Below, in pieces: positions 1 to 64,000 of a DNA stretch of 64,000 nt. The notes beneath the pieces were generated by a model. It was given only the letters and a program-made list of their open reading frames with translations, was not told the origin of the DNA and ran no database searches. Source of the DNA: a virus (lineage: Duplodnaviria; Caudoviricetes); the IMG/VR virus record IMGVR_UViG_3300033066_000592, positions 1 through 64,000 of that record. One strand, given 5' to 3'. Both the position numbers and the translations under genes were made by a program. Positions within the stretch are counted from its first letter, which is position 1. Each line of letters opens with the position of its first letter.

Positions 1-19
1 AAGCCGTGCTGACACGCTC

Positions 20-220
20 TTGAACATGATCGACGAGATCACGTTCGTGCGTGCAGCGCCTGAGAAAGTCGCCACGGCTGAGGGCGTCGGCACCGAGATC
101 AGCGCCACCTACGACTATCCAGACGCGCTGTTCGACTGGCTTCAGGCGAACCTACCCGAAGCCCTGGCCGGCGGCGCTGTGGTCGAAAAGCGCGTCACCG
201 CGCATCCGAGCAACCGATGA
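20..220 (+). CDS. hypothetical protein
   Basis: Short ORF; its stop overlaps the next start (ATGA). Confidence 0.5.
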   Translation: MNMIDEITFVRAAPEKVATAEGVGTEISATYDYPDALFDWLQANLPEALAGGAVVEKRVTAHPSNR

Positions 221-501
221 GTAACTCGCACTGGTCAACAGGACCTTATAAAAGACGCATCGTGGGTTGCTTGAGTTTGGTGGTAGCAGATAGCGACAAG
301 AGTTCCGAACTCTATACGCGGCCGAATCTGGCACCGACCAAACGCTTTGCATGGGCTGTGTTGTCGTACGTGTCGGCTGAGACCAGCGTAACCGGCTCTG
401 AAGACACGGAAGAGGCCGCTATGCAGGCTTGCGCACGTGCAGCCATCACGGTGATCGATGAAACCAAACGACAGCTACAAAGCATAGAGGCCGCTTCATG
501 A
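217..501 (+). CDS. hypothetical protein
   Basis: ATGA coupling on both sides. Confidence 0.6.
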   Translation: MSNSHWSTGPYKRRIVGCLSLVVADSDKSSELYTRPNLAPTKRFAWAVLSYVSAETSVTGSEDTEEAAMQACARAAITVIDETKRQLQSIEAAS

Positions 502-1094
502 AGAAGCGTAAGAACAGCAGAGCCAAGGGCAGCCGCTTCGAGCTGGTCATTGCCAAGCTGCTGCAAGCCTGGTACGGCGGCGTGTGGAAGCGCACGCCGC
601 TTTCGGGTGGCTGGTCGAAGGGTGCCGACTTCGAGGTGGCCGGCGACGTGACGTGCAATCTCAAGAACCGACTGCACATCGAAGCCAAGAACCGCGAAGG
701 CTGGTGTCTGGATGACCTCGTCACCGGCCGGCGCGCAACGGGCACATCCAGCGTGCTTGAGTGGTGGGAGCAGAGCTGCCGCGAAGCCAAGACGCGCTAC
801 GGCGAACAGCCGCGCTGGCCACTGCTGCTGTTCACGCGCAATCGCGCGCCTGTCATGATCATGCTGACCGAGGAGCTGTTCAATCGGCTCGACAGCTACG
901 GCGGCGGCTTGGCACAGCTGCTGCCGATGCTGCGCTACCGCGTCGAGAAGGGCAAGTACGGTGCTGGTCCTGTCGTCATCATGAGCGCCGAGGTCTTCTT
1001 CGCGCGGATGCGGCCTCCGAAGGCATCACCAAATCACAAGAAGTGGCAGCCGCGTGAACTACAGCGCGACGGCCGAAAGAAGAAAGCCGCATGA
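498..1094 (+). CDS. Holliday junction resolvase, Hjc-type PD-(D/E)xK nuclease
   Basis: KGSRFE...WKRTPLSGG...GD...HIEAK motif pattern of phage/archaeal Hjc resolvases. Confidence 0.8.
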   Translation: MKKRKNSRAKGSRFELVIAKLLQAWYGGVWKRTPLSGGWSKGADFEVAGDVTCNLKNRLHIEAKNREGWCLDDLVTGRRATGTSSVLEWWEQSCREAKTRYGEQPRWPLLLFTRNRAPVMIMLTEELFNRLDSYGGGLAQLLPMLRYRVEKGKYGAGPVVIMSAEVFFARMRPPKASPNHKKWQPRELQRDGRKKKAA

Positions 1095-1276
1095 GCCTGC
1101 TGCGTCGTCTGTTGAACCTGCTCGTGGTACCACCTGCACAGCGTGATGCCGAAGTGGTCACGCTTCGACTGTGCGAAGCCGAACGCCTGCTGCTCCGACC
1201 GAACGTGCTGTATTTGTTCACCGTGAAACCTGACTGCGCCCGCTGCGTCGAGCTTGAACAGCGCGGTCGTACCTAG
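1091..1276 (+). CDS. hypothetical protein
   Basis: ATGA overlap with the upstream gene; CxxC near the C-terminus. Confidence 0.5.
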   Translation: MSLLRRLLNLLVVPPAQRDAEVVTLRLCEAERLLLRPNVLYLFTVKPDCARCVELEQRGRT

Positions 1277-1288
1277 AGGAGAAGATCC

Positions 1289-1783
1289 GTGAGCAACAAC
1301 CTACCCCCTCGTGAGCTACCGAAGCTCGCCAACGAATACACTGACCGCCTGGATCTAGGCCAACCGAAGCCCCGCGAAGTTATGCATGGCCTGGACCGCT
1401 GCTGTCCGTGTCCTGAGCACATCGAAGATGGTCGCGACGGCTGGCAGCTGTTGTTTGCCGTCGTCAGCTCCGTTGTGTCGTGTCTGCTGTGCCCTGCGCA
1501 CCTACCGGGTCTGCTTGGTGCGGCGCTGACTTGGCTGAGCGTGAGCCATGCCGCACACTGGTGGCTGTCGATGCTCGTCGCGCTACCGCTTATGGCCATC
1601 AGCGGTGCACGCTCCGTCATGAATCAACGCTGCATGCAGTTTTTCATGACGCTGCTCGGTGTGCTCATGCTCTACGCCGTGTCGTGGTACGGCGATTCGC
1701 TCGTGCTCAATGTTGGCGGTGCAGCGCTGCTCTTGCTCGCGCCGTTCTATGACCGCCTACGTCGGTATCAGAGGAGCCTGTAG
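1289..1783 (+). CDS. MerC-like multi-pass membrane protein
   Basis: GAGGAG RBS; SCLLCPAHLP followed by about four hydrophobic helices. Confidence 0.5.
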   Translation: MSNNLPPRELPKLANEYTDRLDLGQPKPREVMHGLDRCCPCPEHIEDGRDGWQLLFAVVSSVVSCLLCPAHLPGLLGAALTWLSVSHAAHWWLSMLVALPLMAISGARSVMNQRCMQFFMTLLGVLMLYAVSWYGDSLVLNVGGAALLLLAPFYDRLRRYQRSL

Positions 1784-1785
1784 CC

Positions 1786-2145
1786 ATGCCGTTCCTACAA
1801 GACTACGAGTGTCCAAAAGGCCATCGCTTCGAGCACATGGCCGACAACCGCGAGAGCGCTCCCGTGCAGTTGTCGTGCGAAGTCTGCCTGCGTATCAGAG
1901 AGGAACCGGACGGCTCTATTGCATGGGTGCATTTTGCACGGCCCGTCATCAGCGGTCGTGCGGCGCCCGTCACGATCGTCAAGGGCAACGGTGACTTCGC
2001 CGTTCGTGAAGGCGAGCGACTGCACAAGCGCGCCGCTGCGCACAATCAGACACGCGAAGTGCGCGACGAGATTCGCATGAACACAGAGCATGCGCTGAGC
2101 CGTGCCGGTGTCGATGTTGGCCTGTTGCGGCGAGGCGGCTGGTGA
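1786..2145 (+). CDS. FmdB-type zinc-ribbon protein
   Basis: MP..DYECPKGHRFE...CEVC N-terminus. Confidence 0.65.
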   Translation: MPFLQDYECPKGHRFEHMADNRESAPVQLSCEVCLRIREEPDGSIAWVHFARPVISGRAAPVTIVKGNGDFAVREGERLHKRAAAHNQTREVRDEIRMNTEHALSRAGVDVGLLRRGGW

Positions 2146-2618
2146 CGGCGAGCGTACAGACGCGAGCGCAGGCGCGGCTTGTCAGAGAAGCTGCGCTTCA
2201 GTGGATGCTCGTCTCGTTGAATATGTTCGACGCCATCGTATACGACACGTGTGGCGCTGCCACGTTCTTTGACTCCGCAGACGAACAGCGGCCAACAATA
2301 TCGGGCCTGTGGTGGTTGCGTCTTACGCAACCAGTTGCCGATGACTTCTATCTATATGCGTATCGGCAAGACGCAACGCTGTTCTCTGTGCGTTTTGCAA
2401 CGTGCGATGATCCGCATACGCCGATCTTTGACTTCCAGGTGCACCTAAGCGAGCACGAGGTCATTGATCTTCAGCTCCAGATCGCCAGCGCGCTTGTGCG
2501 TGGTCGGCTTCCACCAGTCTGCACCGAGTGGTCTGTCAATCGCTGGCGGCGTTTCGTCGCACGTACGCTGCATTACGTACGCTGGCGAGGCAGCCTGCGC
2601 GTGTACGGTCCGAACTGA
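2142..2618 (+). CDS. hypothetical protein
   Basis: GTGA coupling; 158-aa ORF. Confidence 0.6.
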   Translation: MTASVQTRAQARLVREAALQWMLVSLNMFDAIVYDTCGAATFFDSADEQRPTISGLWWLRLTQPVADDFYLYAYRQDATLFSVRFATCDDPHTPIFDFQVHLSEHEVIDLQLQIASALVRGRLPPVCTEWSVNRWRRFVARTLHYVRWRGSLRVYGPN

Positions 2619-2734
2619 TAAGCGGTGCACGACCGGCTGTGCATGCACAGTGCTATACGTGCACCGCTTCTGTATGACATGCAGGTGCGAAAAGGCGCTT
2701 GCACAGTGCACAGGTTCTGCCAACATGGTGCGCT

Positions 2735-3040
2735 ATGGGCAGACCACTTGGTGCAAACAACGCAGGCAGCGCGGCCAAGTACGCAGCCGCGCTGCCGTTT
2801 CTCAAGCTCCGCTGGCCACCTGGCGCAGTCGCACGGTTGTCGGGAGTTCATCGCAACGTAGCGCGGCGTTGGCTGCGTACGTACTGGGCTCTCAAGAGCG
2901 GCCGACACGTAACGGCATTCCAGGGATTGCCGGTGCGCGACCGCGCTCTTATCGAGCATGCGATGCACGCACTACGGCAGCTATCACCGGCAGCACGACG
3001 TGCACTCGCCACATACCTGACGGCGGATATGTCGTCATGA
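2735..3040 (+). CDS. HTH protein resembling the adjacent terminase small subunit
   Basis: AVARLSGVHRNVARRW helix-turn-helix; ATGA overlap with the terS start. Confidence 0.55.
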   Translation: MGRPLGANNAGSAAKYAAALPFLKLRWPPGAVARLSGVHRNVARRWLRTYWALKSGRHVTAFQGLPVRDRALIEHAMHALRQLSPAARRALATYLTADMSS

Positions 3041-3651
3041 GCACAGTGGCTTTGACAAAAGCCGTATCCACCGAAGACTGGTGGACCGCTGAACGCGAAA
3101 CGTACTTCAAGCTGCGCATGCAAGGCAAAGCCGATACTGACATCGCGCAAGGGCTTGGCGTACATCGCAATACGCTACGTGAGTGGCGCAGCAGTCCAGC
3201 TTTCACACAGCGCATTGCTGAGCATGAAGCTGACGTGATTGCCGCTGTGCAGACGCGGCGTCAGCGCGGCACGATATCGCTTGCCGACGGCGCACAGCTC
3301 GCAGCCCAGAAAGCACAGGCGGAGCTGCTGAAAGATCCGGCGTCATATGACAAAGCCCGCCTGTCGATTGCACTCAGCGACAGTTTCGCTCGCATGCGAG
3401 AGCGTGAGCGGCAAGAGCTTGGCGTCGGTCAAGAGGCTGTCGTCAAAGTACAGCACAGCGGTGCTGTCGTACACGCAACGGCGCATCTCGACTTTCGGCG
3501 CTTCGTCACAGAGCGCGGCGTTGCAGACCTACAAGTCGAAGGCACGCCTGAGCAAGTCGTCGCTACACTGCTCATGGCGACAGCGAATCGCACCGACATC
3601 ATCGACGTCTTTGACGCTGAAGACGCGCCCGCCGACAAGGTGGCCAAATGA
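3037..3651 (+). CDS. terS: terminase small subunit (HTH)
   Basis: IAQGLGVHRNTLREW HTH; directly upstream of and overlapping terL; start moved from 2464 to ATG 3037. Confidence 0.7.
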   Translation: MSTVALTKAVSTEDWWTAERETYFKLRMQGKADTDIAQGLGVHRNTLREWRSSPAFTQRIAEHEADVIAAVQTRRQRGTISLADGAQLAAQKAQAELLKDPASYDKARLSIALSDSFARMRERERQELGVGQEAVVKVQHSGAVVHATAHLDFRRFVTERGVADLQVEGTPEQVVATLLMATANRTDIIDVFDAEDAPADKVAK

Positions 3652-5435
3652 ACATCGCCGATGTTCTCAAGGGTCTGCCGGCGGGCCTTTCCGTGCGTGA
3701 CGCTTTCGAGCTGATGTCGGAGCAAGATCCCGCTCTGTGGTGTGCCTACAAGCGCCGGCTTAACGGTGCACCGCTGACGTTCAACAACGAGCATCAGCTC
3801 ACAGCCGCATCACTCGCGGATCTGCGTGCCAAGAATCCAGAGAAGTACGACAAAGAGCTGTACGTCAGGCTGCTCAAGCATCGGCCGATGCTTATCGATC
3901 CGCTGCGTGATCAGCATCCTGAATTGATCATTGAGAAAGGCCGACAGGCTGGCGTCAGCGAAGTCGCTATCTCCAAGGCGATAGCGATGCTCGACAAGAA
4001 GCCGAGCAGCAAGCAGACACCGAAGCTCATCTACACCTTTCCGCGCAATCCGCAGCTGCTCGACTACAGCAACACGCGCATCGCGCCGATCTTCCGCGAG
4101 ACGCCACGCGCCGCCGCTCTGTTGACAGGCAGCAACGGCGTCATGAGCAAGAAGATCGGCCGCGGCTTTCTCATCTTGCGTAGCGCGTGGGAGTCCGGCC
4201 TCGGCGAAGGCGTCGATGCCGACGCTGTCTTTCTTGACGAGTTCGATCGCATGAAGCCTGGCGTGGATGTGGCCTTTCGCGAGTCACTGTCGTCGTCAGA
4301 GTGGAACATCTTCTGCATTCTCAGCACGCCGACGCTGCCGAAGAAGGGCATTGACGAGTTCTTTCAGAAGAGTGATCAGCGCGTCTGGCTCGTGCGCTGC
4401 TCGCGCTGTTCGCTTGAGCAAGAAGTCACGTACGCCGACAACGTCGTGCAAGTGCAAGAGCTGCCCGTCGGCAGCAAAGAGGTGCCTGAAGGCAGCTTCG
4501 CCTACGTGTGCAAGCTTAAGAAGTGCCAAGGTCCGCTTGACCGTCTGCACGGTCGCTACGTCGCTCGGTATCCTGAGCGCAAAGACGCGCGTGGTTATCA
4601 CATACCGCAGACGATCATGCCGTGGATCTCCGCGTCGGCGCTTCAGCGCAAGCGCGTGAAGTACAAGTTCTTTCAGCTGTTCTGCAACTACTCGCTTGGC
4701 ATCACGAGCAAAGGCGACAACGTCTTTCTGACTGACGAGGACTTCGAAGAGATCGTCGGTACGTCAGAGGCGTTTCCTTACGGCTATCCGATGATCTCTC
4801 GACGCACGCGCGATTGGAGCCGTGTCGTCGTTGGCATCGACTGGGGCCATATGAACTGGGTCGTCGTGATGGGCATCTCCGCGCATAACGACAGGCCGTA
4901 CATACTCGCAGTCGACTACTTCGAAGACGACGCAGCGCAGGAGCTGGCGTCGGTCTACGCGATCGAGAACTTCATCAAACCGTTCGAGCCTGACATGATT
5001 CTTGCCGACAGTGGCTACGGCAAAGACCGCAACGCCTATCTCAAACGCAAGTTCGCCACGGAAGGTGGCCGCGAGTTCTACGCTGTCTTCACAGTAGGCG
5101 GCGAAGGTCAGACGTCACGTAACGTCGCGCCTGTGTGGGCTGAAGGCAAAGTCACTGTCGACAAGACGATGGCCTACAAGCTGACGGCGCGTGCCATCAA
5201 AGAGAAGGAGTTTGGCATACCGTCTCTTGAGAACCGTTCGATCGCGCTGCTGCGTGATCACTTCAAGAACTTGGCGCTGCTGAGACAGCAAGCCAACGAA
5301 GACGACGAGAACAGCGAGATCGTCGAGCACATCGCAGCAAGCGGTGATGATCACCTGGCAAGCGCAACAGTCTTCGCGTGGCTCGGCATCGAGAAGCTGT
5401 CAGCCGGCGGTGATCTGCACTTCAGTTTCGACTAG
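3648..5435 (+). CDS. terL: terminase large subunit
   Basis: EKGRQAGVSE (Walker A variant), VFLDEFD (Walker B), STP coupling motif, GIDWG / ADSG / DDH nuclease motifs. Confidence 0.92.
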   Translation: MNIADVLKGLPAGLSVRDAFELMSEQDPALWCAYKRRLNGAPLTFNNEHQLTAASLADLRAKNPEKYDKELYVRLLKHRPMLIDPLRDQHPELIIEKGRQAGVSEVAISKAIAMLDKKPSSKQTPKLIYTFPRNPQLLDYSNTRIAPIFRETPRAAALLTGSNGVMSKKIGRGFLILRSAWESGLGEGVDADAVFLDEFDRMKPGVDVAFRESLSSSEWNIFCILSTPTLPKKGIDEFFQKSDQRVWLVRCSRCSLEQEVTYADNVVQVQELPVGSKEVPEGSFAYVCKLKKCQGPLDRLHGRYVARYPERKDARGYHIPQTIMPWISASALQRKRVKYKFFQLFCNYSLGITSKGDNVFLTDEDFEEIVGTSEAFPYGYPMISRRTRDWSRVVVGIDWGHMNWVVVMGISAHNDRPYILAVDYFEDDAAQELASVYAIENFIKPFEPDMILADSGYGKDRNAYLKRKFATEGGREFYAVFTVGGEGQTSRNVAPVWAEGKVTVDKTMAYKLTARAIKEKEFGIPSLENRSIALLRDHFKNLALLRQQANEDDENSEIVEHIAASGDDHLASATVFAWLGIEKLSAGGDLHFSFD

Positions 5436-5449
5436 AGGACCAAAGCACA

Positions 5450-5776
5450 ATGCGAAAGGACGATCTGACACGACAAGGCGTTCGAGACTTGAACCGCATA
5501 GGACCTGCACCGAAAAAGCCACGCACGGACTTACGACAGCAAGTGTGCGGTCACTTGCACGTGTGGCATCAAGACCTAGGCGCCGGCAGGAAGTCGCGCA
5601 ACTGCGATGACTGCGGCATGTACGAAGAGTTCGATTCCGTGAAAGAGGAGATACAGGCAAATGAGCACGCCACTCGCACAGATCAACAGCAGCGACGATT
5701 TGAATCAGCAGCATCTGCACGACAAGGCGAAGCATCAGCGCATGCTGCTCGGCCGCTTCAAAGATCGCTATCGTGA
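5450..5776 (+). CDS. hypothetical protein
   Basis: GAGGA RBS; C/H cluster; 3' end overlaps the next ORF by more than 100 nt, so the end is uncertain. Confidence 0.45.
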   Translation: MRKDDLTRQGVRDLNRIGPAPKKPRTDLRQQVCGHLHVWHQDLGAGRKSRNCDDCGMYEEFDSVKEEIQANEHATRTDQQQRRFESAASARQGEASAHAARPLQRSLS

Positions 5777-6068
5777 CGACTGGCCGGAAGGTCACGAACA
5801 GCACACCGTCTGCTACGTGCTGCGCGAGCCTGACGAGCCTACAACCGACGCTGTCGCGCTGTGCTCGTGCGGCGAGTTGCTGTTTGTCGGCGAGACCGAC
5901 TACAGCAGCGAAGAAGTCGTGATGCTGGACTGTCACAGCTACGACACTTTGCAGCAGCGTGCGCGCAGCAAAACGCGCAACGCAGCCTGGCTCATCGCTG
6001 GCCTGCTGTTCGTCTGCATCTTGAACATCGTCTGCATCGCGTGGATCGCTACGCACATCTGTCACTAA
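5661..6068 (+). CDS. hypothetical membrane protein
   Basis: GAGGAG upstream; C-terminal TM helix. Confidence 0.6.
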   Translation: MSTPLAQINSSDDLNQQHLHDKAKHQRMLLGRFKDRYRDDWPEGHEQHTVCYVLREPDEPTTDAVALCSCGELLFVGETDYSSEEVVMLDCHSYDTLQQRARSKTRNAAWLIAGLLFVCILNIVCIAWIATHICH

Positions 6069-6096
6069 GCAACACGTCCGCAAGGAGCGTCCTCTC

Positions 6097-6795
6097 ATGA
6101 AGAAGACCAACACTGTGTCGCGAGCCGCTGCTCGCGAAGCGATGGCGCATGCGCGCCGTCATGGCATCAACGATCTTGGCCAGATTGCACTGCACGCACT
6201 CGTGCAAGCTCTGCGACCGGAAGGCTATGAGCCGCCGACGCCAGCGCAGACAAGCGCAATTCGTGCAAGCACGGAGTGGCACGCACTGCGCCGCCTGCTC
6301 AAGGCCGGTGCGCTGAGCAAGAGCGTCAAAGACAACGTCTGTCGCTTCACGAAAGCAGCAGGCGCCGTGGCGCTGCTCTGTCTGACGGCGTGTGGCTCGC
6401 AAGCGGCGCCTGCGATGCCTGCAAAGCTTGACGAGCCTGTGCTCGACACGCGCAAAGCCGACTGCGAGCCTGACACTGCTCTCGCGAGTCTCGCAGAGCA
6501 GTGGCAACACATGGCACTGCGTCTGGCACCGTGCGGCGCTGGCTACGTCGAATTTCAGCCGTGTGACGAGGCCGCGAACTACGGCGTCGGACAACATCCG
6601 TACATCGAGATGCGCTATCGTCGTCTGCTCGATGGCGGTAAAAGTGCTCTCGTCAGCATCGCAGCCTATGAGAACAGCGCGTTCGTAGCGGCGCGGGCTA
6701 AGCTCAACGATCGTGACTGCAAGCGCTACGTCGCCAACGGCGGCTTCGCGTGTATCAAGTACGGCGCAGAGCCGCGCGCTTGGTGCGTGCAGTAG
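6097..6795 (+). CDS. hypothetical protein with internal lipobox-like segment
   Basis: AAGGAG RBS; AVALLCLTACG about 90 aa in; Cys-rich C-terminal half. Confidence 0.65.
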   Translation: MKKTNTVSRAAAREAMAHARRHGINDLGQIALHALVQALRPEGYEPPTPAQTSAIRASTEWHALRRLLKAGALSKSVKDNVCRFTKAAGAVALLCLTACGSQAAPAMPAKLDEPVLDTRKADCEPDTALASLAEQWQHMALRLAPCGAGYVEFQPCDEAANYGVGQHPYIEMRYRRLLDGGKSALVSIAAYENSAFVAARAKLNDRDCKRYVANGGFACIKYGAEPRAWCVQ

Positions 6796-6803
6796 ACAGA
6801 GAG

Positions 6804-6812
6804 TGCTACTGT
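6804..6812 (+). promoter_or_regulatory. extended -10 element TGCTACTGT
   Basis: TGnTAnnnT match in the intergenic gap ahead of the 6858 gene. Confidence 0.4.
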
Positions 6813-6857
6813 ACGCGAAGCAAGTAACTCAATCACGTACGACGAGGAGCTACGAAC

Positions 6858-7925
6858 ATGACGAAGCAGAACGATACGCGCAGTGCTCACGAAATCGCCG
6901 CCAACAATGCCATTCGCCACATGAAGACACCGGGCGACCTTCGTACCGAGGAAGAGAAAGCAGCATTCGGCACGCCGCTGTCTTCGGCGACTGTCGCAGA
7001 AGTGCAACGGCGTCTTGATCTTCTGCCACAAGCGGAGCGAGACGCTTTGAAACAAACGCTCGACACGGCGCAGCTCGAAGCGACGCGCGATGTGCACACC
7101 GAGATGCGTCAACAAGATGCACAGGAGCTGCGCACGTTCCTGTCGGAGAAAGACGCAAAGGCACCGAAGCATGTGCTCAAACTGCGTGTGCTGCCGCCTG
7201 GCGTGTCGCTGCTGACAGAAGCCCTGTCGGCGTTCGGCTCGGCCTACGGTCAGAGCATGATGGGCAAGAAGCTGCGTGAGAAGTTCCGCAAGACGCGCGC
7301 AGAGAAAGTGCTGCGCATGACGAACGCGCACAAGCGCGTCGCCAAGGTCTTCGCAGCACTCAGCGAAGAGGTGCGCTACACGCTGACGTCGGCTGAGCGC
7401 GAAGCATCGCCGCTGAAAGATGGCGACACGTCGGCTGCAATCGACTGGCGTGTCATCGCCGATCGCGTGCTTGCCGATCACGGCTTGCCAAATCTCGACG
7501 AGTTGCAGGCCGCAAACAAGCATCTGGAGCCCTACCGACCTGCCTTGATGGCCTGGCGCGTATATGGCCGGCTCATCGCGGCAGTTCTAGAGGCCCTGAA
7601 GCCACAAGGCATGTATGACGAATCAGCTCACGACACCGTGATGCGCGTGCTGATCGAGCGTGCCGCGATGTCAGATCGCCTGGCGCGGTATGACAAGCTG
7701 CTACAGCCATTCGCGACGAATCGTGATCAGACGTTGGTGTGCACTCTTGAACGCCTGCTCAAGGAACTTGTCGCGTGGCGTCAGGACATGACGCCGCAGG
7801 ATGCTGCGGTGGTGGCACTCACGCAGCAAGCACTTAACACGTTGGAGCCGCTGCGCAACGTCGTGATTCCGATCGAGACGCTGATGCGTCTGATTCGCGA
7901 ATACGCCGTACACAACAAGAGCTAA
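6858..7925 (+). CDS. hypothetical helical protein
   Basis: GAGGAG RBS; 355-aa ORF. Confidence 0.75.
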   Translation: MTKQNDTRSAHEIAANNAIRHMKTPGDLRTEEEKAAFGTPLSSATVAEVQRRLDLLPQAERDALKQTLDTAQLEATRDVHTEMRQQDAQELRTFLSEKDAKAPKHVLKLRVLPPGVSLLTEALSAFGSAYGQSMMGKKLREKFRKTRAEKVLRMTNAHKRVAKVFAALSEEVRYTLTSAEREASPLKDGDTSAAIDWRVIADRVLADHGLPNLDELQAANKHLEPYRPALMAWRVYGRLIAAVLEALKPQGMYDESAHDTVMRVLIERAAMSDRLARYDKLLQPFATNRDQTLVCTLERLLKELVAWRQDMTPQDAAVVALTQQALNTLEPLRNVVIPIETLMRLIREYAVHNKS

Positions 7926-7985
7926 TCAACGCAGCACACGAAACGCTGGAGCGCCTGTACGGGCTTCGGCGCAGGAGCCTCAGTC

Positions 7986-8174
7986 ATGAAATGCGACGTA
8001 CGAAACTGTGCAACGTCAGAAACCGACGTCAAGCGCGTGCGCTTTGCCGTCAGCACGACGCAGCTCGGCTCGTTTCACGCAACGTGTCTGCTGTGCAAGA
8101 ACTGTCGGCATAAAGGCTACGCAGCACGTGCAACGACTGGCACCGTGACGATGCTCATGACGATCGACGACTAG
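7986..8174 (+). CDS. small Cys-containing hypothetical protein
   Basis: AGGAG RBS; C-x4-C and CxxCxxC. Confidence 0.6.
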   Translation: MKCDVRNCATSETDVKRVRFAVSTTQLGSFHATCLLCKNCRHKGYAARATTGTVTMLMTIDD

Positions 8175-8183
8175 GAGACACCA

Positions 8184-8840
8184 ATGTTCTGTAATCGCGT
8201 CAGAGTGCTCATGCAGCATGTCGCAGCAGGCGGAGACTGTACAGAGACCTTCGCCTTTCTCTGGTGGCTCAACGCCGCTGTAGACGGCGACTTTCCGCGC
8301 CAAGACGCTATCGACTCTCTACAAGCGACAGGCTACGAGCTGAAAGCCGAGCAGAGAGGCGAGAACTGCAAGTGCTGCGGCAATCGCTGGCCGTGCCGCG
8401 GCATCGCCAAAGAGCATTTGCCTGACATGCTCTATTTGCCTGACATGCTCTACATCGAGACGACGCTGTCTCTAACGCATCGTCTCGGTGGCCTTCGCTG
8501 TGTCGTGCGTTGGTGCACGTACAATCAGACCGTGCGCTTCGAAAAGCTGTCACAAGGCGCGCTCGTCGTAGTCACAGTGCGCGGCTACGGCGCGCAGACA
8601 ACGCCGCGCAAGTGCTCAGGCTTTCTCGTCTCAGACAACGGCGAGACGTGCGAAATAGAGCTGAGCGTAGACAAAGGCGTTGTGACAACGCACGCACGCG
8701 CCGACGTCAGCTTGATGCTCATGAACAACTCTGTGGCATACAAAAACGAGCCGCAGCCAGGCCAGCGCAGCCGAGAGAGGCGCGCAGAAGCTCTACAGCA
8801 AGAACTAGAGCAGAAGCTCGGCAACGTCTTGAAGACGTAG
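8184..8840 (+). CDS. hypothetical protein
   Basis: AGGAG RBS. Confidence 0.7.
   Translation: MFCNRVRVLMQHVAAGGDCTETFAFLWWLNAAVDGDFPRQDAIDSLQATGYELKAEQRGENCKCCGNRWPCRGIAKEHLPDMLYLPDMLYIETTLSLTHRLGGLRCVVRWCTYNQTVRFEKLSQGALVVVTVRGYGAQTTPRKCSGFLVSDNGETCEIELSVDKGVVTTHARADVSLMLMNNSVAYKNEPQPGQRSRERRAEALQQELEQKLGNVLKT
8416..8452. repeat. exact 18-bp tandem duplication
   Basis: ATTTGCCTGACATGCTCT twice, giving LPDMLY-LPDMLY in frame. Confidence 0.9.
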
Positions 8841-8852
8841 AGGAGTCTTAGC

Positions 8853-9227
8853 GTGAAGTGCAAGCACAGATGGCAAGCGTTCAAGAGCGTAATACAGCGA
8901 GATGCACGAGATGGCACGCAGACAGCTTATGTGCATCAGATGTGCATGCAGATGGGCTGTCGCAGCACGCGCTACAAACGCCGCAAGATTTCTCAGAAGT
9001 ATCGCGGCTGGCCTGGTGCATACAAGCCACGGCCGGCAAAACCGCGGAAGCTAGATCTCGGTTCACTGCGAGAGCGTGTAGAGAAAGCGATGCAAGAGCT
9101 TGCACGCGCTGCACAGAGCAGAAACGTGCTCGTGCGTGTGACACTCGACATCACAGCGGTGTCGAACGCAAAGCAAGCAGGCGCGTATGTGAATCGCGGT
9201 CTGAGCGGCTTCGAGAAAATCGCGTAG
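8853..9227 (+). CDS. basic hypothetical protein
   Basis: GAGGAG RBS; GTG start. Confidence 0.6.
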   Translation: MKCKHRWQAFKSVIQRDARDGTQTAYVHQMCMQMGCRSTRYKRRKISQKYRGWPGAYKPRPAKPRKLDLGSLRERVEKAMQELARAAQSRNVLVRVTLDITAVSNAKQAGAYVNRGLSGFEKIA

Positions 9228-9251
9228 ACATCTCAGCTAGAAAGAGAGCGC

Positions 9252-9617
9252 ATGCAACCGACTAAGAAGCGACGTACACAGCTGACGCAGTTGCAGCAGG
9301 CCGTACAGGAAGACGCAGCCGGTCAGCAGATTCGAAAAGCCGTAGAAGACGCAGAGCACGTGCGCATGCTGAAGAGAGCAAAGATGCGCGCCGACTACAT
9401 AGCAGCAGGTGTGAAAGCTCTCAAAAGCTACGGCTACGAGAGCGTGAGCGCAGAAAACATCTGCAAGGACACGATCTTCAAGAGCTTCTTTGCCGTGCAA
9501 GTGCAAGAGGCTCTTGAGGCAGCACGGCTGGTTCCTGCTCACATGAGAAACGCAGACGTAGAAGCTGTGCTGAGCGCTCTGCTGCAAGAGATGAACTTCG
9601 CAGAGAGAAGGAGCTAG
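9252..9617 (+). CDS. hypothetical protein
   Basis: 121-aa ORF in the same run of genes. Confidence 0.65.
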   Translation: MQPTKKRRTQLTQLQQAVQEDAAGQQIRKAVEDAEHVRMLKRAKMRADYIAAGVKALKSYGYESVSAENICKDTIFKSFFAVQVQEALEAARLVPAHMRNADVEAVLSALLQEMNFAERRS

Positions 9618-9638
9618 AGTCATCACAGCGAAGGAAGC

Positions 9639-9674
9639 GTCACAAGCGGACTAGAAACCGTGCACGCTTGTGAC
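9639..9674 (+). terminator. 10-bp stem-loop after the 5.4-9.6 kb gene run
   Basis: GTCACAAGCG...CGCTTGTGAC; no clear U-tract. Confidence 0.3.
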
Positions 9675-10063
9675 AGTCGTGTACAAGAAACAACACGCAT
9701 CAGATGCGTTCAGAATCACGCGAAGCGATGCAAAACAGTGTCGAGATCGCGTGATTGCTACCGACCCACAAAATCTTGGCGCTGTTTTGACGCTTTCGCG
9801 TTCTCTTTCGTTCTGCTGACCGGCGTTTCTGTGCAGCTCTTGCACGCGCCGTGACAGCTCCCGCCTACTCCTCAAAGTCCGGCGTTCTGCCGGCGAACTT
9901 CCAAGCCTGAAAAGTGCTGAAAAAGGCCGCCTGCAAGCGTTTTTGCAGTCAAAACAGCCGAAAAATCGACTTTCTCGTCGAGAAAACACGTGTGCATGAA
10001 ATAGATTTACGTAATTGAAATATGTATAAGCAGCACAGAGACACACTCACAGGAGCTACGCAC

Positions 10064-10627
10064 ATGGCAAAGACTACAAACACAATCTCCGCAACAGCTT
10101 GGAATCAACGTAGTGCTGCCGGAGCAGACACCGTTACCTATTTCTATTGTGTCGTGACCGGCAATCAGCGCACTCACTACTACAACGACTCCATCAGCTG
10201 GACGTGTTCGCGCTGCAAGCACACGTATCACGTCTGTGCGCAGCACGACGGCGACTTGCAGACGTGGCGCGCGGACCACTTGAAAGAGTGCTGCGGCAAG
10301 ATCGACTGTCCGCACATGGGCGGCATGATCGATTACACGCGGCTGTCTGAGTCTTGTGCTCATCGTCTCGGCCTTGCAAAAAAGCTGATGACCAATCCGC
10401 CGACTGTCGAAGCTGTTCTGTGGACCGCGCATCCCGAAAGCGAGCGCCGCGCTGACGCGCTTCTGCAAGCTCTGTACGAACAAGACGACTTGCCGTGCGG
10501 TCCTAACGGCGAGTTCACGCAGGATCTCTACGACAGCGTAGCTGAGATCGTGCTGTCAAATCCCGGTGTTCTCGTTGATGGCAGCTTGGCTGTTCTACAA
10601 GACTGCATCGAAAGCGGAGATCGCTAG
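10064..10627 (+). CDS. Cys-rich hypothetical protein
   Basis: AGGAG RBS before ATG 10064 (MAKTTN); CxxC pairs. Confidence 0.7.
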   Translation: MAKTTNTISATAWNQRSAAGADTVTYFYCVVTGNQRTHYYNDSISWTCSRCKHTYHVCAQHDGDLQTWRADHLKECCGKIDCPHMGGMIDYTRLSESCAHRLGLAKKLMTNPPTVEAVLWTAHPESERRADALLQALYEQDDLPCGPNGEFTQDLYDSVAEIVLSNPGVLVDGSLAVLQDCIESGDR

Positions 10628-10629
10628 CT

Positions 10630-10899
10630 ATGAAGATCGCGACTATCAAGACGGCCGCAGACAAGAAGGCTCACGTCATCACGCGCAGCGGCAAACGCAA
10701 AGATCAAGGCGGCGCTGGCGTCATGTGGCGCTGCTCTTGCAGCAGGAAAAAAGCATGCGTGCGTCTGCGCGATCTGGTCTACGGCCGCTTGTATACACAA
10801 GACGTGACGTTGTTTTCTGTAGGTGAACAACGGTTCTTCGATTACGTCACGAGTGACGGTGCTGTTCGCGTTGTGCCAGCAGGACGGAGCGCAAAGTGA
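10630..10899 (+). CDS. hypothetical protein, possible SWIM-like zinc finger
   Basis: WRCSC...C motif. Confidence 0.55.
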   Translation: MKIATIKTAADKKAHVITRSGKRKDQGGAGVMWRCSCSRKKACVRLRDLVYGRLYTQDVTLFSVGEQRFFDYVTSDGAVRVVPAGRSAK

Positions 10900-11105
10900 T
10901 GCTGACCTGGGATCTCGTTATGTATTGCGTGCAGAACGCTGACAGCAAGTACACGCGGCTGGATCTCATCGAACGTGAGTGGTGCTTCATCGCGCATGCT
11001 GCCAATTCGTTCTGTGCACGCTGTCTCAGTGCAGAGCGTGACTGGCTTGTTGCGTGCAGCGGTGATGCTGTCTACGCGACTGCTTTCTGTCCCATGACCT
11101 ACTAA
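10896..11105 (+). CDS. hypothetical protein
   Basis: GTGA coupling. Confidence 0.5.
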   Translation: MMLTWDLVMYCVQNADSKYTRLDLIEREWCFIAHAANSFCARCLSAERDWLVACSGDAVYATAFCPMTY

Positions 11106-11117
11106 GAGGAGACGACG

Positions 11118-11693
11118 ATGCCTGATTGTTCCTGCAAAAAATGTCGCAGTGCCTGTGCAGCCGACGTCGGTAAACCTGGACGCTTTCTACCGGATGAGCT
11201 TGAGAAAGCGGCGGCGTTCAAGGGCTTGTCTGTGCAGGAGTTTTTCAATACGTACTGCGGTGTAGAAGGACCACTGCATGACCACGAAGACGTCTTCTTC
11301 TGGATCACGCCAGCTATCGTGACGATGCAGCCGGGCGCTGAGTATCCAGCCTATCCACGTGGTCAGTGCATCTTCTACAAAGACGACAAGTGTGAGATTC
11401 ACATTGTGAAACCGTATGAGTGTCGCGAGACGCTGTGTTGTGCGGAGGATGACGTCTTGCTGTCCGAAAAACGGCAAGACGTACTTACGACCCACTGGAA
11501 CTTGATCGAGCCGCAACGTCTCGTACGTAAGCTGCTCGGCCGTGCGCCAGCGCCATGGCCTATAACAGAAACCGATTGGCAAAAGTTCCGGGCCTGGCGA
11601 CGACTTCAATTAGAGGCGCAGCTCATGCATGAGCTGGAGAAAGCGTCTGTTCTGTTGGCGAACCACTTGATGCAGAAAGCCGTTGAGTCATGA
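11118..11693 (+). CDS. YkgJ-family (CxxCxxCC-like) Cys-cluster protein
   Basis: CSCKKCRSAC...CIFY..DKCEIHIVKPYECR. Confidence 0.75.
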   Translation: MPDCSCKKCRSACAADVGKPGRFLPDELEKAAAFKGLSVQEFFNTYCGVEGPLHDHEDVFFWITPAIVTMQPGAEYPAYPRGQCIFYKDDKCEIHIVKPYECRETLCCAEDDVLLSEKRQDVLTTHWNLIEPQRLVRKLLGRAPAPWPITETDWQKFRAWRRLQLEAQLMHELEKASVLLANHLMQKAVES

Positions 11694-12016
11694 GTCACGA
11701 AGATCGCAAAGAACGGAAACATCTGCTACGCGACATCGGTGCGACTGTGAGCAAGGCTGTGAGCCTTGTGCTGCGGCGCGCACCTACACTTAATGAGCTT
11801 GAGATGATGTGCGAGGCGCTGCCTAGCGTGCTCACGAAAGACATCGTCAAGCACGCGCTTACGGCGCAAGCGCAGCAGTGCCTGCATCTCAACGTGCAGA
11901 CCGCGCACGTAGGTGCCGAGATGGACTGTGTCTCGCTGCGCTGCGATGACTGCGGTGCCTGCAAAGTCGTCAAGCTCGCGCATTCTCGCGAAGACGAGTG
12001 GACCCTCAAACTCTAG
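11690..12016 (+). CDS. hypothetical protein
   Basis: ATGA coupling; CxxC. Confidence 0.6.
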   Translation: MSHEDRKERKHLLRDIGATVSKAVSLVLRRAPTLNELEMMCEALPSVLTKDIVKHALTAQAQQCLHLNVQTAHVGAEMDCVSLRCDDCGACKVVKLAHSREDEWTLKL

Positions 12017-12029
12017 GAGACTCAAGCAC

Positions 12030-12467
12030 ATGAAGAAGCCCGCTGCGAAAGCTGTTCCGCTCAAAGGTCACAGCAAGCTCACGGTTGCCGCCAGCAAGCT
12101 CGTGCGCTTTCACACAGATGCCAACGGCAAGCCCATCAAGCCGTGCGACTGCAAGAAAACCTGTATGCGCAAGGCGCGCTCTGTGCTGCACAACGTGCAG
12201 TTGGAGCCACATGAAAGCCCGCTCATTCAGATGCGCATTCGCCACGCGCAAGTCCATTGCCAGTGGGCGGCCTATCAGAACCAAGCGCTGGATTCCATGA
12301 ACTGCGGTCACGTCATCTTCCTGGCATTCGGTGCAGGCTGTACGTACGAGAACGACGAAGCCCTGCCTGCGTACGCACCTGACGGCACGTACGGTCTTGG
12401 CTGGCGCTACAAGCACGTCGGCTACGTGAACCTGGAGACCGGCGACATCGAAGAAGACCTGAAGTAG
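12030..12467 (+). CDS. hypothetical protein
   Basis: AGGAG RBS before ATG 12030. Confidence 0.65.
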   Translation: MKKPAAKAVPLKGHSKLTVAASKLVRFHTDANGKPIKPCDCKKTCMRKARSVLHNVQLEPHESPLIQMRIRHAQVHCQWAAYQNQALDSMNCGHVIFLAFGAGCTYENDEALPAYAPDGTYGLGWRYKHVGYVNLETGDIEEDLK

Positions 12468-12517
12468 CTATCACGCACGTCACGCAGTACAACCCAGACA
12501 GAGGAGCTAGAACGCAC

Positions 12518-13009
12518 ATGACCAAGAACACGATTGCTACCAAGAAGCCCGCAGCCAAGAAGTCCAACACCAAGCCTGCTCAGAAGGCCGGTGGCAAAGG
12601 CACCAAGCCAGCGGCCAAGAAAGCCGCACCGAAGAAAAAGAAGGCCGCGGTCAGCAAGCCTGAGCCGTTCGTGCACAAGAGCACGGTCGAGAGCATCAAC
12701 GAAGCCATCGCGAGCAACAAAGGCAAGATGCCGATGAAGCTGCTGCGCGTCATCATCGACAGCTATCACGCGCATGCCGCTGACATGGTGGCGCAGCACG
12801 GCAGCTACAGCATGCGCGGTCTCGTGAAGCTCAAGGCAGCACACGTCAAGCCGCTGCCAAAGCGCGAAGGCAAGAAGCCTGGTACGAACGAGATCGTCAT
12901 GCTGCCTGCGCGCAAGGAAGGCTACAAAGGCAAAGCCGTGGCGCTCGCAACGCTCAAAGAGGCAGCACTGAAGTACGCGAAGTCGCAAGGCTGCAAGGTG
13001 AGCAAGTAG
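12518..13009 (+). CDS. HU/IHF-family DNA-binding protein with Lys/Ala/Pro-rich N-terminal tail
   Basis: GLVKLK...REGKKPGTNEIVMLPARK HU arm; PAAKK repeats; GAGGAG RBS. Confidence 0.8.
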   Translation: MTKNTIATKKPAAKKSNTKPAQKAGGKGTKPAAKKAAPKKKKAAVSKPEPFVHKSTVESINEAIASNKGKMPMKLLRVIIDSYHAHAADMVAQHGSYSMRGLVKLKAAHVKPLPKREGKKPGTNEIVMLPARKEGYKGKAVALATLKEAALKYAKSQGCKVSK

Positions 13010-13010
13010 C

Positions 13011-13421
13011 GTGCAGACGTTCTTGCCGTACGCGAGCTTTGAGCGTTGTGCGCGTGTGCTTGACAATCGGCGCCTGCACAATCAAGTCAACGAGGCGCTT
13101 ATCATCTATCGCACGCTGACAGGCTATTACGGCGAGGACGGCGGCTGGCCGAATCACGCCGCCGTGCGCATGTGGCGCACCTACACAGGTGCGCTGCTCT
13201 TGTACCGCAACGCGATGATTCGCGAGTGCCGACGTCGCGGTCTCGGTACAAGCGCAGCACTCGCACCGGTACGAACGGATGTGCGCCTGCCGCGCTGGCT
13301 GCACTCACGCAAGCTGCATGCCTCGCACCGTTCGCAGCTACTGCACAAAGACCACGCGCGTTACAAACGCTTCGGTTGGCACGAACGCCCAGGAGCGCTG
13401 CCGTATCACTGGCCCGCGTAG
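13011..13421 (+). CDS. pyrimidine dimer DNA glycosylase-like protein (MSMEG_6728 family)
   Basis: MQTFLPY..F..CARVLDNRRL..Q..E...I; HAAVRMW; HASHRSQLL.KD. Confidence 0.85.
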   Translation: MQTFLPYASFERCARVLDNRRLHNQVNEALIIYRTLTGYYGEDGGWPNHAAVRMWRTYTGALLLYRNAMIRECRRRGLGTSAALAPVRTDVRLPRWLHSRKLHASHRSQLLHKDHARYKRFGWHERPGALPYHWPA

Positions 13422-13482
13422 AAGTAGAACACTCGCCTTGGGGGGCGTTTACCTATTCAAGTTCAGCAAGAGGAGTTCACTG

Positions 13483-14391
13483 ATGAGCAAGAAAGCAGCA
13501 GTAGAGAAAAAGATCGCGCGACGCCTGTACAAGAAAGGCGATCACGTACGCGGAAAAGATCACAAGCTAGACGGTCTTGTGGCGGAAGATGAAAACCCAG
13601 ATCGCACGACAGGTCTTGTCAGTGTGTGGTGGCCAGGCGACACGCCAGAGGTGTGCTTGCACACAACGCTTCAGCTCTGTACAGAAGCATCGCCGGAAAG
13701 CATCAAGGCCGTGGAAGAGGTCACAAAGTTCGAGCATGACGCAAAGCTCGTATGGACACATTTTCAGGCAACCTGGATGCCTACGCTGCATCGGAATGTC
13801 ATCAGCACGGAGTTCAGCAACAAGCCCAAACCAACACTATACCAAGCGGCAATGATGCCTGATCCGGCAGGTCACGACGTTCAGGGCGGCGTGGATTTCA
13901 GTAGAGGTAAAAGCTGGTCCGCACAGCGGCTCATACCTGAAGACGTGCTGTATGCGGCCGTGCTTGAGAAGGACCAGCCTGCACGTGAAGGCTCGCACGT
14001 GCTTGTCTCACCTACCGAAGTCGTTCCGGCTGAAGAGTACAATCGCAGTCACGGTCTCGTGATCAAAGACAGCCTGATGCGCAGTCACGCACCGGCAGAC
14101 AAGCCGCTCACGGCTACGCTCGCGCAGCGTGGCATTCAACTGCCCGGCCAGCAGCGCATGATTCGCGGTGACAAGCATCTTGGTCATCGCATGCACGACT
14201 ATCACGACAACATGAGCGATCCGGTCTATCAAGTCGGCTCGTACTTCTTTGCAGAGCGGCCGGTGCCTGAAGAATGGGCACGCCGCGCGCTGTCTTCTCT
14301 GCACGCCTTCTACAAGGCGCATCGTACGGAGCACCTGCGCCGCGTCATCACGGATCTAGAGACTGCACTAGCAGGAGGAATCGCATCATGA
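13483..14391 (+). CDS. hypothetical protein
   Basis: GAGGAG RBS before ATG 13483. Confidence 0.7.
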   Translation: MSKKAAVEKKIARRLYKKGDHVRGKDHKLDGLVAEDENPDRTTGLVSVWWPGDTPEVCLHTTLQLCTEASPESIKAVEEVTKFEHDAKLVWTHFQATWMPTLHRNVISTEFSNKPKPTLYQAAMMPDPAGHDVQGGVDFSRGKSWSAQRLIPEDVLYAAVLEKDQPAREGSHVLVSPTEVVPAEEYNRSHGLVIKDSLMRSHAPADKPLTATLAQRGIQLPGQQRMIRGDKHLGHRMHDYHDNMSDPVYQVGSYFFAERPVPEEWARRALSSLHAFYKAHRTEHLRRVITDLETALAGGIAS

Positions 14392-14687
14392 GCAAGCGTC
14401 ACGTGAAGTACAGAATCGTGCTTGAGTTCAACAGCACGCTGTACGACAGAGCAACAGGCGATGAGCCCTTTAGCAAGCTCATGCGCTTGCAGCGATTGGA
14501 CGCTTTGCGTGCCGAGCTGATCGATGGCCTTGACGGCTCGGAGTCTATGAAAGCGCCCGAGTTCATGAAGATCATCGAAGTCGTGAACTGTGACGACCTG
14601 CTTGAGCGTCATGCTGATGGCACGCCCTGTCACAAGCGCAAGGGCTGCGACCGCACGCACTACGTACCGAAGCATCCGCCTCTGTAG
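14388..14687 (+). CDS. hypothetical protein
   Basis: AGGAGG RBS; ATGA coupling. Confidence 0.65.
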   Translation: MSKRHVKYRIVLEFNSTLYDRATGDEPFSKLMRLQRLDALRAELIDGLDGSESMKAPEFMKIIEVVNCDDLLERHADGTPCHKRKGCDRTHYVPKHPPL

Positions 14688-14914
14688 TCCACATCACACA
14701 CGCCTACCTAGACCGTCCTGGTCACGCTACACAATCCCCCACGCACAAGCACACGACCACGTTGACGAAATCGGCACCCACGCGCTGCACAGGCGGCGCC
14801 TCTCAGAGAGACCGAGAAGGGGCCTCTCGAATACTGCGGGAGAGAAAAAACAGTGAGTAGCACTCCGACACTTTTTTACCCGTACGCGCCGCTTTTTTTG
14901 TTGCTGCATGTACG

Positions 14915-14923
14915 TGCTACCAT
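14915..14923 (+). promoter_or_regulatory. extended -10 element TGCTACCAT
   Basis: TGnTAnnnT about 30 nt upstream of ATG 14955. Confidence 0.45.
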
Positions 14924-14954
14924 TACGTGTATCTTGCACACCCGAGGCTCGCCA

Positions 14955-15224
14955 ATGAATCAAGTACGCTTGCGTCTGTCACTTCTCGCTTGTCTGTTTT
15001 TGACGAGCTGTCCTGACGGCGTTGACGACGTCATCGACACGCTCACCGGCCTAACGACAGGCGAAAAGACCATCCACTCGTGCGGCTGCGACTACTACAA
15101 GCAGCACAAGCAGTATTGGAATATGACCGCCTGCAATCGCAGCAGCGGCAACTATGGCGTTCGTGCCACGCTTCCTGCCGCTCAGCATATGTGCTGCGCT
15201 AGCTGTCGGCTCATCTGCTTCTAG
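14955..15224 (+). CDS. small Cys-rich lipoprotein
   Basis: MNQVRLRLSLLACLFLTSC lipobox; CGC and CCASC. Confidence 0.6.
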   Translation: MNQVRLRLSLLACLFLTSCPDGVDDVIDTLTGLTTGEKTIHSCGCDYYKQHKQYWNMTACNRSSGNYGVRATLPAAQHMCCASCRLICF

Positions 15225-15340
15225 CCGCTGTTATTTTTTTTGACTTTCATCCTCGCTATGCCCAAGAATCCGAGTTCCTTAGGCGCGGATTTCTTGCGAC
15301 AGCAAGGATGACGTGTTTGGTCTGGCCTGACCGATGTTGT

Positions 15341-15382
15341 CAGGCGGCGCGGAGGGCATCTAAACCGCGCCGCCTGGCTTTT
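15341..15382 (+). terminator. GC-rich 12-bp hairpin with short U-tract
   Basis: CAGGCGGCGCGG / CCGCGCCGCCTG followed by GCTTTT. Confidence 0.5.
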
Positions 15383-15410
15383 CCGCCCGCTTCCTGCTAC
15401 GCCCTCCTGT

Positions 15411-16070
15411 ATGAAAATCCTCCGACTCGCTCCTCTCTTCCTGCTCATCTCCTCGTGCTTCTTCGACCTAGCCGGCTTGCAAAGCGGCAATAAAGTGCCT
15501 GACGCAGCTGCGTCAGCTGTCGACATGCACAGCAGTACTGTCGTCACGACGTATGATCTGACTACGTCTGTCGATTTGCTGCCTGCGCAAGATCCGCCTG
15601 TTGCCGCAGCTGGCTGCTCGTCTGGCCTCGGCTATCCTGTCTACGTCGGCGCTGTGCAGCTGTATGCGTGTCCTGGCATCTTTGATGCTGGCAAAGCCGC
15701 GTCTCTCTGCGCCAGCGGCTACACGATCGCAACAGCCGTCACGCCGAACTGTACGTTCGCTGTCACGCAGACGTACAAGACGTACGGTTTTTTCACTGCG
15801 AACGTGCTCTACGCCAACATTGGCGCCGATGCCGCAGCGCCTGTATGCCAGTGGCAGAACCAGTCGGCCGTAGATCGCGGCATCGGCGGCTGCGGCAATG
15901 CCGCGAACGTGCTTACGACGCCAGCAGGCTGTGGCAGCACCGATCGCACGATGCCTTGCTCTGCTGCTGCATCGAGTTTCAGCTGTCCGACGACGAGTCG
16001 CGGTGATGGCGACTTCGCTGCTGGCTTGTCCAACACGGATCCGCGTAGCGGCGTGCTCTGCTATCGCTGA
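15411..16070 (+). CDS. Cys-rich lipoprotein
   Basis: MKILRLAPLFLLISSC lipobox; D-L spaced linker; many Cys in the mature domain. Confidence 0.75.
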   Translation: MKILRLAPLFLLISSCFFDLAGLQSGNKVPDAAASAVDMHSSTVVTTYDLTTSVDLLPAQDPPVAAAGCSSGLGYPVYVGAVQLYACPGIFDAGKAASLCASGYTIATAVTPNCTFAVTQTYKTYGFFTANVLYANIGADAAAPVCQWQNQSAVDRGIGGCGNAANVLTTPAGCGSTDRTMPCSAAASSFSCPTTSRGDGDFAAGLSNTDPRSGVLCYR

Positions 16071-16149
16071 AAAAAAGAAAAGCCGCACACGGAATGATCT
16101 GTGTGCGGCTCCAGCTCAACACCCTTCGCAGCGCAAAGCGTAGCAGACG

Positions 16150-17103
16150 CTACGGCACCGTCGCAAGCTCCTGAACGACAAAGCTCAGCTCGACTTCGGC
16201 ACCGACGCCTGCATGCACGGCGTTGTCGAAGCCGAGATTCGCCGTGCTCGCGGCGTCATGTTGCACGCTGCCGTTGGCGCCTGCCGTGTTGGTCGTCACA
16301 GCGAGAGCCGCGAGAATGCCAGTCGCATTTGCGCCGACAAGCGGCAGCGCGTTGAGCGCGATACGCGCTTCCAGCGCCGTCATCGCTGCCAGATTCGCAG
16401 CGTCGCCCGTGCCTGTATACGTACCGACGCCCGGCAAGCCTAGCGAGGTCGGCACGCCAGCGTCCGAGAAGGCGACGAATTGCACTGAGCTGCCTGTGCC
16501 AAACGTACCGCTGGCGTAGTCGATCTCGCTGCCGCCGGAAGCCACAGGCGCGAAGTTCGGAATCGCCGCGGCGATCAGCGTCGCGAGCACGGCGGCGCGC
16601 GTGGTGTCGCCGACGCCGAATGTCACCATGACAGGCGCTCCACCGTTGACAGCGATCGTCACGCTCTTGCCGTTGAGGCCCGCATAGGTGGCGCCGACAC
16701 TGACCTTGTGACCGGCTGTACCTGCCCAGGTCTTGGTCTGCACGGCTCCGCCATCGATCTTGAACTTCGTTGTCTGACCTGGCGTGATGTTGAAAGGACC
16801 CGTACCGCCGATGGCAGCTCCGATGGTCTGCGTGGCGTCCGTGTTGTTGGCTTGCAGCACGGCGACTTCGAACGTGCCCAGCTCAGGCAGCTTGCGCGCC
16901 TGAACCTTGACGCCGTTCGATGTGCTCCAGTCGTTCACGCTCGCTTGTACGACGTAGTTGTTGTGCATGATGCCGAGCTTGACGACGGCTCGCGCAATGG
17001 CGTGGAACGTACCCAGATGCAGCTGCGGATTGAATCGGCTGCGCCACGGAAACGGTGCGCTGCGGCTGCCGGCATCGGCCGGCTCGACGAGAACTGCGGT
17101 CAT
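16150..17103 (-). CDS. beta-rich protein paralogous to the tail-sheath insertion domain
   Basis: AGGAG RBS before ATG 17103; shares LGFDNAVHAG and other blocks with the sheath ORF at 51915. Confidence 0.8.
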   Translation of the reverse strand: MTAVLVEPADAGSRSAPFPWRSRFNPQLHLGTFHAIARAVVKLGIMHNNYVVQASVNDWSTSNGVKVQARKLPELGTFEVAVLQANNTDATQTIGAAIGGTGPFNITPGQTTKFKIDGGAVQTKTWAGTAGHKVSVGATYAGLNGKSVTIAVNGGAPVMVTFGVGDTTRAAVLATLIAAAIPNFAPVASGGSEIDYASGTFGTGSSVQFVAFSDAGVPTSLGLPGVGTYTGTGDAANLAAMTALEARIALNALPLVGANATGILAALAVTTNTAGANGSVQHDAASTANLGFDNAVHAGVGAEVELSFVVQELATVP

Positions 17104-17183
17104 GTGCTTTCTCCTGTGCTCGTGAATCAGCGCCGTTCGCCACCGTGGCGTCGTGCGCCTATTGCGCCGCACAGGCTAGCACG

Positions 17184-17471
17184 TCAACGATCGAGTGGCG
17201 TGACTCCTGGATCAGGCTCACCGTAATCGACGAGATAGAAGCGCTCGCTATGAGCCTGCGCCTCACAGTGACCTGTGTTTGGATTGCAGCGGGCAGGCAG
17301 CTTGCAGCCGCCTGGACACTCTTTAACAGGCATGACGCCACCGTCGTACGTCTGCACAGGTGGCGTGTGCTCGTAACGACGGCTGACAACCTGTCGATCA
17401 CGTGTGAAGTAAACGAACAGCAGCAGCGCCAGGAGCATCGCCGTGGTCTGTATGAAGTCGCGCCAGCTCAT
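17184..17471 (-). CDS. membrane-anchored protein with Cys-rich motif
   Basis: N-terminal TM helix; CPGGCKLPARCNPNTGHC. Confidence 0.6.
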   Translation of the reverse strand: MSWRDFIQTTAMLLALLLFVYFTRDRQVVSRRYEHTPPVQTYDGGVMPVKECPGGCKLPARCNPNTGHCEAQAHSERFYLVDYGEPDPGVTPLDR

Positions 17472-17797
17472 GGCTTGATCTCCGAGATGGGCGGCTTGCT
17501 GATAGGCACTGCTGTCGGCTCTGCTGTTGGCGCAGATGGTGTAGCTGGCACGGCAGGATCTTTGCGACGCAGTGCTTCGAGAGCGATGTCGCGGTTCGTG
17601 TCGATCAGACGCAGAATCACGCGCTCTGCGGAGGCGTCTTTCTGCTTGGGCATCTTTCGTCTGACGATGAGCGTAGCTACAACGACAAACACAACGGCGC
17701 CAACGCCCGATATGCCTTTGAGAGACGTTGCCGTCTCGACCATCTCAGGTATGCCCGCGTCGGCTATTCGCATCCACATGGACGCGGACCCTATCAA
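17468..17797 (-). CDS. single-TM hypothetical protein
   Basis: GVGAVVFVVVATLIV followed by RRK; adjoins both neighbouring genes. Confidence 0.55.
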   Translation of the reverse strand: MIGSASMWMRIADAGIPEMVETATSLKGISGVGAVVFVVVATLIVRRKMPKQKDASAERVILRLIDTNRDIALEALRRKDPAVPATPSAPTAEPTAVPISKPPISEIKP

Positions 17798-18583
17798 CTA
17801 CCAGCTACCTATGACAAGCGACTCTACGTCGGGTAGGTTTTTTGGCACGTGCAGACGGGCCAACGCACGACCCAGCCAGAGCGTGTTGACGTTCTGTCGT
17901 AGCAAGTCGACTACGGCTGGACTGGTGCTGTTCATGATGTCTGCGTCATCGGCGGATAAGACGCCACAGAGGTCGTAGAAGTCGCGTAAAAGCACGTTGG
18001 CTGTTGCCGGTCCGATGCCGCGAACGCCTGGCACTTGATCGTGCTTACCGACGAAAGCGAGGTAGTCTGCATACCGTGATGGTGGAAAGCTGTAGGTCAG
18101 TGCGAAGTTGCCGAGGTTGAATTCGGACTTACCGTCGGTGATGCTCGTAACCTTGCTCACGGCTGCATAGAGATCATGATCGCCGGTCACGACGAGAACG
18201 CGATTGAAATTCACAGCTTCAGCTCGTCGAGCAAGACCGAATAACACGTCGTCAGCTTCCACGCCATCAGCGTCGACAACTGTAAAACCAAGCTTGTGTA
18301 CAGCTGTGCGTGCTTTTTTCAGCTCACCGACGAAGGCTGGGGTCTTCGCGTCACGAAGGGCTTTATAGCCTTCGCCGTCGGTGAGTGGTTTTAGACGCTG
18401 TAGGATGTTGCGGCGATAGTCTCGACTGGAAGCGGTGTCAAAAACGACGGCACCGTGCGTGAAGTCTCGACGGAAGCGAAGAACATTTCGGATGACATAG
18501 TTTGCACCGCCCACCGACGGTACGGCGCATCCCCGATGTAGGAGGTTGTATCCGTCGAGAAGCACTAGCGATTTTTGGCTCAC
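17798..18583 (-). CDS. 5'-3' exonuclease (PolI N-terminal / T4 RNase H family)
   Basis: LLDGYNLLHR, VFD, YKALR, EADDV, TGDHDL, GKHDQVPGVRGIGP (H3TH). Confidence 0.92.
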   Translation of the reverse strand: MSQKSLVLLDGYNLLHRGCAVPSVGGANYVIRNVLRFRRDFTHGAVVFDTASSRDYRRNILQRLKPLTDGEGYKALRDAKTPAFVGELKKARTAVHKLGFTVVDADGVEADDVLFGLARRAEAVNFNRVLVVTGDHDLYAAVSKVTSITDGKSEFNLGNFALTYSFPPSRYADYLAFVGKHDQVPGVRGIGPATANVLLRDFYDLCGVLSADDADIMNSTSPAVVDLLRQNVNTLWLGRALARLHVPKNLPDVESLVIGSW

Positions 18584-18952
18584 CGGCCTATCGTAGCGCA
18601 GGTGTTTTTCAGTCTGTAGTTAAAACTGGTGTAGCGAAACGGTGATTACTGCGACCTTGCATTTACATGTGTCTTGAGCAAGTACACATGATACCTAAAA
18701 GATGCAGGTCGAGCATGTACAGCACAAATTCAGGATTTTATGTGCCAAGATTCATGACGCATTTTTCGCGTGTGCTTGTAACAAGTGTTGCATTTACGTA
18801 TCGACATTACTTGCTTGATGTACAGCGAGTTTGCCGAAGGTATTGGGGTTGTAAGCGGAGAATACCGGGTCCTATGGCTCGGTGCGCACGCCTGGGCCCG
18901 CGTAGGCTGGCCCGTCGCTGTTCACGTAGGCACTAACAGGTAAAGAGGCTAC
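18584..18952. promoter_or_regulatory. AT-rich divergent intergenic region
   Basis: Non-coding gap between divergent exonuclease and dTMP kinase genes; TTGCATTTAC occurs twice. Confidence 0.5.
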
Positions 18953-19633
18953 ATGCTTGACGTACCTAATGAAGTTAGAACAGCGCTGCTGATTGCGCTG
19001 GAAGGTCCCGATGGTTGCGGAAAAACCGCGCTGAGTTTTCATCTTGCGGAATCTCTGAAAACTCAACAGCCCTGTTCCGTGGTTTCGTTTCCAGGTCGCG
19101 GCACACGTCTGGGCGAATTCGTGCGTAGTAGCTACGCTGCTGAGGCAGCTGAAACGCTGTGCACCGACGAGGCGCGGCTGTACTTGTTTGCAGCTGACGC
19201 CGTGAATGCCTGCGACGGTGTTACGAGAGAGCTTGCACAGGGTCACACTGTGCTGCTCGACAGGCATCCGTTGCTGTCGGCGCTGGCTTATCAGGCCGAG
19301 CATCACGCCGTGAGTCGCATCACAGCCGTGCTGGATCAAGCTGCACAGGCGCTATATCCAGACCTCGTGTTGCTGATTCACACCGACGCAGCGGAGTGCA
19401 TGCGTCGTCGGAATCAAGATCACACACGACAGCGTGACAGCTACACGCCCACCGACGTGGCGCAAACCGAGCAGCTGTACCAGCGTTACTACGCGGCATT
19501 GACGCTCGTGAATTACAACGCCGTCGTCGTCGATGGCAATCAGAGTCCTGTCGATTTGCGTCGGCAATGCCTGCGGGAGATTGCGCGCGTAGCCGACGCG
19601 AAGCGGAAAATTCTGCTTGCAGCTACGAGCTAA
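18953..19633 (+). CDS. tmk: thymidylate kinase
   Basis: IALEGPDGCGKT P-loop; SFP; LLDR; PDLVLLI. Confidence 0.88.
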   Translation: MLDVPNEVRTALLIALEGPDGCGKTALSFHLAESLKTQQPCSVVSFPGRGTRLGEFVRSSYAAEAAETLCTDEARLYLFAADAVNACDGVTRELAQGHTVLLDRHPLLSALAYQAEHHAVSRITAVLDQAAQALYPDLVLLIHTDAAECMRRRNQDHTRQRDSYTPTDVAQTEQLYQRYYAALTLVNYNAVVVDGNQSPVDLRRQCLREIARVADAKRKILLAATS

Positions 19634-19714
19634 CGCGACTAGCTTATTTGCATTCACGGCACTGCGGGTCGCTGACCTGTCAAGCCAAAAGAACCCTCAG
19701 CGCAGGAGACACAC

Positions 19715-19894
19715 ATGGCCAAGCTCGTTGCATCGGCAGGCGTCAGCCCCAAGTCCAAAGCCAAGAAAGGCGCAGCCAAGAAGACCGCCGCCGTTGCCAA
19801 GAAGGCGACCAAGGCCAAGAAGAAAAAGAAGGGCGGCGGTGGTGGTGGTGGCGGCGGCAAGGGCAAGGGCTCGACTGGCGGTCGCCTGCTGTAG
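19715..19894 (+). CDS. 59-aa Lys/Ala/Gly-rich basic protein (histone H1-like); below the ORF-track cutoff
   Basis: AGGAG RBS; MAKLVASAGVSPKSKAKKGAAKKTAAVAKKATKAKKKKKGGGGGGGGGKGKGSTGGRLL. Confidence 0.75.
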   Translation: MAKLVASAGVSPKSKAKKGAAKKTAAVAKKATKAKKKKKGGGGGGGGGKGKGSTGGRLL

Positions 19895-19902
19895 TTCTTG
19901 TC

Positions 19903-20424
19903 GTGCTGTCGCTGCTCGTCATCGACGGCTTCTCGTCTGAGTCTCCTGAGAGCGAGCTGGTCACAAGTCTCGCTCGCCACAGTTCGAAATTTTCCTCTGA
20001 CATTCTCCTCGTCACCAAACCGACCGACCAGATGCTCAAAAGGCGCTGGTCGGTCGTTTGGTTTTGTGGCCATGTGACTGTGCATCGAAAAGTGGGCACA
20101 GCCACTCTGGAGCAGCGACGAGGCCGAGGCTATCAGCCTCTTTGTGCTGCTTCGCTTGTCGCGCAAGCTCGCTGCTCACTGCTCGTGATGTCTGGCTGTT
20201 ACACGAGCCGTCCTGAAGTCAGCGGTCACGTGCCTTATGCACATAACCTCGTCACGTATGATGGCAAGCTGTATCTGCATGACAGCCTGGTGTTTGCGTC
20301 GAGCTTCATGTGGCTTCTGCGTGAGAATGTATCGGCGCGTCGTGTCACAGCGCCTGTAGTGCGTTACGCATTTGGTGTAGCTAGTAAGGCCGCAGGTGAT
20401 GGCTACCGACTGCGTTCGCGATAG
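19903..20424 (+). CDS. putative CHAT/caspase-fold (clan CD) protein; start uncertain
   Basis: VVWFCGH and LLVMSGCYTS resemble the CHAT His and Cys motifs. Confidence 0.4.
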   Translation: MLSLLVIDGFSSESPESELVTSLARHSSKFSSDILLVTKPTDQMLKRRWSVVWFCGHVTVHRKVGTATLEQRRGRGYQPLCAASLVAQARCSLLVMSGCYTSRPEVSGHVPYAHNLVTYDGKLYLHDSLVFASSFMWLLRENVSARRVTAPVVRYAFGVASKAAGDGYRLRSR

Positions 20425-20439
20425 TGCTACGCTTTCAGC

Positions 20440-21555
20440 ATGGAACAACCCCTTCTGAAGGTGCTGCAGGGCGGAGCCGGTCGTGAGCTTGCGACATGCC
20501 GTGGTAAAGATTATTGCTCCGACTGCACGTTGCACGTGAGCAAAGGCGGTCGGTGCGAAGGCTGCACGATTCGCAAGAAAAATACCCTCGGCGAGAATTT
20601 TGCATCCTGCTATCAGGAATGCGCCACGTGCGCTGGCTACAAGGTCCAGGTGCCTGCGATCTGTTGCCGCTCACCGATGAAGAAGCTCTATCTGGATTCC
20701 GTGACGCGCAGCCCTGGCGACTGGAATAATCCGAAGCTAGAGTTTCACGAGCGGCCTCCGATCACGACGCACAAACAGCGTGCGGTGTTCTACATCACGT
20801 CAGGTGGCGTCAACACGATCGGTGACGTCACAGAACCAATCGTTGAACACGAGCTGGTTGCAACGAACCTGAGCCGCGTCTGGTCAGGCAACGGCTTCTA
20901 TGCGCGTAATCTCAAGCGGATTCTGCGGTTGCCGGCCGCCACCAAGCTGCTGCTGCTCACCATGACGAAAGATGACCTGCTAGAGAACGCCTGGCGGCGT
21001 TATTTCTACGCAGATCCGGCCGAGTACGAGCGCGTCAAAGTCGACTACTGGATGCCTCTGTCCTTTTCGTCGTATCCGACGGAGGCGCACATGCATCAGT
21101 TGTATCAGCTCTACCGTACGCTCTACTGCACTGAGCAGAGCAGAGCCTGGTTCACGACGGGCGACCATTTCCAAGAAGGGCTGCGCATTGACGACTTGTT
21201 TCTTAAGTGCGTCAAACGGGTGCAGAACGTCGTGTTCAACACGCAGTTCGTGAGTGACGAGACGTACAAGTTTCATCTGCGGTTGTTTCAGCATGCGCAT
21301 GAAATCAGCCCAGCGCACGTGCCATTTTGGTTCGTCGGTCGCGCAGACCCGACGTTCATGCACAACGTCAAGAAGGTCTGTGGCAAGGGCTCTCGTGTTT
21401 TGTTCTGGGTGTCCAGCAAGCCTCTGTACGTTGCCAGCATGGGCGCACGCCTAGACCTCAAGGGCAAAGCGAAACCGAGCACGTTGCCGAAGGTCGATCT
21501 TGTGCGCGAGAATTACGCCGTCTTCGAGAGGATGGTCAACGACTATGGACGCTAG
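20440..21555 (+). CDS. Cys-rich protein with DUF4417-like C-terminal region
   Basis: About 10 N-terminal Cys; PLSFSSY...HQLYQLYR resembles the DUF4417 pattern; adjacent to a ParB-like gene. Confidence 0.45.
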   Translation: MEQPLLKVLQGGAGRELATCRGKDYCSDCTLHVSKGGRCEGCTIRKKNTLGENFASCYQECATCAGYKVQVPAICCRSPMKKLYLDSVTRSPGDWNNPKLEFHERPPITTHKQRAVFYITSGGVNTIGDVTEPIVEHELVATNLSRVWSGNGFYARNLKRILRLPAATKLLLLTMTKDDLLENAWRRYFYADPAEYERVKVDYWMPLSFSSYPTEAHMHQLYQLYRTLYCTEQSRAWFTTGDHFQEGLRIDDLFLKCVKRVQNVVFNTQFVSDETYKFHLRLFQHAHEISPAHVPFWFVGRADPTFMHNVKKVCGKGSRVLFWVSSKPLYVASMGARLDLKGKAKPSTLPKVDLVRENYAVFERMVNDYGR

Positions 21556-22606
21556 CACTGGAATCAAGCGCAGAAAAAAGAAGCCCTGCGCCGACTGTGG
21601 CAAGCCGTACAAGCGCAGCACAGGTTTCTGCTCACGCTGCTACAAGAAGTCCTGCGATGCACCGGACTTCAGCTCGGGCGGGGCTTGTGCTTGCGGCATC
21701 AGCAAGCCGAATCACAAGCCGCCGATGGCTACCGAGACGCTGCGCAGCATCGTCAGCGAAGGCCAAGCTTCGCGTGTGCCAATCGAGCAGGTCGTGCCGA
21801 ATCGCTGGAATCCGAACACGATGCCAGAGGATCGCAAGGCGAAGCTATGGCTTGGCATGGTGCGCGTGCTCCAACAGCAAGCACAGGCCGGCGAGGCTGC
21901 ACCACGGTTGCCCCCCATCATCGTCAGGCAGCTTCCACCTGGCCGAGAGCACAAGTACGAGATCATTGACGGTGAGCAGCGCTGGAAGCTGCTTAAAGAC
22001 AATCAGGATCACGAGCTGGTGCAGCGCTGTCTGCCTGGTGTCATCGACATCGTCGTGATCAACGTCGATGACACGACGGCGCGCTTGCTGACCTCCACGA
22101 TGAACTGGCTGCATGGCGACGCTGACGCTGATCGTTATGTCGACATGCTCAGTGATATCTGGAAAGCCGGCATGACGACAGAGCAGATGTCCGAGCTGCT
22201 GCCTGAGAGCGCAGGCGAGCTCACGGCCATCGCCGAGAACTACGGCATCAAGATCGAGGAGGTCACGATCGCGCAAGATGACCTCGACAAGTCGATTGCC
22301 AACGACACACGTGAGGACCTGCACGAGCTGAAGTTCAGCTGCTACGCGCAGCAGTCCGAAGTGATCATGGGTGCCATCAGCCGTGTTGGCAGCCTGCTCA
22401 CAGGCAAAAACGTGTTGGCGAGGGCCTTGGAGCTGATCTGTGCGGAGTCTCTAGGCACGCCTGTGGAGAGCTTCGCTGAGAAGATCAAGGAGCTGTATCC
22501 GCCTGAGCCTGAAAAGTCCAAGAAAAGGGGCAGCTTGAAAGAGAAGCTTGCCAAGAAGGCGAAGAAAAGTAGTCGCGCCAAAGCAGCCGAAAGTAATGCA
22601 CCGTGA
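21545..22606 (+). CDS. ParB/Srx-like domain protein with N-terminal zinc finger
   Basis: CADC..CSRC; VPNRWNPN, PPIIVR, YEIIDGEQRW. Confidence 0.85.
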   Translation: MDASTGIKRRKKKPCADCGKPYKRSTGFCSRCYKKSCDAPDFSSGGACACGISKPNHKPPMATETLRSIVSEGQASRVPIEQVVPNRWNPNTMPEDRKAKLWLGMVRVLQQQAQAGEAAPRLPPIIVRQLPPGREHKYEIIDGEQRWKLLKDNQDHELVQRCLPGVIDIVVINVDDTTARLLTSTMNWLHGDADADRYVDMLSDIWKAGMTTEQMSELLPESAGELTAIAENYGIKIEEVTIAQDDLDKSIANDTREDLHELKFSCYAQQSEVIMGAISRVGSLLTGKNVLARALELICAESLGTPVESFAEKIKELYPPEPEKSKKRGSLKEKLAKKAKKSSRAKAAESNAP

Positions 22607-23040
22607 GTTACGGTGAAGACCCGTCTTTCGATGCGTTCGAAGGCCCTTCAGACGACGCTATAGAGCTTGTCGGTCAGGCGCAGCTAGCTCACGTAAACGA
22701 GGCTGATAGGCAGCGACGCCTCTACACTGCTGAGATGCAGCGCTTGCGCGATGTAGAAGCCGCCGCCTTAAATGCCGGTGCGGCCGAGAAGTTTCTATGC
22801 ATCGCTTGTCGACACGTCTTCAGTAGCGTCGCTGTGGGCCGCAAGAGTCCAGCCTGTGCACACTGCCGAAGTCCTCAAACAACGCCCACGATGCTCAGCT
22901 TCACGACATCGTCGGTACCGACAAGACCAGACGCTGCTGACGTGGATGTGCTACAAAAGCAGGGCACAAGCGAGGCCCCGACACATGCCGCTAACCGACA
23001 GCGTTCCGCCATCGAAGCACCCATCATCACAGAAGAATAG
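22603..23040 (+). CDS. zinc-ribbon hypothetical protein
   Basis: CIAC...CAHC; GTGA coupling. Confidence 0.55.
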   Translation: MSYGEDPSFDAFEGPSDDAIELVGQAQLAHVNEADRQRRLYTAEMQRLRDVEAAALNAGAAEKFLCIACRHVFSSVAVGRKSPACAHCRSPQTTPTMLSFTTSSVPTRPDAADVDVLQKQGTSEAPTHAANRQRSAIEAPIITEE

Positions 23041-23197
23041 CTCGTACCACTGCAACAGCTGTGGCCAGGATTTCGTGGCAGCGTCAGCAGATGCCTGTCC
23101 TGGCTGCATGTCGAAAGCTGTGCGCTACGATGGCGAAGCCTTCGCCACGATGACGCATTCGCAAGCGCCGTCGGACATCTTCAAGGGAGACTTCTGA
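22985..23197 (+). CDS. small zinc-ribbon protein
   Basis: YHCNSC...CPGC; stop overlaps the next start (TGATG). Confidence 0.5.
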   Translation: MPLTDSVPPSKHPSSQKNSSYHCNSCGQDFVAASADACPGCMSKAVRYDGEAFATMTHSQAPSDIFKGDF

Positions 23198-23649
23198 TGC
23201 CAGGCATGCGTCTCTATTTCGAGCTGTACACGCGCTGCTCGTCAGATCCAGATCAGCGGCAGTCTGTGCTCGGCCCGCGCCGCGACATCAACGAGGAGTA
23301 CAGACTGACGCCGGCCAGCACAGGGCCTGGCCCTGGCTCGCTGTCGGTACCAGCAGGCGCTACGAACTGGCAGGTGCCCTTCGGCAGCGTCGTCAACGCG
23401 AGCTACTTGCTCATCGTGATGAAGGCGCCCGTCGAGTGTCGGATCGGGCCCAGCGGCCTTTACTTTCCTCTGAACGGGATTCCGGCTGACCTCAATGCAT
23501 ATCCGTACAGCGACGTCGTGAAGACGCCGCAGCCGGGCATCCTGTTTATCAGCACGACGTCGATCCCTGCTGGCGGAATTTACTTCAACAATCTCGATCT
23601 GGTGAACGCAGCCCCTGGCGAAGTTCACTTGTTCGGAGAGGGACCGTAG
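23197..23649 (+). CDS. hypothetical protein, possibly virion-associated
   Basis: GGGAG RBS; beta-rich. Confidence 0.65.
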   Translation: MPGMRLYFELYTRCSSDPDQRQSVLGPRRDINEEYRLTPASTGPGPGSLSVPAGATNWQVPFGSVVNASYLLIVMKAPVECRIGPSGLYFPLNGIPADLNAYPYSDVVKTPQPGILFISTTSIPAGGIYFNNLDLVNAAPGEVHLFGEGP

Positions 23650-23651
23650 CC

Positions 23652-24668
23652 ATGATCACGGATTACAGACGGGTGCCTTTCGGCAATCCAAAATGCTCGC
23701 AGTGCCTGCACTACGCACCAGAGCGCAGCGCCTGTGAAATCGGGCAGCTACCTGACGTGTGCGGCGATGGCAGTCGGCCGGACCTCGGTTTTGCGCCGCT
23801 GCACTCGGACTCGCTCATGGTGGTGGGCATACCGCAGAGGCCGCGCATGCTCGAACCTGCGGCGCCTATCGCAGCAGCGGCAGTGCCCAGCCTGGGCATC
23901 GACCCACCGCAAGTCGTGGACATCGCTGCGGGTCCGTCTGCGTCGCTTGCGATGCTTTCGACGGAACAACAGTCCGTGAGCGCGACAGACTCCGACGAAG
24001 CCGTCAATGCGTCGATCGACGAAGTCTTCGAGCAGATCGGTCCAACGGATTTGAACGTCGTCGTTGGTGTCGTCACGCATGTCGGTTTCGACGGCGTGGC
24101 GCGGCCTGGCAACGGAAGCAATCTGCTGCGGTCAATCGCAAATGACGAGTCTCTGATCGTCAACGTTGCGGCGCAGCTCTTGCCGCGAGCGCAGCATATG
24201 CACAAGTCGATGTGCCGTGAATGCTCTGTGGTTCGCATGAACCAGGGCTTTCATGATGGTCGGCTCGACGTGGCGCAGTTTGGGAAGCTCGTGAAAGCCC
24301 AGCTGAGCTATCGCCTGATGAAGGGCTACAACCTGTCGATGCTCGACAGCGTGCTGATGCGGCGATTGCCGGGCTACGAGAACCTGATCAAGGGCGCTGG
24401 CTCCCATGCCAAGCGTACGGCGAGCGGCAGCGTGTCGGCGGCGTATCGAAAAAAGAACGCGACTCTGTCTGAGGGTCGCTTTCCGATCGGTGACAAAGAC
24501 ACTGCCGACAAGGCGCTGAAGCTGCGCGGTCATGCCAAGACCGCGCAGGAACGCAAGAAGATCGTACAGCGCGCGGCTCGCTACGTGCCTGACAAGGCCA
24601 AGGCCGCAGCAAAAGCCGATGGCTGGCTCCTGAACGCAGTGGGTCCGCGTCCGCCAGCTGGAGAGTGA
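23652..24668 (+). CDS. pre-portal head-associated protein
   Basis: Immediately upstream of portal; several L/M-x-K-A/G/S sites; basic C-terminal GRFPI.D domain. Confidence 0.6.
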   Translation: MITDYRRVPFGNPKCSQCLHYAPERSACEIGQLPDVCGDGSRPDLGFAPLHSDSLMVVGIPQRPRMLEPAAPIAAAAVPSLGIDPPQVVDIAAGPSASLAMLSTEQQSVSATDSDEAVNASIDEVFEQIGPTDLNVVVGVVTHVGFDGVARPGNGSNLLRSIANDESLIVNVAAQLLPRAQHMHKSMCRECSVVRMNQGFHDGRLDVAQFGKLVKAQLSYRLMKGYNLSMLDSVLMRRLPGYENLIKGAGSHAKRTASGSVSAAYRKKNATLSEGRFPIGDKDTADKALKLRGHAKTAQERKKIVQRAARYVPDKAKAAAKADGWLLNAVGPRPPAGE

Positions 24669-24672
24669 TCGC

Positions 24673-26529
24673 ATGAATTCGGCGCAGCAGCAGAGCTGGC
24701 AAGAGCGCAGCAACCTAGATCCAGGTACAGCACAGCTTGTTGACGAACTGGCGATGGCCCTCGTCAACAAGCTGCATCCAGCGCAGCTGCGCAACCCTGA
24801 GTCGCCGCCTAGTGAGTCGGTGCTGGTCGATCCACAAGGGGAACCTCTGTCGAAGTCGTTCGACGAGCCAAAAAGCTACTTCATCGATCCGAATGACATG
24901 CTGGGCGGGACGGGTATGAACTACGTCTACCCGCCCACGCAAGTCACGTACGAGACACTGCGCCTGCTGGCGGAGCGTGTGCCTGTTTGCTCGTGTGTGA
25001 TTCTGACGCGTGTGAATCAGGTCGCGTCGTTCTGCCGAGCGCCGCGCAACAAGTATGACATCGGCTTCAAGGTGCGGCCGATCGGCAAGTTCGATGATCG
25101 CGAGCTGACACCGGCAGAGAAATCCAAGTCGGAGGACATTGAGACGTTCCTGCGTTGGACTGGCAACGAGTACAACGAAGGTCGCGATGACTTCCAGACG
25201 TTCGTGAAAAAGCTCGTCAGAGACCGCTTGTACTATGACCAGGCGTGCTTTGAGAAAGTCGCATCACGTGACGGCGGCCTTGCCAGTTTTCATGCGATTC
25301 CGTCAGAGTCGATTCGCATCGCGATTCCGAAAAACGCGCAGGCGACACCTCCGACGGAGCACGATGTACGCCACGACGTCAAGTACGTGCAGATCATCAA
25401 CAGTCAGCCAATTCGCGACTACACGCATCGTGAGCTGGCTTTCCTGGTGGCTAACCCGCGCACGAATCTGCACGTCAACGGTTACGGATTCCCTGAGACA
25501 GAGATGATGCTGACCACGGCGATGGCGTTGCTGTGGGCAGAGGAGTGGAACCGCAACATCTTCAAGCAGGGCTCCACGCTCAAAGGCATCCTCAACGTCA
25601 AAGGCAGCTTCGCCAAGAACAAGTTCCTCGACCTGAAGCGAGAGTTTCAGACGAAGTTCACAGGCGTTCATAACGCGCACAAAAACGGCATCGTCAACGT
25701 CGACGAGCTTCAGTGGATTGCACTCCAGCTGAGCAATACGGAGATGGGCTTTCAGAGCTGGATCGAGTACCTGATCAAGCTCACTTGCGCGTTCTACCTC
25801 ATCGACCCCGCCGAGGTGAATTTCGACCTGCGCGGTAGCTCCCAGCAGCAGCCGATCTTCATGTCTGGCAACGAAGCCCAGCAGAAGATCAGCCGTGATC
25901 GCGGCTTGTCGCCGTTGCTTCAGTACGTCGAAGACGCCATCAACAAGCACATCGTATGGCGTATCGACCCACGCTATATGTTTGGGTTCGTCGGTCTCAA
26001 CGCCAAGACGCAAGAGCAGGCGATCGAGCTGGCCAGCAAAGAGGTCAGTTCCAAGCTCACGCTCAATGAAGTACGCGCGCTGGACGATCTGCCACCTGTG
26101 AAGGGCGGCGACATCGTACTCAACGCGATCTACACAGGCCGCTTGGCTGCATTGGACCAGCAGCAGGCTGGCGGTGGCATGCCAGGAATGCCACCGGGCG
26201 CGGCACCAGGCATGCCTGGTCAACCTCAACCGCCACAGCCGGGTCAGCAGCAGCCTGGGAATCCTTACGACCAGCTACAGCCAGGCCCGCCGGCTGCCGA
26301 AGATAAGCAGGCCGGTGCAAACCTGAAAGCTGCGAGTCAAGGTAAAGATGAGTCGTCATCGAGTGGCGACTCATCTGTGCCTAAGAAGGTCCGGCGCGTG
26401 TTGATGCGCAACGATTGGGAAAACAGCTCTCTGTTCATGTCGCAGGACAAGCGCAGCGCAGCAGGCACAGACTTGGTGAAGTCTCTGTTTGGCCAGGATG
26501 CGACTGGCGATACGTACGACGAAGTCTAG
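24673..26529 (+). CDS. portal protein
   Basis: LVRDRLYYDQACFE, NPRTN..VNGYGFPE, F.QGS..KGIL, QWIAL..SN.EMGF, IDPAEVNF, TLNEVRA.DDLPP..GGD. Confidence 0.92.
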   Translation: MNSAQQQSWQERSNLDPGTAQLVDELAMALVNKLHPAQLRNPESPPSESVLVDPQGEPLSKSFDEPKSYFIDPNDMLGGTGMNYVYPPTQVTYETLRLLAERVPVCSCVILTRVNQVASFCRAPRNKYDIGFKVRPIGKFDDRELTPAEKSKSEDIETFLRWTGNEYNEGRDDFQTFVKKLVRDRLYYDQACFEKVASRDGGLASFHAIPSESIRIAIPKNAQATPPTEHDVRHDVKYVQIINSQPIRDYTHRELAFLVANPRTNLHVNGYGFPETEMMLTTAMALLWAEEWNRNIFKQGSTLKGILNVKGSFAKNKFLDLKREFQTKFTGVHNAHKNGIVNVDELQWIALQLSNTEMGFQSWIEYLIKLTCAFYLIDPAEVNFDLRGSSQQQPIFMSGNEAQQKISRDRGLSPLLQYVEDAINKHIVWRIDPRYMFGFVGLNAKTQEQAIELASKEVSSKLTLNEVRALDDLPPVKGGDIVLNAIYTGRLAALDQQQAGGGMPGMPPGAAPGMPGQPQPPQPGQQQPGNPYDQLQPGPPAAEDKQAGANLKAASQGKDESSSSGDSSVPKKVRRVLMRNDWENSSLFMSQDKRSAAGTDLVKSLFGQDATGDTYDEV

Positions 26530-26540
26530 GAGACACGACG

Positions 26541-29500
26541 ATGGTGATGGTAGCGATTAAGCCACCGAGGCGCGTACGCAGATGGCTAGAGCGACTTGAT
26601 GCGCCTGGCGCAGTGGATGCCGAGAGCTACCACGTCACGTTGTTGCACATCAAAGGCGCTGACCTGTCGAAAGCTGGCTTTGCCGCTCTGTGCGAAGCCG
26701 TCGCCACGACTTGTCGGACGCACAAGCACTTCGCAGCCAAGATCGGCGGCTTCGGTTATTTCCAGAACAGTCAGCCGAAGCCCTGTGTGTGGGCTTCTGT
26801 CGATTCTGTCGCTCTCACAGACGTGCGAAACAGCGTCCTTGCGCATCTCAAGGGCAGCGATGTCAAGGTCTCAGACGAGCACGGATTCACGCCGCACATG
26901 ACGCTCGGTTACACAGAGCATGCGCGCAAGTGGAAGCCTGATCATGTGAAGCGCATGCCCGAGTGGACTGCGAAATCTCTGTACGTCGTGAAAGACGACG
27001 TCTGGACCCGCATGCCTCTGACAGAACCCGTGGACGATCGTATGCGTCTTGTGCCGACGTTTGAGTCAGGCTACCGCGACCTTGAAAAGCTATGGACCTG
27101 GCACAAGTCGCTCGTCGTCGTGAATGAATCCCTAGAGAAAGGCCGCAAGAAGGGCGGACAAAACAAGACGCGCCGATACTTGCTGCGCATCGAGATGCCC
27201 GGTGGTTCACCGGGCAAGCCGAACTACCGCTACGTCTATCCAGATAAAGACGACGTCGTCAGCTTCGATCCAAAGACGGGCTTCAAACTCAAGCCAGGTC
27301 GCAGCATTGCCAAGATCGTCAACGAGAAGCTGTTCGGCGACTACGGCGTAGACTCGCGCACGGGCGATCCCTACGTGAAAGAGGGCCTGTTTTACGCATA
27401 CGAGCCACGTGTCAGCACGTCGTACATGAAGCGCGCGTACGGTGAGCCGATTGCCACGGAGACGCTGAACAAGGTTCGGTTCTTCAAGTACAAGAAGGTT
27501 CACGGCTACACGGACGTCGACCTGGGCCCTGGCGTGGCCGCGTCAGGCTACCGGCTGCCACAGAAGCTGACGCAGCTTCAGATGACCGCTGACGAAGCGG
27601 CGGCGGCTCCGGGAAATCTCGCCGCAGAAGGCGCCGTCATCCTCAAACCAGAGGAGTTTGAAGAGAAGCGACCGTCGCCGTCTCACGACGTGGCACCTGT
27701 CGGCGAGAAGTCGATCGTCGTCGTACCAGAACAGACTCCTCTGTCGAAGTTGAACCTGGCTGAGCCGCTTCCTGACGACGTGGACCCGCTTCAGTACGCG
27801 GTGTCAGCAATCGAAGGCACGCGGCCTGGCCCTGGCAAAGCCGTTGTACGCCCGTTCAAGCAGTGGATGATCGACAAGTTCGGCAGCGAGTCAGGCTTGG
27901 TACAAGAGCTTGGCAATCGGCCGGCTACGACGTTGGTGACGCTCGGGCGTTTCAAGCCGACGCAGAAGAAAGTCCTCGCACGGCTCGAAGAAGAGTGGCG
28001 CGGCGTGATTCGGGGCATCGCCAAGCGTGCTGTGTCGGCGTATCGCGTGAGCAACGCATATCTTGCGGCCAAGGCATCAGATCAGGCCGCTGGCGTGCCG
28101 TACGAGAGTCAGAGTTCAGCAGCGCGCGGCTATATGCGTGAAGTCTTCAAAGAGGCCACGCAGCACGGCAGTGAGCAGCTGCTGCGCCTCGCTCGCCAGT
28201 ATGAGCCCACGGTTCATCACGATGATCGTTTCGACAAGTGGCTGTACGGCGCACTAGAGACGCAGATCGCGCGACACACCAAGCAAGAAGTCGAGCAGAG
28301 CAGCGGTGGCGGTGGAACGATCGAGCCGATCGTCAGCGGCGACATCGAAGAGGCCGCACGACGTACAGCGCAGCAGGTTGACCTGCAGCCTGACGAAGCC
28401 TATGAGCTGAAAGAGGCTGGTCATGACCAGCTGTCAGGCGACGAACTGACGACGTTGTCGACTGTGACAGGCCCTGCGAAAGCGACACTGCTGCGCACGC
28501 TGCACTCGCCTGAGATGCCGCAAGCGTACAGACGAGTGCTGGCTGCGCGCCTGTGGCTCGATTCGCCTGAGTCAAGCGCCGCTGAGGAGCAGGCCATCGC
28601 CAAGCGGTCTGACAAAGGTGTGAAAGGGCCGCAGAGTTTCGAGCGCAACTACACAGGCAAGAACGGTATCGCGTCGCGCTACAAGACGTGGATAGACCCA
28701 AAGACAGGCAAGCTTGTAGACGTGTCGAAGCTGAATCAGAGCCGACAAGCCGCCCTGTTGTCGAGCTGGTACGAAGCGGCTAAAGCGCATGTATTTCGGC
28801 AGCTGAGCGTACCGATGGCCGAGGCTCGCGCCACGATGCCAGACGTGCATCCGAGCGGCCTCTATCAGAATCCGAAGCGTGTGCCGTTCACAGAGCAGCA
28901 GATCGCCGACAAGCTGCATTCAGTCGGCCATGGCACAGCTGAAGATGCCGCAGACTTGCTGGTGGACGCCGCGCTTGGTGGCGGTATGCGCGTGCTGACG
29001 CGCGAAGGCGCGATGGTCAAGCGTTGGCTGGAGCTAGAGACGAAGCTGGCGCGTGGCAATCGTCGACTGTTCTCAGAGCGCACGCAGCATCCGATTGCAC
29101 AGGAGTCGCTGTCTGGGCCCGTGCCCGCACGTCCCGCGAAAATCGTCGTCATGCCTGAGAAGCCTGTGCTGGATAAGCACGGCGAGTGGCAGTCGCTACC
29201 TGTACATCCGACGCAGCGCTCAGCGCATCCGGCGATCGACTTCTTCTCGTCGACACCGAACCAGCAGCTTGCGCAACGGCTGGGCATCAATCTGCGACAC
29301 ATCAGTGGTCCAGAGACGGCCAGTGGTGTCTACGCGCATCAGAACGTCAGCATGGGCACCGCCGCGGAGCACACGCTTGCTGCTGCCAAGCTGGCACACG
29401 CGAAGCTGCTCAAGATGCAAGCACTCAAGCCTGCGCGTCTGCACGAAAAGCTAAAGCGCGCTCAGGCCGACGCAGATGCTCTAGACAAGCTAGGGTTGAG

Positions 29501-30296
29501 CCGCACGTCAGCAGGCATGACGTGGAACGAAGCCGGTCAGATCGGCAAGTTCTACAATGCTGTGCGTGCGCTGCACGCAGCTACGAACACGATCAAGCAA
29601 AAGCAGGCGAAGGTCCGTCTCGCCAAGAAGGCGTATCGCAAAGAGGCTGGCAAGGTCAGCATCGCGGCCAAGAATCCGTTCGACCGAAAGAAGGACAAGC
29701 TCGCGCATTCGGTCATGCGACATATCCTCGCTGTGAAACCGACGAGTACGCAGGAACTTGACCAGGCTGTGATGAACTGGATCGACGAGACGCACGACGT
29801 CGAGAGCAAGTCTGCACGGCGGACGTTTTTCAATGCCGTGAAAGAGCATCTACGCAACGAGAAAGCCGTCAGCAGTGGTGGCGACTTGGCGAAGCATGAA
29901 GCCGAGCTGAAGAGTCACGCGCCGACTGCACAGGAAATAGCAGCGCACAAGGCCGCAGCTGATCACGCAGCGAAAGCTGGAGCTGCTCTTAGCGCCGTGA
30001 AAGTCGCAGGCAAACCGTTCGGTAAGGAAGTCGTGATGCGCTACATCAGCAGCAAGAATCCGGCTGAGGTTCATGACGAGGTGCGTGCTTCGCTTCAGAA
30101 TCTTGCATCAAGCGTACATACCGACAAAGAGCTTGCCGAGTTCGAGCTGAACCGTCGCAAGACGGCCGGCAACACGCTCGTCAAGTCGATGGCTGAGGCT
30201 TCGTTCGAGAGCTTCGGTGCAGCGATCGATGCGTTTGATTTCGCGCTTACGATGACCGATTCTGCACGTATGGCTGCCGAAACGGTCGTGGTGTGA
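26541..30296 (+). CDS. polyvalent protein: N-terminal 2H phosphoesterase, central sigma70-like region, C-terminal shared helical module
   Basis: AGGAG RBS before ATG 26541; YHVTL and PHMTL HxT motifs. Confidence 0.75.
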   Translation: MVMVAIKPPRRVRRWLERLDAPGAVDAESYHVTLLHIKGADLSKAGFAALCEAVATTCRTHKHFAAKIGGFGYFQNSQPKPCVWASVDSVALTDVRNSVLAHLKGSDVKVSDEHGFTPHMTLGYTEHARKWKPDHVKRMPEWTAKSLYVVKDDVWTRMPLTEPVDDRMRLVPTFESGYRDLEKLWTWHKSLVVVNESLEKGRKKGGQNKTRRYLLRIEMPGGSPGKPNYRYVYPDKDDVVSFDPKTGFKLKPGRSIAKIVNEKLFGDYGVDSRTGDPYVKEGLFYAYEPRVSTSYMKRAYGEPIATETLNKVRFFKYKKVHGYTDVDLGPGVAASGYRLPQKLTQLQMTADEAAAAPGNLAAEGAVILKPEEFEEKRPSPSHDVAPVGEKSIVVVPEQTPLSKLNLAEPLPDDVDPLQYAVSAIEGTRPGPGKAVVRPFKQWMIDKFGSESGLVQELGNRPATTLVTLGRFKPTQKKVLARLEEEWRGVIRGIAKRAVSAYRVSNAYLAAKASDQAAGVPYESQSSAARGYMREVFKEATQHGSEQLLRLARQYEPTVHHDDRFDKWLYGALETQIARHTKQEVEQSSGGGGTIEPIVSGDIEEAARRTAQQVDLQPDEAYELKEAGHDQLSGDELTTLSTVTGPAKATLLRTLHSPEMPQAYRRVLAARLWLDSPESSAAEEQAIAKRSDKGVKGPQSFERNYTGKNGIASRYKTWIDPKTGKLVDVSKLNQSRQAALLSSWYEAAKAHVFRQLSVPMAEARATMPDVHPSGLYQNPKRVPFTEQQIADKLHSVGHGTAEDAADLLVDAALGGGMRVLTREGAMVKRWLELETKLARGNRRLFSERTQHPIAQESLSGPVPARPAKIVVMPEKPVLDKHGEWQSLPVHPTQRSAHPAIDFFSSTPNQQLAQRLGINLRHISGPETASGVYAHQNVSMGTAAEHTLAAAKLAHAKLLKMQALKPARLHEKLKRAQADADALDKLGLSRTSAGMTWNEAGQIGKFYNAVRALHAATNTIKQKQAKVRLAKKAYRKEAGKVSIAAKNPFDRKKDKLAHSVMRHILAVKPTSTQELDQAVMNWIDETHDVESKSARRTFFNAVKEHLRNEKAVSSGGDLAKHEAELKSHAPTAQEIAAHKAAADHAAKAGAALSAVKVAGKPFGKEVVMRYISSKNPAEVHDEVRASLQNLASSVHTDKELAEFELNRRKTAGNTLVKSMAEASFESFGAAIDAFDFALTMTDSARMAAETVVV

Positions 30297-30297
30297 C

Positions 30298-32484
30298 GTG
30301 CATCTGCATTACGAGGACATCAGAGCTGACCTTGCGTACCTGAGCCCGTTTCCTGTGGAAGCGGCTAGCGTGCGCAAGGTCGTACAGGGTTATGAAGGCG
30401 TGTTGTACAGCGCCGGCCGTGCCTATATGTACACGCTGAACGGTCGGGGACTTCGCTTCGTAGGCGTGCCTGATGAAGCCGCAGACGACGCTGCGCGAGC
30501 GCACGATCTGTCGATGGACGCAGAGCGCGCGTTGTCGCTGGCCGAGAATCGTCGTGTGTCAGCGGCTGAGGCCAGCGAAGCCGTACAGATGAACGGCGCT
30601 ACTGTCGGCCAGGTGCTGATCGTCAAGGCGAGTCCAGGCGCGCACCACGCAGGTTACATGCGGCGTGATCCACGCACAGGTAAGTTGGAGCAGGTGTCGC
30701 CGCTTGGTTACACGCCAGAGAAGCCACCGCCGCGCGAGACGAAGCATTATGCGGCAGTGAGCGTGAATGCGGATGTCGAGCTGGAGTCTGACGACGAGCT
30801 TGGGCATCAACTGCTCGCGCATCTCATCAAGCGACAGCCCAAGAATGAAAAGCAGCTTGCCGCCGCTGTCGAGAGCTTCGTTGACGACAGTTTCGACATC
30901 GAGAACGCAGCTGCTCGTAAGAAGTGGCTGAAAACGATTCACAGCTATCTGACGGAAAACGGAATCACAGAGACGGCAGACGCCAATGACGAGGAAGCCG
31001 AAGGTGATGCCGAGCAGGATGCGTGGAGCAGTCGCAAGGCACAGGCAAAGCTTCAGATTCCTGTCACGTTCAAACCACGTGGCACCAAGCTGCTTGTGAA
31101 TGGGCAGCCCGTCTCTGTATCGGCCGATGTCGAGCAGGCGTGCTATGCGTACGCCAAGCGCTTCCTCGTCAAGGGCGGTACCGTCAAAGACCAGGCGCGC
31201 TTCGTCAAGAACTTCGAGTCGAGCTTGCGCAAGCTCGGCGTGCCCAAAGGTGACATTGGCTATAAGCACTTCGTTGTTCAAGCGAAGAAAGACCTCGCGG
31301 CGCCTGTCAGCAAGAAGGGTCCGAAGGACGAGAGCCCGCAAGCACGGCCTGACCTGTACGTGAAGCAAGACGGCGTTATGACGCGCGTGATTGCTGCAAC
31401 GCTTCCGACAGGTGGCTTCTACACGGGCAAGAAGGGCTACGGCACGTGGGTTCCTCCTGTACGTGAAGAAGACCTTGTGCTCAACGTGTCGCCAGGCGGA
31501 GCGCCAGCAGGTTGGCGTGGTAAGGTCATCAACGATCCGTCGAAAGATTTCTACCTGACATGGGAACACCCTGTCGCCAAGAAGCGCGGTTACGTCTACA
31601 TGAGCCGCAAGCAGGCGGATCTGGAGAAGTTTTTTGCCTGCACAGTGCTCAGCAAGAAGTTGCAAGACATCTCCGACGATGTGTTCAAGGACATCACGAG
31701 CAAGAGCACACCGTCAGCCACCAAGGCCGCGGCGTTGTGCGTGATGCTCATAGATCAGCATCACTTCCGTGTGGGCAACGAGACGTTCGCCAAGCAAGGC
31801 ACGTACGGTGTTGCGTCGTTTCGTGCCAAGCACGTGAAGATCGACGGCACGAAGGTTACGTTTGAGTTCGTTGCCAAGAAGCAAGAGCCGTGGAAGCGCG
31901 AAGTCGACTTCGCTGGTATGCCGTCAGCTCTCGCATTCCTGAAGACGTGCATGAAGGGCAAGAAGCCTGACGATCGGCTCTGGTCTGGCACTGACTGGTC
32001 TGCATCGTCGAAAGACGTGAACGAATATCTGGCGCCGTACTCAGCTGATGGCGTCAAGATCACGGCGAAGTCATTGCGCACGTACCATGCGAATCGGCAC
32101 ATGACGGGCTACCTGCGCAAGCTGGAAGAGGCGCAGACGGCCTACAAGCTCACCGATGTCGAGGTGCGCAAGCTGTACAAGGGCGTCAAGCTCAAAGGCA
32201 AAGACGCCGCGCTGCTCACGCGCAAAGCCAAGAAAGACGGACCGAAGCTGTCGGACTTCTTGGGCTTCGTGCCGTATGTCGGCGCCAAGGGCAAGGGCAG
32301 CGCCATGACGGGCGTGCTGCCGTCTGTGGCAGCAAAGATGGGCCACACGACGGGTGCCTGCCGGAATAACTATATCGATCCTGTCGTGGTGACACGGTTC
32401 GCTGTACTGCACGGCTGGGACGATCGAACACCAAAAGAGCGCAAGTCTCGTGAAGACCTGCCAGGGTATGAGCCCGATGCGTGA
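30298..32484 (+). CDS. DNA topoisomerase IB with long N-terminal extension
   Basis: FRVGNE..TYG, FEFVAKK, KSLRTY, KMGHT..ACRNNYIDP: the R-K-R-H-Y catalytic set. Confidence 0.88.
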   Translation: MHLHYEDIRADLAYLSPFPVEAASVRKVVQGYEGVLYSAGRAYMYTLNGRGLRFVGVPDEAADDAARAHDLSMDAERALSLAENRRVSAAEASEAVQMNGATVGQVLIVKASPGAHHAGYMRRDPRTGKLEQVSPLGYTPEKPPPRETKHYAAVSVNADVELESDDELGHQLLAHLIKRQPKNEKQLAAAVESFVDDSFDIENAAARKKWLKTIHSYLTENGITETADANDEEAEGDAEQDAWSSRKAQAKLQIPVTFKPRGTKLLVNGQPVSVSADVEQACYAYAKRFLVKGGTVKDQARFVKNFESSLRKLGVPKGDIGYKHFVVQAKKDLAAPVSKKGPKDESPQARPDLYVKQDGVMTRVIAATLPTGGFYTGKKGYGTWVPPVREEDLVLNVSPGGAPAGWRGKVINDPSKDFYLTWEHPVAKKRGYVYMSRKQADLEKFFACTVLSKKLQDISDDVFKDITSKSTPSATKAAALCVMLIDQHHFRVGNETFAKQGTYGVASFRAKHVKIDGTKVTFEFVAKKQEPWKREVDFAGMPSALAFLKTCMKGKKPDDRLWSGTDWSASSKDVNEYLAPYSADGVKITAKSLRTYHANRHMTGYLRKLEEAQTAYKLTDVEVRKLYKGVKLKGKDAALLTRKAKKDGPKLSDFLGFVPYVGAKGKGSAMTGVLPSVAAKMGHTTGACRNNYIDPVVVTRFAVLHGWDDRTPKERKSREDLPGYEPDA

Positions 32485-33811
32485 CGACTACACGAAATAT
32501 TTTCTGAGCCGCGTAGACGGCAGTGAAGACGCCTACAACGGCTACCTACAAGCGCCTGGTGACGACTTGGTGTTTGTGGCCGAGCGGCACGGCCGAGAAG
32601 ACGTCGTGACGAAATCGACGGTGCTGATGAAGGCCGAGAAGTATAAGGTGTTGGGAGTAGCATTTGGCTATGCGAAGCACATTTCCTATCAGCGTCTAGA
32701 TCCCCGCACTGGAAAGATGGTGCAGGTGAAAGGCGGTCGTGATACGCCGATAGGAAAGACGTCGCTGACACCGCACCACTTCGACATTACGGTGCAGAAG
32801 AAGCATGGTCTCAGTGACGATGAGACGGCGATGGCCGTACTTCGCTACGTCGCGCAGAAGAAAGTCCGCACAGAAGGCGAGCTGCACGAGGCTGTGCAGG
32901 AGTTCGTGGAGAAAAATTACGACTCCGAAAGCTCAGAAGCTCGGGGCAAATGGGTGAGCACGATTCTGAAAGCCCTGTTTCACCACAAGGCTGTACAGGT
33001 CACGCATCCAGGTGACGACATTGCGTACGGCAATATGCGCGTGCGTGATATGGCCATGGTGAGCCAGTGGGTACAGGGCTCCAACAACACCGTCGGTTCT
33101 GTCAGGCTCCGTGTCGGTGTTGCGAAACTGTTTAAGCAGGATATCGAGCGCGTCACGGAACGCGCTCGAAAGAATTCATCTGACAAGAAACGTTTTGAGC
33201 GCATGTTGGCTGACGCCAAGGCCGACAAAGACCTCGTCGCTTCTGTGGAGCGCGTAGCGGCGCTGTCACAGTCTGCTTACAAGGGTCAAAAGACGGTCGT
33301 GCTGCATCGCGCTATCAGCAAGGAACAAACAGCTGAGATTCGGAAACAGCTAAAGCTGAAGCCCGGTGTGACTGCACGTGGGAAGGTCATTACGATACCC
33401 GTCGATAACGTGACGTCGTTGTCAGAGAATGCTGCTGCGGCACATTCGGCGTTCGCCGGTTTTGACGGCATGACTGTACGGGTCGAGGTACCCGTGTCTG
33501 CCATCGTGATGTCGTATCGGGCAATGCCGTCCACGATGTCGCTAAGCGGCGACACTGAGTGGGAGGTAGTTGTCGCTACGCCAGGTAAGCTTCATGCTAC
33601 GATCGTAGCCGACAGATATCTTGGTGAGAATTCGTTACCGGAAGCTCCTATTAAATACCAAAAATCTTCTTTACGGGCTTTGGCTGAAAAAGAACGTGCA
33701 CGTTTTGAATCTAGGTACACAAAATTAAATCCCAAGCAGCACAGTATCTACAGCACCTATTGGAAAAAAACGCCTGCGGAATTCCTGCTCGAAGAAGATG
33801 TGTTTTCATGA
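32477..33811 (+). CDS. putative ADP-ribosyltransferase (R-S-E class) with shared N-terminal module
   Basis: VLHRA...VTSLSEN...VEVPVSAIV...EWEVVV. Confidence 0.6.
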   Translation: MRDDYTKYFLSRVDGSEDAYNGYLQAPGDDLVFVAERHGREDVVTKSTVLMKAEKYKVLGVAFGYAKHISYQRLDPRTGKMVQVKGGRDTPIGKTSLTPHHFDITVQKKHGLSDDETAMAVLRYVAQKKVRTEGELHEAVQEFVEKNYDSESSEARGKWVSTILKALFHHKAVQVTHPGDDIAYGNMRVRDMAMVSQWVQGSNNTVGSVRLRVGVAKLFKQDIERVTERARKNSSDKKRFERMLADAKADKDLVASVERVAALSQSAYKGQKTVVLHRAISKEQTAEIRKQLKLKPGVTARGKVITIPVDNVTSLSENAAAAHSAFAGFDGMTVRVEVPVSAIVMSYRAMPSTMSLSGDTEWEVVVATPGKLHATIVADRYLGENSLPEAPIKYQKSSLRALAEKERARFESRYTKLNPKQHSIYSTYWKKTPAEFLLEEDVFS

Positions 33812-34329
33812 AAACAAAGCCCATAGCGCTCACAGTAGACATCGACGCAAACGGTGGTAACGAATGGCTGCACGAGATTCGTCGCAGGCGCGCGGCGCAA
33901 CAGCGCATGCAGAAGGCGCTACCCCAACCGCAAGCCGAGAAGCCGGCCAAGCAGCTTGAGCCTGCGAACAAGCACCAGGGCACCAAGGCTGCGAAAGTCG
34001 CGGCCAAAGGCAGCGGTCGGCCTCGCTACACCTACCCGACCGAGAAGAAGTCGGCACAGGCTGTGGCAGCCAAGCAGGAAGCTGTGATGGTCGCACCTGA
34101 TGGCGTCGATCCACAAGCATTTGCCACCAAGCTGGGCCTGTCCCTGTCGACGCTCAAAGGCACCGTACAGGAGTTTGTGAGCGAGCCGAAGATGGGTGGC
34201 CGTGAGGGCTTCGCCAAGTTCATGCGCAGCACCGTAGGTAAAGCGTTCATGACGCGCAACGGCGTGGGTGACGACTACTTCGGCAAGCTGTACGATGTGT
34301 TCACGAAACCCCCACAGCAGGAGAACTGA
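33808..34329 (+). CDS. basic head-region hypothetical protein
   Basis: ATGA coupling; MQKA site followed by GRPRYTYP. Confidence 0.65.
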   Translation: MKTKPIALTVDIDANGGNEWLHEIRRRRAAQQRMQKALPQPQAEKPAKQLEPANKHQGTKAAKVAAKGSGRPRYTYPTEKKSAQAVAAKQEAVMVAPDGVDPQAFATKLGLSLSTLKGTVQEFVSEPKMGGREGFAKFMRSTVGKAFMTRNGVGDDYFGKLYDVFTKPPQQEN

Positions 34330-34330
34330 G

Positions 34331-34843
34331 ATGCCGATGCAGACACCGACCATTGCAGAACGCATGAGTGCCGCCCTTCACGACGATGACGATGCCATCG
34401 AAAAGGGCGGCGCCGACAAGCTGAAGGTGAACAAGGTGCCGTTTCCGCACAAGAAGCGCACGGGCCCCACAACGGTGCGGCCTGGCGGCAATGTGCCGAA
34501 GCACGGCAACACGCCGGCCCAGCTTAAGGGTAAGATCAAGAAAGGCGACGAGGCCGAAGGCGTCGATGAGACCGACGGCAGCGTGCTGACGCCGCCCGAA
34601 GGCGTTGTCGAGAAGGGCAAGGGCGCGTCCTGCAAGAGCTGCGGCAAGTATGGCGCGCTGTGCAAGTGTGAGGGCAGCATGCAAAAAGGCGAGGACACCG
34701 AAGACAAGCCGGCGCGTGTCGGAGCTTCGGATTTCGTCAAGAGCATGCACGGCATGACCGACGATGACATCGCCCGCGCCGCGCAGTCCGGTATCCTCGG
34801 TCTTGGCGGCACGCCGGCCTCGCTGGGCTTCCCCTCCGCGTAG
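34331..34843 (+). CDS. head-region protein with multiple hydrophobic-x-K-G/S sites
   Basis: IEKG, IKKG, VEKG, MQKG, FVKS; CKSC..CKC. Confidence 0.65.
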   Translation: MPMQTPTIAERMSAALHDDDDAIEKGGADKLKVNKVPFPHKKRTGPTTVRPGGNVPKHGNTPAQLKGKIKKGDEAEGVDETDGSVLTPPEGVVEKGKGASCKSCGKYGALCKCEGSMQKGEDTEDKPARVGASDFVKSMHGMTDDDIARAAQSGILGLGGTPASLGFPSA

Positions 34844-34899
34844 TACCCCTCGCTTCTGTTGCCTAGAGCCGTTCTGGCTCGACTATACTGCCCCACATA

Positions 34900-37800
34900 A
34901 TGCTGACAGGCAAAACGGTGTCAGGCGGCAAGCTGCGCGTGCGCGTGCAGCCGCTGCCCTACGCGCATCTCCAGCAAGTGGCTGACGGTTTGACGCACGT
35001 GTTTACGACACGTATGCGAGAGCTGGAAGCCAAACTGAACGCGCGTCTCGCTCACACGGTAGAGCGTCTACAGCCAGCCGTGCTCATCGTGTCTGACGAA
35101 CATCTGAGCAAAGCGGCTTCACCTAAGCAGAATGCATCTGGTCAAGCACGCGCGAAAGCCGGCGAGGGTCAGACGCGCACGTATCAGCGACCGCCAGGCG
35201 GTGTGAAGACGCCAGGCCAGCGCGGCGGCAAGTTCTACTACACGGCGACAGGCAAGCTTCGTTACGGCGAGAAGCCGCAGCCGCAAGAACGTGAAGCCAC
35301 GCACGAAGAGGTGCGCCAGCATTTTCAACACTTCCGGCCAACGCCATTCATGTCGAATTCTCGGGAGCACAAAGACCTGCTCCAGGCGATTCGTGATCTG
35401 AAGACCGGTGGCTTCGATGAGACAGATGACACGCTGCTCGGCTGGTGGGAGAAACACCAGAAGCAGTTCAACAAGCTATGGGGCCTGTCTGACGAGGATG
35501 TGGCCGGCGATCTGTCTGCGATCCAGCTACAAGACAACGACGGTCGAGAGCTGTCATATGAGCAGGCGGTTCATGAATTCCTGATGGATCAAGACTGGGG
35601 TGACGCCTCTGAAGCTGACGTAGAAGAGGCGCTGCGCGATGTCATGACGCGCTATCAGAATGCGCTACGTGACCCGGCCGTCATGAAGAAGGCCGAAGCC
35701 ATCGCAGCGCAAGTGGACCAGCAGGTGTATGGCTGGTTCACGAACATGGAAGCGACAGCCGATCACTATGACGGCCTGGCTGCGTCGCTGTCCGGTGATC
35801 CTGACGTCGCTGTTGCGAACATGACAGCGGCGCTTGGCGCTATGGAGCTGGTTTTCAAACCAGGCAAAGGCCAGAAAGCTGGCGATCTGACTGGTGCGAT
35901 TGCGCCGAACAGCGGCTGGCTCGACGAAGGCGGATACCTATCGACGACAGGCGCCGATCGCGTAGCGAGTCTCAACGTCGGACAGCTTCTCGCTATCTAC
36001 GCTGGCGCCAGGCTCAACGAGGCTTTCGATCCAGACACAGCGACCTACGACACGCTTCACGGTGGCAAAGGCCCGCAGTCAAAGCTGGCCGAAACTGTGC
36101 GCAAGCTCATCGCGCAGAAGCTGAAGCTGGACCCTGCGGGCGCGGTCATGACGACGGTGCTAGATGGCGTTCACGCAACCATCGAGCGTCTGGCTACGAC
36201 GTTCTCGAATGCCAACACAGGCCGTGACACGTCAGGTCTCGCCCGCAAGTTGCTCGACATGCCGAGCGACAAGCTCACCAAAGGTGGCGAGGGCGTTCAG
36301 AAGCTGATCGAGAAGGCGCAGAACTTCGAGCAGCTGAAGGCCGACGCGCTCAAGGCCCGTGAGGACGAATCCTGGTCTGTGCCCGACACGATGCTCGAAG
36401 GCAACGTCGGCGGGAAGAAGATCAATCCGATCACAGGCAAACCGTTCGACCTGTTCAAGCACCAAAAACAAGCCATCAACTGGGCCAAGACTGTCAAGCG
36501 TGGGCTTCTTGCAGACGATGCCGGTATGGGCAAAACGGCCGAAGTGATTGGCATTTGCGAGTCGCTGAAGCAAGACGGCAAGATCAAGCGCGGCATCTTG
36601 TTCCTACCACCGTCGCTTCTTGCACAGTGGCCAAAAGAGATCATGAGCTTCGCGCCAGAGATGGCAAAAGGCGGGCGCATCCTGAACCTGTCTGGCCTGT
36701 CCCTGGAAGCTCGCAAGGCCGCGCTTCAGAGCGACATGGCCAAGAACGCCGAGTACATCCTCATGAGCACGGGCTCACTTGCCTATGGCAAGTCCGAAGA
36801 CGGCGAGGAGGATGGCGGTATGGATGAGGGCTTGGTGCAAGCTCTCGCGGATCTCGACGGCGCTGTGTTCATCGACGAAGTACATCAGGGCGGCTTCAAG
36901 ACAGGTAGTCAGGGCGTCGCTGGTACGAAGGATTACAGACCGGGTAGTGTTAAGCATGAGATCACGAAACGCATCATCGGTGAGCGTGATTACGCGTTTG
37001 GCATGACAGCTACACCATGTCCAAACAACCCGATGGACCTGTATCACTTGATAAACCTCTTTCACCCAGGGTGTGTTGGGGATCAGGCTGAGTGGGAAGA
37101 GAAGTTGTCGGGCGTGAAGTGGGACGGCCATTCGTGGCGCATACCGCATCCTGAGAATGTGCAAGAGATTAACCGTCGTATTAAGCCGTTCGCGCTACAC
37201 CGTTTGATCACGGACAAAGTTGTTGAAGAAGACATGGGCAAGCAACTCCCGCAGCTCACGTCTAACGCGATAGACTTAGAGCCAGCGACGGCAAAGTGTC
37301 CCGTAACAGGTTGGAGTCAGCTTGATTACCTGCGACCTGGCGGTGTTTGCGATGCTTTGGCGCAGAAACGCTTAGAGATCATCAACGCGAAGCGTGAAAA
37401 AGCCGGAAAGCCTGTGTTGGAGGGTGTAGACGCAGAGACTACCGTGCGCATGATCCACATGGGCCTAGAGCGCCAGGCCGCTATCAGTCCAGAGCTGATA
37501 GATCCGCGCTACCGCGGTCCTGCCGCCAAGCTCGATCGCGTTGTTGCCGATGTCATCGCCCACTTCTCAGGCGGCGCTGGTCAGGAAGGCAAGCCGATCG
37601 TTCTGTTCGACAGCTTCCCTCGCAAGTCTTTTCCCGTCGTCAAGCGCAAGCTTGCGGAAGCCGGCATCGACGTGAGCGGCATCGGCGAGATCATGGGTGG
37701 CAAGTCAGCGCAAGAACGCGCTTTCATGCAGGATATGCTCAACGGTTATGAGCGTGTGAATCCTGCGACGAAAGAGAAGGAGTTCGTACCAGGTAAGCTC

Positions 37801-39282
37801 AAGGTGCTGCTCGTAGGTACGAAGGCTGGCGGCGCTGGTCTGAACCTACAAAAAGCGGCGAATCGCTCGATGTTTTTGAGCGAGCCGTGGGACCCCGCGA
37901 GCAAGCGCCAAGCACTTGGCCGCGTGTGGCGCACAGGGCAGAAGTCGCACTGTACCGCTGACAACTACCGCATGATCGGTACCTACGATATGCGTGTGGA
38001 AAATAAGCTCGGCACCAAGCAGCTCATGACGACTGCTTTGCTGGGCGACGCTGACGTGGACTTCAATCAGAGTGCTGACGAGCACATCCAGCGTCTGACG
38101 GGCCGCGAACTTGGCGGCGAGAACATGAGCACCGAGCAGATGGCGGCTCTGTTGGCAAACGCTGGTAACTTCAGTATCGACGCCGATTCGCTGGGCGATG
38201 ACTTCGATGACGTGAGCGAAGACTCGTTTGACGATTCTGAGTTCATGGACAAGAAGCTCAAGCGGTCAGAAGAAAAGAAGCTGGAGGCTGACCCAGCAAA
38301 GCGCGCCGCGCTTCAAAAGAAGGCGCCACAACTGGCCGAAGTCGTCGACATGAGTGCCGAGTCTGACAAGTGGCACGCAGAGGCGATGCGTCAGACGGCC
38401 AAACAGCGCTATGACATCGCGATGATGCAAGCGAAGGTCGCCGAGACGGCCGGTGACAAGCAGATGGCCGACAAGGCACAGAAAGCAGCGGAGCGCGTTA
38501 AGGCAGCCTTTCCAGAAGCTTTCGGCGCTGTCGAGCGTAAAAAGCAGGAAGTCGACACGGACGACCTGTTCGCCAAAAAGCAGCAAGCGAAAACCGAGTC
38601 GGTACAGCGTCAAGCGCAGACGGTAAACGAAGGCAAAGAGCCCACGCGCGGGGACATGAGCCTTGCTGCGGCCAACTATGTTGCGCGCAACAAAGATCAC
38701 TTCAGTACCAAGCAGCGCAAGGCCGCGCAAGAAGTGATCACACAGGCAGAGCGCCTGGGCATCGACAGTGATACGTGGCGACCTAACGAGGAGCGGCTTG
38801 ACCGGCTCGCCAAGCACAAGGGCCAGATGCCCAAGATGGGCGACGTGCTCAAAGACCTCAAGCAGCGGTGGGCGGAACACAACTGGCTTGAAGCAAACGG
38901 TCACACGAAAGAAGCAAAGGCCGCACGCAAAGAGATCGATCAGCAGCATGGCTGGCTGCCTGAAGAGTTCGATGACGTGGCGTCTCAGCAGCAGCAAGAG
39001 ATGGCGCACAAAGGCATTGGCGTGAAGCCGAAGAAGCCGGAAGGCTTTGTGGCACCTACGGCGTTTCCGGCCAAAAACCCCTTCAAGAAAAAAGAAGACC
39101 CTCTCGCTTACGACGCGATGGAACACCTGCTTGCGAAGCAGCCCAAGACGTATGACGATACGCAGGCAGCGCTACTCCAGCACGTCAAGAAGACGATGAA
39201 GGGCACACCCGAAGCGCTTAACAAGTTCGCCACGCAGGTGCACAAGTACCTGATCAAGAACAAGGGTTTGACCTATGGATGA
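34900..39282 (+). CDS. SNF2-family (SF2) helicase/translocase, 1460 aa
   Basis: GLLADDAGMGKT, FIDEVH, MTATP.PNNPMDLY, AGGAGLNLQKA, PWDP...QALGRVWRTGQ. Confidence 0.92.
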   Translation: MLTGKTVSGGKLRVRVQPLPYAHLQQVADGLTHVFTTRMRELEAKLNARLAHTVERLQPAVLIVSDEHLSKAASPKQNASGQARAKAGEGQTRTYQRPPGGVKTPGQRGGKFYYTATGKLRYGEKPQPQEREATHEEVRQHFQHFRPTPFMSNSREHKDLLQAIRDLKTGGFDETDDTLLGWWEKHQKQFNKLWGLSDEDVAGDLSAIQLQDNDGRELSYEQAVHEFLMDQDWGDASEADVEEALRDVMTRYQNALRDPAVMKKAEAIAAQVDQQVYGWFTNMEATADHYDGLAASLSGDPDVAVANMTAALGAMELVFKPGKGQKAGDLTGAIAPNSGWLDEGGYLSTTGADRVASLNVGQLLAIYAGARLNEAFDPDTATYDTLHGGKGPQSKLAETVRKLIAQKLKLDPAGAVMTTVLDGVHATIERLATTFSNANTGRDTSGLARKLLDMPSDKLTKGGEGVQKLIEKAQNFEQLKADALKAREDESWSVPDTMLEGNVGGKKINPITGKPFDLFKHQKQAINWAKTVKRGLLADDAGMGKTAEVIGICESLKQDGKIKRGILFLPPSLLAQWPKEIMSFAPEMAKGGRILNLSGLSLEARKAALQSDMAKNAEYILMSTGSLAYGKSEDGEEDGGMDEGLVQALADLDGAVFIDEVHQGGFKTGSQGVAGTKDYRPGSVKHEITKRIIGERDYAFGMTATPCPNNPMDLYHLINLFHPGCVGDQAEWEEKLSGVKWDGHSWRIPHPENVQEINRRIKPFALHRLITDKVVEEDMGKQLPQLTSNAIDLEPATAKCPVTGWSQLDYLRPGGVCDALAQKRLEIINAKREKAGKPVLEGVDAETTVRMIHMGLERQAAISPELIDPRYRGPAAKLDRVVADVIAHFSGGAGQEGKPIVLFDSFPRKSFPVVKRKLAEAGIDVSGIGEIMGGKSAQERAFMQDMLNGYERVNPATKEKEFVPGKLKVLLVGTKAGGAGLNLQKAANRSMFLSEPWDPASKRQALGRVWRTGQKSHCTADNYRMIGTYDMRVENKLGTKQLMTTALLGDADVDFNQSADEHIQRLTGRELGGENMSTEQMAALLANAGNFSIDADSLGDDFDDVSEDSFDDSEFMDKKLKRSEEKKLEADPAKRAALQKKAPQLAEVVDMSAESDKWHAEAMRQTAKQRYDIAMMQAKVAETAGDKQMADKAQKAAERVKAAFPEAFGAVERKKQEVDTDDLFAKKQQAKTESVQRQAQTVNEGKEPTRGDMSLAAANYVARNKDHFSTKQRKAAQEVITQAERLGIDSDTWRPNEERLDRLAKHKGQMPKMGDVLKDLKQRWAEHNWLEANGHTKEAKAARKEIDQQHGWLPEEFDDVASQQQQEMAHKGIGVKPKKPEGFVAPTAFPAKNPFKKKEDPLAYDAMEHLLAKQPKTYDDTQAALLQHVKKTMKGTPEALNKFATQVHKYLIKNKGLTYG

Positions 39283-39673
39283 TCACGCGATTTTCGAACT
39301 CGTGCGCGCTGACGGTAAGAAGCGCGCACGAGTGACGACACCGAAAGACACGCTGCGCGTGCACGACGCCGACGAGCTTCGTGCACAGCTTGATCACTAC
39401 AGCAAGGCCAATGGTGTGACGTTCCTACGTCACGTGGTCGTTGACTCGCAGCAGGCACGTCTTCAGTACGTCAAGTACCTGCGACCGGCTTTGCGCTACT
39501 ACTGCAAAAAGTTTGGCGTACAAGTGCCCGACTGGCTCAAGGCCGATACAGCTTTCTCAACGCTGTCCGCACACGAGCAGCACACGCTGTTCGGTGAAAC
39601 GGTCAAGTTTCCTGTGCGTGAATTCGCAGAGGTGAACACGTCTGGTTCGAAGCAAGGAAAGATCGCGTCATGA
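39275..39673 (+). CDS. hypothetical protein
   Basis: Overlapping start and stop with both neighbours. Confidence 0.65.
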   Translation: MDDHAIFELVRADGKKRARVTTPKDTLRVHDADELRAQLDHYSKANGVTFLRHVVVDSQQARLQYVKYLRPALRYYCKKFGVQVPDWLKADTAFSTLSAHEQHTLFGETVKFPVREFAEVNTSGSKQGKIAS

Positions 39674-40374
39674 GCGCCGGCCTTTTGGACCTGACAGTGC
39701 TGACGCGCGAGGTCGACGTAGAGTTCACGGCGTTCCTCTACGAACTTTTTGGGTCGGCCGTTGTCGACGCGGAAAGCGCCATGATCGCTCGGACTACCTT
39801 GCACAAGAAGTCCGAGCGCGTCGGTATGCAGCTGTTGGCTGAGGCGAATAGCAGTCGACCTACGCAGCGGTTAGCTCGTGAGCGGCTGGTTCTGCGGGCG
39901 CAGGCACTTCGTGACGACGTGCAGCGTGGCTTGACGCAGGCGTGGCTGTCTGCCGATGGCCAGCCGGTCGAGGCTCGCGTGGAATTTATGCGTCGCGAAA
40001 TCGTGCCTCGTCTTGTGATGGACGCTGTGCGTGCATGGGTTCGCGTCGGCACGGCAGAGGTCTGGACGCTCTACCAGGAAGCGCGAGCACAGGAAATCGT
40101 CGATAGTACGGGCTTGCCTGATCCGTATGTGCACAAGATAGGTGCCGAAGACTGCTGTGAGTTCTGCGTGCATCTGTACGGCTCCGAGGGCAAATACAAG
40201 ACGTACCGGCTGAGCGAACTGCGTGGGAACGGCACGAATGCGGGCCGCGAGCCTCGGCAGGAGGTTCTAGAGGGCAAGGTTGTGCCTGAACAGCATCGTG
40301 ACTGGTTGCCTGTGCTGGGCTCTACGCACGGCTGGTGCAACTGTGCGTTGCAGGCGGCGGGAGCACCTACGTGA
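39670..40374 (+). CDS. MuF-like head morphogenesis protein
   Basis: CCEFC...THGWCNC C-terminal motif; position in the head module. Confidence 0.65.
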   Translation: MSAGLLDLTVLTREVDVEFTAFLYELFGSAVVDAESAMIARTTLHKKSERVGMQLLAEANSSRPTQRLARERLVLRAQALRDDVQRGLTQAWLSADGQPVEARVEFMRREIVPRLVMDAVRAWVRVGTAEVWTLYQEARAQEIVDSTGLPDPYVHKIGAEDCCEFCVHLYGSEGKYKTYRLSELRGNGTNAGREPRQEVLEGKVVPEQHRDWLPVLGSTHGWCNCALQAAGAPT

Positions 40375-41225
40375 GCGAGTCACCGTTTGCACGTGTGGTT
40401 CTGCACCAGAAACCTACAAAGCTGGAAACGCCAGATTCTGGCCGCACAGGCTTGGTGCGCATTGCGACGTACGAGGGCGGCACCAAAGCTGTGGTCCGTG
40501 TGCAGAGTCACGAGCTTGAAGGTAAGCGCACCAAGGGCTTCACCAAGCAAGACGGGCTGCCTGTGAAATCACAGCCCGTCAAAGACGCGGCCTACTACGC
40601 ACTGGCGAAGCTGTTGCGTTGCGACGACATCGTGCCCGAAACGTTGCTGAAGATTACGCGACGCGGCAACGACGTTTCATACCAACGATTCGAGCGAGCA
40701 CTGACACTGCGTGACCTAGAGCCGGCTTTACACAAGCTGGAAAAGGGCAGCGACGAGTGGCGTGCTGCGGCGGCACAAGCCATGAAAGTCGTCTCTGACG
40801 AAGACTGGCTCAAGGCAGCGCTGCTCGGCCTTGTTGCGGCTGACCGAGACAGGCATCTCAAGAACTTTGGCGTGCGTGTCTTGGTTGAAGGAAACCGCAT
40901 CGTCTATAGGCTCGTGCTGTGGGACAACGGCGTTTGTCTCGGACAAGCATTCAAGAAGTATCGCAGCGTCGTGCATGAGATCCTGCATGCTCGCAAACTG
41001 GTGTTCGGTGACGTCTTGGCGCGCGTAGACGACATACGTGCTGACGACGTGACAGACTTACTGGTTACGAACCGCATCCACCCGACGGAAGCACAGCAAG
41101 CCGGCAAGCGGCTTGACTTCGTGCGCCGATACCCCCACCGGATGCCTTGGAACATACTCACAGGCATGCCCGGCTATCCTGCCTATCGAAATTTCTTCAG
41201 AGGCGGGGTAGATTGGCGGGGATGA
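40371..41225 (+). CDS. PI3K/PI4K- or HipA-like kinase
   Basis: AAYYALAKLL..DIVPET; DRDRHLKN catalytic loop; LWDNG. Confidence 0.72.
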   Translation: MSESPFARVVLHQKPTKLETPDSGRTGLVRIATYEGGTKAVVRVQSHELEGKRTKGFTKQDGLPVKSQPVKDAAYYALAKLLRCDDIVPETLLKITRRGNDVSYQRFERALTLRDLEPALHKLEKGSDEWRAAAAQAMKVVSDEDWLKAALLGLVAADRDRHLKNFGVRVLVEGNRIVYRLVLWDNGVCLGQAFKKYRSVVHEILHARKLVFGDVLARVDDIRADDVTDLLVTNRIHPTEAQQAGKRLDFVRRYPHRMPWNILTGMPGYPAYRNFFRGGVDWRG

Positions 41226-42010
41226 GTACAGCACACGAGGTACAGCGTCTTCTTGAGGAGGACGAATTTTCGCTGTGGGTTCCGCCTACCGCGACGTCAG
41301 GCTTTACGCTCCTGTCGAAAGCTGGCGAAGTTCCTGCTGACGATGCCCCGCGCATCATTCACGGCTTCTGCACGACAGAGCACGAAGACCGGCAACAGGA
41401 AATCGTGATCGCCAAGGGCCTGGACTTCGCACCGTTCATCAAGCATGGCTGGTTCAACGACAATCACTCGCCACGAACGGCCGACGTGTTGGGCTGGCCT
41501 ATCGAAGCTCGTCTCTACGAAGACAAAGGCTGGTACACGAAAGGCCAGCTTCTGAAGGGCAAAAAAGCCGCTGACGACGTATGGGAACTGGCTGTCGCCC
41601 TTTTCAAGAGTGGTAGCCCTCGACGCCTGGGCTTTTCGATCGAAGGCAAAGCGACGTTGCGCAATGCAGCAAATCGCATTGTCAAAGGCGTTGTGCGTCA
41701 TGTCGCCATCACGCGCGATCCTGTGAACCCGAACTGTCAGCTCGACGTGCTGTGCAAGGCTTTCGCGCCGTCGGAAGAAATCGAGCGCGCCTACACGATC
41801 AGCAAGGCCGCGATGATCGGCCATCAACATCCCGTTATGCACGGTCACGCAGCTCTTGTGCCTGCAAACTTGGAAGCTGCACGTATCATCCGACGAAAAC
41901 AAAAACGTTTGTCGAAGGCAGACGTAGAACATCTCGTACGTCAAGAGATGCAAATGTCCGACGCCTCCGTGATGCGCGTCGTGGACTGGATCATGTCGCA
42001 ACAACAGTGA
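41222..42010 (+). CDS. prohead maturation protease
   Basis: IHGFCTTEHEDRQQEIV, FNDNH, GFSIEG, HVAIT.DPVNP. Confidence 0.85.
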   Translation: MSTAHEVQRLLEEDEFSLWVPPTATSGFTLLSKAGEVPADDAPRIIHGFCTTEHEDRQQEIVIAKGLDFAPFIKHGWFNDNHSPRTADVLGWPIEARLYEDKGWYTKGQLLKGKKAADDVWELAVALFKSGSPRRLGFSIEGKATLRNAANRIVKGVVRHVAITRDPVNPNCQLDVLCKAFAPSEEIERAYTISKAAMIGHQHPVMHGHAALVPANLEAARIIRRKQKRLSKADVEHLVRQEMQMSDASVMRVVDWIMSQQQ

Positions 42011-42017
42011 GGACCAG

Positions 42018-42389
42018 ATGAACAAGGCACCGACGCAGACCACTCGCCGTATCAACCTGACCGATCCCCAGATCAAGCTGTTTCAGCTGGCGAGCGGTCA
42101 GAGTTTTACGATCCCGGAATCGATCGACATCCCTCCGATGCCGAACAACCTGATGGCTGCGGCCACCAGTCGGCGCGCCACTGGCGGTGAGATTTTTGGC
42201 TTCACCGATGACCAGGGCGTCATCGAGCCGCATCGGGATTTCGGCCTCGTGCTGAAGCCTGGCGATCGGCTGGTGCACGGTGCCATCGGCGCGGTGGCCG
42301 CGAACACTTCGATCCTGTACGTCAACGACGTCGAAGTGCTGCGAATCACGTGCAGCGACATCAGCGTGGTGCTCGGCTTCTACAGCTAG
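42018..42389 (+). CDS. hypothetical protein
   Basis: GAGGA RBS; lies between protease and scaffold. Confidence 0.65.
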   Translation: MNKAPTQTTRRINLTDPQIKLFQLASGQSFTIPESIDIPPMPNNLMAAATSRRATGGEIFGFTDDQGVIEPHRDFGLVLKPGDRLVHGAIGAVAANTSILYVNDVEVLRITCSDISVVLGFYS

Positions 42390-42438
42390 GCGCTGTCGTT
42401 TCACATCACCGAACGCTGAAAAGCACTGGAGCTTCAAG

Positions 42439-43404
42439 ATGGGTAAGAAAGCAGTTTCAGACGAGACGGTTACGGCAGCGCTGGCACAGCTGCGATCCAA
42501 GATCGCCAAGAGCCAAGGCGGCGATGCCCTGGCGAGCGCCGATACGGAGGGTGGGCTGTCCTCCGAAGGTGAAGACATGAGCAAGCTGGGCAAAGGCAAG
42601 GCCGGCAAGGTCGCCAAAGGCAAGAAGCCACCGATGAAGAAGATGTATTCGGAGTCGGATAAAGATCCCGACGAGTCGTCTGACGATGACGAATCGAGTG
42701 ACGACGAGTCTTCGCCCGCAGCGCCGCCTGTCAAGAAGGGCATGCCGGAGTCTGACGAGTCGTCCGACGAAGAGTCATCCGACGACGAGGAGTCTTCGCC
42801 TGCGCCGACCGTCAACAAGAGCAAGAAGCGCGTTCGCAAGTCGCTCGTCGATCGCGTCGAGGACGACACGGATTTGCGCAAGGGCTTCGCCGCCAATGCG
42901 TTCCTGAAGTCGATGACGGAACGCCTGTCGGACACCGTCGAAGACTATCGCGACGAGCTGCGCAAGTCGTACGGCGAGCTGTCCGAGCAGGTCGATGGTC
43001 TGGGCGAGAACTTCGCGGGCATGCACGAGAACATCAGCGCTCTGGCGGCCGACAACGCGCGACTGAAGAAGGGCATGGATGTGCTTGCGGAGGGCCTGAC
43101 TGAGGCGCTGTCGCTGCTCGAACGCATTGCCAAGGCGCCTACGAGCAGCGGTCCACGCAGCGTTCTGCGCAAAGGGGATGTCGTGGAGCCGTCGCGGCTC
43201 AATGACGGCGGTGATGATTCGCTGAACCCCGCGCAGCACAGCAATCTCGTCAAGTCGTACCTGCTAGAGAAGATCGAGAAGGGCGAAGTGGCCAGCACGG
43301 TCATGGCTGCCTGGGAGCAGATGGGCAACGTCGAGTATTTGCCCTCGAATGTCATGAACAAGATGCTGGCCGATTTCCAGGCCGGCTGGAAGCCCAAGGC
43401 GTAA
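42439..43404 (+). CDS. capsid scaffold protein
   Basis: Acidic D/E/S tracts and coiled coil; directly upstream of the major capsid gene; GGAG RBS before ATG 42439. Confidence 0.75.
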   Translation: MGKKAVSDETVTAALAQLRSKIAKSQGGDALASADTEGGLSSEGEDMSKLGKGKAGKVAKGKKPPMKKMYSESDKDPDESSDDDESSDDESSPAAPPVKKGMPESDESSDEESSDDEESSPAPTVNKSKKRVRKSLVDRVEDDTDLRKGFAANAFLKSMTERLSDTVEDYRDELRKSYGELSEQVDGLGENFAGMHENISALAADNARLKKGMDVLAEGLTEALSLLERIAKAPTSSGPRSVLRKGDVVEPSRLNDGGDDSLNPAQHSNLVKSYLLEKIEKGEVASTVMAAWEQMGNVEYLPSNVMNKMLADFQAGWKPKA

Positions 43405-43413
43405 GCCGCCGCT

Positions 43414-43436
43414 GAGGCAGCTATCTCGGCTGCCTC
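43414..43436 (+). other. 8-bp stem-loop between scaffold and major capsid genes
   Basis: GAGGCAGC-7 nt-GCTGCCTC. Confidence 0.45.
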
Positions 43437-43468
43437 TCAACGCAAACCAGGAACAAGGAACAGAGAGT

Positions 43469-44944
43469 ATGTACGATAACGGAAACCTGTCAGAACTTGC
43501 CGGCGGCGGCGCGTCCTTTGGCGTCGGTCTGCCAGAGAACTACTTCGGCGCCGGTTTCGGTGGTGCGACCGAGAGCGAGATCCGCAAGGCGCTCACGATC
43601 GGCACGCAGCATCCGGCCGTCAGTGGCGGCATGACGCTCACGAGTCAGTCCCTGGAAGGGACCATGCGCGTCACGACGCTCAACATGAGCCACATCAAGT
43701 TCTACAAGAAGCTGTCGCGGCTCGGCGCCGACAACACGGTGCTGGAGTACAACCTGCAAGACAGCTACGGCCAGACCCGCGCCGGAGCCTTCACCAAGGA
43801 AGGCGAGCTGCCGCAGCAGCAGGATGCCGCGTATCGCCGCGCGCTCGCGCAAGTCAAGTACCTGGGCACGCAGCGTGGCGTCAGCCATCCGATGACGGTC
43901 GTGAAGTCGGCCTTCGGCAACGTCATCGCGCTGGAAACGACCAACGGCGTCATCTATCTGATGTACCAGCTGGAAAAGGCCCTGTTCAAAGGCGACAGCA
44001 CGATCGTGCCCGAGTCCTTCGACGGCATCTTCCAGCAGATCGTGCAGCATCCTGTTGCGCGTCGCCGGAACATCATCGACCTGCGCAACGGCGTCGTCAC
44101 GCAAGACATCATCGAGCAGGCGTCGAACATCATCGTCTCTGCACTGGGCGAGCCGACGGATCTCGTGTTCTCGCCGAAAGCGCATTCGGACTACAGCCGC
44201 CAGTTCTACCCGATCCAGCGTGCGGGCCTGCCGATCGCGACTTCGCAGGGTACCGTCGGCTTCGTGGTGCAAGAGACGCTGACCACGGGCGGTATGATCA
44301 AGCTGGAGAACAACCTGTTCCTGCGGCCTGGCGAAATCGGTTCACTGAGCGAAGGCGACACCGACAAGGCGCCGCCGAGCGTAGCCAGTTCGCCGAAGGC
44401 CCCGCTGCCTCCGACGATCGCGCTGGCCGCCGCCGTGGGCATCGGCAGCAAGTTCAGTGCTGCCGATGTCGGCACCTATCGCATCCGTGTGTCGGCCAAG
44501 AACCGCTTCGGCGAAAGCGCCGCGTCGTCGTCGTCGTCGGTCCTTGTGGCTGCTGCCGGTGACGGCATCCAGATCACCATCACGGATGGCGGTGGTCTCG
44601 GAGATCAGACGACGACGGGCTTCATCATCTATCGCAGCGCCGATCCGAATGCCATCGCCGGTACCGAAGAGGTCATGGTCGAAGTGCCGCGTACGCCTGG
44701 CGCGACCACGATCACGATCGACGCCAACGATGACATCCCTGGCACGAGCAAGGCGCTGATGTACAACGCCTCGCTGCAGGTGATGTCGTGGCGTCAGCTG
44801 CTGCCGATGATGAAGGTCGCGCTGGCCACCACGGCGCCTTCGGTGCAGTGGATGCAGCTGCTGTACGGTACGCCCATCGTGTACCAGCCCACCAAGGTCG
44901 TGCTGCTACGCAACATCCGTGATCGTCAAGCGCTGCTGTCGTAG
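43469..44944 (+). CDS. major capsid protein (SPO1/Twort-type)
   Basis: QSLEGT, EYN...F..EGELP...D..Y.R....KYL, LEKALFKGDS...FDG; FN3-like YRI.V..KNRFGES insertion. Confidence 0.92.
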   Translation: MYDNGNLSELAGGGASFGVGLPENYFGAGFGGATESEIRKALTIGTQHPAVSGGMTLTSQSLEGTMRVTTLNMSHIKFYKKLSRLGADNTVLEYNLQDSYGQTRAGAFTKEGELPQQQDAAYRRALAQVKYLGTQRGVSHPMTVVKSAFGNVIALETTNGVIYLMYQLEKALFKGDSTIVPESFDGIFQQIVQHPVARRRNIIDLRNGVVTQDIIEQASNIIVSALGEPTDLVFSPKAHSDYSRQFYPIQRAGLPIATSQGTVGFVVQETLTTGGMIKLENNLFLRPGEIGSLSEGDTDKAPPSVASSPKAPLPPTIALAAAVGIGSKFSAADVGTYRIRVSAKNRFGESAASSSSSVLVAAAGDGIQITITDGGGLGDQTTTGFIIYRSADPNAIAGTEEVMVEVPRTPGATTITIDANDDIPGTSKALMYNASLQVMSWRQLLPMMKVALATTAPSVQWMQLLYGTPIVYQPTKVVLLRNIRDRQALLS

Positions 44945-45051
44945 TACCGCCTCAGCGTTCTGCTGATTCCTTCCTACAAATCACGTAAGTATCGCGCTGC
45001 TGTGTAGTACGCTTTTGCGAGCGCACTATCAACAGCGCGAAAGGATTACTC

Positions 45052-45708
45052 ATGAACCCGCAACAGGTCGTCACCGGACAGGACATCGTGCAGGTGCAGC
45101 TCAATGCGCGAGCTGACGCCACAGGCAAGCCTCACTTGGCGAATACGTCGCTCAGCACGACGTGGGGCGTTTTGCAGTTCGACAAAGATGGTCGCTCGGT
45201 GGCCAAGCTGCCCACAACGGCGCTGCCCATGCTGGCGAAGTACAACATCGACTTCAGCCATACGGTCGATCCTGATCTGGCCGCAGAGCAGAACGTCAAG
45301 GCGCCCACGGGCCCTGTCGATCACAAGAAGCTGCTGTTCCTGCTGGAGCAGCGTCACGGTGAGCTTGCCAACGAGCACGATGATGCACTGCGCGCGATCG
45401 AGTCCCAGCGACGTCAGCTCGACGAGTATCGGCGCGAACACCAACCACTGCACGAGCGTCTGCAAGTGGCTGAGAGCCGCATCCGTGAGTTGACGGACGA
45501 CTTGGAGCTGCAACGCGGTCGTGCTGAAAACGCCGAGAAGTTGCTCGGCGAAGCTGCAACGCTGCGTGATCAGGCCAAGCAACTTCTTGGTGAGCTGGAA
45601 GCTGTGAAGGCGTCATTGGCCGCTGCCAACGAGCAGCTTGAAGCCTTGCGCACTGCTGAGACGCCGCGCAGCCCTGAGACGCCGTCGACCAAGCGCAAAG
45701 ACCGCTAA
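45052..45708 (+). CDS. coiled-coil protein downstream of major capsid gene
   Basis: LQFDKDG N-terminal part; heptad-rich C-terminal half. Confidence 0.7.
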   Translation: MNPQQVVTGQDIVQVQLNARADATGKPHLANTSLSTTWGVLQFDKDGRSVAKLPTTALPMLAKYNIDFSHTVDPDLAAEQNVKAPTGPVDHKKLLFLLEQRHGELANEHDDALRAIESQRRQLDEYRREHQPLHERLQVAESRIRELTDDLELQRGRAENAEKLLGEAATLRDQAKQLLGELEAVKASLAAANEQLEALRTAETPRSPETPSTKRKDR

Positions 45709-45738
45709 GCCTGGCTTCCGATAGGCCACGCTGCTATC

Positions 45739-46530
45739 GTGGCTCTCGTGCTTCCTCGACCCTTCTATGTAGACATCAGCGACTTCACCGCTGCCTACCT
45801 CAAGAAAAACTATCTCATCGGCTTCAAGTTCGTCGACGGAAATGGCGTCGAACTTGAAGACAGTGTGTACGAGCACTGGCTTTCAGTCGCTGTTGCGATG
45901 CTTGAAACCAAGCTGAGTATCGCGATCTGGCCTGTGGATGTCATAGACGAGAAGCACGAATACTACGTTGAGGACTACGTCAACTACGCGTTCGTGCCAC
46001 TTGAGAAATGGCCCGTGCGCGATGTCACAGAAGTGTCGATTCACTACGCGCCAGATAAGAAGATCCTGGTCTATCCGCATGAGTGGTTGCGCATTCATAA
46101 GTCAGCCGGACAGCTGCAGCTAATACCCACGCTTTCGCAGTCAGCACCTTTGTCGATCGTTGGGTTTCAGAGTTCATGGGTGCCCTTCATCCTGAACATC
46201 TACAGCAACAAATTTCCACAATACTGGTACGTCAGTTACAGCGCAGGGTTTGACAACAAGATCCCGGCAGATGTTGCTGACGCAATCTTCAAACTCGCTG
46301 TCACGGATATGTACATCCTGATGGGCGTAACGGCTGTGCCGATTGGTGTTGCGTCTGAGTCTGTGTCTGTGGACGGTCTCAGTCAGAGCCGCAGCTACAA
46401 TGAACCGTTCAAGGCTGTTCTCGACAGATATAACAAAAGCTTGTATGGCACGCCTGGTAATCCAAATGATCCAGGTATCATCGCTAACCTCGTCGCCAAG
46501 TACAAAGGCGTCATGATCGAATCGCTGTAG
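45739..46530 (+). CDS. head-tail adaptor/connector; start may be GTG 45748
   Basis: YVSYSAGF...IPADV.DAI..L, S.SVDGLSQS; position after the capsid gene. Confidence 0.75.
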   Translation: MALVLPRPFYVDISDFTAAYLKKNYLIGFKFVDGNGVELEDSVYEHWLSVAVAMLETKLSIAIWPVDVIDEKHEYYVEDYVNYAFVPLEKWPVRDVTEVSIHYAPDKKILVYPHEWLRIHKSAGQLQLIPTLSQSAPLSIVGFQSSWVPFILNIYSNKFPQYWYVSYSAGFDNKIPADVADAIFKLAVTDMYILMGVTAVPIGVASESVSVDGLSQSRSYNEPFKAVLDRYNKSLYGTPGNPNDPGIIANLVAKYKGVMIESL

Positions 46531-46542
46531 GAGAGAGCTTGC

Positions 46543-46851
46543 ATGAATACGCAAGGTGAAAGCAGCACAGGTGTTTTGAACCTAGCCAGTACAGGTGAGT
46601 TGCAAGTGGTTGACGTACAGACCGTGACGCGCGGTGACGCCACATTCGCGCGCAACCTACAGCTGTACAACTTCGGTCCTGACCCGATAGAGGTAGCGTT
46701 CGGCAACGGTGAGCTGAGTGCATTCGTACCTGTCGCCATAAGCCAGCCTTTCGGCACGGACGGTCCTATCACAAAATTCGCGTTGCGCGCTGCTCCTGCA
46801 TCTGTAGGTGCGCGGGTCTCCTATAGCTTGCGAAATGCAGGTGGTAAGTGA
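46543..46851 (+). CDS. hypothetical virion protein
   Basis: AGGAG RBS. Confidence 0.55.
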   Translation: MNTQGESSTGVLNLASTGELQVVDVQTVTRGDATFARNLQLYNFGPDPIEVAFGNGELSAFVPVAISQPFGTDGPITKFALRAAPASVGARVSYSLRNAGGK

Positions 46852-47249
46852 CTGGTTGGGGATCTGGGGCAGGTCCTGCCGGTCCTGCCGGTCCTGCCGG
46901 TCCTGCTTACGAAACGGTGGCATCGGACACCGCCGCTAGTGCTGGCGACGTAGCGCGGCGGGTGCCAGGAGGTCACATCGAAAAAGCCACAGGCGGCGCT
47001 GCAGGCGATGGCGAAGGCTGCGTTGGTATGTATGGTGCAAACGTAATTGGAGGCGCAAGCGCCACGCTTTACCGTACCGGGTCGCGCTGCCCGGTCGCGG
47101 GGCTACCTGTTGGCGAACTCTGGCGCAGCAACACAGGCACAGCGGTGCAGTATTCGTCGATTGTGTTCGGGGAGTACACCAACCGGATCGGGTACTCCGA
47201 TGGTGCTGGCGTCGATGTGAACATTGGACCCGAGGAGCAAAAGCCATGA
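46848..47249 (+). CDS. protein with short collagen-like GPA repeat
   Basis: GTGA coupling; GPAGPAGPAGPA. Confidence 0.6.
   Translation: MTGWGSGAGPAGPAGPAGPAYETVASDTAASAGDVARRVPGGHIEKATGGAAGDGEGCVGMYGANVIGGASATLYRTGSRCPVAGLPVGELWRSNTGTAVQYSSIVFGEYTNRIGYSDGAGVDVNIGPEEQKP
46872..46906. repeat. 9-bp tandem repeat (GGTCCTGCC, about 4 copies)
   Basis: Seen directly in the sequence. Confidence 0.9.
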
Positions 47250-48991
47250 AACGTCTATCAGCCTATCTGTGCTTTGCGCTGGCCGTGCTGCTTGCCGCAC
47301 CGGCGCACGCGTACAAGCCGCAGTGCAAAGACGCCTCTGGGCGCCTGATTCAATGCACTGGCAACCTAGACAACACGCAGGCACCGACCTCGATCGCTGC
47401 CTCGACACTGACCGGTGCTGTCGGCGTGCCGAATGGCGGCACCGGCGCAACGTCGATGACGGCACACGGCGCAGTTGTCGTGGACGGTTCGGGCACAGCA
47501 CTGCAGGCGACAAATGCGCCAACAACGGCCGGCCAGCATCTCATGTGGGACGGCGCGCAGTGGCTGCCCGGTATTCAGACAGGGACGGTCTACTACTTCC
47601 GCCGGGACGCTTCGGACATTGGCGGCGGCTATGAGCAGATCACGCAGACGCCGCAGACGGGCGCGGAAAAGACCGCATCGACGACGCTAAACAATGCGTC
47701 AGGAACGGTGGTGTTTGACCGATACGCCACCAATGTAGGCGAGCCGGGTCTAACGCAGTTGCTAGCGGGAACCTGGGAATTTGACATTTACGCCCAGGTA
47801 TCATCCACGGCGGGCGGTAACTCAACTAACGTCGTGATCCAAGTCTACCAACGCACGACTGGCGGCACAGAGACGCTGTTGTTTAGCACAACAAGCCCTG
47901 CGCTAGACAGCACAAGCCCAAAGCTGTATTCGTGGCTGTACACGCAGGCCGCCGACATTGCGCTGGCTATCACAGATCGATTAGTAGTTAAGGTTGCGGC
48001 GACCAATAGCAGCGTAACAAATCGCACGGTTACGTTCTACTATGAGGGCACATCGCGTTACTCTCATTTCCATCCGCCGTTTTTATCGCTGATTGACGGT
48101 GGTTCGCTGGTGACGGTCGGCGGAACCCAGACAATCACAGGCGCTAAGACGTTTAGCGTCGCGCCGATCATGTCCGGCGCAAACATCACCGCAGCGACGG
48201 TGCCAGCGGCGAAGCTCAGCGGCGGCACGTTGGGTCGTCTGCTGTACGATGACGGCACCGGCGGCGCATGGCTTGGCGTTGGTACGTCGGGCTATCTGCT
48301 GCAGTCCGCGGCACCTGGCTTTGCGCCGGTGTGGTCCAACACCATCAGCGGAATCACAATCCCAGCTGATCTCAACACGATCACCAACCTGACCACCGCA
48401 TCGCTCGCCCCGGCCTTCGTGCTGGGCGCTGCCAACGGCGGCACGGGGCAGTCGACTTACACCGCTGGGCAGACACTGTATGCGACCGGAGCCACCACGC
48501 TCGCAAAGCTCAGTATCGGCGCGGCCAACACGGTCTACACCAGCACGGGCAGTGCGCCAAGCTGGGCGGCCCTGCCCACGGCGTCGAGTGGGTCCGCTGT
48601 GCTTGGTGCGGCCTTTCCGCTGACGACGACGGATGTTTATCAAGACACTGGCTTAAACGCGTCACTGCCAAGCGCTGGCACGTATCAGATAACGGCACAG
48701 GTCAAAGCTACGCTGCTGGCAACAACCGGAGCCCCTTATGCGGTGTGTCGTCTCTACAACGTCACAGCGGGAGCCGCCGTGACAAACACAGAATTGTTTG
48801 TCGCATTTGCTCCTGCCGCCGGCACATATGGGATTAACACCGCAACTGGGATTTATGTTGTTACCATCGGATCGGCTGCGACGGTGCGGCTAGACTGCGC
48901 GCGAAGACAAGCCACCGTCTGGTCACAGGCTGAGATTAGCAGCGACCCAGACGGCAAAACTCTGATCACTTGGGTCAAGTGGGCGTCATGA
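47246..48991 (+). CDS. fibre-like Thr/Gly-rich protein with N-terminal signal peptide
   Basis: MKRLSAYLCFALAVLLAAPAHA; NGGTG motifs; TQTITGAKTF. Confidence 0.7.
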   Translation: MKRLSAYLCFALAVLLAAPAHAYKPQCKDASGRLIQCTGNLDNTQAPTSIAASTLTGAVGVPNGGTGATSMTAHGAVVVDGSGTALQATNAPTTAGQHLMWDGAQWLPGIQTGTVYYFRRDASDIGGGYEQITQTPQTGAEKTASTTLNNASGTVVFDRYATNVGEPGLTQLLAGTWEFDIYAQVSSTAGGNSTNVVIQVYQRTTGGTETLLFSTTSPALDSTSPKLYSWLYTQAADIALAITDRLVVKVAATNSSVTNRTVTFYYEGTSRYSHFHPPFLSLIDGGSLVTVGGTQTITGAKTFSVAPIMSGANITAATVPAAKLSGGTLGRLLYDDGTGGAWLGVGTSGYLLQSAAPGFAPVWSNTISGITIPADLNTITNLTTASLAPAFVLGAANGGTGQSTYTAGQTLYATGATTLAKLSIGAANTVYTSTGSAPSWAALPTASSGSAVLGAAFPLTTTDVYQDTGLNASLPSAGTYQITAQVKATLLATTGAPYAVCRLYNVTAGAAVTNTELFVAFAPAAGTYGINTATGIYVVTIGSAATVRLDCARRQATVWSQAEISSDPDGKTLITWVKWAS

Positions 48992-49566
48992 TGCGCGCGC
49001 TTGTGTTTGCGGCCTTTTGCCTGGCTTGCGGTCCAATGCCCGGCGTGTCGCGTCCGGCATCAAAGCAGGCCGAGCGTACGCCTGCTGCTTGGCCCGATCC
49101 GGTGCCGTACTGCCAGCGACCTGCGCCGATGCCGTCTTGTGCCAACGGCTGCCCAGAAGCAAGCGACTGCATCGAAGGTCAGTGTGTGCCCGTTTGGGAG
49201 GCAGATGGTGAGCATCGTTGCATTCCGGCAGATCGGCCCGTCGTTCTATGCCAAGGCAACACCGCACACCATGGTGTCTTTGTCGACGGTCGACAGGTCC
49301 GCTACTTATCAGTGTTGATACCGGCTGCGGTGTCGGTTCTTGGTCGTGCGGCGTGGCGTGTCTACGACGCAAGCCCGGATTTGCGTCCGCGTGCCTGGCT
49401 GGATAGCGTTAGTCAGAGCTATTGGTTCTCGTTGGTGCTTGATTGCGACAAGAACATTCCCCGCTACGAGCGTGCCGATTTGCTGTCCTCACCCGAAGCC
49501 GCAAACTGGTCTATCTATCTACTAGTTTTTGACGGTGGCGGCGGTCCTCGTGAGGTGATTCCGTGA
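48988..49566 (+). CDS. Cys-rich lipoprotein
   Basis: MMRALVFAAFCLAC lipobox; CANGCPEASDCIEGQC. Confidence 0.65.
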   Translation: MMRALVFAAFCLACGPMPGVSRPASKQAERTPAAWPDPVPYCQRPAPMPSCANGCPEASDCIEGQCVPVWEADGEHRCIPADRPVVLCQGNTAHHGVFVDGRQVRYLSVLIPAAVSVLGRAAWRVYDASPDLRPRAWLDSVSQSYWFSLVLDCDKNIPRYERADLLSSPEAANWSIYLLVFDGGGGPREVIP

Positions 49567-49641
49567 TCAAGATACCCTCGCCTCTGGCGGTTGGTTGCGT
49601 GTCGTTTTAGTTCGGGTACATCAACGCTAGGAAGTGATTGA

Positions 49642-50484
49642 ATGCCTATCGTCGTCGGTATGGGACCTTTGTTGGGTGGTCCTAAATACACAGGCACACC
49701 GTCACCCAAAGGCACGTGGGCGAAAGTGTGGGACGATTTCGACGTTCCATTTGCACGTGACGGTTTTGCACGACTTATCAGTGCGCACGGAACAGACGTA
49801 CTGTGGGAGAAGTCTGTTCCATGTCCAAAGCTGTCACCTGTCGATAAACGCCATCATCACGACTTCGCGTGTCGTGTCTGCGACGGTTTTGGTCGCATTT
49901 ACATCGATCCCCAAGCGGCCCCGATGCTGATACAGGCGATTGATTTGCACCAACAGTACAGCGCGCAGTCTCGCGTGGATTCAGGTACAGCACGCGTCAC
50001 AGCGATGCCTGAATTTCGGCTTAGTGAAGGTGATCGACTGACACTTGTGACAGCTATCGACCGTTTTGAAGAAAAGGTTCTGCGCTCACGCACGTCTGAC
50101 ACCGACGATGCGAAGTACCCGATCGTTGCGACGATCGTGTACGACAGTTCGCCTGGTGCATTCAACGTGTCTTGGGTAGACCGTACCGGTGTGCTCAAGA
50201 CGTACGTGCAAGGCGTAGATTTCCAGATCACAGTGTCTGGACGAATCAGATGGCTGAATCTGGCAGGACAACCTGATGCAGATTCGTTCTACAGCGTGGC
50301 CTACCACTACCATCCGCGCTACATCGTCATTCCAGACTTGCTGCATCAAGTTCGGATGCAGCCAGTGAAAGGCCGCGCCTGGGAATTTCCAGTACAGGTC
50401 ATGGCTAAGTACGAATATCTCATGCGAGACGAGAGCCGCGATGCGCCTGTCAGTCCGGTGCCAGATCCCGTCATCCGTAAGTGA
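49642..50484 (+). CDS. neck / head-closure protein
   Basis: WEKSVPCP...CRVCDGFG.IY pattern of SPO1-type neck proteins. Confidence 0.7.
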   Translation: MPIVVGMGPLLGGPKYTGTPSPKGTWAKVWDDFDVPFARDGFARLISAHGTDVLWEKSVPCPKLSPVDKRHHHDFACRVCDGFGRIYIDPQAAPMLIQAIDLHQQYSAQSRVDSGTARVTAMPEFRLSEGDRLTLVTAIDRFEEKVLRSRTSDTDDAKYPIVATIVYDSSPGAFNVSWVDRTGVLKTYVQGVDFQITVSGRIRWLNLAGQPDADSFYSVAYHYHPRYIVIPDLLHQVRMQPVKGRAWEFPVQVMAKYEYLMRDESRDAPVSPVPDPVIRK

Positions 50485-50488
50485 CGCC

Positions 50489-50962
50489 GTGTTTGTGAAA
50501 GTGCAGCGCGATATCACAGCGCTTCTGCCTGGCATACGCGCTTCTATGGCGGCGGCTCTTATGGAGGCTGTGAAGCTCGAAGCGAGAAGTCAGCTTCACA
50601 GCACGTACGATGCGTACGTAGCTGGTTTACCTGTGCAAACTACAGACGATGGCGAGCATGTCACCGTTCGTTTGCAGGGCGCTCTGCCTGAGATGCTAGA
50701 GCGCGGCTTTGCGGCATTCGACATGAAGCCGGGCCTGCTTAAAGGCGCCAAGACGTCGAAGACAGGCAAGGCGTATCGCAACGTACAGCTAGGCAAAACA
50801 GGTCAATTCCGGCGGGTGTCAGAGAAAAGCGCAGCCGCGTCGTGGCGACATCCGGGCTATCCTGGTCTTCACCTGTTTGAAGTTGTGCCGCCACGCATCG
50901 AAGAACATCTACGCAAGGTGGTGGCACGTGATCTCGCCGCGAAAGGTTACGTGATCAAGTGA
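50489..50962 (+). CDS. neck / tail completion protein; start uncertain
   Basis: MLERGFAAFDMKPGLL, FRRVS..S...SW.HPG. Confidence 0.6.
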   Translation: MFVKVQRDITALLPGIRASMAAALMEAVKLEARSQLHSTYDAYVAGLPVQTTDDGEHVTVRLQGALPEMLERGFAAFDMKPGLLKGAKTSKTGKAYRNVQLGKTGQFRRVSEKSAAASWRHPGYPGLHLFEVVPPRIEEHLRKVVARDLAAKGYVIK

Positions 50963-51657
50963 GAACGCTAGACGGAGAAGATCCAGCCCGAAACTATGCG
51001 GAGCCTGCTACAGAGGCGCTTGGTTCGCGTTGCCATGACGTGTTGCTACGTGACCTGCTGGAGTGGGCACTCGCCAACGTGGCGCGCAATGTGCGTACGC
51101 CTGAAGACGTGCTACCTGAGCTGTTCAAGACGCACCCAGAGCACGTCATCTCGCAGATGCAGGACTACATGCAGCAGCATCGGAACATTCCGATCAACCT
51201 GCACTGGCCCCGCGAAGACGCCAGCTTGCCGTTTGTCGCCGTGGTGCTCAGCACGAACAGCAACGACGAAGTGCAGTCACTAGGCAACGAGGTCGGCACG
51301 AATCGACGTGACATGCAGTCGATTTACCAAGTCGGCGAAGACGTTCGTATCGACTTGTATGTCACGACGCTGGACCCCAACTTCACGATCCTGCTGGCTG
51401 AGCTGATCAAGCGCATCATGTGGGTCAACTCTGTGGCACTTGAGGGCTATCACGCCATGCGTGGCATGACTCTCAGCATGCAGGATGTGCGTCACTCGAT
51501 TGAGTACCTACCCAAGTTCTGTTATACGAGGGTCGTAATGGTTAAATTTGGCACCGACTTCCAGTGGTCCCACGATGAGCGGGTCTTGCGAGCCGTGTGC
51601 GTGGACTTCTTGTCGCGCGGCGTCTACGTCAAGCGAGACGGAACGGTGGCACCATGA
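50959..51657 (+). CDS. tail terminator-like protein
   Basis: Position before sheath; LPFVAVV; GTGA coupling. Confidence 0.55.
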   Translation: MRTLDGEDPARNYAEPATEALGSRCHDVLLRDLLEWALANVARNVRTPEDVLPELFKTHPEHVISQMQDYMQQHRNIPINLHWPREDASLPFVAVVLSTNSNDEVQSLGNEVGTNRRDMQSIYQVGEDVRIDLYVTTLDPNFTILLAELIKRIMWVNSVALEGYHAMRGMTLSMQDVRHSIEYLPKFCYTRVVMVKFGTDFQWSHDERVLRAVCVDFLSRGVYVKRDGTVAP

Positions 51658-51887
51658 AAGAGTACAAAGGCCAGACGCATTTTCCTGTACGAGCACATGC
51701 CGCAGTGTTGGCGATCAACGAACGGCGCGCTCGCTACGAACAGGAAGACGGCGCCATACCGCTCACCACGTATCTGGTGAGCGTCGGCGTGAAAACGCAG
51801 ACCGAAATTGACATGCGAATCGCTCATGCCAAGGGCGTGCAGCGTGCGACGCCCAAAGCATGGGCTGACATCTTCTCCGACTTCTAA
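51654..51887 (+). CDS. small pre-sheath protein
   Basis: ATGA coupling. Confidence 0.55.
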   Translation: MKEYKGQTHFPVRAHAAVLAINERRARYEQEDGAIPLTTYLVSVGVKTQTEIDMRIAHAKGVQRATPKAWADIFSDF

Positions 51888-51914
51888 CGGCGAGACGCCT
51901 AGAGAGGCTACGAC

Positions 51915-54632
51915 ATGAGCAGGCAGGTCATCTTCCACGGCGCAGTTCTGACGCGGCCAGGCGCGGCCACGTTCGTTGACGCCTCGGCTTTTGCCGATTT
52001 CTTTCTGGCGGGCCTAGGCATCGTCGCAATCATCGGTCTGGCCGATGGTGGTGAGCCGGGCGTCGTCAAAACGTTCCGCACGCCAAAGGCTGTGCAGGAC
52101 TACTACCGCCAGGGCGACATCCCTGAGTGTGCGGCGATCGTCTCGGACCCGAGCAACGACAACCGTATTCAGCAAGGGGCGTCACTGCTCGTCTGCGTCA
52201 AGACGAACAACAGCACCAAGTCGACGCTGACGAAGGGCCCGTTTACCTTCTCGTCGCTCGACTGGGGAGCGCATACGAACAACATCCAGCTCGCGTTTTC
52301 GAATCCGAGTGGCGGTGATGATCGCGTGCTGAGCATCAACTCGCTCGATCCGCTTGGCGGCACCATTCAGGAGGTGAGTCCTCCGCTGGGCCTCACCGGC
52401 AAGATGACGCTTCAGTATCTGGGCCTGGCCGGCGACGCACTGCTCTCGATTACGGCGACGCAGCTCACGCTGACTACAGTGGCATCGAGCGGCAAGCTGT
52501 ATACGGGTGATGCTCCTTTCAACCTGGCGCCGAATGACACGGTCATCGTCTCGATCGACGGCGGCGTGGATCAGACGTTTACGTTTCTGGCCACCGCGGG
52601 TACGACCGACAGCGCGGTTCAGCCGTACACGCTCGCCAACGGCGAAACGCTGCTGGTGTCTGTGAACGGTGATTCGCCGCAGACGTTCACGTTCAACGCG
52701 ACGGCTGGCTACTACCAAGGCTCGGCAGGCACGTTCGCTGCACTCAATGGCACGACGTTGGCTGTGAAAGTCAACGGCGGTGCGGCTCAGACCACGACGT
52801 TCACGGCTGGTGCTGTGGACGCCGTGACGGCTGCCGCGGAGATTCTGGCCGCGACCACAGGCGTGGCTGTCGGTGTGTTCAACGGACAGATTCGCGTTAC
52901 GTCGCTGCGCGAAGGCACCAGCTCCAGCATCGAAATCACAGCGACAAACGTGGCGGCTGGCTTCCCTGCGCTAGGCTTGGGCGTGGCCGGCACAGGCGAT
53001 TTCTCGGACATCGCGAATGCGACGGCTGCCGAAGTGCAGACGAAGATCGCAGCGACGCTCGTGAACGCCACGGCAAGCGTCGCTGCCTTGAAGGTACGGC
53101 TGACGTCGTTGCGTCAGGGACTGTCATCCACGGTGCAAGTGACGGGCGGTACCGCGCGCATTCCGCTCGGCTTCGACAACGCCGTGCACGCGGGCACCGG
53201 TAACGTGCAGAACATCGACGCCGTGACGGCCAACGAGGTGAAGACTATCGTGGCGCCGGCTGGCGGCGTCAGCACTGTCGTGCCCAGCGCCACGGTATCC
53301 GGCGCATTTCGCGTGGAGCTGCGATCGGCTACGGCCGGTGCCAGTTCGTCGATCAAGATTCAGCCGTTGTCGACCGCTGACACCGCGTTGAGTCTCGACA
53401 ACGTCACGCACAGTGGCCTTGACGCCGTGCCTGGCGACAACATCACGGTGCTGTTCTCGGCCGTGCCTGACATGGCGAGTCTCGCGCACGTCATCAACGT
53501 CACGGGCAAGTACATGCTGACGCCGCTCGTGGGCAGCCCTGGGCTTTGGGACAACACATACTTCGATGCCATCACGAACGTCTCGACGATCGGCGGCGTT
53601 GAAGTTTTTGCGCGTAACTGGGATGTGCTCGACTGGGTCTCGCAGACCAGCCAGCTCGTGTCTGTGGACTTGACGAAAGGTCAGACGGGACCGGCTGCCA
53701 CGTGGGCTCTGACCGCAATGGCTGGCGGTACGCGCGGCATCGCAACGAACGCCAGTTACATGGCTGCGCTCGCCAAGCTCACGACGATCACCAAGAATCA
53801 AGTCGTCGTGATGGCCCCGACCGATGGCATTCCGCCTGACACGTACACGCGCGAAGCTGTGCTGGCCGGCTCTGTGTCGCACGTACGGCAACAGAGCGGT
53901 GTCGCTGGCAAGAACGAGTGCCAGCTGTGGTTCGGCTTTGCAGGCAGCAAGTCGGACCTCATCTCGACGGCCAACCTCTACAGCAGCGAGCACCTGTGCC
54001 TCTTGGGTCAAGAGGTGCGGCGTCAGCGCGTGCTCGATGGCAACGTCGTGTGGCACGCAGCCTGGTCCAGCGCTGCGATCTGTGCAGGCATGCGCGCTGG
54101 CGCTCCACCAGCTACGCCGCTCACGTGGAAGTATGTGAACGCACTCGGTGTGCGGCCCGTCGACAGTTCGTGGAGCGACGAGAACAGCTCGGACATCTCG
54201 GACTTCAACCTGAACGGTGTGATGTGCCTGACGCCCGTGCAGGCCGGCATTCGCATCGAGAAGGGCATCACGACCTACACACGCACGAACAACGCAGCCT
54301 TTGAGTCTGAGGTCATCGTGCAAGGCTGGAAGCGCATGGCGCGCGGCCTGCGCACGACGCTCGAAGACACGTTCATCGGTGAGAGCGCCAGCGCGCGGCG
54401 CATCTCGGCTGTGCCGAGCACCGTGACTGCCGTGATGCAGCAGTACAAGGAAGAGGGCGAGATCACGGACAGCGTCGAAAACGGCGTGCAGGTCAACGCC
54501 TTCCACGACATCAACGTGCGTGGCTCTGGCGACATCGTGGAAGTTGACGTCACGATTCACCAGCCTGATGGCATCAACTTCATCCTGGGCACGATCTTCA
54601 CGCGACCGGCATCGTTCGCGGCCACGGCGTAA
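51915..54632 (+). CDS. tail sheath protein with large beta-rich insertion
   Basis: N-terminal LTRPGA...IIGLADGGEPG; C-terminal IRIEKGITTY, F.G, INFI. Confidence 0.92.
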   Translation: MSRQVIFHGAVLTRPGAATFVDASAFADFFLAGLGIVAIIGLADGGEPGVVKTFRTPKAVQDYYRQGDIPECAAIVSDPSNDNRIQQGASLLVCVKTNNSTKSTLTKGPFTFSSLDWGAHTNNIQLAFSNPSGGDDRVLSINSLDPLGGTIQEVSPPLGLTGKMTLQYLGLAGDALLSITATQLTLTTVASSGKLYTGDAPFNLAPNDTVIVSIDGGVDQTFTFLATAGTTDSAVQPYTLANGETLLVSVNGDSPQTFTFNATAGYYQGSAGTFAALNGTTLAVKVNGGAAQTTTFTAGAVDAVTAAAEILAATTGVAVGVFNGQIRVTSLREGTSSSIEITATNVAAGFPALGLGVAGTGDFSDIANATAAEVQTKIAATLVNATASVAALKVRLTSLRQGLSSTVQVTGGTARIPLGFDNAVHAGTGNVQNIDAVTANEVKTIVAPAGGVSTVVPSATVSGAFRVELRSATAGASSSIKIQPLSTADTALSLDNVTHSGLDAVPGDNITVLFSAVPDMASLAHVINVTGKYMLTPLVGSPGLWDNTYFDAITNVSTIGGVEVFARNWDVLDWVSQTSQLVSVDLTKGQTGPAATWALTAMAGGTRGIATNASYMAALAKLTTITKNQVVVMAPTDGIPPDTYTREAVLAGSVSHVRQQSGVAGKNECQLWFGFAGSKSDLISTANLYSSEHLCLLGQEVRRQRVLDGNVVWHAAWSSAAICAGMRAGAPPATPLTWKYVNALGVRPVDSSWSDENSSDISDFNLNGVMCLTPVQAGIRIEKGITTYTRTNNAAFESEVIVQGWKRMARGLRTTLEDTFIGESASARRISAVPSTVTAVMQQYKEEGEITDSVENGVQVNAFHDINVRGSGDIVEVDVTIHQPDGINFILGTIFTRPASFAATA

Positions 54633-54659
54633 TCAACCCGCTCTGAGAGGAACAGCATC

Positions 54660-55130
54660 ATGGCGAACAGAAGCACACAAGTTATCTCAGGCGCGCGTCT
54701 TGGCTTTCTCTTCAACGGCAAGATCGTCGCCTACGCCAACGAAGTCAGCGGCGGTGAAGAGATCCGGCATGACGAAATCGACGTGCTCGATGACATCGTC
54801 GTCAAAGAGCACGTGCCTGTGGCATATCGCGTCAGCTTGAGCGCCGTCATTTGGCGCACGGTGGCTGACGGACCTGCAACGACGGAGGCGCCTGGCTCTC
54901 TGAAGGAGATGAACCTCTTTCCGAAAGTCGAGAACATTCTCCGCACGGTCGGTTTGCCAGCCATCCTGGTCGACAGCATCACAGGCAAGACGATTGCGAT
55001 GTTCGAGAACGTCAAGGCCAGCGGCAATCGCTGGAGCGTGCCCGCCAAGGGCACCGTTCGGCAGAACGTCGAGTTCGTCGCACGTCGTCAGCGCGACGAG
55101 TCCGAAGTGAAGCCGGTACGCACACCGTAG
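54660..55130 (+). CDS. tail tube protein
   Basis: Follows sheath; VISGAR...EH.PV.Y.VSL. Confidence 0.8.
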   Translation: MANRSTQVISGARLGFLFNGKIVAYANEVSGGEEIRHDEIDVLDDIVVKEHVPVAYRVSLSAVIWRTVADGPATTEAPGSLKEMNLFPKVENILRTVGLPAILVDSITGKTIAMFENVKASGNRWSVPAKGTVRQNVEFVARRQRDESEVKPVRTP

Positions 55131-55137
55131 CGTCAGG

Positions 55138-55146
55138 TGGTACCAT
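55138..55146 (+). promoter_or_regulatory. extended -10 element TGGTACCAT
   Basis: TGnTAnnnT in the gap before the chaperone gene. Confidence 0.4.
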
Positions 55147-55169
55147 CTGGTCACGAGGAGACAGACCAG

Positions 55170-55619
55170 ATGGACCCCAAAGACCAGCAGCCTGCCCAGC
55201 CTTCCGAGAATCCTCCCAGTATCCTTGACCTGAAGCTTGACGATCCCCGTCTACCGAAGACGGCGGAGCTGCCGTTCAAGCAAGCCTTCGTCGTCAACGT
55301 CGACATCGAAGAACCGGACACGACGCCTCCATACGAGCCGGTGGTGCGTAATTACAACGGCGTTTTCATCGTCAAGCGCATGACGATCGAGGAGCTGGCG
55401 CAGGTCGAGGTCCGGCGTACGGCCCTGACAGGCGGCATGATGCTGTCGCAGTCGATCGACATGGTGGCCGAACAGATCACGTACCTGGAAGGCTGCTTGG
55501 TGGTCTGGCCCGCCTGGTGGCGTCCGCGCACGATGCACTCAGCTAAGCTCATCAACATCGTGTGGCAGAAGGTGCGTGCTTTGCACGCCAACTTTCGAGT
55601 CCGAGTGCTGGGGGAGTGA
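55170..55619 (+). CDS. tail assembly chaperone
   Basis: GAGGAG RBS; lies between tube and tape measure. Confidence 0.7.
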   Translation: MDPKDQQPAQPSENPPSILDLKLDDPRLPKTAELPFKQAFVVNVDIEEPDTTPPYEPVVRNYNGVFIVKRMTIEELAQVEVRRTALTGGMMLSQSIDMVAEQITYLEGCLVVWPAWWRPRTMHSAKLINIVWQKVRALHANFRVRVLGE

Positions 55620-56028
55620 CAACCACGGCACACGTCTGCGTGAGGCTGCGTACGCGCGAAACAAGCTGAACCCGTTGGCACGCTGGTGGTGCGATAAGTA
55701 CCGGCTGCCACCTAACGATCCACGTCTGACGAGCCTCACGCCAGAGGAACTGGCTATCCAGTTCTACCAGGACTTGGTAGAGCAGGACGTGAGCAACGTG
55801 CTACCGCCAGACACAGATCACGGCAAGGTGCGCGTACGCAGCGCCGATCCGATCGCAGATAAGTGGGACAAGCAGCTTGTCGAAACGGGCGAAATCGACA
55901 TCACGCAGGATCTAGACGAAGAAGACGCCGCCGCTTTCGAAGCTTTTGCAGCACGTATGGCAGCCAAGCAAGCGCCTATGCAGATGCCCGCTCTGCCTGC
56001 TGACATGAACGACGACACGCCGATGTGA
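55576..56028 (+). CDS. tail assembly chaperone extension, likely reached by frameshift
   Basis: Overlaps the upstream ORF across CTGGGGGAGTGA; weak independent start. Confidence 0.6.
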   Translation: MLCTPTFESECWGSDNHGTRLREAAYARNKLNPLARWWCDKYRLPPNDPRLTSLTPEELAIQFYQDLVEQDVSNVLPPDTDHGKVRVRSADPIADKWDKQLVETGEIDITQDLDEEDAAAFEAFAARMAAKQAPMQMPALPADMNDDTPM

Positions 56029-58316
56029 GGACCATGGAACCGATCGAGCTACAGCTTGGTTTCGACCTAGAGAAGCTACGCGCTGACTCCAAGACGGCCG
56101 GCAAAGTGATCCAAGATGGCGTGGCCGGTGAAGCCGCAGCCTCTTCGAGCACGGCCAAGAGCACAGACCCGCTGCTGCGCATGTCTGCGAGTGCAGAGGC
56201 GTTGCGGCGTGAGCTGCTGGGTGTAGGCAAGCTTCTCGACGACAACGAAAAGCGCTACGGCAACACGCTCAAGCTGCTTGAACGGCAACGCGACGCTGCA
56301 AAAGAGCTGTTCGCCGCCACCAAGGGCGAATCCGGTGGTGTCGGCGGTGGTGGATCGGGCGGCACTGGTAGCGGTTCGGGCGGTGGAAAGCGCGAGAGCA
56401 GCATGCTGAGTCACGCACGAGGCATGCAACTCGTGCATGCCCTGCAGCAGGTCGAACAGATGGCGATGCACGGCTTCTCAGAGTCAAGCATCTTGCGTGG
56501 CGTGGGCAGCATGCTGTCTACGCTCGGACCTGCCGGAATGATCGGCGGCATGATCTTCAACACGGCTGCGGCGGGTCGTGAGCTGGAAGTCGGTGAAGGC
56601 CGAACGCGGCTTGAGATGTACAGGCGCGGCGGCAATGCAGCGCGTCAGACCTACCATGACCTGACGTCGGGTGCGATGGCTGGCTCAGAATTCACAGGCT
56701 GGCAGAAAGGTTCGCCGCAAGACCTGGGCCTGACGAATCCTGAGATGGCGCGCATTGTTCAAGGTCTCATGCGTGCACAGGGCAACCTGAGCAACACGTG
56801 GGACGTCACCAAGCTCCAAGCGGGGTATGGCGCTGGCGATGAAGCCACGAAGTTTCTAGGCGCGCTGTCGAGCCAAGGCCAGCAGGGCAGCCGACGAGAA
56901 ATCGCGCAGGTCATCGGCCTCTACTTAGCGCAAGGGCTAGATCGCGGCCACTTCGGACAGAGCTTCGATTTCATGACACGCGCCGTGGCGAGCGCCGTCA
57001 CGGGCGTCGTCAACGTGAGCGAGCTTGCACGCACCGCGCAGTTCATCGGTGCAGCAGGCGACCGTTTTAAAGGTGACACGGCATCCGGCCATACGATGCT
57101 ATCGGCCTTGGAAGGTATGGCTGGTGGTCGCACGGGCGCAGCCAGCAGGTATTTTGCGCTGCGTGCAGCGGGCCTGGGCTCTGGCGCGAATTACTGGCAA
57201 GCCAGTCTGGCTGTGTCGCGCGGTCTGAACATGGCCGGTGGCGTGACGACTCGACAGACGATCGGTGCGTACCTGCAAGAAGCACCGGACATCGAGTCAG
57301 CATGGCGTGCAGGAAACCGCGCCTACGCTGCGAACCGTTTGGCAATGCTCAGTGGTCAGACGCCAGCGATGGCTGAAGACATGCTGCAAGCGTACTTCGC
57401 TGGCGGCGGCTCTGAAGATGTGACTGCTGGCCGTGAGAGCAAGATCAACGCCGCCATCGATCAAGCGCGCGTACCGGAAGCTGATCGGACGCACGCAGAC
57501 GATGAGAATCGCAAGCAGTGGCTTCTCAACAGAGAGGCGTATTACAGAGACCGCTCGCGCGGTGCACGGCAGAGCCGTGGCAGCGACTATCTAGAAGGCG
57601 AGCACGATATCAAGTCGACGGAACAGTTCGAGTCGTTGTACGGACGCTCCAACTATGGTCAGCCCCGTTCCAACGTGATTGAAAACGGCGAGTACAAGCC
57701 GGGCCAGCGCACGCACGATGCACAGGATATGTACTTTCCGCCTGGCTCGCCCGTGTACCTGGCCGTGGCTGGCGTTGTCACAGGCATCGGCCAAGCGATG
57801 AAAGACAGCCGCTACGGCTGGTACGTCGAAGTGACAGACGAGCAGGGCCGTGTCTACAGGTACGTGCATCTGGCGGAGAAGCCACCTTGCGCTGTGGGCG
57901 ACAGCCTGGCCGCAGGTACGCCGCTTGGCCGCACGATGCCAAATGCCTTTCCAGGCGGTGACAAGAGCCACCTGCATATGAGCGTGCGCGACCGTGCCGG
58001 TCGTGCTTTGAGCCCATACAGCGCGATCGGCATCAAGGGCCTGAACACGCTCGTGAACGGCTTGAAGTACAAAGCTGGTGATGGCGAGTCTACAGCGCCT
58101 GTGGGTAACACAGAGAACGGTGTCTCTGTAGACGACATGCCTGGCGGCGTGCCGTCAGAAGACTACACAGGAGGACCAGTTAGCGCGCTCGGTCGTGGTC
58201 GCAGCAACGTGACGTTCGATGTGCATGTACACGATCATCGTGTCAGCGTGACACAGCGTGCCTCTCGCGAAAGCAGTGGCAACGGTGTGGCGCTTGCACG
58301 ACAGGGGCTTGGCTGA
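56025..58316 (+). CDS. tape measure protein with C-terminal M23 peptidase
   Basis: Ala/Gly-rich helical body; HDAQD...YGWYV...YVHL...HLH M23 motifs. Confidence 0.85.
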   Translation: MRTMEPIELQLGFDLEKLRADSKTAGKVIQDGVAGEAAASSSTAKSTDPLLRMSASAEALRRELLGVGKLLDDNEKRYGNTLKLLERQRDAAKELFAATKGESGGVGGGGSGGTGSGSGGGKRESSMLSHARGMQLVHALQQVEQMAMHGFSESSILRGVGSMLSTLGPAGMIGGMIFNTAAAGRELEVGEGRTRLEMYRRGGNAARQTYHDLTSGAMAGSEFTGWQKGSPQDLGLTNPEMARIVQGLMRAQGNLSNTWDVTKLQAGYGAGDEATKFLGALSSQGQQGSRREIAQVIGLYLAQGLDRGHFGQSFDFMTRAVASAVTGVVNVSELARTAQFIGAAGDRFKGDTASGHTMLSALEGMAGGRTGAASRYFALRAAGLGSGANYWQASLAVSRGLNMAGGVTTRQTIGAYLQEAPDIESAWRAGNRAYAANRLAMLSGQTPAMAEDMLQAYFAGGGSEDVTAGRESKINAAIDQARVPEADRTHADDENRKQWLLNREAYYRDRSRGARQSRGSDYLEGEHDIKSTEQFESLYGRSNYGQPRSNVIENGEYKPGQRTHDAQDMYFPPGSPVYLAVAGVVTGIGQAMKDSRYGWYVEVTDEQGRVYRYVHLAEKPPCAVGDSLAAGTPLGRTMPNAFPGGDKSHLHMSVRDRAGRALSPYSAIGIKGLNTLVNGLKYKAGDGESTAPVGNTENGVSVDDMPGGVPSEDYTGGPVSALGRGRSNVTFDVHVHDHRVSVTQRASRESSGNGVALARQGLG

Positions 58317-60004
58317 TGTCCGTCACGCGCTCTCGCGAAACGTGTCATGTCTACTGGATCTCGCGATCCGACTCCCGGCTATCGTCAGACGCGCTGCTCA
58401 CGGCTGTCGGCGATTTGCGCTACCTCGTCACGCGCACAGGCGGCAGCGCCAGCGGCTTTTTGACGGACGAAGCTGGCGTAAGCGATGTCGTGTCGTCGAG
58501 CTGGACAAAGGACACGCGCACGCCAGCTGGCGTGTGGTCCATGAGTTTGGTTCCGAATAAGGACTACGCGAACCTCATTCGTGCTGGCGATCTACTCATT
58601 CCGATCTGCGGATACCGATACGCTGACGACGCGAAGCGCACGCTCATCACAGTGCTTGTCGTCGACAGCGTGCATGAAGACAGCACGCTTACAGGCACAG
58701 GTGCGATTGAGCCTATCGTGCAAGTGACAGCGCGCGATCTTGGCAAGGTTCCGCAAGAGACGTCGCTGGTGCTTGATCCTGCGTTTGCCGCCAGTGCTGT
58801 GACGGCCGACAACTTCTTCAACGCACAGCTGTTCGGTCGGCTCAAAGGCATCTACGGCGGAAGTCCTGTGCAGATCGTGATGACAATCTTCGACATCCTG
58901 TACAACTCCGCCGTGACGGGTAGTGGCCTTGTTCAAGAGCAGTGGCGCCTGTCGAGCAGTGCGAAAGCGGGCGTGTCGCTCATGAATCTGCTCGACCTCA
59001 AGAGTCATGTGCAGGCACCGATGTTCGGCTACTGGGTTCCAAACACGCTGGGCCTGGCTGAGGCCGGCAATGCCTGGCAGCTCATGAAGTCAATGAGCAA
59101 TCCGATCGTCAACGAGTTCTTTGTCGACGTACGTGACTTGGTGAAGGGCTACGACAATCACTTGCGGCACACAGAAGACGTCGCCAGTGCTTATCTACCG
59201 GCTGGCGACGTTCGTGCACAGCGAACACAGCGTGACGCCGTCGCGAATAACTTCAATCCGCCACGATCGTCTTCCAAGGAGTTGGCCGAGTTGGCACGGC
59301 TCAGCCAGCATCGCGTGTCCCTGTCGCTCGTGTTTCGGCAGATGCCCTACGACACGGCGACGTTTGAAGCGCTACCTGAGCACGTCGTAACAGAGGCTGA
59401 GCTGTTGTCAGCTGCGAGTATGTCGCGTAGCGACAGCGAAGTTTACAACCTGTTCCGCGTGCGCACGCCATCGCTTCCGCAGATCGAGCAGGAACTCGTC
59501 TTCGGTCTGAAAGTGAACGAAGAGTCGATCCGGCGTTTCGGTATCAGGCGCTATGAGGGCGAGACGCTGTACCCGCTTGCAGATGAGGGCCTTTCCAACG
59601 CATACAAAGACGGCAAGCTGTCTACGCCTCCTGGCATCTCGCAGGTGGCCTTTGACTACTACGTGGGCCTCGTTTCGACGTGGTTCGCGTACAACCAAGA
59701 GCTGTACGCGATGCCGCTGCACATCCGATACCGACCTGATATCCGTGTCGGCAACACGTTGCGCTTCGTGCGCACCGTACGTATCAAGGGCAAGCCCGCT
59801 TTTGAGCAGACGCTGAAGTTCTACATCGAAGGCGTGAAGCATAACTTCCAAGCGCAGCCCGGTGGCTCTAGCACGACACTCACGCTCGTGCGTGGCGTCG
59901 TGCAAGATAGGAAACGGCCAGAGGCCAACCTGTACTTCACAGGCAAAGGGCCTTCGCTGAAACGAGATCCGTACAAGACGATCCGAAACGTGGTGGGCGC
60001 ATGA
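58316..60004 (+). CDS. baseplate hub-like protein
   Basis: Follows tape measure; SIRRFGIR; P.IRVG...FYIEGV.H.F. Confidence 0.65.
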   Translation: MSVTRSRETCHVYWISRSDSRLSSDALLTAVGDLRYLVTRTGGSASGFLTDEAGVSDVVSSSWTKDTRTPAGVWSMSLVPNKDYANLIRAGDLLIPICGYRYADDAKRTLITVLVVDSVHEDSTLTGTGAIEPIVQVTARDLGKVPQETSLVLDPAFAASAVTADNFFNAQLFGRLKGIYGGSPVQIVMTIFDILYNSAVTGSGLVQEQWRLSSSAKAGVSLMNLLDLKSHVQAPMFGYWVPNTLGLAEAGNAWQLMKSMSNPIVNEFFVDVRDLVKGYDNHLRHTEDVASAYLPAGDVRAQRTQRDAVANNFNPPRSSSKELAELARLSQHRVSLSLVFRQMPYDTATFEALPEHVVTEAELLSAASMSRSDSEVYNLFRVRTPSLPQIEQELVFGLKVNEESIRRFGIRRYEGETLYPLADEGLSNAYKDGKLSTPPGISQVAFDYYVGLVSTWFAYNQELYAMPLHIRYRPDIRVGNTLRFVRTVRIKGKPAFEQTLKFYIEGVKHNFQAQPGGSSTTLTLVRGVVQDRKRPEANLYFTGKGPSLKRDPYKTIRNVVGA

Positions 60005-60867
60005 CAAGAGACTACGACGGAAGGCCCAGACAGGCCGGCGCTGATTCGCACACGCTGCACGGCCGTTACAACAACTATTCCGTGGTCGGCATGCGCGAAG
60101 GCGTCGTCATTCGTGTGCTGTACGTTGACGATCAGGACAACCGCAACAAGGCTGCGGTCGAGTACGTCGTACGTGACATCGGCACACAGAAAGAATTTCG
60201 CTGCGTACAGCTTCTACCTACGTCTGGGCAGGATGACGGCGACGACACGGTCCTGCGTGCAGCTGGCGCTACGAACACGAAAGGCCAGCTCACGAGCTAC
60301 ACCGCAGCGAAGGATACTGACGGCGACCATGTTCACTTCATGTGCGTGGAAGGCAGCATCGACGTCGGTGTGATTCTAGGCGTGAAACGACATCGGCAAG
60401 CACGCTACGGCGCAAAGCGCGCTGACGGCCGGCGCCGTCTCGTCAGGAATGCTGGTACGAATGTCGAGCTACACGCTGACGGCGGTTTTACGATCACGCG
60501 CGACAAAGACACGACACGCCTGAACATCGACAAAAACGGCAACATCGCGCTAGAGCACAAGAAGGGCGCGAAGCTCATCATCGACGCAGACGGTCAAGTC
60601 ACACTCGACGCTGCCGCTGGTCAGAAAGTCATACTGCAAGACGGCACGCTCGGTGTAGCGCGACTCACCGACACGGTGGACGAGAGCGGCGCCTTGGTGG
60701 CGTGGGACAAAGCGCTCATCGCGTTTTACACGCAGGTGATCAAAAACGAAGGCATCCTTGCGTCGGCCTTCTCGACGCTCGGCATCACGCCGTCAACGCC
60801 GCCTGGACCCATACCACAGACTGTCGGTGTGATAAGTTCCGCCAGCAAGAAAATCACGGGTGGTTAG
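60001..60867 (+). CDS. baseplate spike protein (gpV/gp5 OB-fold type)
   Basis: N-terminal OB-like region; beta repeats; GVARLTD..; ISSAS.KI terminus. Confidence 0.7.
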   Translation: MTRDYDGRPRQAGADSHTLHGRYNNYSVVGMREGVVIRVLYVDDQDNRNKAAVEYVVRDIGTQKEFRCVQLLPTSGQDDGDDTVLRAAGATNTKGQLTSYTAAKDTDGDHVHFMCVEGSIDVGVILGVKRHRQARYGAKRADGRRRLVRNAGTNVELHADGGFTITRDKDTTRLNIDKNGNIALEHKKGAKLIIDADGQVTLDAAAGQKVILQDGTLGVARLTDTVDESGALVAWDKALIAFYTQVIKNEGILASAFSTLGITPSTPPGPIPQTVGVISSASKKITGG

Positions 60868-60875
60868 GCTTACCG

Positions 60876-62846
60876 ATGGCGACGAGCACACAGCAACATC
60901 CCAGCGAGGACAACTGGCAACGCTCAGACCTCAAGTATGGCTTCTTCCTAGAGATCAAGCCGAACGAGAATCTGCGTGACGTGCAGGCAGACTCTCGCTA
61001 CATCGAGCTGTTTCTCAGCCCCGATCGGCATGTGGTATCAGAGCCTGCTGCGACGGCAATCAAGCCCACGCAGGCAGGTTCTTTCGTGTCGAGCAACGGC
61101 TGGTTCGTGATCAAGCATGATCTGAGCGGGCAGACAGGCATGCAGCCAGGTAACGGCGTGTCCGGCCAGGCCGCGTTTTGGCAGTTCGCCAACTTGTATC
61201 GGCTTTGGAAAGACCGCACTCGCGCGAACCAGTATGCCGTGATGCACTGGTTCGCCATCAAAGAGGACGAGTTCTGGGTCATCGAGATCGAGACTTTCCG
61301 TCTCACGAGAACCAGCAAATCGCCCATCCAGTATCGCTACGATTTGTCGTTCACAGCTGTAGAGCCGTCGGTTCGCTTTGCGCAACGCACAGCCGCGGCT
61401 GTCGACGTCACACCGACAGTCATCGTGAAAGACACGCGCTCGACGTTAACTGAGCTGACCGACGTGCTTGATAGAGGCCGCACGGTGCTGCCGTTGGTGG
61501 CGGGGCAGCTCCGCAACGCTTACCAGCTGGCGCTCAACAGTGCAGGTGTCGTCGTGTCGACGCTGTCAGACCTGGAAGACTCGGCAAAGGCCATCACGAC
61601 TGACCTCGTCATCAATCTGCTGCGACAGACCAGCTCGTTTTTCAGTGGCGTCTTCACAGTGTTGTCACGTGTCAAGAGCTTGCCCGAAGAGGTCGAGTTC
61701 GAGGTGAACCGCTGCGCTGTTGAAGCTTCCGTACTCACGGACGTGCTGCTCGCGTTTCACGAGCTGGAGTCATCGCAGTTTGGCTTATCAGGCATAGACG
61801 GCAGCGTGCGCACGAGCGGCGCCGGCTTAGATTCGTTCCGGCCTATCGACGCGAACCAGCAAGAGGATCTGGTCTTCCAGGTGCCAGCTGATAGCGTCGG
61901 TCGTGCTGTCGCCGAAGATTTCATCGCACAGGTGCCTGACATCGAACGGTACCTGGCCGCCAAGATGCTCAAGAGCGTCAAGGTGCGCGACGGTCAGGCA
62001 ATCGAAGACGTGGCCTTGGAGCATCTTGGCAGCGTACATGCGGCGATCGTGCTCATCACGGTGAACGATCTGACGTATCCGTACATCGCACCGGATGCCG
62101 CCAACAAGCCGCCAGGTACCGTCGCGTGGGGCGAAGACCTGTACGTGCCTGTTTTGGTGGAGCCCGATCGCGTTGGCACTGATGGCCGCGCGACCGCGAT
62201 CCTGCATGAGAACCGTGTCGGCACGTTGACTGCGTCTACAACACTGACGCTGACCGACGCCAACGCCAAATTTCCACCGGACCTGCTCGTCGGTTACACC
62301 GTGCAGATCGGCCCAACTCTACGCATCGTCGTGGCGAATACGGCTACGACGTTGACCGTGAATCGCGCGTACCCGTTTGCGCCACTTCCAGGCACGACAT
62401 ACACCGTGACGTATCGCGAGTTCACGTTGCAAAAGCAGGACTCACGCGAAGTGCTCACTTACGGCAAAGATGCACTCGTGCGTGAGGTGCACGTTGGTGC
62501 AGGAACCGAGGCGTATTTCGACACTGTGATCGGACCGAACAACGACCTGCAGCTCGTGTACGGCTACGCGAATTTCGATCAAGCGATGACAGTCATGCTC
62601 AACACGGAGCAAGGCAGCTACAAGCTACATCCGACGTATGGTCTGAACATGCCTGTGGGCCTGTCGATCAGTCAGAACAAGTCAGAGCTGTTCGTGTTCG
62701 ATGCGAGACGATCGCTTTCTCGGAACACGAAAGTTGATTCTGTACCGCGCATCGACGTGCAGTCAGCCGGTGACGTCCTGAAAGCCGACTTCTATATCAA
62801 GCCGATCGCGGAAGGCCGCGCCCGGCTGTTTCGGAGAGCCAGCTAA
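60876..62846 (+). CDS. fused baseplate protein: tube-initiator-like + LysM-like + gp25-like
   Basis: EDVALEHLG...VNDLTYPYI...GEDLYVP; DLQLVYG.ANF.QA....L.TEQGS..LHPTYG. Confidence 0.7.
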   Translation: MATSTQQHPSEDNWQRSDLKYGFFLEIKPNENLRDVQADSRYIELFLSPDRHVVSEPAATAIKPTQAGSFVSSNGWFVIKHDLSGQTGMQPGNGVSGQAAFWQFANLYRLWKDRTRANQYAVMHWFAIKEDEFWVIEIETFRLTRTSKSPIQYRYDLSFTAVEPSVRFAQRTAAAVDVTPTVIVKDTRSTLTELTDVLDRGRTVLPLVAGQLRNAYQLALNSAGVVVSTLSDLEDSAKAITTDLVINLLRQTSSFFSGVFTVLSRVKSLPEEVEFEVNRCAVEASVLTDVLLAFHELESSQFGLSGIDGSVRTSGAGLDSFRPIDANQQEDLVFQVPADSVGRAVAEDFIAQVPDIERYLAAKMLKSVKVRDGQAIEDVALEHLGSVHAAIVLITVNDLTYPYIAPDAANKPPGTVAWGEDLYVPVLVEPDRVGTDGRATAILHENRVGTLTASTTLTLTDANAKFPPDLLVGYTVQIGPTLRIVVANTATTLTVNRAYPFAPLPGTTYTVTYREFTLQKQDSREVLTYGKDALVREVHVGAGTEAYFDTVIGPNNDLQLVYGYANFDQAMTVMLNTEQGSYKLHPTYGLNMPVGLSISQNKSELFVFDARRSLSRNTKVDSVPRIDVQSAGDVLKADFYIKPIAEGRARLFRRAS

Positions 62847-64000
62847 TGCCGCCAACAACCGCCTATCGGCCGAAGTCCTATCCAACGATTCTGAGTGACA
62901 TGCTGCGCCGGCTGAAGAAAGCCCTTGGCGTCGCAACCTACTCAGAGGTAGGCGGTATCCTGCTCACGATGCTGGAAACCACCAGCTTCTCTGTGGCAGA
63001 GGTGCACATCCGAATCAAGACGCTGCTCGATCTGTTTAGCATCTGGCGCTGTCGTGGTCGCGACCTTGACGAACGTGCACGTGATTTCGGTTCGGATCAG
63101 CTCGATCAGATGAAGCGGCGCAAGGCGCGACAGGCAACAGCACCCTTGGTTGTCGCTGATGGTCAGCTTCCTGCCACGAGCTTGTTGGCTGCCGATGTGC
63201 TGGCCGGCGCCACGGTCTTTCAGGTGCAGCCCGGTGATGGCGCACTGTTTCCGTTAGGTGGCAGCGTCGTGCTAGAGCGCGGCACCGCTCGCGCGGAGAC
63301 TGTCGTATTTGTGCGCGTCGGTGACGTGTTCAACGTCATACCCGTGCCAGGCGGGCCGACAGGGCTTCTGTATGCGCACAACGCTGCGACTCTTCTCAAT
63401 TTCATCTCGACAAAAAGCTATATCGCGGCGCCCGTCGTGACTGGTGGCCTGACGATCCTCCTCGCGTCAGGCACTGGTACGGCGTGGCCCGCGTCCGGTG
63501 CCGTCGTCATTGACCGTGAATCGGTGCTGCGCGAGCTGCTGCCGTTCACACGTACCGGCGACATGCTGACACTTGGCTTGCCGCTGGCAAACAACCATGC
63601 GGCAGGAGCGTCGCTATACCTGTCGACTGCTGGCGTAGATCGCCAGGTGCCTGTCAACACAGGCGTGTTTGCGCGAGCCACCACGGTCAATGCACAGGTG
63701 AATTTCCGAACGAAAGCAGCTGGCACGCTGCTCGATGGCGACCTCACAACTGGTCTCATACAGGCGGAGTCGGAAGACGTCGGCGCTGATACGAATGTCG
63801 GTAGCAACACGCTGACAAGCTGGCTCGACAGACCGTTCCCCACAGCCGTCGTGTACAACCCAGTCGCGGCAACGCGCGGTCGCAATGAAGAGGAAGACGA
63901 CGACTACAAGGATCGGCTCTGGTCGTTCATCTTGTCGCTCAGCCGCAGCACGCCGCTCGCTATCGAGACGCTGGTGCAGGGTCTAGAAGATCCTGAGACG
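62846..64000 (+). CDS. baseplate J-like wedge protein (3' partial; absent from the ORF track)
   Basis: Hand-translated open frame from ATG 62846 to the window end; G.DLDE.ARDFG; G.NEEEDDDYKDRL...SLSRST. Confidence 0.88.
   Translation, partial: MPPTTAYRPKSYPTILSDMLRRLKKALGVATYSEVGGILLTMLETTSFSVAEVHIRIKTLLDLFSIWRCRGRDLDERARDFGSDQLDQMKRRKARQATAPLVVADGQLPATSLLAADVLAGATVFQVQPGDGALFPLGGSVVLERGTARAETVVFVRVGDVFNVIPVPGGPTGLLYAHNAATLLNFISTKSYIAAPVVTGGLTILLASGTGTAWPASGAVVIDRESVLRELLPFTRTGDMLTLGLPLANNHAAGASLYLSTAGVDRQVPVNTGVFARATTVNAQVNFRTKAAGTLLDGDLTTGLIQAESEDVGADTNVGSNTLTSWLDRPFPTAVVYNPVAATRGRNEEEDDDYKDRLWSFILSLSRSTPLAIETLVQGLEDPET

Follow-up and report, generated by a model that had tools for sequence, protein, structure and literature searches.

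A tail-sheath plug-in domain recurs in a small accessory protein of an uncultured contractile-tailed phage

Introduction

The locus described here raises two questions: how a small free protein of a phage came to share a domain with the tail sheath of the same phage, and what this protein does. The window, i.e., the whole stretch of 64,000 nucleotides that was analyzed, was taken from the start of an IMG/VR virus contig of 74 kb (estimated completeness 63%, ~59% G+C), and its source is an uncultured, contractile-tailed phage. The plus strand holds nearly all genes of the window and the minus strand only four, among them the gene for the free protein, denoted P0002. The features to which the analysis refers are the following, with positions in the window:

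15411-16070, plus strand: gene convergent to the P0002 gene
16068-16111, minus strand: intrinsic-terminator-like hairpin and U-run (MFE -37.5 kcal/mol, z -3.5)
16150-17103, minus strand: gene for the free 317-aa protein P0002, an intact open reading frame (ATG at 17103, stop codon at 16150-16152)
17110-17115, minus strand: Shine-Dalgarno sequence AGGAGA, 6 nt before the P0002 ATG, as read from the sequence
17184-17471, minus strand: second small membrane-anchored protein, followed by an 80-nt spacer and then by the P0002 gene
17468-17797, minus strand: first small membrane-anchored protein, after the flap exonuclease
17798-18583, minus strand: 5'-3' flap exonuclease (phrog_107 exonuclease, E 3.5e-15)
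24673-26529: portal, a structural gene
41147-42010, plus strand: head maturation protease (phrog_1028, E 8e-45)
42018-42389, plus strand: small conserved head-operon gene directly after the protease (123 aa as translated)
about 42440-43404: scaffold, a structural gene
43469-44944: major capsid protein of the SPO1 type, a structural gene
51915-54632, plus strand: tail sheath P0001, 905 aa (phrog_279, E 5e-46; tblastn to SPO1-type sheaths)
54660-55130: tube, followed by tape-measure-like and baseplate genes

Results

The free gene and its setting

The P0002 gene lies where the sequence-only reading of this DNA had placed it, as an intact frame of 317 aa on the minus strand, and its start agrees with the N-termini of three homologues. 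The strong hairpin with its U-run lies ~40 nt past the P0002 stop codon and faces the convergent gene; this hairpin (about 16080-16111) could terminate both convergent transcripts. The ribosome-binding site and the terminator, together with the conserved scaffold residues described below, were counted in favor of the explanation preferred below. A search for a promoter motif common with late genes, and a comparison of the upstream spacer of the window with that of the related locus L008 for conservation, gave nothing convincing. P0002 has no match to a Pfam family at E <= 1 and none to a PHROG, and contains neither a signal peptide nor a membrane segment.

The minus-strand cassette adjoins the thymidylate kinase gene and sits among genes of nucleotide metabolism. 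The two small proteins encoded at 17184-17797 have one membrane segment each, and one of them has a C-terminal part with four cysteines; the convergent gene encodes a Cys-rich protein of 219 aa with a lipoprotein-type signal (…LISSC…). All three of these neighbors lack a PHROG match. Elsewhere on the plus strand, in the 0.7-kb stretch between an adaptor-like gene (45739-46530) and a gene for a 581-aa protein (47246-48991), a short open frame at about 46850-47240 contains a (GPA)4 collagen-like run; another frame of ~100 aa is also open there. Comparison of P0002 (tblastn) and of the locus (megablast) to 50,697 phage records revealed no relatives in isolated phages, and the sheath and capsid proteins of the window reach, among isolated phages, only those of the SPO1 type, with 23-34% identity.

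Homology of P0002 to the tail sheath

BLASTP aligned residues 103-301 of P0002 with residues 237-429 of the sheath at 34% identity over 203 aa (E 2e-17), and hhalign of the two families gave a probability of 99.9% and E 2e-31 (free 93-300, sheath 223-429). Overall, the homologous ranges are residues 93-302 of P0002 and 223-429 of the sheath. The Smith-Waterman score of 243 is 17 SD above that of 300 composition-preserving shuffles (69 +/- 10). A block of 10 amino acids, LGFDNAVHAG, is identical in the two proteins. The N-terminal 92 residues of P0002 scored 34 against the sheath, the same as their shuffles (34 +/- 4.5), and no match in the sheath was found for the first ~92 and the last ~15 residues; the proposal that the free protein has a different N-terminal domain of ~90 aa is thus borne out. 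All four peptide pairs that had been quoted as evidence of the relationship are present in P0002 and in the sheath. The first of these pairs hits another repeat than the BLASTP alignment because the sheath insertion consists of three repeats:

52491-53426, plus strand: sheath insertion, residues about 193-504, with three plug-in copies in the order hairpin-hairpin-hairpin-body-body-body
52599-53204, plus strand: homologue of the P0002 module, sheath residues 229-430 (BLASTP, profile search and hhalign)

When hmmsearch was run with the module profile on the sheath, it matched residues 229-430 over the full length, residues 193-261 with the first half only, and residues 394-504 with the second half only. 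The pattern of three hairpins followed by three bodies implies three copies; P0002 corresponds to the inner two. An AF2 model of the sheath from an alignment of 8 sequences has a pLDDT of 57.8 overall, too low for use, and reaches 85-92 only in the module at 230-430; the outermost, third repeat (193-228 and 431-504) is poorly modeled.

At the DNA level, the two genes share a single stretch of 36 nt with 89% identity (blastn, 7-nt words). This stretch, 16198-16233 on the minus strand versus 53166-53201 on the plus strand, encodes LGFDNAVHAG, and divergence elsewhere is saturated. The likeness of these 36 nt is likely due to strong constraint on the peptide combined with shared codon bias. Because nothing beyond this stretch is alike, the duplication is old and the free gene would be unfit as a recombination donor; the suggestion that it supplies variation to the sheath is not supported. 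The decapeptide itself, although present in both proteins as first noticed, is no mark of special kinship, given that it is the family consensus (GFDNAxHSG occurs in unrelated sheaths).

Domain architecture of P0002

The AF2 model of P0002, built on 13 sequences, has a pLDDT of 88.9, with values above 90 in the module and of 80-92 in the N-terminal part from residue 20 on. The parts of the protein are encoded as follows:

16822-17103, minus strand: N-terminal part of the beta-sandwich scaffold, residues 1-94 (AF2; residues 8-18 disordered)
16198-16821, minus strand: module common with the sheath, residues 95-302 (hhalign and VIA-align)
16396-16725, minus strand: inner plug-in domain, residues 127-236, nested in the outer one (VIA-align and Foldseek)
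16150-16197, minus strand: C-terminal strand, residues 303-317 (strand 304-312), and stop codon (secondary structure of the model)

The outer plug-in domain, i.e., residues about 95-126 together with 237-302, carries the inner domain, and strand 304-312 returns to the N-terminal sandwich, which consists of residues about 20-94 and 304-312. Using VIA-align, we found that the insertion domain of the XM1 sheath (7kh1) matches with Z 9.9 over 100 residues spread over 92-302 of the model, that D2/D3 chains of the flagellar cap protein FliD (5h5w, 5h5v, 6kty, 5h5t) match with Z 9.1-9.8 over ~100 residues at 127-238, and that the matches to small beta-sandwiches span 16-315 with 65-89 aligned residues. 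These aligned ranges indicate that one plug-in domain sits within another of its type, the inner within the outer, and the sequence repeats of P0002 (hairpin, hairpin, body, body) agree with such nesting. In the same way, as judged from the aligned ranges and not from the coordinates of the model, the plug-in would be inserted in a loop of the host sandwich, with both ends adjacent. The top Foldseek matches are likewise FliD proteins (probability 0.94-0.98); lower-ranked fold matches include the sheaths of E217, A-1(L), PhiTE, Mu and Milano, and outer domains of flagellins.

The best matches of the beta-sandwich, with Z 5-6.6, are LKA1 gp49, the Pam1 tailspike, the foot of the R2 pyocin fibre, AP22 gp53, H-type lectins and PliG, all in the chance range; the values of 5.4-6.6 for 4ru4, 7eea, 6cl6, 2ccv and 3wmp are within the range that VIA-align gives for unrelated models. 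No known decoration protein related to P0002 by fold or sequence was found among the matches listed, which are dominated by the module. The derivation of the scaffold from a sheath domain was considered because language-model look-alikes of residues 1-100 are sheath fragments (0.84-0.88), and was rejected because profile tests did not confirm it: hhalign of the P0002 scaffold alone against three sheath alignments was negative, and solved sheaths align to the module only. The core domains of sheaths (N- and C-terminal handshake strands, subtilisin-like domain) were not detected in P0002 by PHROG or Pfam sheath matches.

Distribution and kinship of the plug-in domain

We searched 1.84 billion cluster representatives with a profile built from the free family. 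It retrieved 259 proteins with E <= 1e-3, of which 95 had E <= 1e-10; most are sheaths of 700-900 aa. The module-bearing sheaths belong to several distinct PHROG sheath families, and BFVD adds baseplate-J-like proteins as carriers; occurrence on both of these indicates an exterior virion domain. The consensus motifs of the whole domain family are GTGD..N...TAAE, ITS...G..SS.QV and GFDNA.H.G.

The insertion domain (InD) of XM1 gp6 has been described as FliD-D3-like and called unique to XM1 (Wang et al. 2023, Viruses 15:1673, PMC10457771). It resembles the domain studied here in fold (PDB 7kh1/7kjk, Z 9.9, rmsd 2.3 A, 100 residues), in a weak but direct profile match (E 0.015), and in being a surface-exposed domain in a loop of a virion protein. 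The XM1 sheath differs in that it has one copy, whereas two nested copies are found in the free protein and three in the sheath of the window. The profile search, which detects the domain in hundreds of sheath clusters, shows that it is not unique to XM1. FliD shares with P0002 the fold of the inner domain (Z 8.7-9.8, ~100 residues) and a sequence pattern in which a helix is followed by a strand region of the form ...S...G..S.I.I...LG...; in contrast, P0002 is without the flagellar D0/D1 helices, and the identity is only 11-13%. Pfam Flagellin_IN (PF07196) has no match in P0002, and none of the 13 family members matched.

We reconstructed a maximum-likelihood tree of 142 full-length modules. 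A clade with SH-aLRT 97 unites five of the modules of the free family, and the remaining two pair together (93). One branch with 94% SH-aLRT separates 16 of the 142 modules, namely, the seven free modules, that of the window sheath, those of five further sheaths, and three from other proteins. The module tree is out of step with similarities of the sheath cores. The free and the lineage-sheath modules are, therefore, nearer kin than average and not each other's closest relatives, so that the term "stand-alone paralog" is apt as regards deep homology and placement on the same well-supported side of the tree, and misleading as regards closeness (34% identity, not nearest relatives). The two copies would date from an old event in the phage group, when the two-copy unit passed between a sheath and a small sandwich protein, rather than from a recent duplication. 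The direction was probably from the sheath to the free protein, because module-bearing sheaths are far more numerous. It should be noted that, the tree being unrooted and the product of a quick search, we can only infer this history of transfer.

The free family and its conservation

The free family comprises seven cluster representatives (P0002-P0006, P0115 and P0028) with identities of 25-82%; they have the whole architecture in common, from the private N-terminal region to the C-terminal strand. It is a rare accessory family, new as such, that carries an already known plug-in domain. The reading frame is intact in all seven, and invariant residues occur in both the scaffold and the module. 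Those of the scaffold are F18, P19, H29, H47, N49 and G76. The first five of these (16957-17052, minus strand) stay invariant in a scaffold whose overall identity is only 25-35%, and might make up a site of the beta-sandwich for binding or for a metal.

Small proteins that carry the module in unrelated scaffolds were found as well (P0079, P0052, P0122, P0140, P0148 and P0150). The P0052 gene is directly after an adaptor-like / "tail fiber" phrog_772 gene, and two of these other small module proteins are encoded within head-neck gene runs. Loci L094 (5171-6151) and L095 (3307-4290) encode small proteins of 326 and 327 aa with the same module and different scaffolds; one of these genes is just after an adaptor-like phrog_772/442 gene, and the other is two genes past a phrog_1623 head protein.

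The possibility that P0002 is an internal, processed cargo of the head was considered and set aside. The proposed prohead-protease motif [ILVMF]-x-K-[AGS] is absent from 6 of the 7 family members, with one chance-level match, which argues weakly against such a role.

Position of the gene in relatives

The arrangement of the window is kept in the contigs with P0003 (82% identical) and in L008, which carries P0005 (53%): after the exonuclease gene come those of the two small proteins, then ~80-96 nt of spacer, the free gene and, beyond it, the convergent gene. In three more distant relatives (L009, L010 and L011), whose capsid protein and SNF2 protein are 49% and 45% identical to those of the window, the free gene belongs to the head operon, where it follows the protease gene and precedes, in this order, a conserved gene for a protein of 114-121 aa, the scaffold gene and the capsid protein gene. 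Its start overlaps the stop of the protease gene in L010 and L011. Synteny by blastp and tblastn showed that, in the window, the protease gene is followed directly by the small gene 42018-42389, with no free gene between. This small gene has no PHROG match, and its homologues are found at the corresponding place in L009-L011, L013-L015 and L017-L019 at least.

An alignment-based capsid scan of IMG/VR identified 80 further related head loci (capsid protein 31-47% identical), and in none of them do the 8 kb around the capsid gene hold a free gene, which indicates that the free gene is dispensable. In 5 of the 80, the slot after the protease is occupied by other open reading frames of ~115 aa:

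L013, 6198-6557
L014, 4423-4905
L015, 3984-4466
L018, 6194-6565
L019, 6059-6436

These frames were tried as module-less versions of the P0002 scaffold and rejected at the sequence level, as hmmsearch and hhalign detected no similarity; the same two methods showed none between them and the conserved small gene. The presence of unrelated frames makes the slot look like a hot spot for accessory head-operon genes. The free gene is, accordingly, a sporadic accessory: one branch has it in a variable slot of the head operon, and in the branch of the window it was relocated.

Discussion

The best explanation of these observations, in which we place moderate confidence, is that P0002 serves as an accessory protein of the virion surface, probably that of the head. 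The exterior nature of the domain, the private anchor, the packing of the gene between protease, scaffold and capsid genes in relatives, and its dispensability jointly suggest an accessory protein of the particle surface, by a logic that would be the same, by analogy, as for Ig-domain proteins such as T4 Hoc. The beta-sandwich would be the anchor that docks P0002 on the particle, with the capsid as the most likely site, and the protein would be built like a Russian doll, in which a loop of the sandwich carries the outer plug-in and the outer plug-in carries the second copy. The plug-in domains would point outwards, as the two-copy unit, with a third copy around it, does on the sheath, and the role may be the same as there, i.e., weak multivalent adhesion to surface polymers, or a shielding or stabilizing coat. 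The idea that the same module is displayed from a second structural site fits in that the module is a surface plug-in of virions and the gene is in the head operon of L009-L011; as for the placement of P0002 itself in the virion, we infer it from these facts, as we do docking on the capsid and adhesion. The following findings stand against this explanation. In the window, as in the two relatives nearest to it, the gene lies outside the structural module, on the minority strand, after the exonuclease and the membrane proteins; it is missing from the neighborhood of the capsid gene in the 80 further phages; and the sandwich has no match to a known decoration protein among the matches listed.

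Two known groups of proteins are close to the proposed role. Decoration and cement proteins are encoded between the protease or scaffold gene and the capsid gene, as are lambda gpD, XM1 gp53/TW1 Dec and the BPP-1 cement protein. The free gene is similar in its position in L009-L011, in the small size of its product and in being an accessory family, and differs in that no fold or sequence match to such proteins is among those listed, and in that the window gene is located elsewhere. Ig-like domains are said to have been characterized by Fraser et al. in 2006 as promiscuous accessory domains of T4 Hoc and of many capsid, tube and fibre proteins. Like them, the plug-in is a small self-folding domain that is present in more than one kind of virion protein of a single phage and has shifted from protein to protein in evolution, with dispensable carriers and weak adhesion as the proposed role. 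Unlike them, it has a FliD-like fold and nested copies, and its virion location in the free form is a prediction.

P0002 is thus one more ordinary use of a known, widely shuffled plug-in, probably as a particle decoration, and does not represent a new kind of biology or system. The significance of the case is that a flagellar-cap-like plug-in, in print unique to XM1, is a common movable surface domain of tailed phages, carried, apart from sheaths and baseplates, by small dedicated proteins. The case also illustrates the nesting of copies, and a single accessory gene that is in the head operon or in a replication cassette depending on the relative. If P0002 does prove to decorate the capsid, it would offer a practical natural scaffold for display and a way to learn what the domain binds.

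A location on the tail, neck or baseplate, where P0002 would be an accessory adhesin or short fibre with the beta-sandwich as its binding knob, is a tentative and, in our estimate, somewhat unlikely alternative. The module is mostly a domain of tail proteins, P0052 is encoded right after the adaptor-like gene mentioned above, and the best matches of the sandwich are C-terminal domains of tailspikes and fibres and H-type lectins, although their Z-scores of 5-6.6 are in the range of unrelated small sandwiches; moreover, the gene of L009-L011 is in the protease-scaffold-capsid run and not among the tail genes.

Improbable, to a greater degree, is a non-structural role acquired after the gene left the head operon, either as a soluble look-alike of the sheath surface, produced along with the replication genes as a decoy for a host sensor or receptor, or in work at the envelope together with the two membrane proteins. 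The cassette of exonuclease, two membrane proteins and free gene is kept in three phages down to 53% identity, and it is on the minority strand amid nucleotide-metabolism genes, both of which speak for such a role. However, P0002 has no signal peptide or membrane segment of its own, and it is collinear with its head-operon relatives over the whole length. In addition, the upstream genes overlap tightly, whereas the free gene is preceded by the spacer of 80-96 nt and may, therefore, have its own promoter. A specific form of this role, namely, that relocation was a change of job, with the sheath module made early and in soluble form to distract, as a molecular decoy, a surface factor or immune sensor of the host that recognizes the sheath, i.e., counter-defence by self-mimicry, is in our judgment very improbable; we know of no decoy of such a kind for comparison.

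That the gene is a decaying remnant without function is extremely improbable. Its sporadic spread (7 cluster representatives, absence from the 80 related head loci) is compatible with decay, but the frame is intact in all seven members at 25-82% identity, with invariant residues, and the AF2 model is confident. Finally, a silent cassette that donates sequence to the sheath insertion and so varies the tail surface is close to refuted: one genome does hold two module copies on opposite strands, but they share just the one 36-nt stretch and belong to different subclades, and the free gene has its own start, ribosome-binding site, terminator and conserved private scaffold.

Follow-up and report, generated by a model that had tools for sequence, protein, structure and literature searches.

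Among the described systems, the SPO1-type phages (Herelleviridae) have a protease (SPO1 gp3.2, 36-41% identity) and a capsid protein homologous to those of the phage studied here, and the order protease-scaffold-capsid is common to both. Enzymes of the assemblin clan read a P3-x-P1↓P1' site. In T4 the gp21 site is L/I-x-E↓, and in the herpesviruses, where the protease is fused to the scaffold, the maturational and release sites of the assemblin are V/L/I-x-A↓S, with Ala at P1. In HK97, a phage with no separate scaffold, gp4 likewise cleaves the capsid protein on the C-terminal side of a Lys (K103↓S104), degrades both the delta domain and itself, and is targeted to the procapsid via its C-terminal tail; this tail is not known to duplicate the capsid N-arm. 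In the staphylococcal phage 80alpha, capsid and scaffold are trimmed by Prp, a protease of the host. The prohead proteases of phiKZ and SPN3US cleave at A/S/G-x-E↓, the SPN3US enzyme reading an A-x-E motif with Ser favoured at P1' (PMC10052503). In systems of the T4/phiKZ/SPN3US type, one short P3-x-P1 motif serves in several places, namely at the capsid propeptide, in the degradation of scaffold or core, in self-cleavage of the protease and at N-terminal propeptides of the portal and of internal or ejected proteins, and propeptides carry several motifs (PMC10052503).

The window analysed here comprises 64,000 nucleotides of the virus record IMGVR_UViG_3300033066_000592. The genome differs from that of SPO1 in its size and composition (74 kb, 59% GC) and in carrying 14.7 kb of large enzyme genes between portal and protease, of which SPO1 has none. 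We put the probability at roughly 85% that the phage's own prohead protease, encoded at 41222-42010, has [L/M/I/V/F]-x-K↓[S/A/G] as its recognition motif (P3-P2-P1↓P1', with a mildly favoured hydrophobic P2'). P1 would thus be Lys, as against Glu in T4, phiKZ and SPN3US. A limited literature search turned up no account of such a code running throughout the scaffold or the protease of SPO1-type phages.

Enrichment and specificity of the motif

42439..43404, + strand: scaffold protein, 321 aa, with 14 sites and a weak PHROG scaffold match (phrog_15087)
34331..34843, + strand: p170, small Lys-rich head-module protein, with sites at K25, 71, 95, 119 and 137

The earlier note had proposed this motif as a protease recognition code running through the head module, and every instance that it listed was reproduced, in the scaffold in the order given. 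Within-protein shuffles, which correct for the content of Lys and of other residues, served as the chance baseline. By this measure the scaffold contained 14 copies against 2.0 expected (p<=0.0005; K24, 52, 60, 100, 127, 134, 148, 157, 176, 211, 232, 245, 272 and 281), the protease, in which a repeated motif had been noticed, 8 against 0.96 (p<=0.0005), and p170 5 against 1.04 (p=0.005), with smaller excesses in the capsid protein (4 against 1.4, p=0.05) and p338 (4 against 1.3, p=0.04). The portal was at chance (2 against 1.9), as were the four large enzymes, namely the 2H-phosphoesterase, TopIB, a 447-aa protein and SNF2, when pooled (16 against 19.4); portal and enzymes together gave 18 motifs against about 21. 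Counts in the flanking genes were 20 (21.9 expected) for the tail genes downstream and 25 (21.6 expected) for the genes upstream. Thus, in three proteins the motif is real and greatly exceeds chance, and in the portal and cargo enzymes its density is indistinguishable from chance. The expected excess of head over tail and early genes, and its survival of a correction for Lys content, held for scaffold, protease and p170 but not for the portal and the four enzymes.

The enrichment is a family-wide feature. Related scaffolds from 60 non-identical metagenomic loci contained 666 motifs against 92.8 expected, nearly all having 10-15 sites (p<=0.001), although the family-wide p-values overstate independence, because related loci share ancestry. 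Orthologous scaffolds share only 2-8 of the 14 sites, yet keep a total of 10-14; this turnover at constant number indicates that selection maintains the density of sites and not their individual positions. The proteases of the 60 loci likewise had 351 motifs against 78 expected. The enrichment extends to the scaffolds and proteases of SPO1, Shanette and Twort, the scaffolds having 11 (1.3 expected), 13 (1.4 expected) and 7 motifs (1.3 expected), respectively, and the SPO1 protease 8 (1.6 expected). The A511 scaffold was not enriched in the strict motif (2 against 1.5 expected), and had 8 KS dipeptides against 4.4 expected. A511's own cleavage site is A-L-K↓S, with Ala at P3, unlike the hydrophobic-P3 motif of this phage; together with its non-enriched scaffold, this implies that the P3 rule is not universal in the wider family. 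P1' also differs, being G, S or A here and almost only S in the SPO1-type phages.

The signal is specific for both residue and register. When all residues were scanned at P1, Lys alone was enriched (7.2x) and the other 19 residues scored at most 1.02x, Arg (0.78x) and Glu (0.84x) included, while reversed or shifted motifs reached only 1.15-1.7x. As many as 45% of all scaffold Lys sit within the motif, and cutting at all predicted sites would leave fragments of 7-40 aa. From its sequence, p170 is predicted to be a core or scaffold-like protein that is heavily cleaved; its orthologue in a related locus (L003) has 7 sites, and in related loci the corresponding interval encodes 142-159-aa proteins with 5-6 sites against 0.5-0.8 expected.

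The prohead protease and the predicted capsid propeptide

41222..42010, + strand: prohead protease, 262 aa, assemblin fold (phrog_1028, E 6e-45)
41312..41323, + strand: LSK33↓A, in the disordered linker preceding the catalytic domain of the protease; motif in 37 of 61 homologues
41750..41761, + strand: LCK179↓A, predicted self-cleavage site at the C-terminal edge of the catalytic domain; best-conserved protease site
41792..41887, + strand: protease C-tail segment (residues 191-222), homologous to capsid N-arm residues 36-67 by a BLASTP hint, HMM and hhalign
43469..44944, + strand: major capsid protein, 491 aa, SPO1/PF17236-type (phrog_752, E 2e-84)
43580..43591, + strand: IRK40↓A, predicted capsid maturation cleavage, from the invariant Lys and alignment with the A511 site

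The gene order, with the portal at 24673, protease at 41222, scaffold at 42439 and capsid at 43469, is the same in related loci. The protease matched no Pfam model, and is 36-43% identical to SPO1-group prohead proteases (tblastn). His82 and Ser139, the candidate catalytic residues, are invariant in 28 homologues and resemble T4 gp21 in spacing. In the AlphaFold2 model the catalytic domain (residues 40-178) has a pLDDT above 90, and a Foldseek search with the model returned herpesvirus proteases as top matches (E 2e-5 to 1e-3), that of KSHV (2pbk, E 2e-5) being accompanied by those of pseudorabies virus, EBV, VZV, HSV and HCMV; T4 gp21 (PDB 5jbl, E 1.6e-3), with which the assemblin fold is shared, was also matched. 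The TM-scores of these matches were low (0.3-0.46) because the flexible termini were included. Sequence identity to the herpesvirus assemblins is only 11-16%, and HMMER against PDB chains found no sequence similarity to proteases of the T4 gp21/phiKZ/SPN3US type. Like the present motif, the herpesvirus site combines a hydrophobic residue at P3 with any residue at P2 and a small one at P1'. The protease has the assemblin fold, is homologous to the SPO1-type enzymes and is predicted to act as a serine protease.

The eight motif sites of the protease lie at K33, 65, 112, 129, 155, 179, 195 and 232; four of them are within folded domains and may escape cleavage. The best-conserved ones coincide with low-confidence linkers at domain edges. 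At the K179 column, 97% of 61 proteases have Lys and 58 carry the motif, and pLDDT falls at the adjoining residues 180-182. The K33 column has the motif in 37 of the 61, with 9 further homologues carrying it one column away, and residues 16-35 have a pLDDT below 50.

The capsid protein is 32-34% identical to SPO1-group capsids and matches SPO1 gp6.1 (PDB 9vel, E 1e-64). The IRKA motif reported at its N-terminus was indeed found, at K40. This residue is Lys in 63 of 63 sequences, with L, I, M or F at P3 in 62 and A or S at P1' in all, and the N-terminus preceding it varies in length and sequence among homologues. The earlier statement that A511 Cps is cleaved after a Lys also proved correct; the mapped site, Lys23↓Ser24 (mat_peptide feature, X91069), falls in the same alignment column as K40. 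A cut between K40 and A41 is therefore predicted by homology, whereby a 40-aa propeptide would be lost and A41 would become the mature N-terminus. The other three of the four capsid motif sites are within folded domains and may remain uncut. The proposal of a protease recognition site was thus supported by the specificity of the motif for Lys and register, its enrichment in the 60 related loci and in SPO1, Shanette and Twort, and the position of capsid K40.

A separate homology was observed between the protease C-tail and the capsid N-arm (hhalign probability 97.2%, E 3.6e-11), and the capsid N-arm HMM matched only capsids and 15 proteases. The cleavage Lys is included in this homology, since protease K195 aligns with capsid K40.

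Candidate sites in the portal and the interval proteins

24847..24858, + strand: portal LSK61↓S, candidate N-terminal trimming site (high matrix score)
26473..26484, + strand: portal LVK603↓S, 15 residues short of the C-terminus, candidate trimming site
30177..30188, + strand: LVK1215↓S of the 2H-phosphoesterase (26541 protein), 36 residues short of the C-terminus, candidate trimming site (high matrix score)
30619..30630, + strand: TopIB IVK110↓A, candidate cleavage site just upstream of a module common to cargo proteins
32606..32635, + strand: VTK49↓S and LMK55↓A of the 447-aa protein (32468), candidate sites just upstream of the shared module
33907..33918, + strand: MQK36↓A of p173 (33808 protein), candidate leader-peptide cleavage site, from comparison with L003
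35104..35115, + strand: SNF2 LSK71↓A, candidate leader-peptide cleavage site, from comparison with the L003 orthologue

Individually, the enzymes had motif counts at or below expectation: 3 against 5.9 in the 2H-phosphoesterase (LSKA at K44, LEKG at K200 and LVKS at K1215), 4 against 4.0 in TopIB, 3 against 2.3 in the 447-aa protein and 6 against 7.1 in SNF2. K44 of the 2H-phosphoesterase, a match additional to those listed earlier, falls inside the folded Pfam 2H domain (residues 9-129), and the earlier label 'ART' for the 447-aa protein was supported by neither Pfam nor PHROGs.

The positions of certain sites were more informative, L003 being the one orthologous locus used for comparison. 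In SNF2, the residues preceding the site cannot be aligned with those of the L003 orthologue and are of different length, the motif is kept there as EIKK111↓A, and strong conservation begins a few residues past K71. The p173 leader is similarly variable, with 33 aa in this phage as against 118 aa in L003, and the L003 protein keeps the motif as LSK121↓A, at the start of the BLASTP match. A close TopIB homologue (P0123) keeps its motif as IKK↓A. Among 12 related portals, 11 have a site within the first 45 residues, ahead of a conserved DPxxL segment, and 5 have one among their final 25 residues, though not in matching alignment columns. Across the family, proteins encoded between portal and protease contained 2.27x the expected number of motifs; 79% of them had a site at residues 10-120 and 36% in the last 40 residues, as against 27% and 8% of downstream proteins, respectively, and, per Lys, their sites were more frequent within the first 120 and the final 40 residues than in the central part.

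That the motif by itself would predict which proteins are inside the head, as had been suggested, was unsupported as stated, the four large enzymes and the portal being without enrichment; the motif alone is a weak predictor of head contents, and its counts in the large enzymes do not tell which of these are packaged. The related suggestion of propeptide sites on cargo fared better, through the leader/body boundaries of SNF2 and p173 and the termini of the interval proteins family-wide, although not through density. What speaks for a role on cargo is thus positional and drawn from sequence comparison, and the large enzymes may be packaged in the head.

Alternative readings and the proposed maturation pathway

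It may be that a true cleavage code exists in scaffold, protease and capsid, and that its instances in the enzymes and portal are mostly chance and silent on packaging, a reading to which we would give somewhat less than even odds, separately from the figure for the main one. Apart from the densities and the placement of K44 within the 2H domain, it is favoured by two comparisons within this genome: a motif match at residues 15-80 occurs by chance in 11 of 53 non-head proteins (21%), and a position matrix built from the scaffold sites of relatives, at a cut-off of >=4, retained 4 of 337 K sites in the four enzymes and 10 of 702 in non-head proteins, and so does not separate the enzyme and portal sites from chance matches elsewhere. 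Such chance matches would nonetheless not be expected to fall exactly at the boundary between variable leader and conserved body in both SNF2 (K71) and p173 (K36), to be biased to both termini of over-endowed interval proteins, or to recur at both ends of related portals.

The remaining alternatives concern the code itself. The motif could be a structural or binding repeat of scaffold-type proteins, serving capsid contact or helix capping; many scaffold sites do lie in predicted helical, coiled-coil-like sequence, P2' is hydrophobic too, and cleavage has so far been deduced rather than directly observed. We consider this improbable, since copies are found in acidic disordered regions, in the protease and in p170 as well, and since the motif is strict in register and confined to Lys to the exclusion of Arg, Glu and Asp, changes position while keeping its number, and in the capsid aligns with a mapped cleavage site. 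Somewhat less probable still is that another enzyme, whether a Lys-specific host protease or another phage protein, cuts after these Lys; host enzymes do trim capsid and scaffold in some phages, as in 80alpha, but here the enrichment travels with the protease gene and lies inside the protease in about 60 loci, and it recurs in three Herelleviridae lineages of very different hosts and GC content. An artefact of Lys-, Ala-, Gly- and Ser-rich composition, which the scaffold (10% Lys, rich in small residues) might suggest, is rejected by the within-protein shuffles, P1 scan and register controls, and we regard its probability as negligible.

On the preferred reading, that the motif is the specificity of the phage's own prohead protease, we infer cleavage at each individual site. 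Inside the assembled procapsid, the protease would remove the 40-residue capsid propeptide at K40↓A41 and, by cutting at up to 14 sites, reduce the scaffold to peptides of at most 40 aa, able to exit the shell. It would also cleave itself at the edges of the catalytic domain (K33, K179) and in the C-terminal tail (K195, K232), and probably internally, and p170 would be a further, heavily cut substrate. SNF2 (K71), p173 (K36) and both ends of the portal would probably shed terminal peptides at single sites, as perhaps would TopIB (K110) and the 447-aa protein (K49/K55). The motif is almost certainly a real cleavage code, of the kind already known from the L/I-x-E of T4 and the A-x-E of SPN3US.

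Layout of the head module and motif counts

The window covers the first 64 kb of a genome (74,264 bp in a single contig, ~59% GC) whose + strand bears nearly all genes, and the phage is contractile-tailed. Its portal and prohead protease are separated by an interval of 14.7 kb, and the relevant genes are as follows.

2464-5435: terminase small and large subunits
24673-26529: portal (phrog_12, E 3e-48)
Interval: 1251-aa protein (the 26541 protein), 2H phosphoesterase domain at the N-terminus
Interval: 728-aa protein with a TopIB core (PF01028, E 1e-27)
Interval: 447-aa protein (the 32468 protein), without family match
Interval: p173 (173 aa) and p170 (170 aa)
Interval: 1460-aa SNF2 helicase
Interval: three further, smaller ORFs
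41222-42010: prohead protease (phrog_1028, E 6e-45)
42439-43404: scaffold (weak PHROG scaffold matches)
43469-44944: major capsid protein (phrog_752, E 2e-84)
51915-54632, + strand: tail sheath (905 aa)

Protease, scaffold and capsid had no match in Pfam. The capsid and the protease are distantly homologous to their counterparts in SPO1-type phages (32-34% and 36-41% identity, respectively), and the capsid also matches the PDB entry of SPO1 gp6.1 (9vel, E 1e-64). Unusually, the packaging/head module is split: about 19 kb, with replication-type and ParB-like genes as well as a minus-strand block, separate the terminase genes from the portal downstream. A 340-aa minus-strand ORF (16150-17172) shares about 210 aa with residues 227-429 of the tail sheath (34% identity, E 3e-24) and is weakly similar to ORFs at 47246-48991 and from 62846 onward; the shared region looks like a duplicated surface-domain module.

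The earlier note had proposed that [ILVMF]-x-K-[AGS] is the cleavage code of the head protease, here written Phi-x-K↓[SAG] (P3-P2-P1↓P1', each site being named by its P1 Lys), and that it predicts both which proteins are inside the head and where propeptides are removed. Every instance that it listed was found as described. For each product of the 89 genes called genome-wide, the motif count was then compared with 2,000 shuffles of the protein concerned, so that the content of Lys and of all other residues was corrected for.

Motif counts per protein (observed; expected from shuffles; significance)
Scaffold: 14; 2.0; p≤0.0005
Protease: 8; 0.96; p≤0.0005
p170: 5; 1.04; p=0.005
Capsid: 4; 1.4; p about 0.05
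p338: 4; 1.3; p about 0.04
Portal: 2; 1.9; n.s.
26541 protein: 3; 5.9; n.s.
TopIB: 4; 4.0; n.s.
447-aa protein: 3; 2.3; n.s.
SNF2: 6; 7.1; n.s.

With Lys content thus corrected for, the enrichment held for scaffold, protease and p170 (pooled, 27 versus 4.0 expected; Poisson 4e-14), but not for the portal or the four large enzymes of this genome, namely the 26541 protein, TopIB, the 447-aa protein and SNF2 (pooled, 16 versus 19.4 expected). By the same shuffles, genes downstream of the capsid were not enriched (20 versus 21.9 expected), and upstream genes carried 25 motifs versus 21.6 expected.

The lysine motif in related phages

A scan of viral contigs with the single capsid sequence gave no match, whereas a profile built from 30 capsid homologues retrieved 80 related loci, almost all of which share the order protease, scaffold, capsid. 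In the 60 non-identical loci, the ORFs between protease and capsid contained 666 motifs against 92.8 expected, the proteases 351 against 78, and the capsids 143 against 74. Most of the related scaffolds are too diverged for BLASTP detection; nearly every one has 10-15 motifs (p≤0.001), the few exceptions being mis-picked short ORFs.

When each amino acid was substituted at the central residue of the pattern (the P1 scan), Lys alone was enriched (7.2x), all other 19 residues scoring 1.02x or less (Arg 0.78, Glu 0.84, Asp 0.77), and reversing or shifting the pattern in register controls gave only 1.15-1.7x. On these two results, a coiled-coil origin of the motif was rejected, as was a compositional one. 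The motif contains 45% of all scaffold Lys, and the flanks of these Lys are themselves biased, with L, M, I and V favoured 1.9-3.1x at P3, S (3.2x), A (1.7x) and G (1.6x) at P1', and F, I, M and L about 2x at P2'. In alignments of the window scaffold with six homologues, only 2-8 of its 14 sites share a column, and yet 10-14 sites are kept in each; such turnover of sites at a maintained number bears the mark of selection on cuttability, not on a fixed structural element. Fragments of 7-40 aa are predicted for the window scaffold, whose residues ~68-123 (42640-42810) include two acidic, Ser/Asp/Glu-rich stretches, SSDDDESSDDESSP... and SDESSDEESSDDEESSP..., both ending in a Pro-rich linker with a motif site behind it (PPVKK↓G and PTVNK↓S); acidic blocks of variable length are also found in relatives.

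For the capsid, the GenBank entry of the Listeria phage A511 (X91069) annotates the mature peptide from codon 24, i.e., ...EDALK23↓SFTTGYG. The column of K40 in the window capsid, which includes A511 K23, is Lys in all 63 aligned capsids (this phage, SPO1, A511 and the 60 loci), with L/I/M/F at P3 in 62 and A or S at P1' in 63, while the preceding residues vary in sequence and in length (22-57 aa, excluding one over-extended ORF call). Since this invariant column is aligned with A511 K23, the window capsid is very probably cut at the predicted site IRK40↓A41. Among cultured relatives, SPO1 has 11 motifs in its scaffold (1.3 expected; all x-K-S), 8 in its protease (1.6 expected) and the capsid site LNK23↓A; Shanette has 13 (1.4 expected) and 9 (1.3 expected) in scaffold and protease, respectively; and Twort has 7 (1.3 expected) and 6 (1.2 expected), with VMK↓SYQTGYG in its capsid. 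A511 is the outlier, in that its capsid site, A-L-K↓S, has Ala at P3 and its scaffold, with 2 motifs versus 1.5 expected, is weakly enriched for K-S dipeptides only (8 versus 4.4); thus, the P3 rule loosens in part of the family.

The protease and its C-terminal tail

A PDB sequence search with the protease returned aldolase matches only, which were judged spurious. The AlphaFold model, built with 28 homologues, is confident over residues 40-178 (pLDDT above 90), and in structure it best matches herpesvirus assemblins (KSHV 2pbk, E 2e-5) and T4 gp21 (5jbl), with further matches to the EBV, VZV, HSV and HCMV proteases; H82 and S139 are invariant among the 28 homologues. Enzymes of the assemblin clan recognise a P3-x-P1↓P1' site, which is V/L-x-A↓S in herpesviruses and L/I-x-E in T4. 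The SPN3US protease recognises A-x-E with Ser favoured at P1', and cuts the propeptides of capsid, portal and ejection proteins as well as its own C-terminal propeptide (PMC10052503). Compared with T4, herpesviruses and SPN3US, the architecture of the motif is alike, but P1 is Lys in the present family.

The most conserved sites of the protease itself are located at domain edges, in low-confidence linkers of the model: K179 is Lys in 97% of sequences, with the motif in 58 of 61, and at K33 the motif is found in 37 of 61, another 9 having it in the neighbouring column. This placement fits self-release of the catalytic domain, and the turnover of the internal sites fits programmed self-destruction. 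Directly upstream of the protease, a 284-aa protein (40371-41225) has a sub-threshold, kinase-like HipA_C match in Pfam (E 0.009); it is 38% identical to its orthologue in L003, a related metagenomic locus, with a conserved DRH..N motif.

The C-terminal tail of the protease (residues 191-222; 41792-41887), YTISKAAMIGHQHPVMHGHAALVPANLEAARI, is homologous to capsid residues 36-67 (43574-43669), SEIRKALTIGTQHPAVSGGMTLTSQSLEGTMR, a segment that begins at the capsid cleavage site and shares its cleavage Lys with the tail. BLASTP gave only a hint of this (E 0.11). In profile-profile comparison by hhalign, however, the probability was 97.2% (E 3.6e-11), protease K195 falling on capsid K40, and an HMM of the capsid N-arm, run against all ORFs of the loci, matched the capsids, 15 proteases and nothing else, with E-values on proteases down to 3.6e-12 (1.7e-9 for SPO1). 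SPO1 and no fewer than 14 other loci show the homology too. The tail may serve in recruitment or mimic a substrate: it would occupy the contact of the capsid N-arm, with scaffold or a neighbouring subunit, and so draw the protease into the procapsid, after which the tail would be cleaved at the Lys equivalent to capsid K40.

Head-internal proteins and possible enzyme loading

In this genome, a motif occurs at residues 15-80 in 9 of 15 head-module proteins versus 11 of 53 non-head proteins (Fisher 0.005), and in 5 of the 11 head-module proteins that remain without scaffold, protease, p170 and capsid (p=0.09). A site matrix built from 638 scaffold sites of relatives could not separate the enzymes' sites from chance matches, and K44 of the 26541 protein, being located within the 2H domain, was rejected as a site of propeptide removal. 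The ART label that had been given to the 32468 protein was not reproduced, no family match being found.

Where the motif stands in a protein lends some support to the cargo part of the proposal. Among the retrieved loci, only L003 has orthologues for part of the enzyme block, and its sequence stops at the p173 homologue; for TopIB, one near-identical sequence was found (P0123). Between SNF2 and its L003 counterpart, the residues before the site are unalignable and differ in length by ~40 aa, whereas the motif is kept (HLSK71↓A versus EIKK111↓A) and, a few residues on, the sequences become strongly conserved. p173 follows the same pattern, with a variable leader before a kept motif (MQK36↓A versus LSK121↓A) and a conserved body after it. 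The p170 orthologue in L003 has 7 sites. In p170 (34331-34843), motif sites flank a Cys cluster, CKSCGKYGALCKC, kept in L003 as CKGCGKSMIKCMCKG; p170 is possibly a small internal protein of the head that binds metal.

Family-wide, ORFs between portal and protease contained 191 motifs versus 84 expected, the observed/expected ratio being 0.99 downstream of the capsid, and a site at residues 10-120 was present in 79% of the former versus 27% of the latter. Motifs per Lys in interval proteins of at least 250 aa were 0.144 in the first 120 residues and 0.141 in the last 40, against 0.081-0.086 in between, and the same comparison showed no terminal bias in downstream proteins; as the family-wide tests used longest-ORF calls on related sequences, their p-values are indicative only. 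Of 12 related portals, 11 have a site in the first 45 residues and 5 in the last 25, their conserved cores being nearly site-free. Terminal trimming of head-internal proteins is therefore plausible across the clade and, judging by the L003 comparison, likely for SNF2 and p173 in this genome. In 11 of 13 portals, a conserved P-K-[SA], without a hydrophobic P3, stands just before the DPxxL segment, itself conserved (here EPK67↓SYFIDP, residues 63-69; 24859-24880); this P-K-[SA] could be one more cleavage site or have a structural role only.

A helical module of ~75-95 aa is common to the four large enzymes, namely the C-terminal part of the 26541 protein (29628-29930), the N-terminal parts of TopIB (30745-31017) and the 447-aa protein (32765-33052), and the extreme C-terminus of SNF2 (39037-39279); its profile, run against 1.84 billion representatives, matched only 13 proteins. 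As a common packaging tag, this module is a better candidate than the motif. A short element, G-Y-x-K-H-x-[SG]-Y-x-R-x-[DV]-[PN]-x-[TG]-G-K, precedes the module, as follows.

About 28680-28720: 26541 protein, residues about 715-728
About 30640-30680: TopIB, residues 115-128
About 32660-32710: 447-aa protein, residues 66-82

It is also found at the extreme N-terminus of two small metagenomic proteins, P0130 and P0132, preceded in P0132 by an IEK↓A motif.

Overall, this is motif-directed head maturation as known from T4, phiKZ/SPN3US and herpesviruses, with a homologue of the SPO1/A511 protease as the enzyme. Previously, a single Lys-specific capsid cut was known for the SPO1/A511 group, recorded since the A511 sequence entry; what is added is the rule for the site, Phi-x-K↓[S/A/G], its recurrence at 10-15 positions in each scaffold as well as within the protease, and its conservation across a large uncultivated clade and in SPO1, Shanette and Twort. 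The proposed mechanism very probably holds for scaffold, protease and capsid, and was over-extended to cargo. In the limited searchable literature, including papers on Felix O1 and fRuSau02, no Lys-type motif was found described for the scaffolds of SPO1-type phages. Cuts after Lys look tryptic, so that standard trypsin-based virion proteomics would miss the sites, and this may be why the code is undescribed for SPO1-type phages.

More tentatively, with a probability of about 0.3, the Lys-specific code would be a modular loading system in a large, mostly uncultivated clade with SPO1-type heads: variable terminal leaders would target TopIB, SNF2 helicase and 2H phosphoesterase to the procapsid and be clipped at Phi-x-K↓[SAG], and the protease would be recruited by its tail, a copy of the capsid N-arm with its cleavage Lys, and set free again when this copy is cut.

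These results correct the tempting over-reading of motif counts as a guide to capsid cargo. They also offer a simple, testable rule for mature ends in this phage, in several hundred related metagenomic phages and in the model phage SPO1, predicting the mature capsid N-terminus (Ala41 here, Ala24 in SPO1 gp6.1) and complete degradation of the scaffold, and they point to a possible mechanism of protease recruitment, in which a tail mimics the capsid N-arm.

Follow-up and report, generated by a model that had tools for sequence, protein, structure and literature searches.

The polyvalent proteins (Iyer, Burroughs, Anand, de Souza and Aravind 2017, PMC5512222) are giant proteins of phages and conjugative elements whose single polypeptide combines between two and fifteen domains, enzymatic or binding, that are unrelated to one another. 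Their repertoire of SWI2/SNF2, ADP-ribosyltransferase (ART), 2H, kinase and MuF domains is encoded next to portal and terminase head genes and is predicted to be packaged and injected; MuF-like proteins and polyvalent-type SNF2 proteins are among the classes for which encapsidation is known or predicted (PMC5512222). In T4, the cargo made up of IPI-III and Alt, which includes an ART, is targeted by N-terminal propeptides ending in the motif of the major capsid protein, where gp21 cuts; diverse mature parts stand behind a common leader and are ejected with the DNA (PMC9026906). In phiKZ-like phages, many internal head proteins, such as the ejection proteins that are SPN3US gp245 substrates, have N-terminal propeptides (20-254 aa) that target them as cargo and are removed by the prohead protease at the motif of the capsid protein, and the genome is accompanied into the host by a transcription apparatus (PMC10052503). 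The Dar proteins of P1 (DarA, DarB, Ulx, Hdf, DdrA and DdrB) form a multi-protein head cargo, including the large SNF2-type DarB, that is processed before or during encapsidation and protects or prepares the incoming DNA. The MuF proteins, SPP1 gp7 and Mu gpF, are encoded by head-module genes, and SPP1 gp7 binds the portal and DNA.

The window analysed here is a stretch of 64,000 nucleotides (positions 1 to 64,000 of IMG/VR record IMGVR_UViG_3300033066_000592) from an uncultured, SPO1-related phage, in whose head-assembly operon 14.7 kb of enzyme genes are lodged. With the gene order, domains, motifs, conservation and mobility observed in it, this block probably encodes protease-processed, capsid-packaged and co-ejected cargo, a split variant of the polyvalent proteins and of T4-, P1- and phiKZ-type head cargo, whose cleavage, packaging, ejection and activities we infer from the sequence.

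Nine coupled genes in the head-assembly operon

The interval between portal and prohead protease consists of nine tightly coupled ORFs, given here with the flanking head genes:

24673..26529, + strand, portal, 618 aa (Pfam Phage_portal 1.4e-19; phrog_12 2.9e-48)
26541..30296, + strand, gpB, 1251 aa (homologues P0007, P0010, P0035, P0036, P0037)
30298..32484, + strand, gpC, 728 aa (Pfam Topoisom_I)
32477..33811, + strand, gpD, 444 aa from a conserved Met
33808..34329, + strand, gpE1, 173 aa
34331..34843, + strand, gpE2, 170 aa, Cys-rich (homologue in relative L001, E 1e-16)
34900..39282, + strand, gpF, 1460 aa (Pfam, PHROG)
39275..39673, + strand, gpG, 132 aa
39670..40374, + strand, gpH, 234 aa, divergent MuF-like minor head protein
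40371..41225, + strand, gpI, 284 aa, PI3K/PI4K/HipA-type protein-kinase-like
41222..42010, + strand, prohead protease (phrog_1028 8e-45)
42439..43404, + strand, scaffolding protein with acidic Ser/Asp/Glu runs (phrog_15087 2.2e-4)
43469..44944, + strand, major capsid protein (phrog_752 2e-84)

The coordinates and content that a preliminary description had given this block are borne out, but not its count of six genes. Pfam and PHROG matches likewise confirm the flanking portal, protease, scaffold and major capsid protein. Every gene junction from portal to protease is an overlap (ATGA or GTGA) or a gap of at most 56 nt, and no promoter-like site was found on the + strand between 23000 and 42999. 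The portal shares 36-39% identity with Herelleviridae portals, and tblastn alignments of the major capsid protein to SPO1-like capsid proteins begin at residues 13-38. Taking into account that portal and capsid genes lie only about 2 to 3 kb apart in the Herelleviridae among the records listed, the 14.7 kb are an insertion into the head module.

Such an insertion could also be moron-like, its products being ordinary, unpackaged cytoplasmic phage proteins (for transcription, DNA metabolism or anti-defence) and the lysine motifs described below domain linkers or chance matches. The cytoplasm is the usual site of action of sigma factors, SNF2 ATPases and topoisomerases, which could serve replication and transcription there without being packaged; SP-10 and Nachito carry an SNF2 helicase gene about 10 kb from their head genes; and, because the record is incomplete (completeness about 63%, CheckV), its genome map does not reveal the timing of expression. 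The tight translational coupling to portal and protease, the presence of a MuF-like protein in the block and the fact that exclusively late production of a sigma factor would serve little purpose if the protein were not taken into the next cell make this explanation unlikely.

Enzymatic domains of the block

The main domains were located as follows:

26541..27140, + strand, 2H (LigT-like) phosphoesterase domain of gpB, residues 1-200 (Pfam, HxT motifs)
27948..28820, + strand, sigma70-like module of gpB, residues 470-760 (hhalign, fold search)
about 31054-32142, + strand, type IB topoisomerase of gpC (Pfam, PDB profile)
about 33272-33649, + strand, DraT-like R-S-E ART core of gpD (homologous insert, motifs)
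about 36430-38049, + strand, SNF2 ATPase core of gpF (Pfam, PHROG)

In gpB, the 2H domain is followed by a junction, a header, the sigma-like module, a second header, a tag, another junction and a 36-aa C-terminal peptide. The 2H domain matches Pfam 2_5_RNA_ligase2 (PF13563; 1.8e-14, 54.5 bits against a cut-off of 27) and LigT_PEase (PF02834; 1.3e-10, 41.7 bits against 23.3), as well as TIGR02258 below its cut-off (6e-12), and it contains the two HxT motifs of the 2H superfamily, YHVTL and PHMTL. Its PDB profile matches are LigT-type 2H proteins, with no Acb1 structure among them.

In the sigma-like module, a four-helix part resembling domain 2 is connected by a disordered linker (about 60 aa) to a part resembling region 4. 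The hhalign alignment of the module to six E. coli sigma factors (Prob 80.4%, P 1.3e-5) is colinear across regions 2 and 4; in control alignments, other gpB segments did not exceed 3% and 25 column shuffles did not exceed 1.5%. In an unbiased fold search (VIA-align) of 48,161 chains with the AF2 model (pLDDT 67), the majority of the 50 matches listed, including the top nine, were sigma domain 2 or region 4: for domain 2, sigB (Z 9.1, rmsd 1.9, 81 residues), the SigE NTD (Z 8.3) and sigma28 (Z 8.1), and for region 4 that of SigR (Z 6.6). The sole non-2H matches of gpB in the PDB profile search were to SigA region 2 (E 0.14-0.3). At the level of Pfam, no Sigma70 match to gpB was found at E <= 0.1, nor any Sigma70_r2 match in the genome of the phage at E <= 10, and only homologue P0010 matches Sigma70_r2 (E 0.025). 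A sigma fold and domain order are thereby supported for this module, with promoter and core binding as putative functions.

gpC has an N-terminal module of some 110 aa, which is followed by junction, header, tag and type IB topoisomerase. The last matches Pfam Topoisom_I (PF01028) at 1.4e-27 (97 bits, cut-off 23.7) and contains the motifs TAKSLRTYHAN and NNYIDP, an assignment made at motif level. Its catalytic core aligns with solved type IB topoisomerases, the closest being PDB 6z01 (1.2e-24, residues 253-611), part of whose N-terminal DNA-binding fragment is also covered, followed by Leishmania 2b9s and Deinococcus 2f4q. In contrast to these enzymes, gpC bears a propeptide, junction, header and tag upstream and is the product of a phage head operon. 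Topoisomerase IB homologues were found in 1 of 50,697 phage records.

gpD contains a short propeptide, junction, header, tag and the ART core. It has no direct Pfam match; residues 71-416 are homologous to an insert in relative P0035 (E 3e-32), which matches Pfam DRAT (28.9 bits, cut-off 25), and the R, SxS/T and ExE motifs are conserved in three homologues. The best fold matches of its poor model (pLDDT 45) are ART catalytic domains (Z 5.2-6.8, diphtheria toxin 6.8).

In gpF, a 71-aa propeptide, junction and header precede the SNF2 ATPase core, and the tag is C-terminal. SNF2-rel_dom (PF00176; 1.2e-14, 54.6 bits), ResIII (PF04851; 39.3 bits) and Helicase_C (PF00271; 28.7 bits) all exceed their own cut-offs, phrog_62 matches at 2.4e-49, and the Walker A and DExH motifs of SNF2/SWI2 proteins are present as GMGKT and DEVH. 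Polyvalent-type SNF2 matches are to phrog_62, phrog_1685 and phrog_11801. gpH matches no Pfam family at E <= 0.1 and no PHROG, and all 18 homologues lack precomputed Pfam domains; among 16 homologues, nine match phrog_115 ('minor head protein') and seven phrog_4728, and a C-terminal CxxC...HxxCxC zinc motif is invariant. In gpI, HipA_C is reached below cut-off (E 0.01, 16 bits against 30.5) and the PDB profile gives just the glycine loop of HCK (E 1.2); its language-model (Atlas) features fall in PI3_PI4_kinase clusters at 0.96, with 191-199 shared features, and DRHxxN and DNG (DxG) are invariant in four homologues. Of the smaller proteins, gpE1 has a weak match to SigZ region 4 (E 0.011) and an HTH-like C-terminal part, and no other protein of the block is as well conserved as gpG (63% identity with L001, 40% with L010); family searches with gpE2 and gpG gave no match.

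The preliminary domain calls hold on evidence of different kinds: Pfam families above cut-off for 2H (two families), topoisomerase IB (with the PDB profile) and SNF2 (with phrog_62); a controlled profile-profile alignment and the fold search for the sigma-like module, which does not reach the Pfam cut-off; the DRAT-positive P0035 insert with conserved motifs for the R-S-E ART, and the PHROG matches of homologues for the MuF-like protein, neither having a direct match; and language-model features with the DRHxxN/DxG motifs for the PI3K/HipA-like kinase, whose Pfam score lies below cut-off.

The polyvalent repertoire, found here in a portal/terminase head context, is divided among nine coupled genes, where polyvalent proteins unite it in a single giant chain. 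In gpB, 2H and the sigma-like module are fused; gpC, gpD, gpF, gpH and gpI each contain only one enzymatic or family domain, and for this reason the set is regarded as a split form. Polyvalent units are joined with MPTase autoprotease domains, whereas here they are parted by prohead-protease-type junctions; the polyvalent kinase is a truncated Ser/Thr/Tyr kinase and not PI3K/PI4K/HipA-like; and the text describing these proteins mentions no sigma-like module and uses the word topoisomerase just once (PMC5512222). T4 cargo includes no sigma, topoisomerase or SNF2, and its genes are scattered, in contrast to a block between portal and protease. Compared with P1, this phage has different enzymes, encoded within the head operon, and no methyltransferase, and homologues of DarA, Hdf and DdrA were not detected. 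As for MuF proteins and MuF-fused effectors, gpH is encoded 13 kb after the portal gene and not adjoining it, and carries no effector fusion.

Junctions, headers and the shared tag

Each cargo protein contains a hydrophobic-x-K↓[A/S/G] junction (the arrow marks the candidate cut) resembling the one before the mature capsid protein. The presence of such capsid-type junctions in cargo proteins, conserved in diverged relatives, is new in this analysis. Junctions, headers and tags are situated as follows:

26479-26484, + strand, portal, candidate C-terminal junction DLVK↓S
27138-27143, + strand, gpB junction LEK↓G, closing the 2H domain (kept in 3/3 diverged homologues)
29649..29879, + strand, tag copy 1, gpB residues 1037-1113
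30625-30630, + strand, gpC junction LIVK↓A (kept in 2/2 homologues)
30643-30696, + strand, gpC header GYMRRDPRTGK
30748-30978, + strand, gpC tag
32630-32635, + strand, gpD junction VLMK↓A
32672-32728, + strand, gpD header
32777-33004, + strand, gpD tag
33913-33918, + strand, gpE1 junction MQK↓ALP
34015-34047, + strand, gpE1 header GRPRYTYPTEK
34739-34744, + strand, gpE2, candidate C-terminal junction DFVK↓S
35110-35115, + strand, gpF junction HLSK↓A (kept in 4/5 homologues)
35221-35268, + strand, gpF header GGKFYYTATGKLRYG, invariant across the family
39046-39279, + strand, gpF C-terminal tag
43586-43591, + strand, major capsid protein junction EIRK↓A, preceding the region common to SPO1-like capsid proteins

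Counted as [ILVMF]xK[AGS], the motif occurs 14 times in the scaffold (2.0 expected) and 8 times in the prohead protease (1.0 expected), a 7-8 fold excess that is to be expected of a self-clearing core. The cargo shows no overall enrichment (3 in gpB against 6.0 expected, 6 in gpF against 7.2), as unpackaged cytoplasmic proteins would, and, the motif being short as well, the case for the junctions rests on position and conservation. The IRK↓A junction of the capsid protein is kept in 3/3 diverged homologues and K↓ALP of E1 is invariant in 4/4, while the close gpD homologue P0002 does not retain its junction. Conservation at termini and domain borders, which is not seen for most other occurrences within the SNF2 and capsid protein bodies (mostly kept in 0 or 1 homologue, with a few exceptions such as LYKG within the topoisomerase domain), speaks against mere linkers or chance matches.

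In silico, then, the propeptides end in the maturation motif of the capsid protein, as in T4, and the prohead protease is predicted to be specific for hydrophobic-x-K↓A/S/G. The T4 motif is L/I-x-E behind leaders of 7-19 aa, whereas here it is hydrophobic-x-K behind propeptides of 13 to about 200 aa, one of which is an entire 2H enzyme. phiKZ-like phages, of a capsid lineage unrelated to the present phage, use A/S/G-x-E (PMC10052503).

The segments following the junctions are strongly basic (pI 9.8-11.5), which fits contact with DNA. It could therefore be proposed that the proteins are packaged and processed but serve within the particle, where they would help to package the DNA, organise the genome, form an inner-body-like core or carry out the mechanics of ejection, the enzymes working on phage DNA during packaging or exit. 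Topoisomerase IB and SNF2 are DNA-acting, and the MuF homologue SPP1 gp7 contacts both portal and DNA. A processed internal body is also found in phiKZ-like phages (PMC10052503). Nevertheless, the ART, the kinase, the 2H and the sigma-like module have no obvious substrate in a capsid without NAD, ATP or RNA polymerase, and the accessory units are dispensable in relatives, a better fit to conflict or take-over than to structural roles, so that a function confined to the particle seems rather improbable.

A tag of about 75 aa is common to gpB, gpC, gpD and gpF, and this sharing, already noticed in the preliminary description, was confirmed by BLASTP (1.5e-14 to 4e-3) and HMM. A search of 1.84 billion representative proteins returned 14 matches, the credible ones all being relatives of the tagged proteins of the block. 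The idea of the tag as a universal packaging signal did not survive: L009 and L010 have the SNF2/gpG/MuF-like/kinase core and lack the tag wholly, so it cannot be a general loading signal. Its copies differ greatly in net charge (pI 4.8 to 9.7), which suggests no single simple binding mode. Most likely, the tag is a protein-protein module particular to the gpB-bearing lineage.

Tag and motifs might also be mere products of recent internal duplication and the domain calls over-interpreted similarities. Several calls are weak or transitive, with gpD, gpH and gpI lacking a direct Pfam match above cut-off; independent lines nonetheless concur on each of them, and the tag retains the same partners in lineages merely 35-40% identical. 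Tag conservation, the P0035 homology, junction conservation and the sigma fold matches largely refute this very improbable explanation.

Cassette turnover and a possible head cargo

A core set of E1, SNF2 ATPase, gpG, MuF-like gpH and kinase gpI is common to all relatives, with E1 a core member of the block in every one, whereas gpB (2H and sigma70-like module), the type IB topoisomerase and the DraT-like ART form an accessory set gained or lost at junctions. In P0035, 91% identical to gpB, an in-frame cassette of header, tag-like segment and ART lies between duplicated VVVNxxLxK junctions; it is homologous to free-standing gpD (E 3e-32), and the resulting polypeptide joins 2H, ART and sigma-like module. 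In L001, L009 and L010, the E1 gene starts with what is here the N-terminal module of gpC (E 2.6e-5 to the E1 family of L009/L010), which places topoisomerase and ART at the E1 junction. G001 has no 2H, topoisomerase or ART; in place of 2H it encodes a separate 212-aa protein, and its gpB body begins 13 residues before the junction. L006 retains gpB and a tagged topoisomerase, and L002 has instead textbook polyvalent members, a ddrB-ParB protein and a MuF-like+InPase protein. Cassettes are thus gained, lost or relocated among relatives, as had been predicted for a swapped payload, and insertion exactly at junctions, with duplication of the junction sequence, is a further argument against unpackaged cytoplasmic enzymes.

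The packaged, co-delivered modular payload first proposed for this block is favoured in silico by coupling, capsid-type junctions and cassette turnover, and is in part supported overall. Since the cargo units start behind a capsid-type cutting motif, loading into the capsid and injection together with the DNA are their most likely fate. The cargo would be made late from the portal-to-capsid operon and incorporated into the prohead, where the protease would trim it at hydrophobic-x-Lys↓Ala/Ser/Gly, the site type that matures the capsid protein; the trimmed proteins would stay inside the DNA-filled capsid until their ejection into the host alongside the genome. Their presumed grammar is a propeptide, a junction, a basic linker bearing a hairpin header ('DPxTGK', rich in Tyr and Arg), an optional three-helix tag and the enzyme. 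Upon arrival, the sigma-like module would redirect host RNA polymerase to phage promoters, topoisomerase IB and SNF2 would work on the DNA as it comes in, host proteins would be modified by the ART and the kinase, and 2H would destroy 2',3'-cyclic or 2'-5' nucleotide or RNA signals. phiKZ-like phages, which package a whole multisubunit RNA polymerase, differ in this from the present phage, which would bring along just a sigma-like factor lending specificity to the host enzyme.

The preliminary description regarded the combination as new to phages, which holds for this kit but not for its class, polyvalent and head-cargo proteins being already described (PMC5512222). It is possible, though somewhat doubtful, that the capsid delivers a sigma factor together with topoisomerase IB, SNF2 ATPase, ART and kinase, so that host RNA polymerase would be reprogrammed and the DNA prepared before phage expression, and that cassettes recombine at protease junctions, as free genes or in-frame polyprotein segments. 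To our knowledge, no described phage packages a sigma factor. If the cargo reading is true, a specificity factor of sigma type, working with the host enzyme, would be a third route by which phages bring their own transcription start, next to the packaged single-subunit polymerase of N4 and the multisubunit polymerase of phiKZ-like phages, and the type IB topoisomerase, whose gene is very rare in phages, would become a virion component. The grammar of junction, header and tag would then be a testable rule for capsid loading and cargo acquisition, helping to annotate unexplained large head-module genes and to engineer protein-delivering phages for laboratory bacteria. Polyvalent proteins and separate sets of cargo genes would represent alternative states of a single system, each converted into the other at protease sites.

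Genome setting and extent of the block

The source record is linear, with 74,264 bp and a completeness of about 63% according to CheckV, the window being its first 64 kb. Almost all genes in the window are carried by the + strand, and those of packaging, head and tail are arranged as follows.

2464-5435: small and large terminase
21500-22606: ParB-like protein (phrog_2159, 1.5e-12)
23652-24668: 338-aa protein with a Cys-rich N-terminus, directly before the portal
24673-26529: portal
26541-41225 (+): the block, nine ORFs (gpB, gpC, gpD, gpE1, gpE2, gpF, gpG, gpH, gpI)
41222-42010: prohead protease
42018-42389: 123-aa ORF between protease and scaffold
42439-43404: scaffold
43469-44944: major capsid protein
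3' of the major capsid protein, in order: adaptor, sheath, tail lysins, baseplate
51915-54632: tail sheath, 905 aa, with a large insertion domain (phrog_15814)

The portal and the capsid protein share 32-39% identity with those of SPO1-like Herelleviridae. Since in the Herelleviridae records listed only about 2 to 3 kb separate the two genes, the 14.7-kb block is an insertion that interrupts a conserved head module. The preliminary description, which had counted six consecutive genes between portal and prohead protease, was right about the block and its location, but the number of ORFs is nine. From portal through protease, all gene borders are overlaps (ATGA, GTGA, 8-nt) or gaps of at most 56 nt; neither promoter-like sites on the + strand nor a convincing intergenic terminator were found in the block region, and a crude 9-mer search of intergenic DNA returned no repeated promoter motif. 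At the DNA level (megablast), the block had zero matches in 50,697 phage records; gpI had none by tblastn, and a search for related loci with the portal alone as query found none. Contigs close to this one are present in the samples of runs DRR438525, SRR14092373 and SRR12917033 and of IMG 3300033066.

Some 19 kb, filled mostly with unknown genes but also with a thymidylate kinase (18953-19633) and the ParB-like protein, separate the terminase genes from the portal (24673), an unusual split of the packaging/head module. The ParB-like gene precedes the portal by a few genes, an order also seen in the distantly related locus L006. Because P1 DdrB-like head cargo typically contains ParB-type domains, the protein may belong to the putative head-cargo system. 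The 338-aa protein, without a family match, contains four hydrophobic-x-K-[A/S/G] motifs against 1.3 expected, and its homologue in the related locus L010 has 634 aa. The 123-aa ORF also lacks a family match, its position and size being conserved in the related locus L001 (10718-11089). A free paralogue of the sheath insertion domain had been reported in the preliminary description at 16150-17172 (-).

Predicted enzymatic and sigma-like domains of the block proteins

The seven domain calls of the preliminary description were examined one by one with profiles, motifs and folds, and each found support. The 2H phosphoesterase (gpB), type IB topoisomerase (gpC) and SNF2 ATPase (gpF) all score above the Pfam curated cut-offs. 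The topoisomerase matches PDB 6z01 (1.2e-24) in an alignment that takes in part of the N-terminal DNA-binding fragment, carries the motifs TAK..RTY.AN and NYIDP, and has homologues in 1 of 50,697 phage records.

The proposed ADP-ribosyltransferase (ART), gpD, gave no direct family match, and 5.8 billion proteins yielded just two close homologues of it. The call is supported by the homology (E 3e-32) of its residues 71-416 to a segment of the related protein P0035 that passes Pfam DRAT, and by conservation of the Arg, Ser-x-Ser/Thr and Glu-x-Glu motifs. ART catalytic domains also lead the fold matches (diphtheria toxin, Z 6.8 and 6.2), though with a poor model: the AF2 model of the whole protein has a pLDDT of 45, and Foldseek against BFVD gave low TM-scores and only a few ART- or MuF-named rows. 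An Atlas feature search with the C-terminal part yielded nothing informative.

For gpH, again with no direct family match, the MuF-like call is supported by nine of 16 homologues matching MuF-type phrog_115 and by an invariant CxxC...HxxCxC. The reading of gpI as kinase-like draws on language-model features, which match PI3_PI4_kinase clusters at 0.96, on a sub-threshold HipA_C match and on invariant DRHxxN and DNG. PDB profile searches with gpH and gpI gave nothing significant. The possibility that gpG is a detached N-terminus of the MuF homologues was rejected.

The sigma-like call for gpB was the weakest of the preliminary description and has become the best tested. It rests on profile-profile and fold evidence because Pfam found no sigma match in gpB, and a Sigma70_r2 search of the phage's own genome returned none even at E <= 10. 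When a profile of gpB 470-760 was compared by hhalign with six E. coli sigma factors, it aligned colinearly with their regions 2 and 4 (Prob 80.4%, P 1.3e-5), the controls reaching at most 3% for three other gpB segments, at most 1.5% for 25 column shuffles and 0.1% for the reversed alignment. In a PDB profile search, SigA region 2 provided the only non-2H matches. A search of 48,161 chains with the AF2 model of the module (pLDDT 67), run without Foldseek, listed 50 matches, most of them sigma factors, both for domain 2 (sigB, Z 9.1, rmsd 1.9 Å over 81 residues; SigE, ShbA, sigma28, sigma70, RpoS and others) and for region 4 (SigR, Z 6.6; SigD, sigmaE with -35 DNA, sigmaF). Foldseek against the PDB gave no row below E 0.9, though sigma factors top its list. 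For the sigma-like module of gpB, both the fold and the order of domains are supported.

The family of gpE1 (33808-34329), named E1, belongs to the conserved core of the block in all relatives. Residues 94-121 of gpE1 form an HTH-like stretch with a weak match to SigZ region 4 (E 0.011).

Candidate junctions, shared tag and cassette mobility

Hydrophobic-x-K-[A/S/G] motifs, the candidate cleavage sites, are strongly enriched in the scaffold, with 14 against 2.0 expected, and in the protease, with 8 against 1.0. The predicted cargo proteins show no such over-representation overall; what matters for the putative junctions is the position of the motif and its conservation. In the capsid protein, IRK|A precedes the conserved body and is kept in 3/3 diverged homologues. 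LEK|G, between the 2H domain and the body of gpB, is kept in 3/3, LSK|A, 71 residues into the SNF2 protein, in 4/5, IVK|A, 110 residues into the topoisomerase, in 2/2, and K|ALP of E1 in 4/4. Cleavage at these sites would create new N-termini following K40 of the capsid protein, K200 of gpB, K110 of gpC and K71 of gpF, and mature gpB would span residues 201-1215. Within the bodies of the SNF2 and capsid proteins, most other occurrences are shared with one homologue at most; a few internal sites are conserved (e.g., LYKG in the topoisomerase domain, 2/2). Downstream of each junction there is a strongly basic stretch (pI 9.8-11.5) containing a short hairpin-like header.

Header sequences
GYMRRDPRTGK
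ISYQRLDPRTGK
GKPNYRYVYP..DPKTGF
GGKFYYTATGKLRYG
GRPRYTYPTEK

The sharing of tag sequences, also claimed in the preliminary description, was confirmed for four proteins, which have in common a module of three helices and about 75 aa.

Copies of the tag
gpB: residues 1037-1113
gpC: residues 151-227
gpD: residues 110-185
gpF: residues 1383-1460

Searched with a profile of the tag, 1.84 billion representative proteins gave only 14 matches: relatives of gpB, gpC, gpD and gpF, two small proteins, and two internally repetitive proteins that look spurious and were set aside. The small proteins, P0013 (289 aa) and P0015 (117 aa), contain little besides header and tag, and the SNF2 homologue P0009 ends in two tandem tags (residues 1264-1338 and 1380-1456). 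A DNA-binding role of the tag is not supported by its charge, which varies widely among copies (pI 4.8 to 9.7); winged-helix-like fold matches are weak (Z 5-5.8) and fall in a low-confidence stretch, and hhalign shows no relation to sigma factors or to other parts of gpB.

The preliminary description had raised the question whether payload domains are swapped while tags persist. Cassettes do move, and they do so at the junctions. The tag keeps the same partners at 35-40% identity between lineages (e.g., the L006 topoisomerase). It is missing in the related loci L009 and L010, where the genes for E1, SNF2, gpG, the MuF-like protein and the kinase still lie between portal and protease. As these loci retain the block core, the tag cannot serve as the signal for loading in general; it is found where gpB is present.

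P0035, which shares 91% identity with gpB, has a unit of header, tag-like segment and ART placed in frame after its 2H domain and before the gpB body, with duplicated VVVNxxLxK junctions on either side; this kind of unit is a free gene, gpD, in the present phage. The first ~110 residues of gpC are homologous to the E1 N-terminus in L001, L009 and L010, so topoisomerase and ART units were inserted at the E1 junction, and a partial duplicate remained at the start of gpE1. The related record G001 lacks 2H, topoisomerase and ART, and its gpB body begins 13 residues before the junction, a leader resembling the short T4-type leader. The 2H place directly after the portal is taken in G001 by a separate Cys-rich protein of 212 aa that has a lipoprotein-like signal peptide (L003 830-1468, -). 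The related locus L002 instead has a ddrB-ParB protein of 1760 aa, together with a MuF-like+InPase protein, both with classical polyvalent-protein domains.

Predicted head cargo and known systems

It is proposed that the cargo proteins would be synthesised together with the head proteins, built into the prohead, cut there by its protease at sites of the capsid-protein type, and then ejected. The same scheme of incorporation, trimming and ejection handles IPI-III and Alt of T4 (PMC9026906) and the ejection proteins of phiKZ-like phages (PMC10052503), and the domain repertoire of the block is shared with polyvalent proteins (PMC5512222). The block differs from all these systems in its split, junction-delimited architecture, its lineage-specific tag and its Lys-type motif. 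Moreover, its payload adds a sigma70-like module and a type IB topoisomerase; the term sigma is absent from the polyvalent-protein paper (PMC5512222), and topoisomerase IB from the jumbo-phage comparative paper.

The preliminary description had regarded the block as a payload of co-injected enzymes, a proposal that now has strong, though circumstantial, support and is upheld in part. Less probably, the proteins could be cytoplasmic and not packaged, or they could be packaged with roles inside the particle. Judged from sequence, head cargo is the simplest account, by which the block would encode proteins made with the head, trimmed in it and delivered by ejection.
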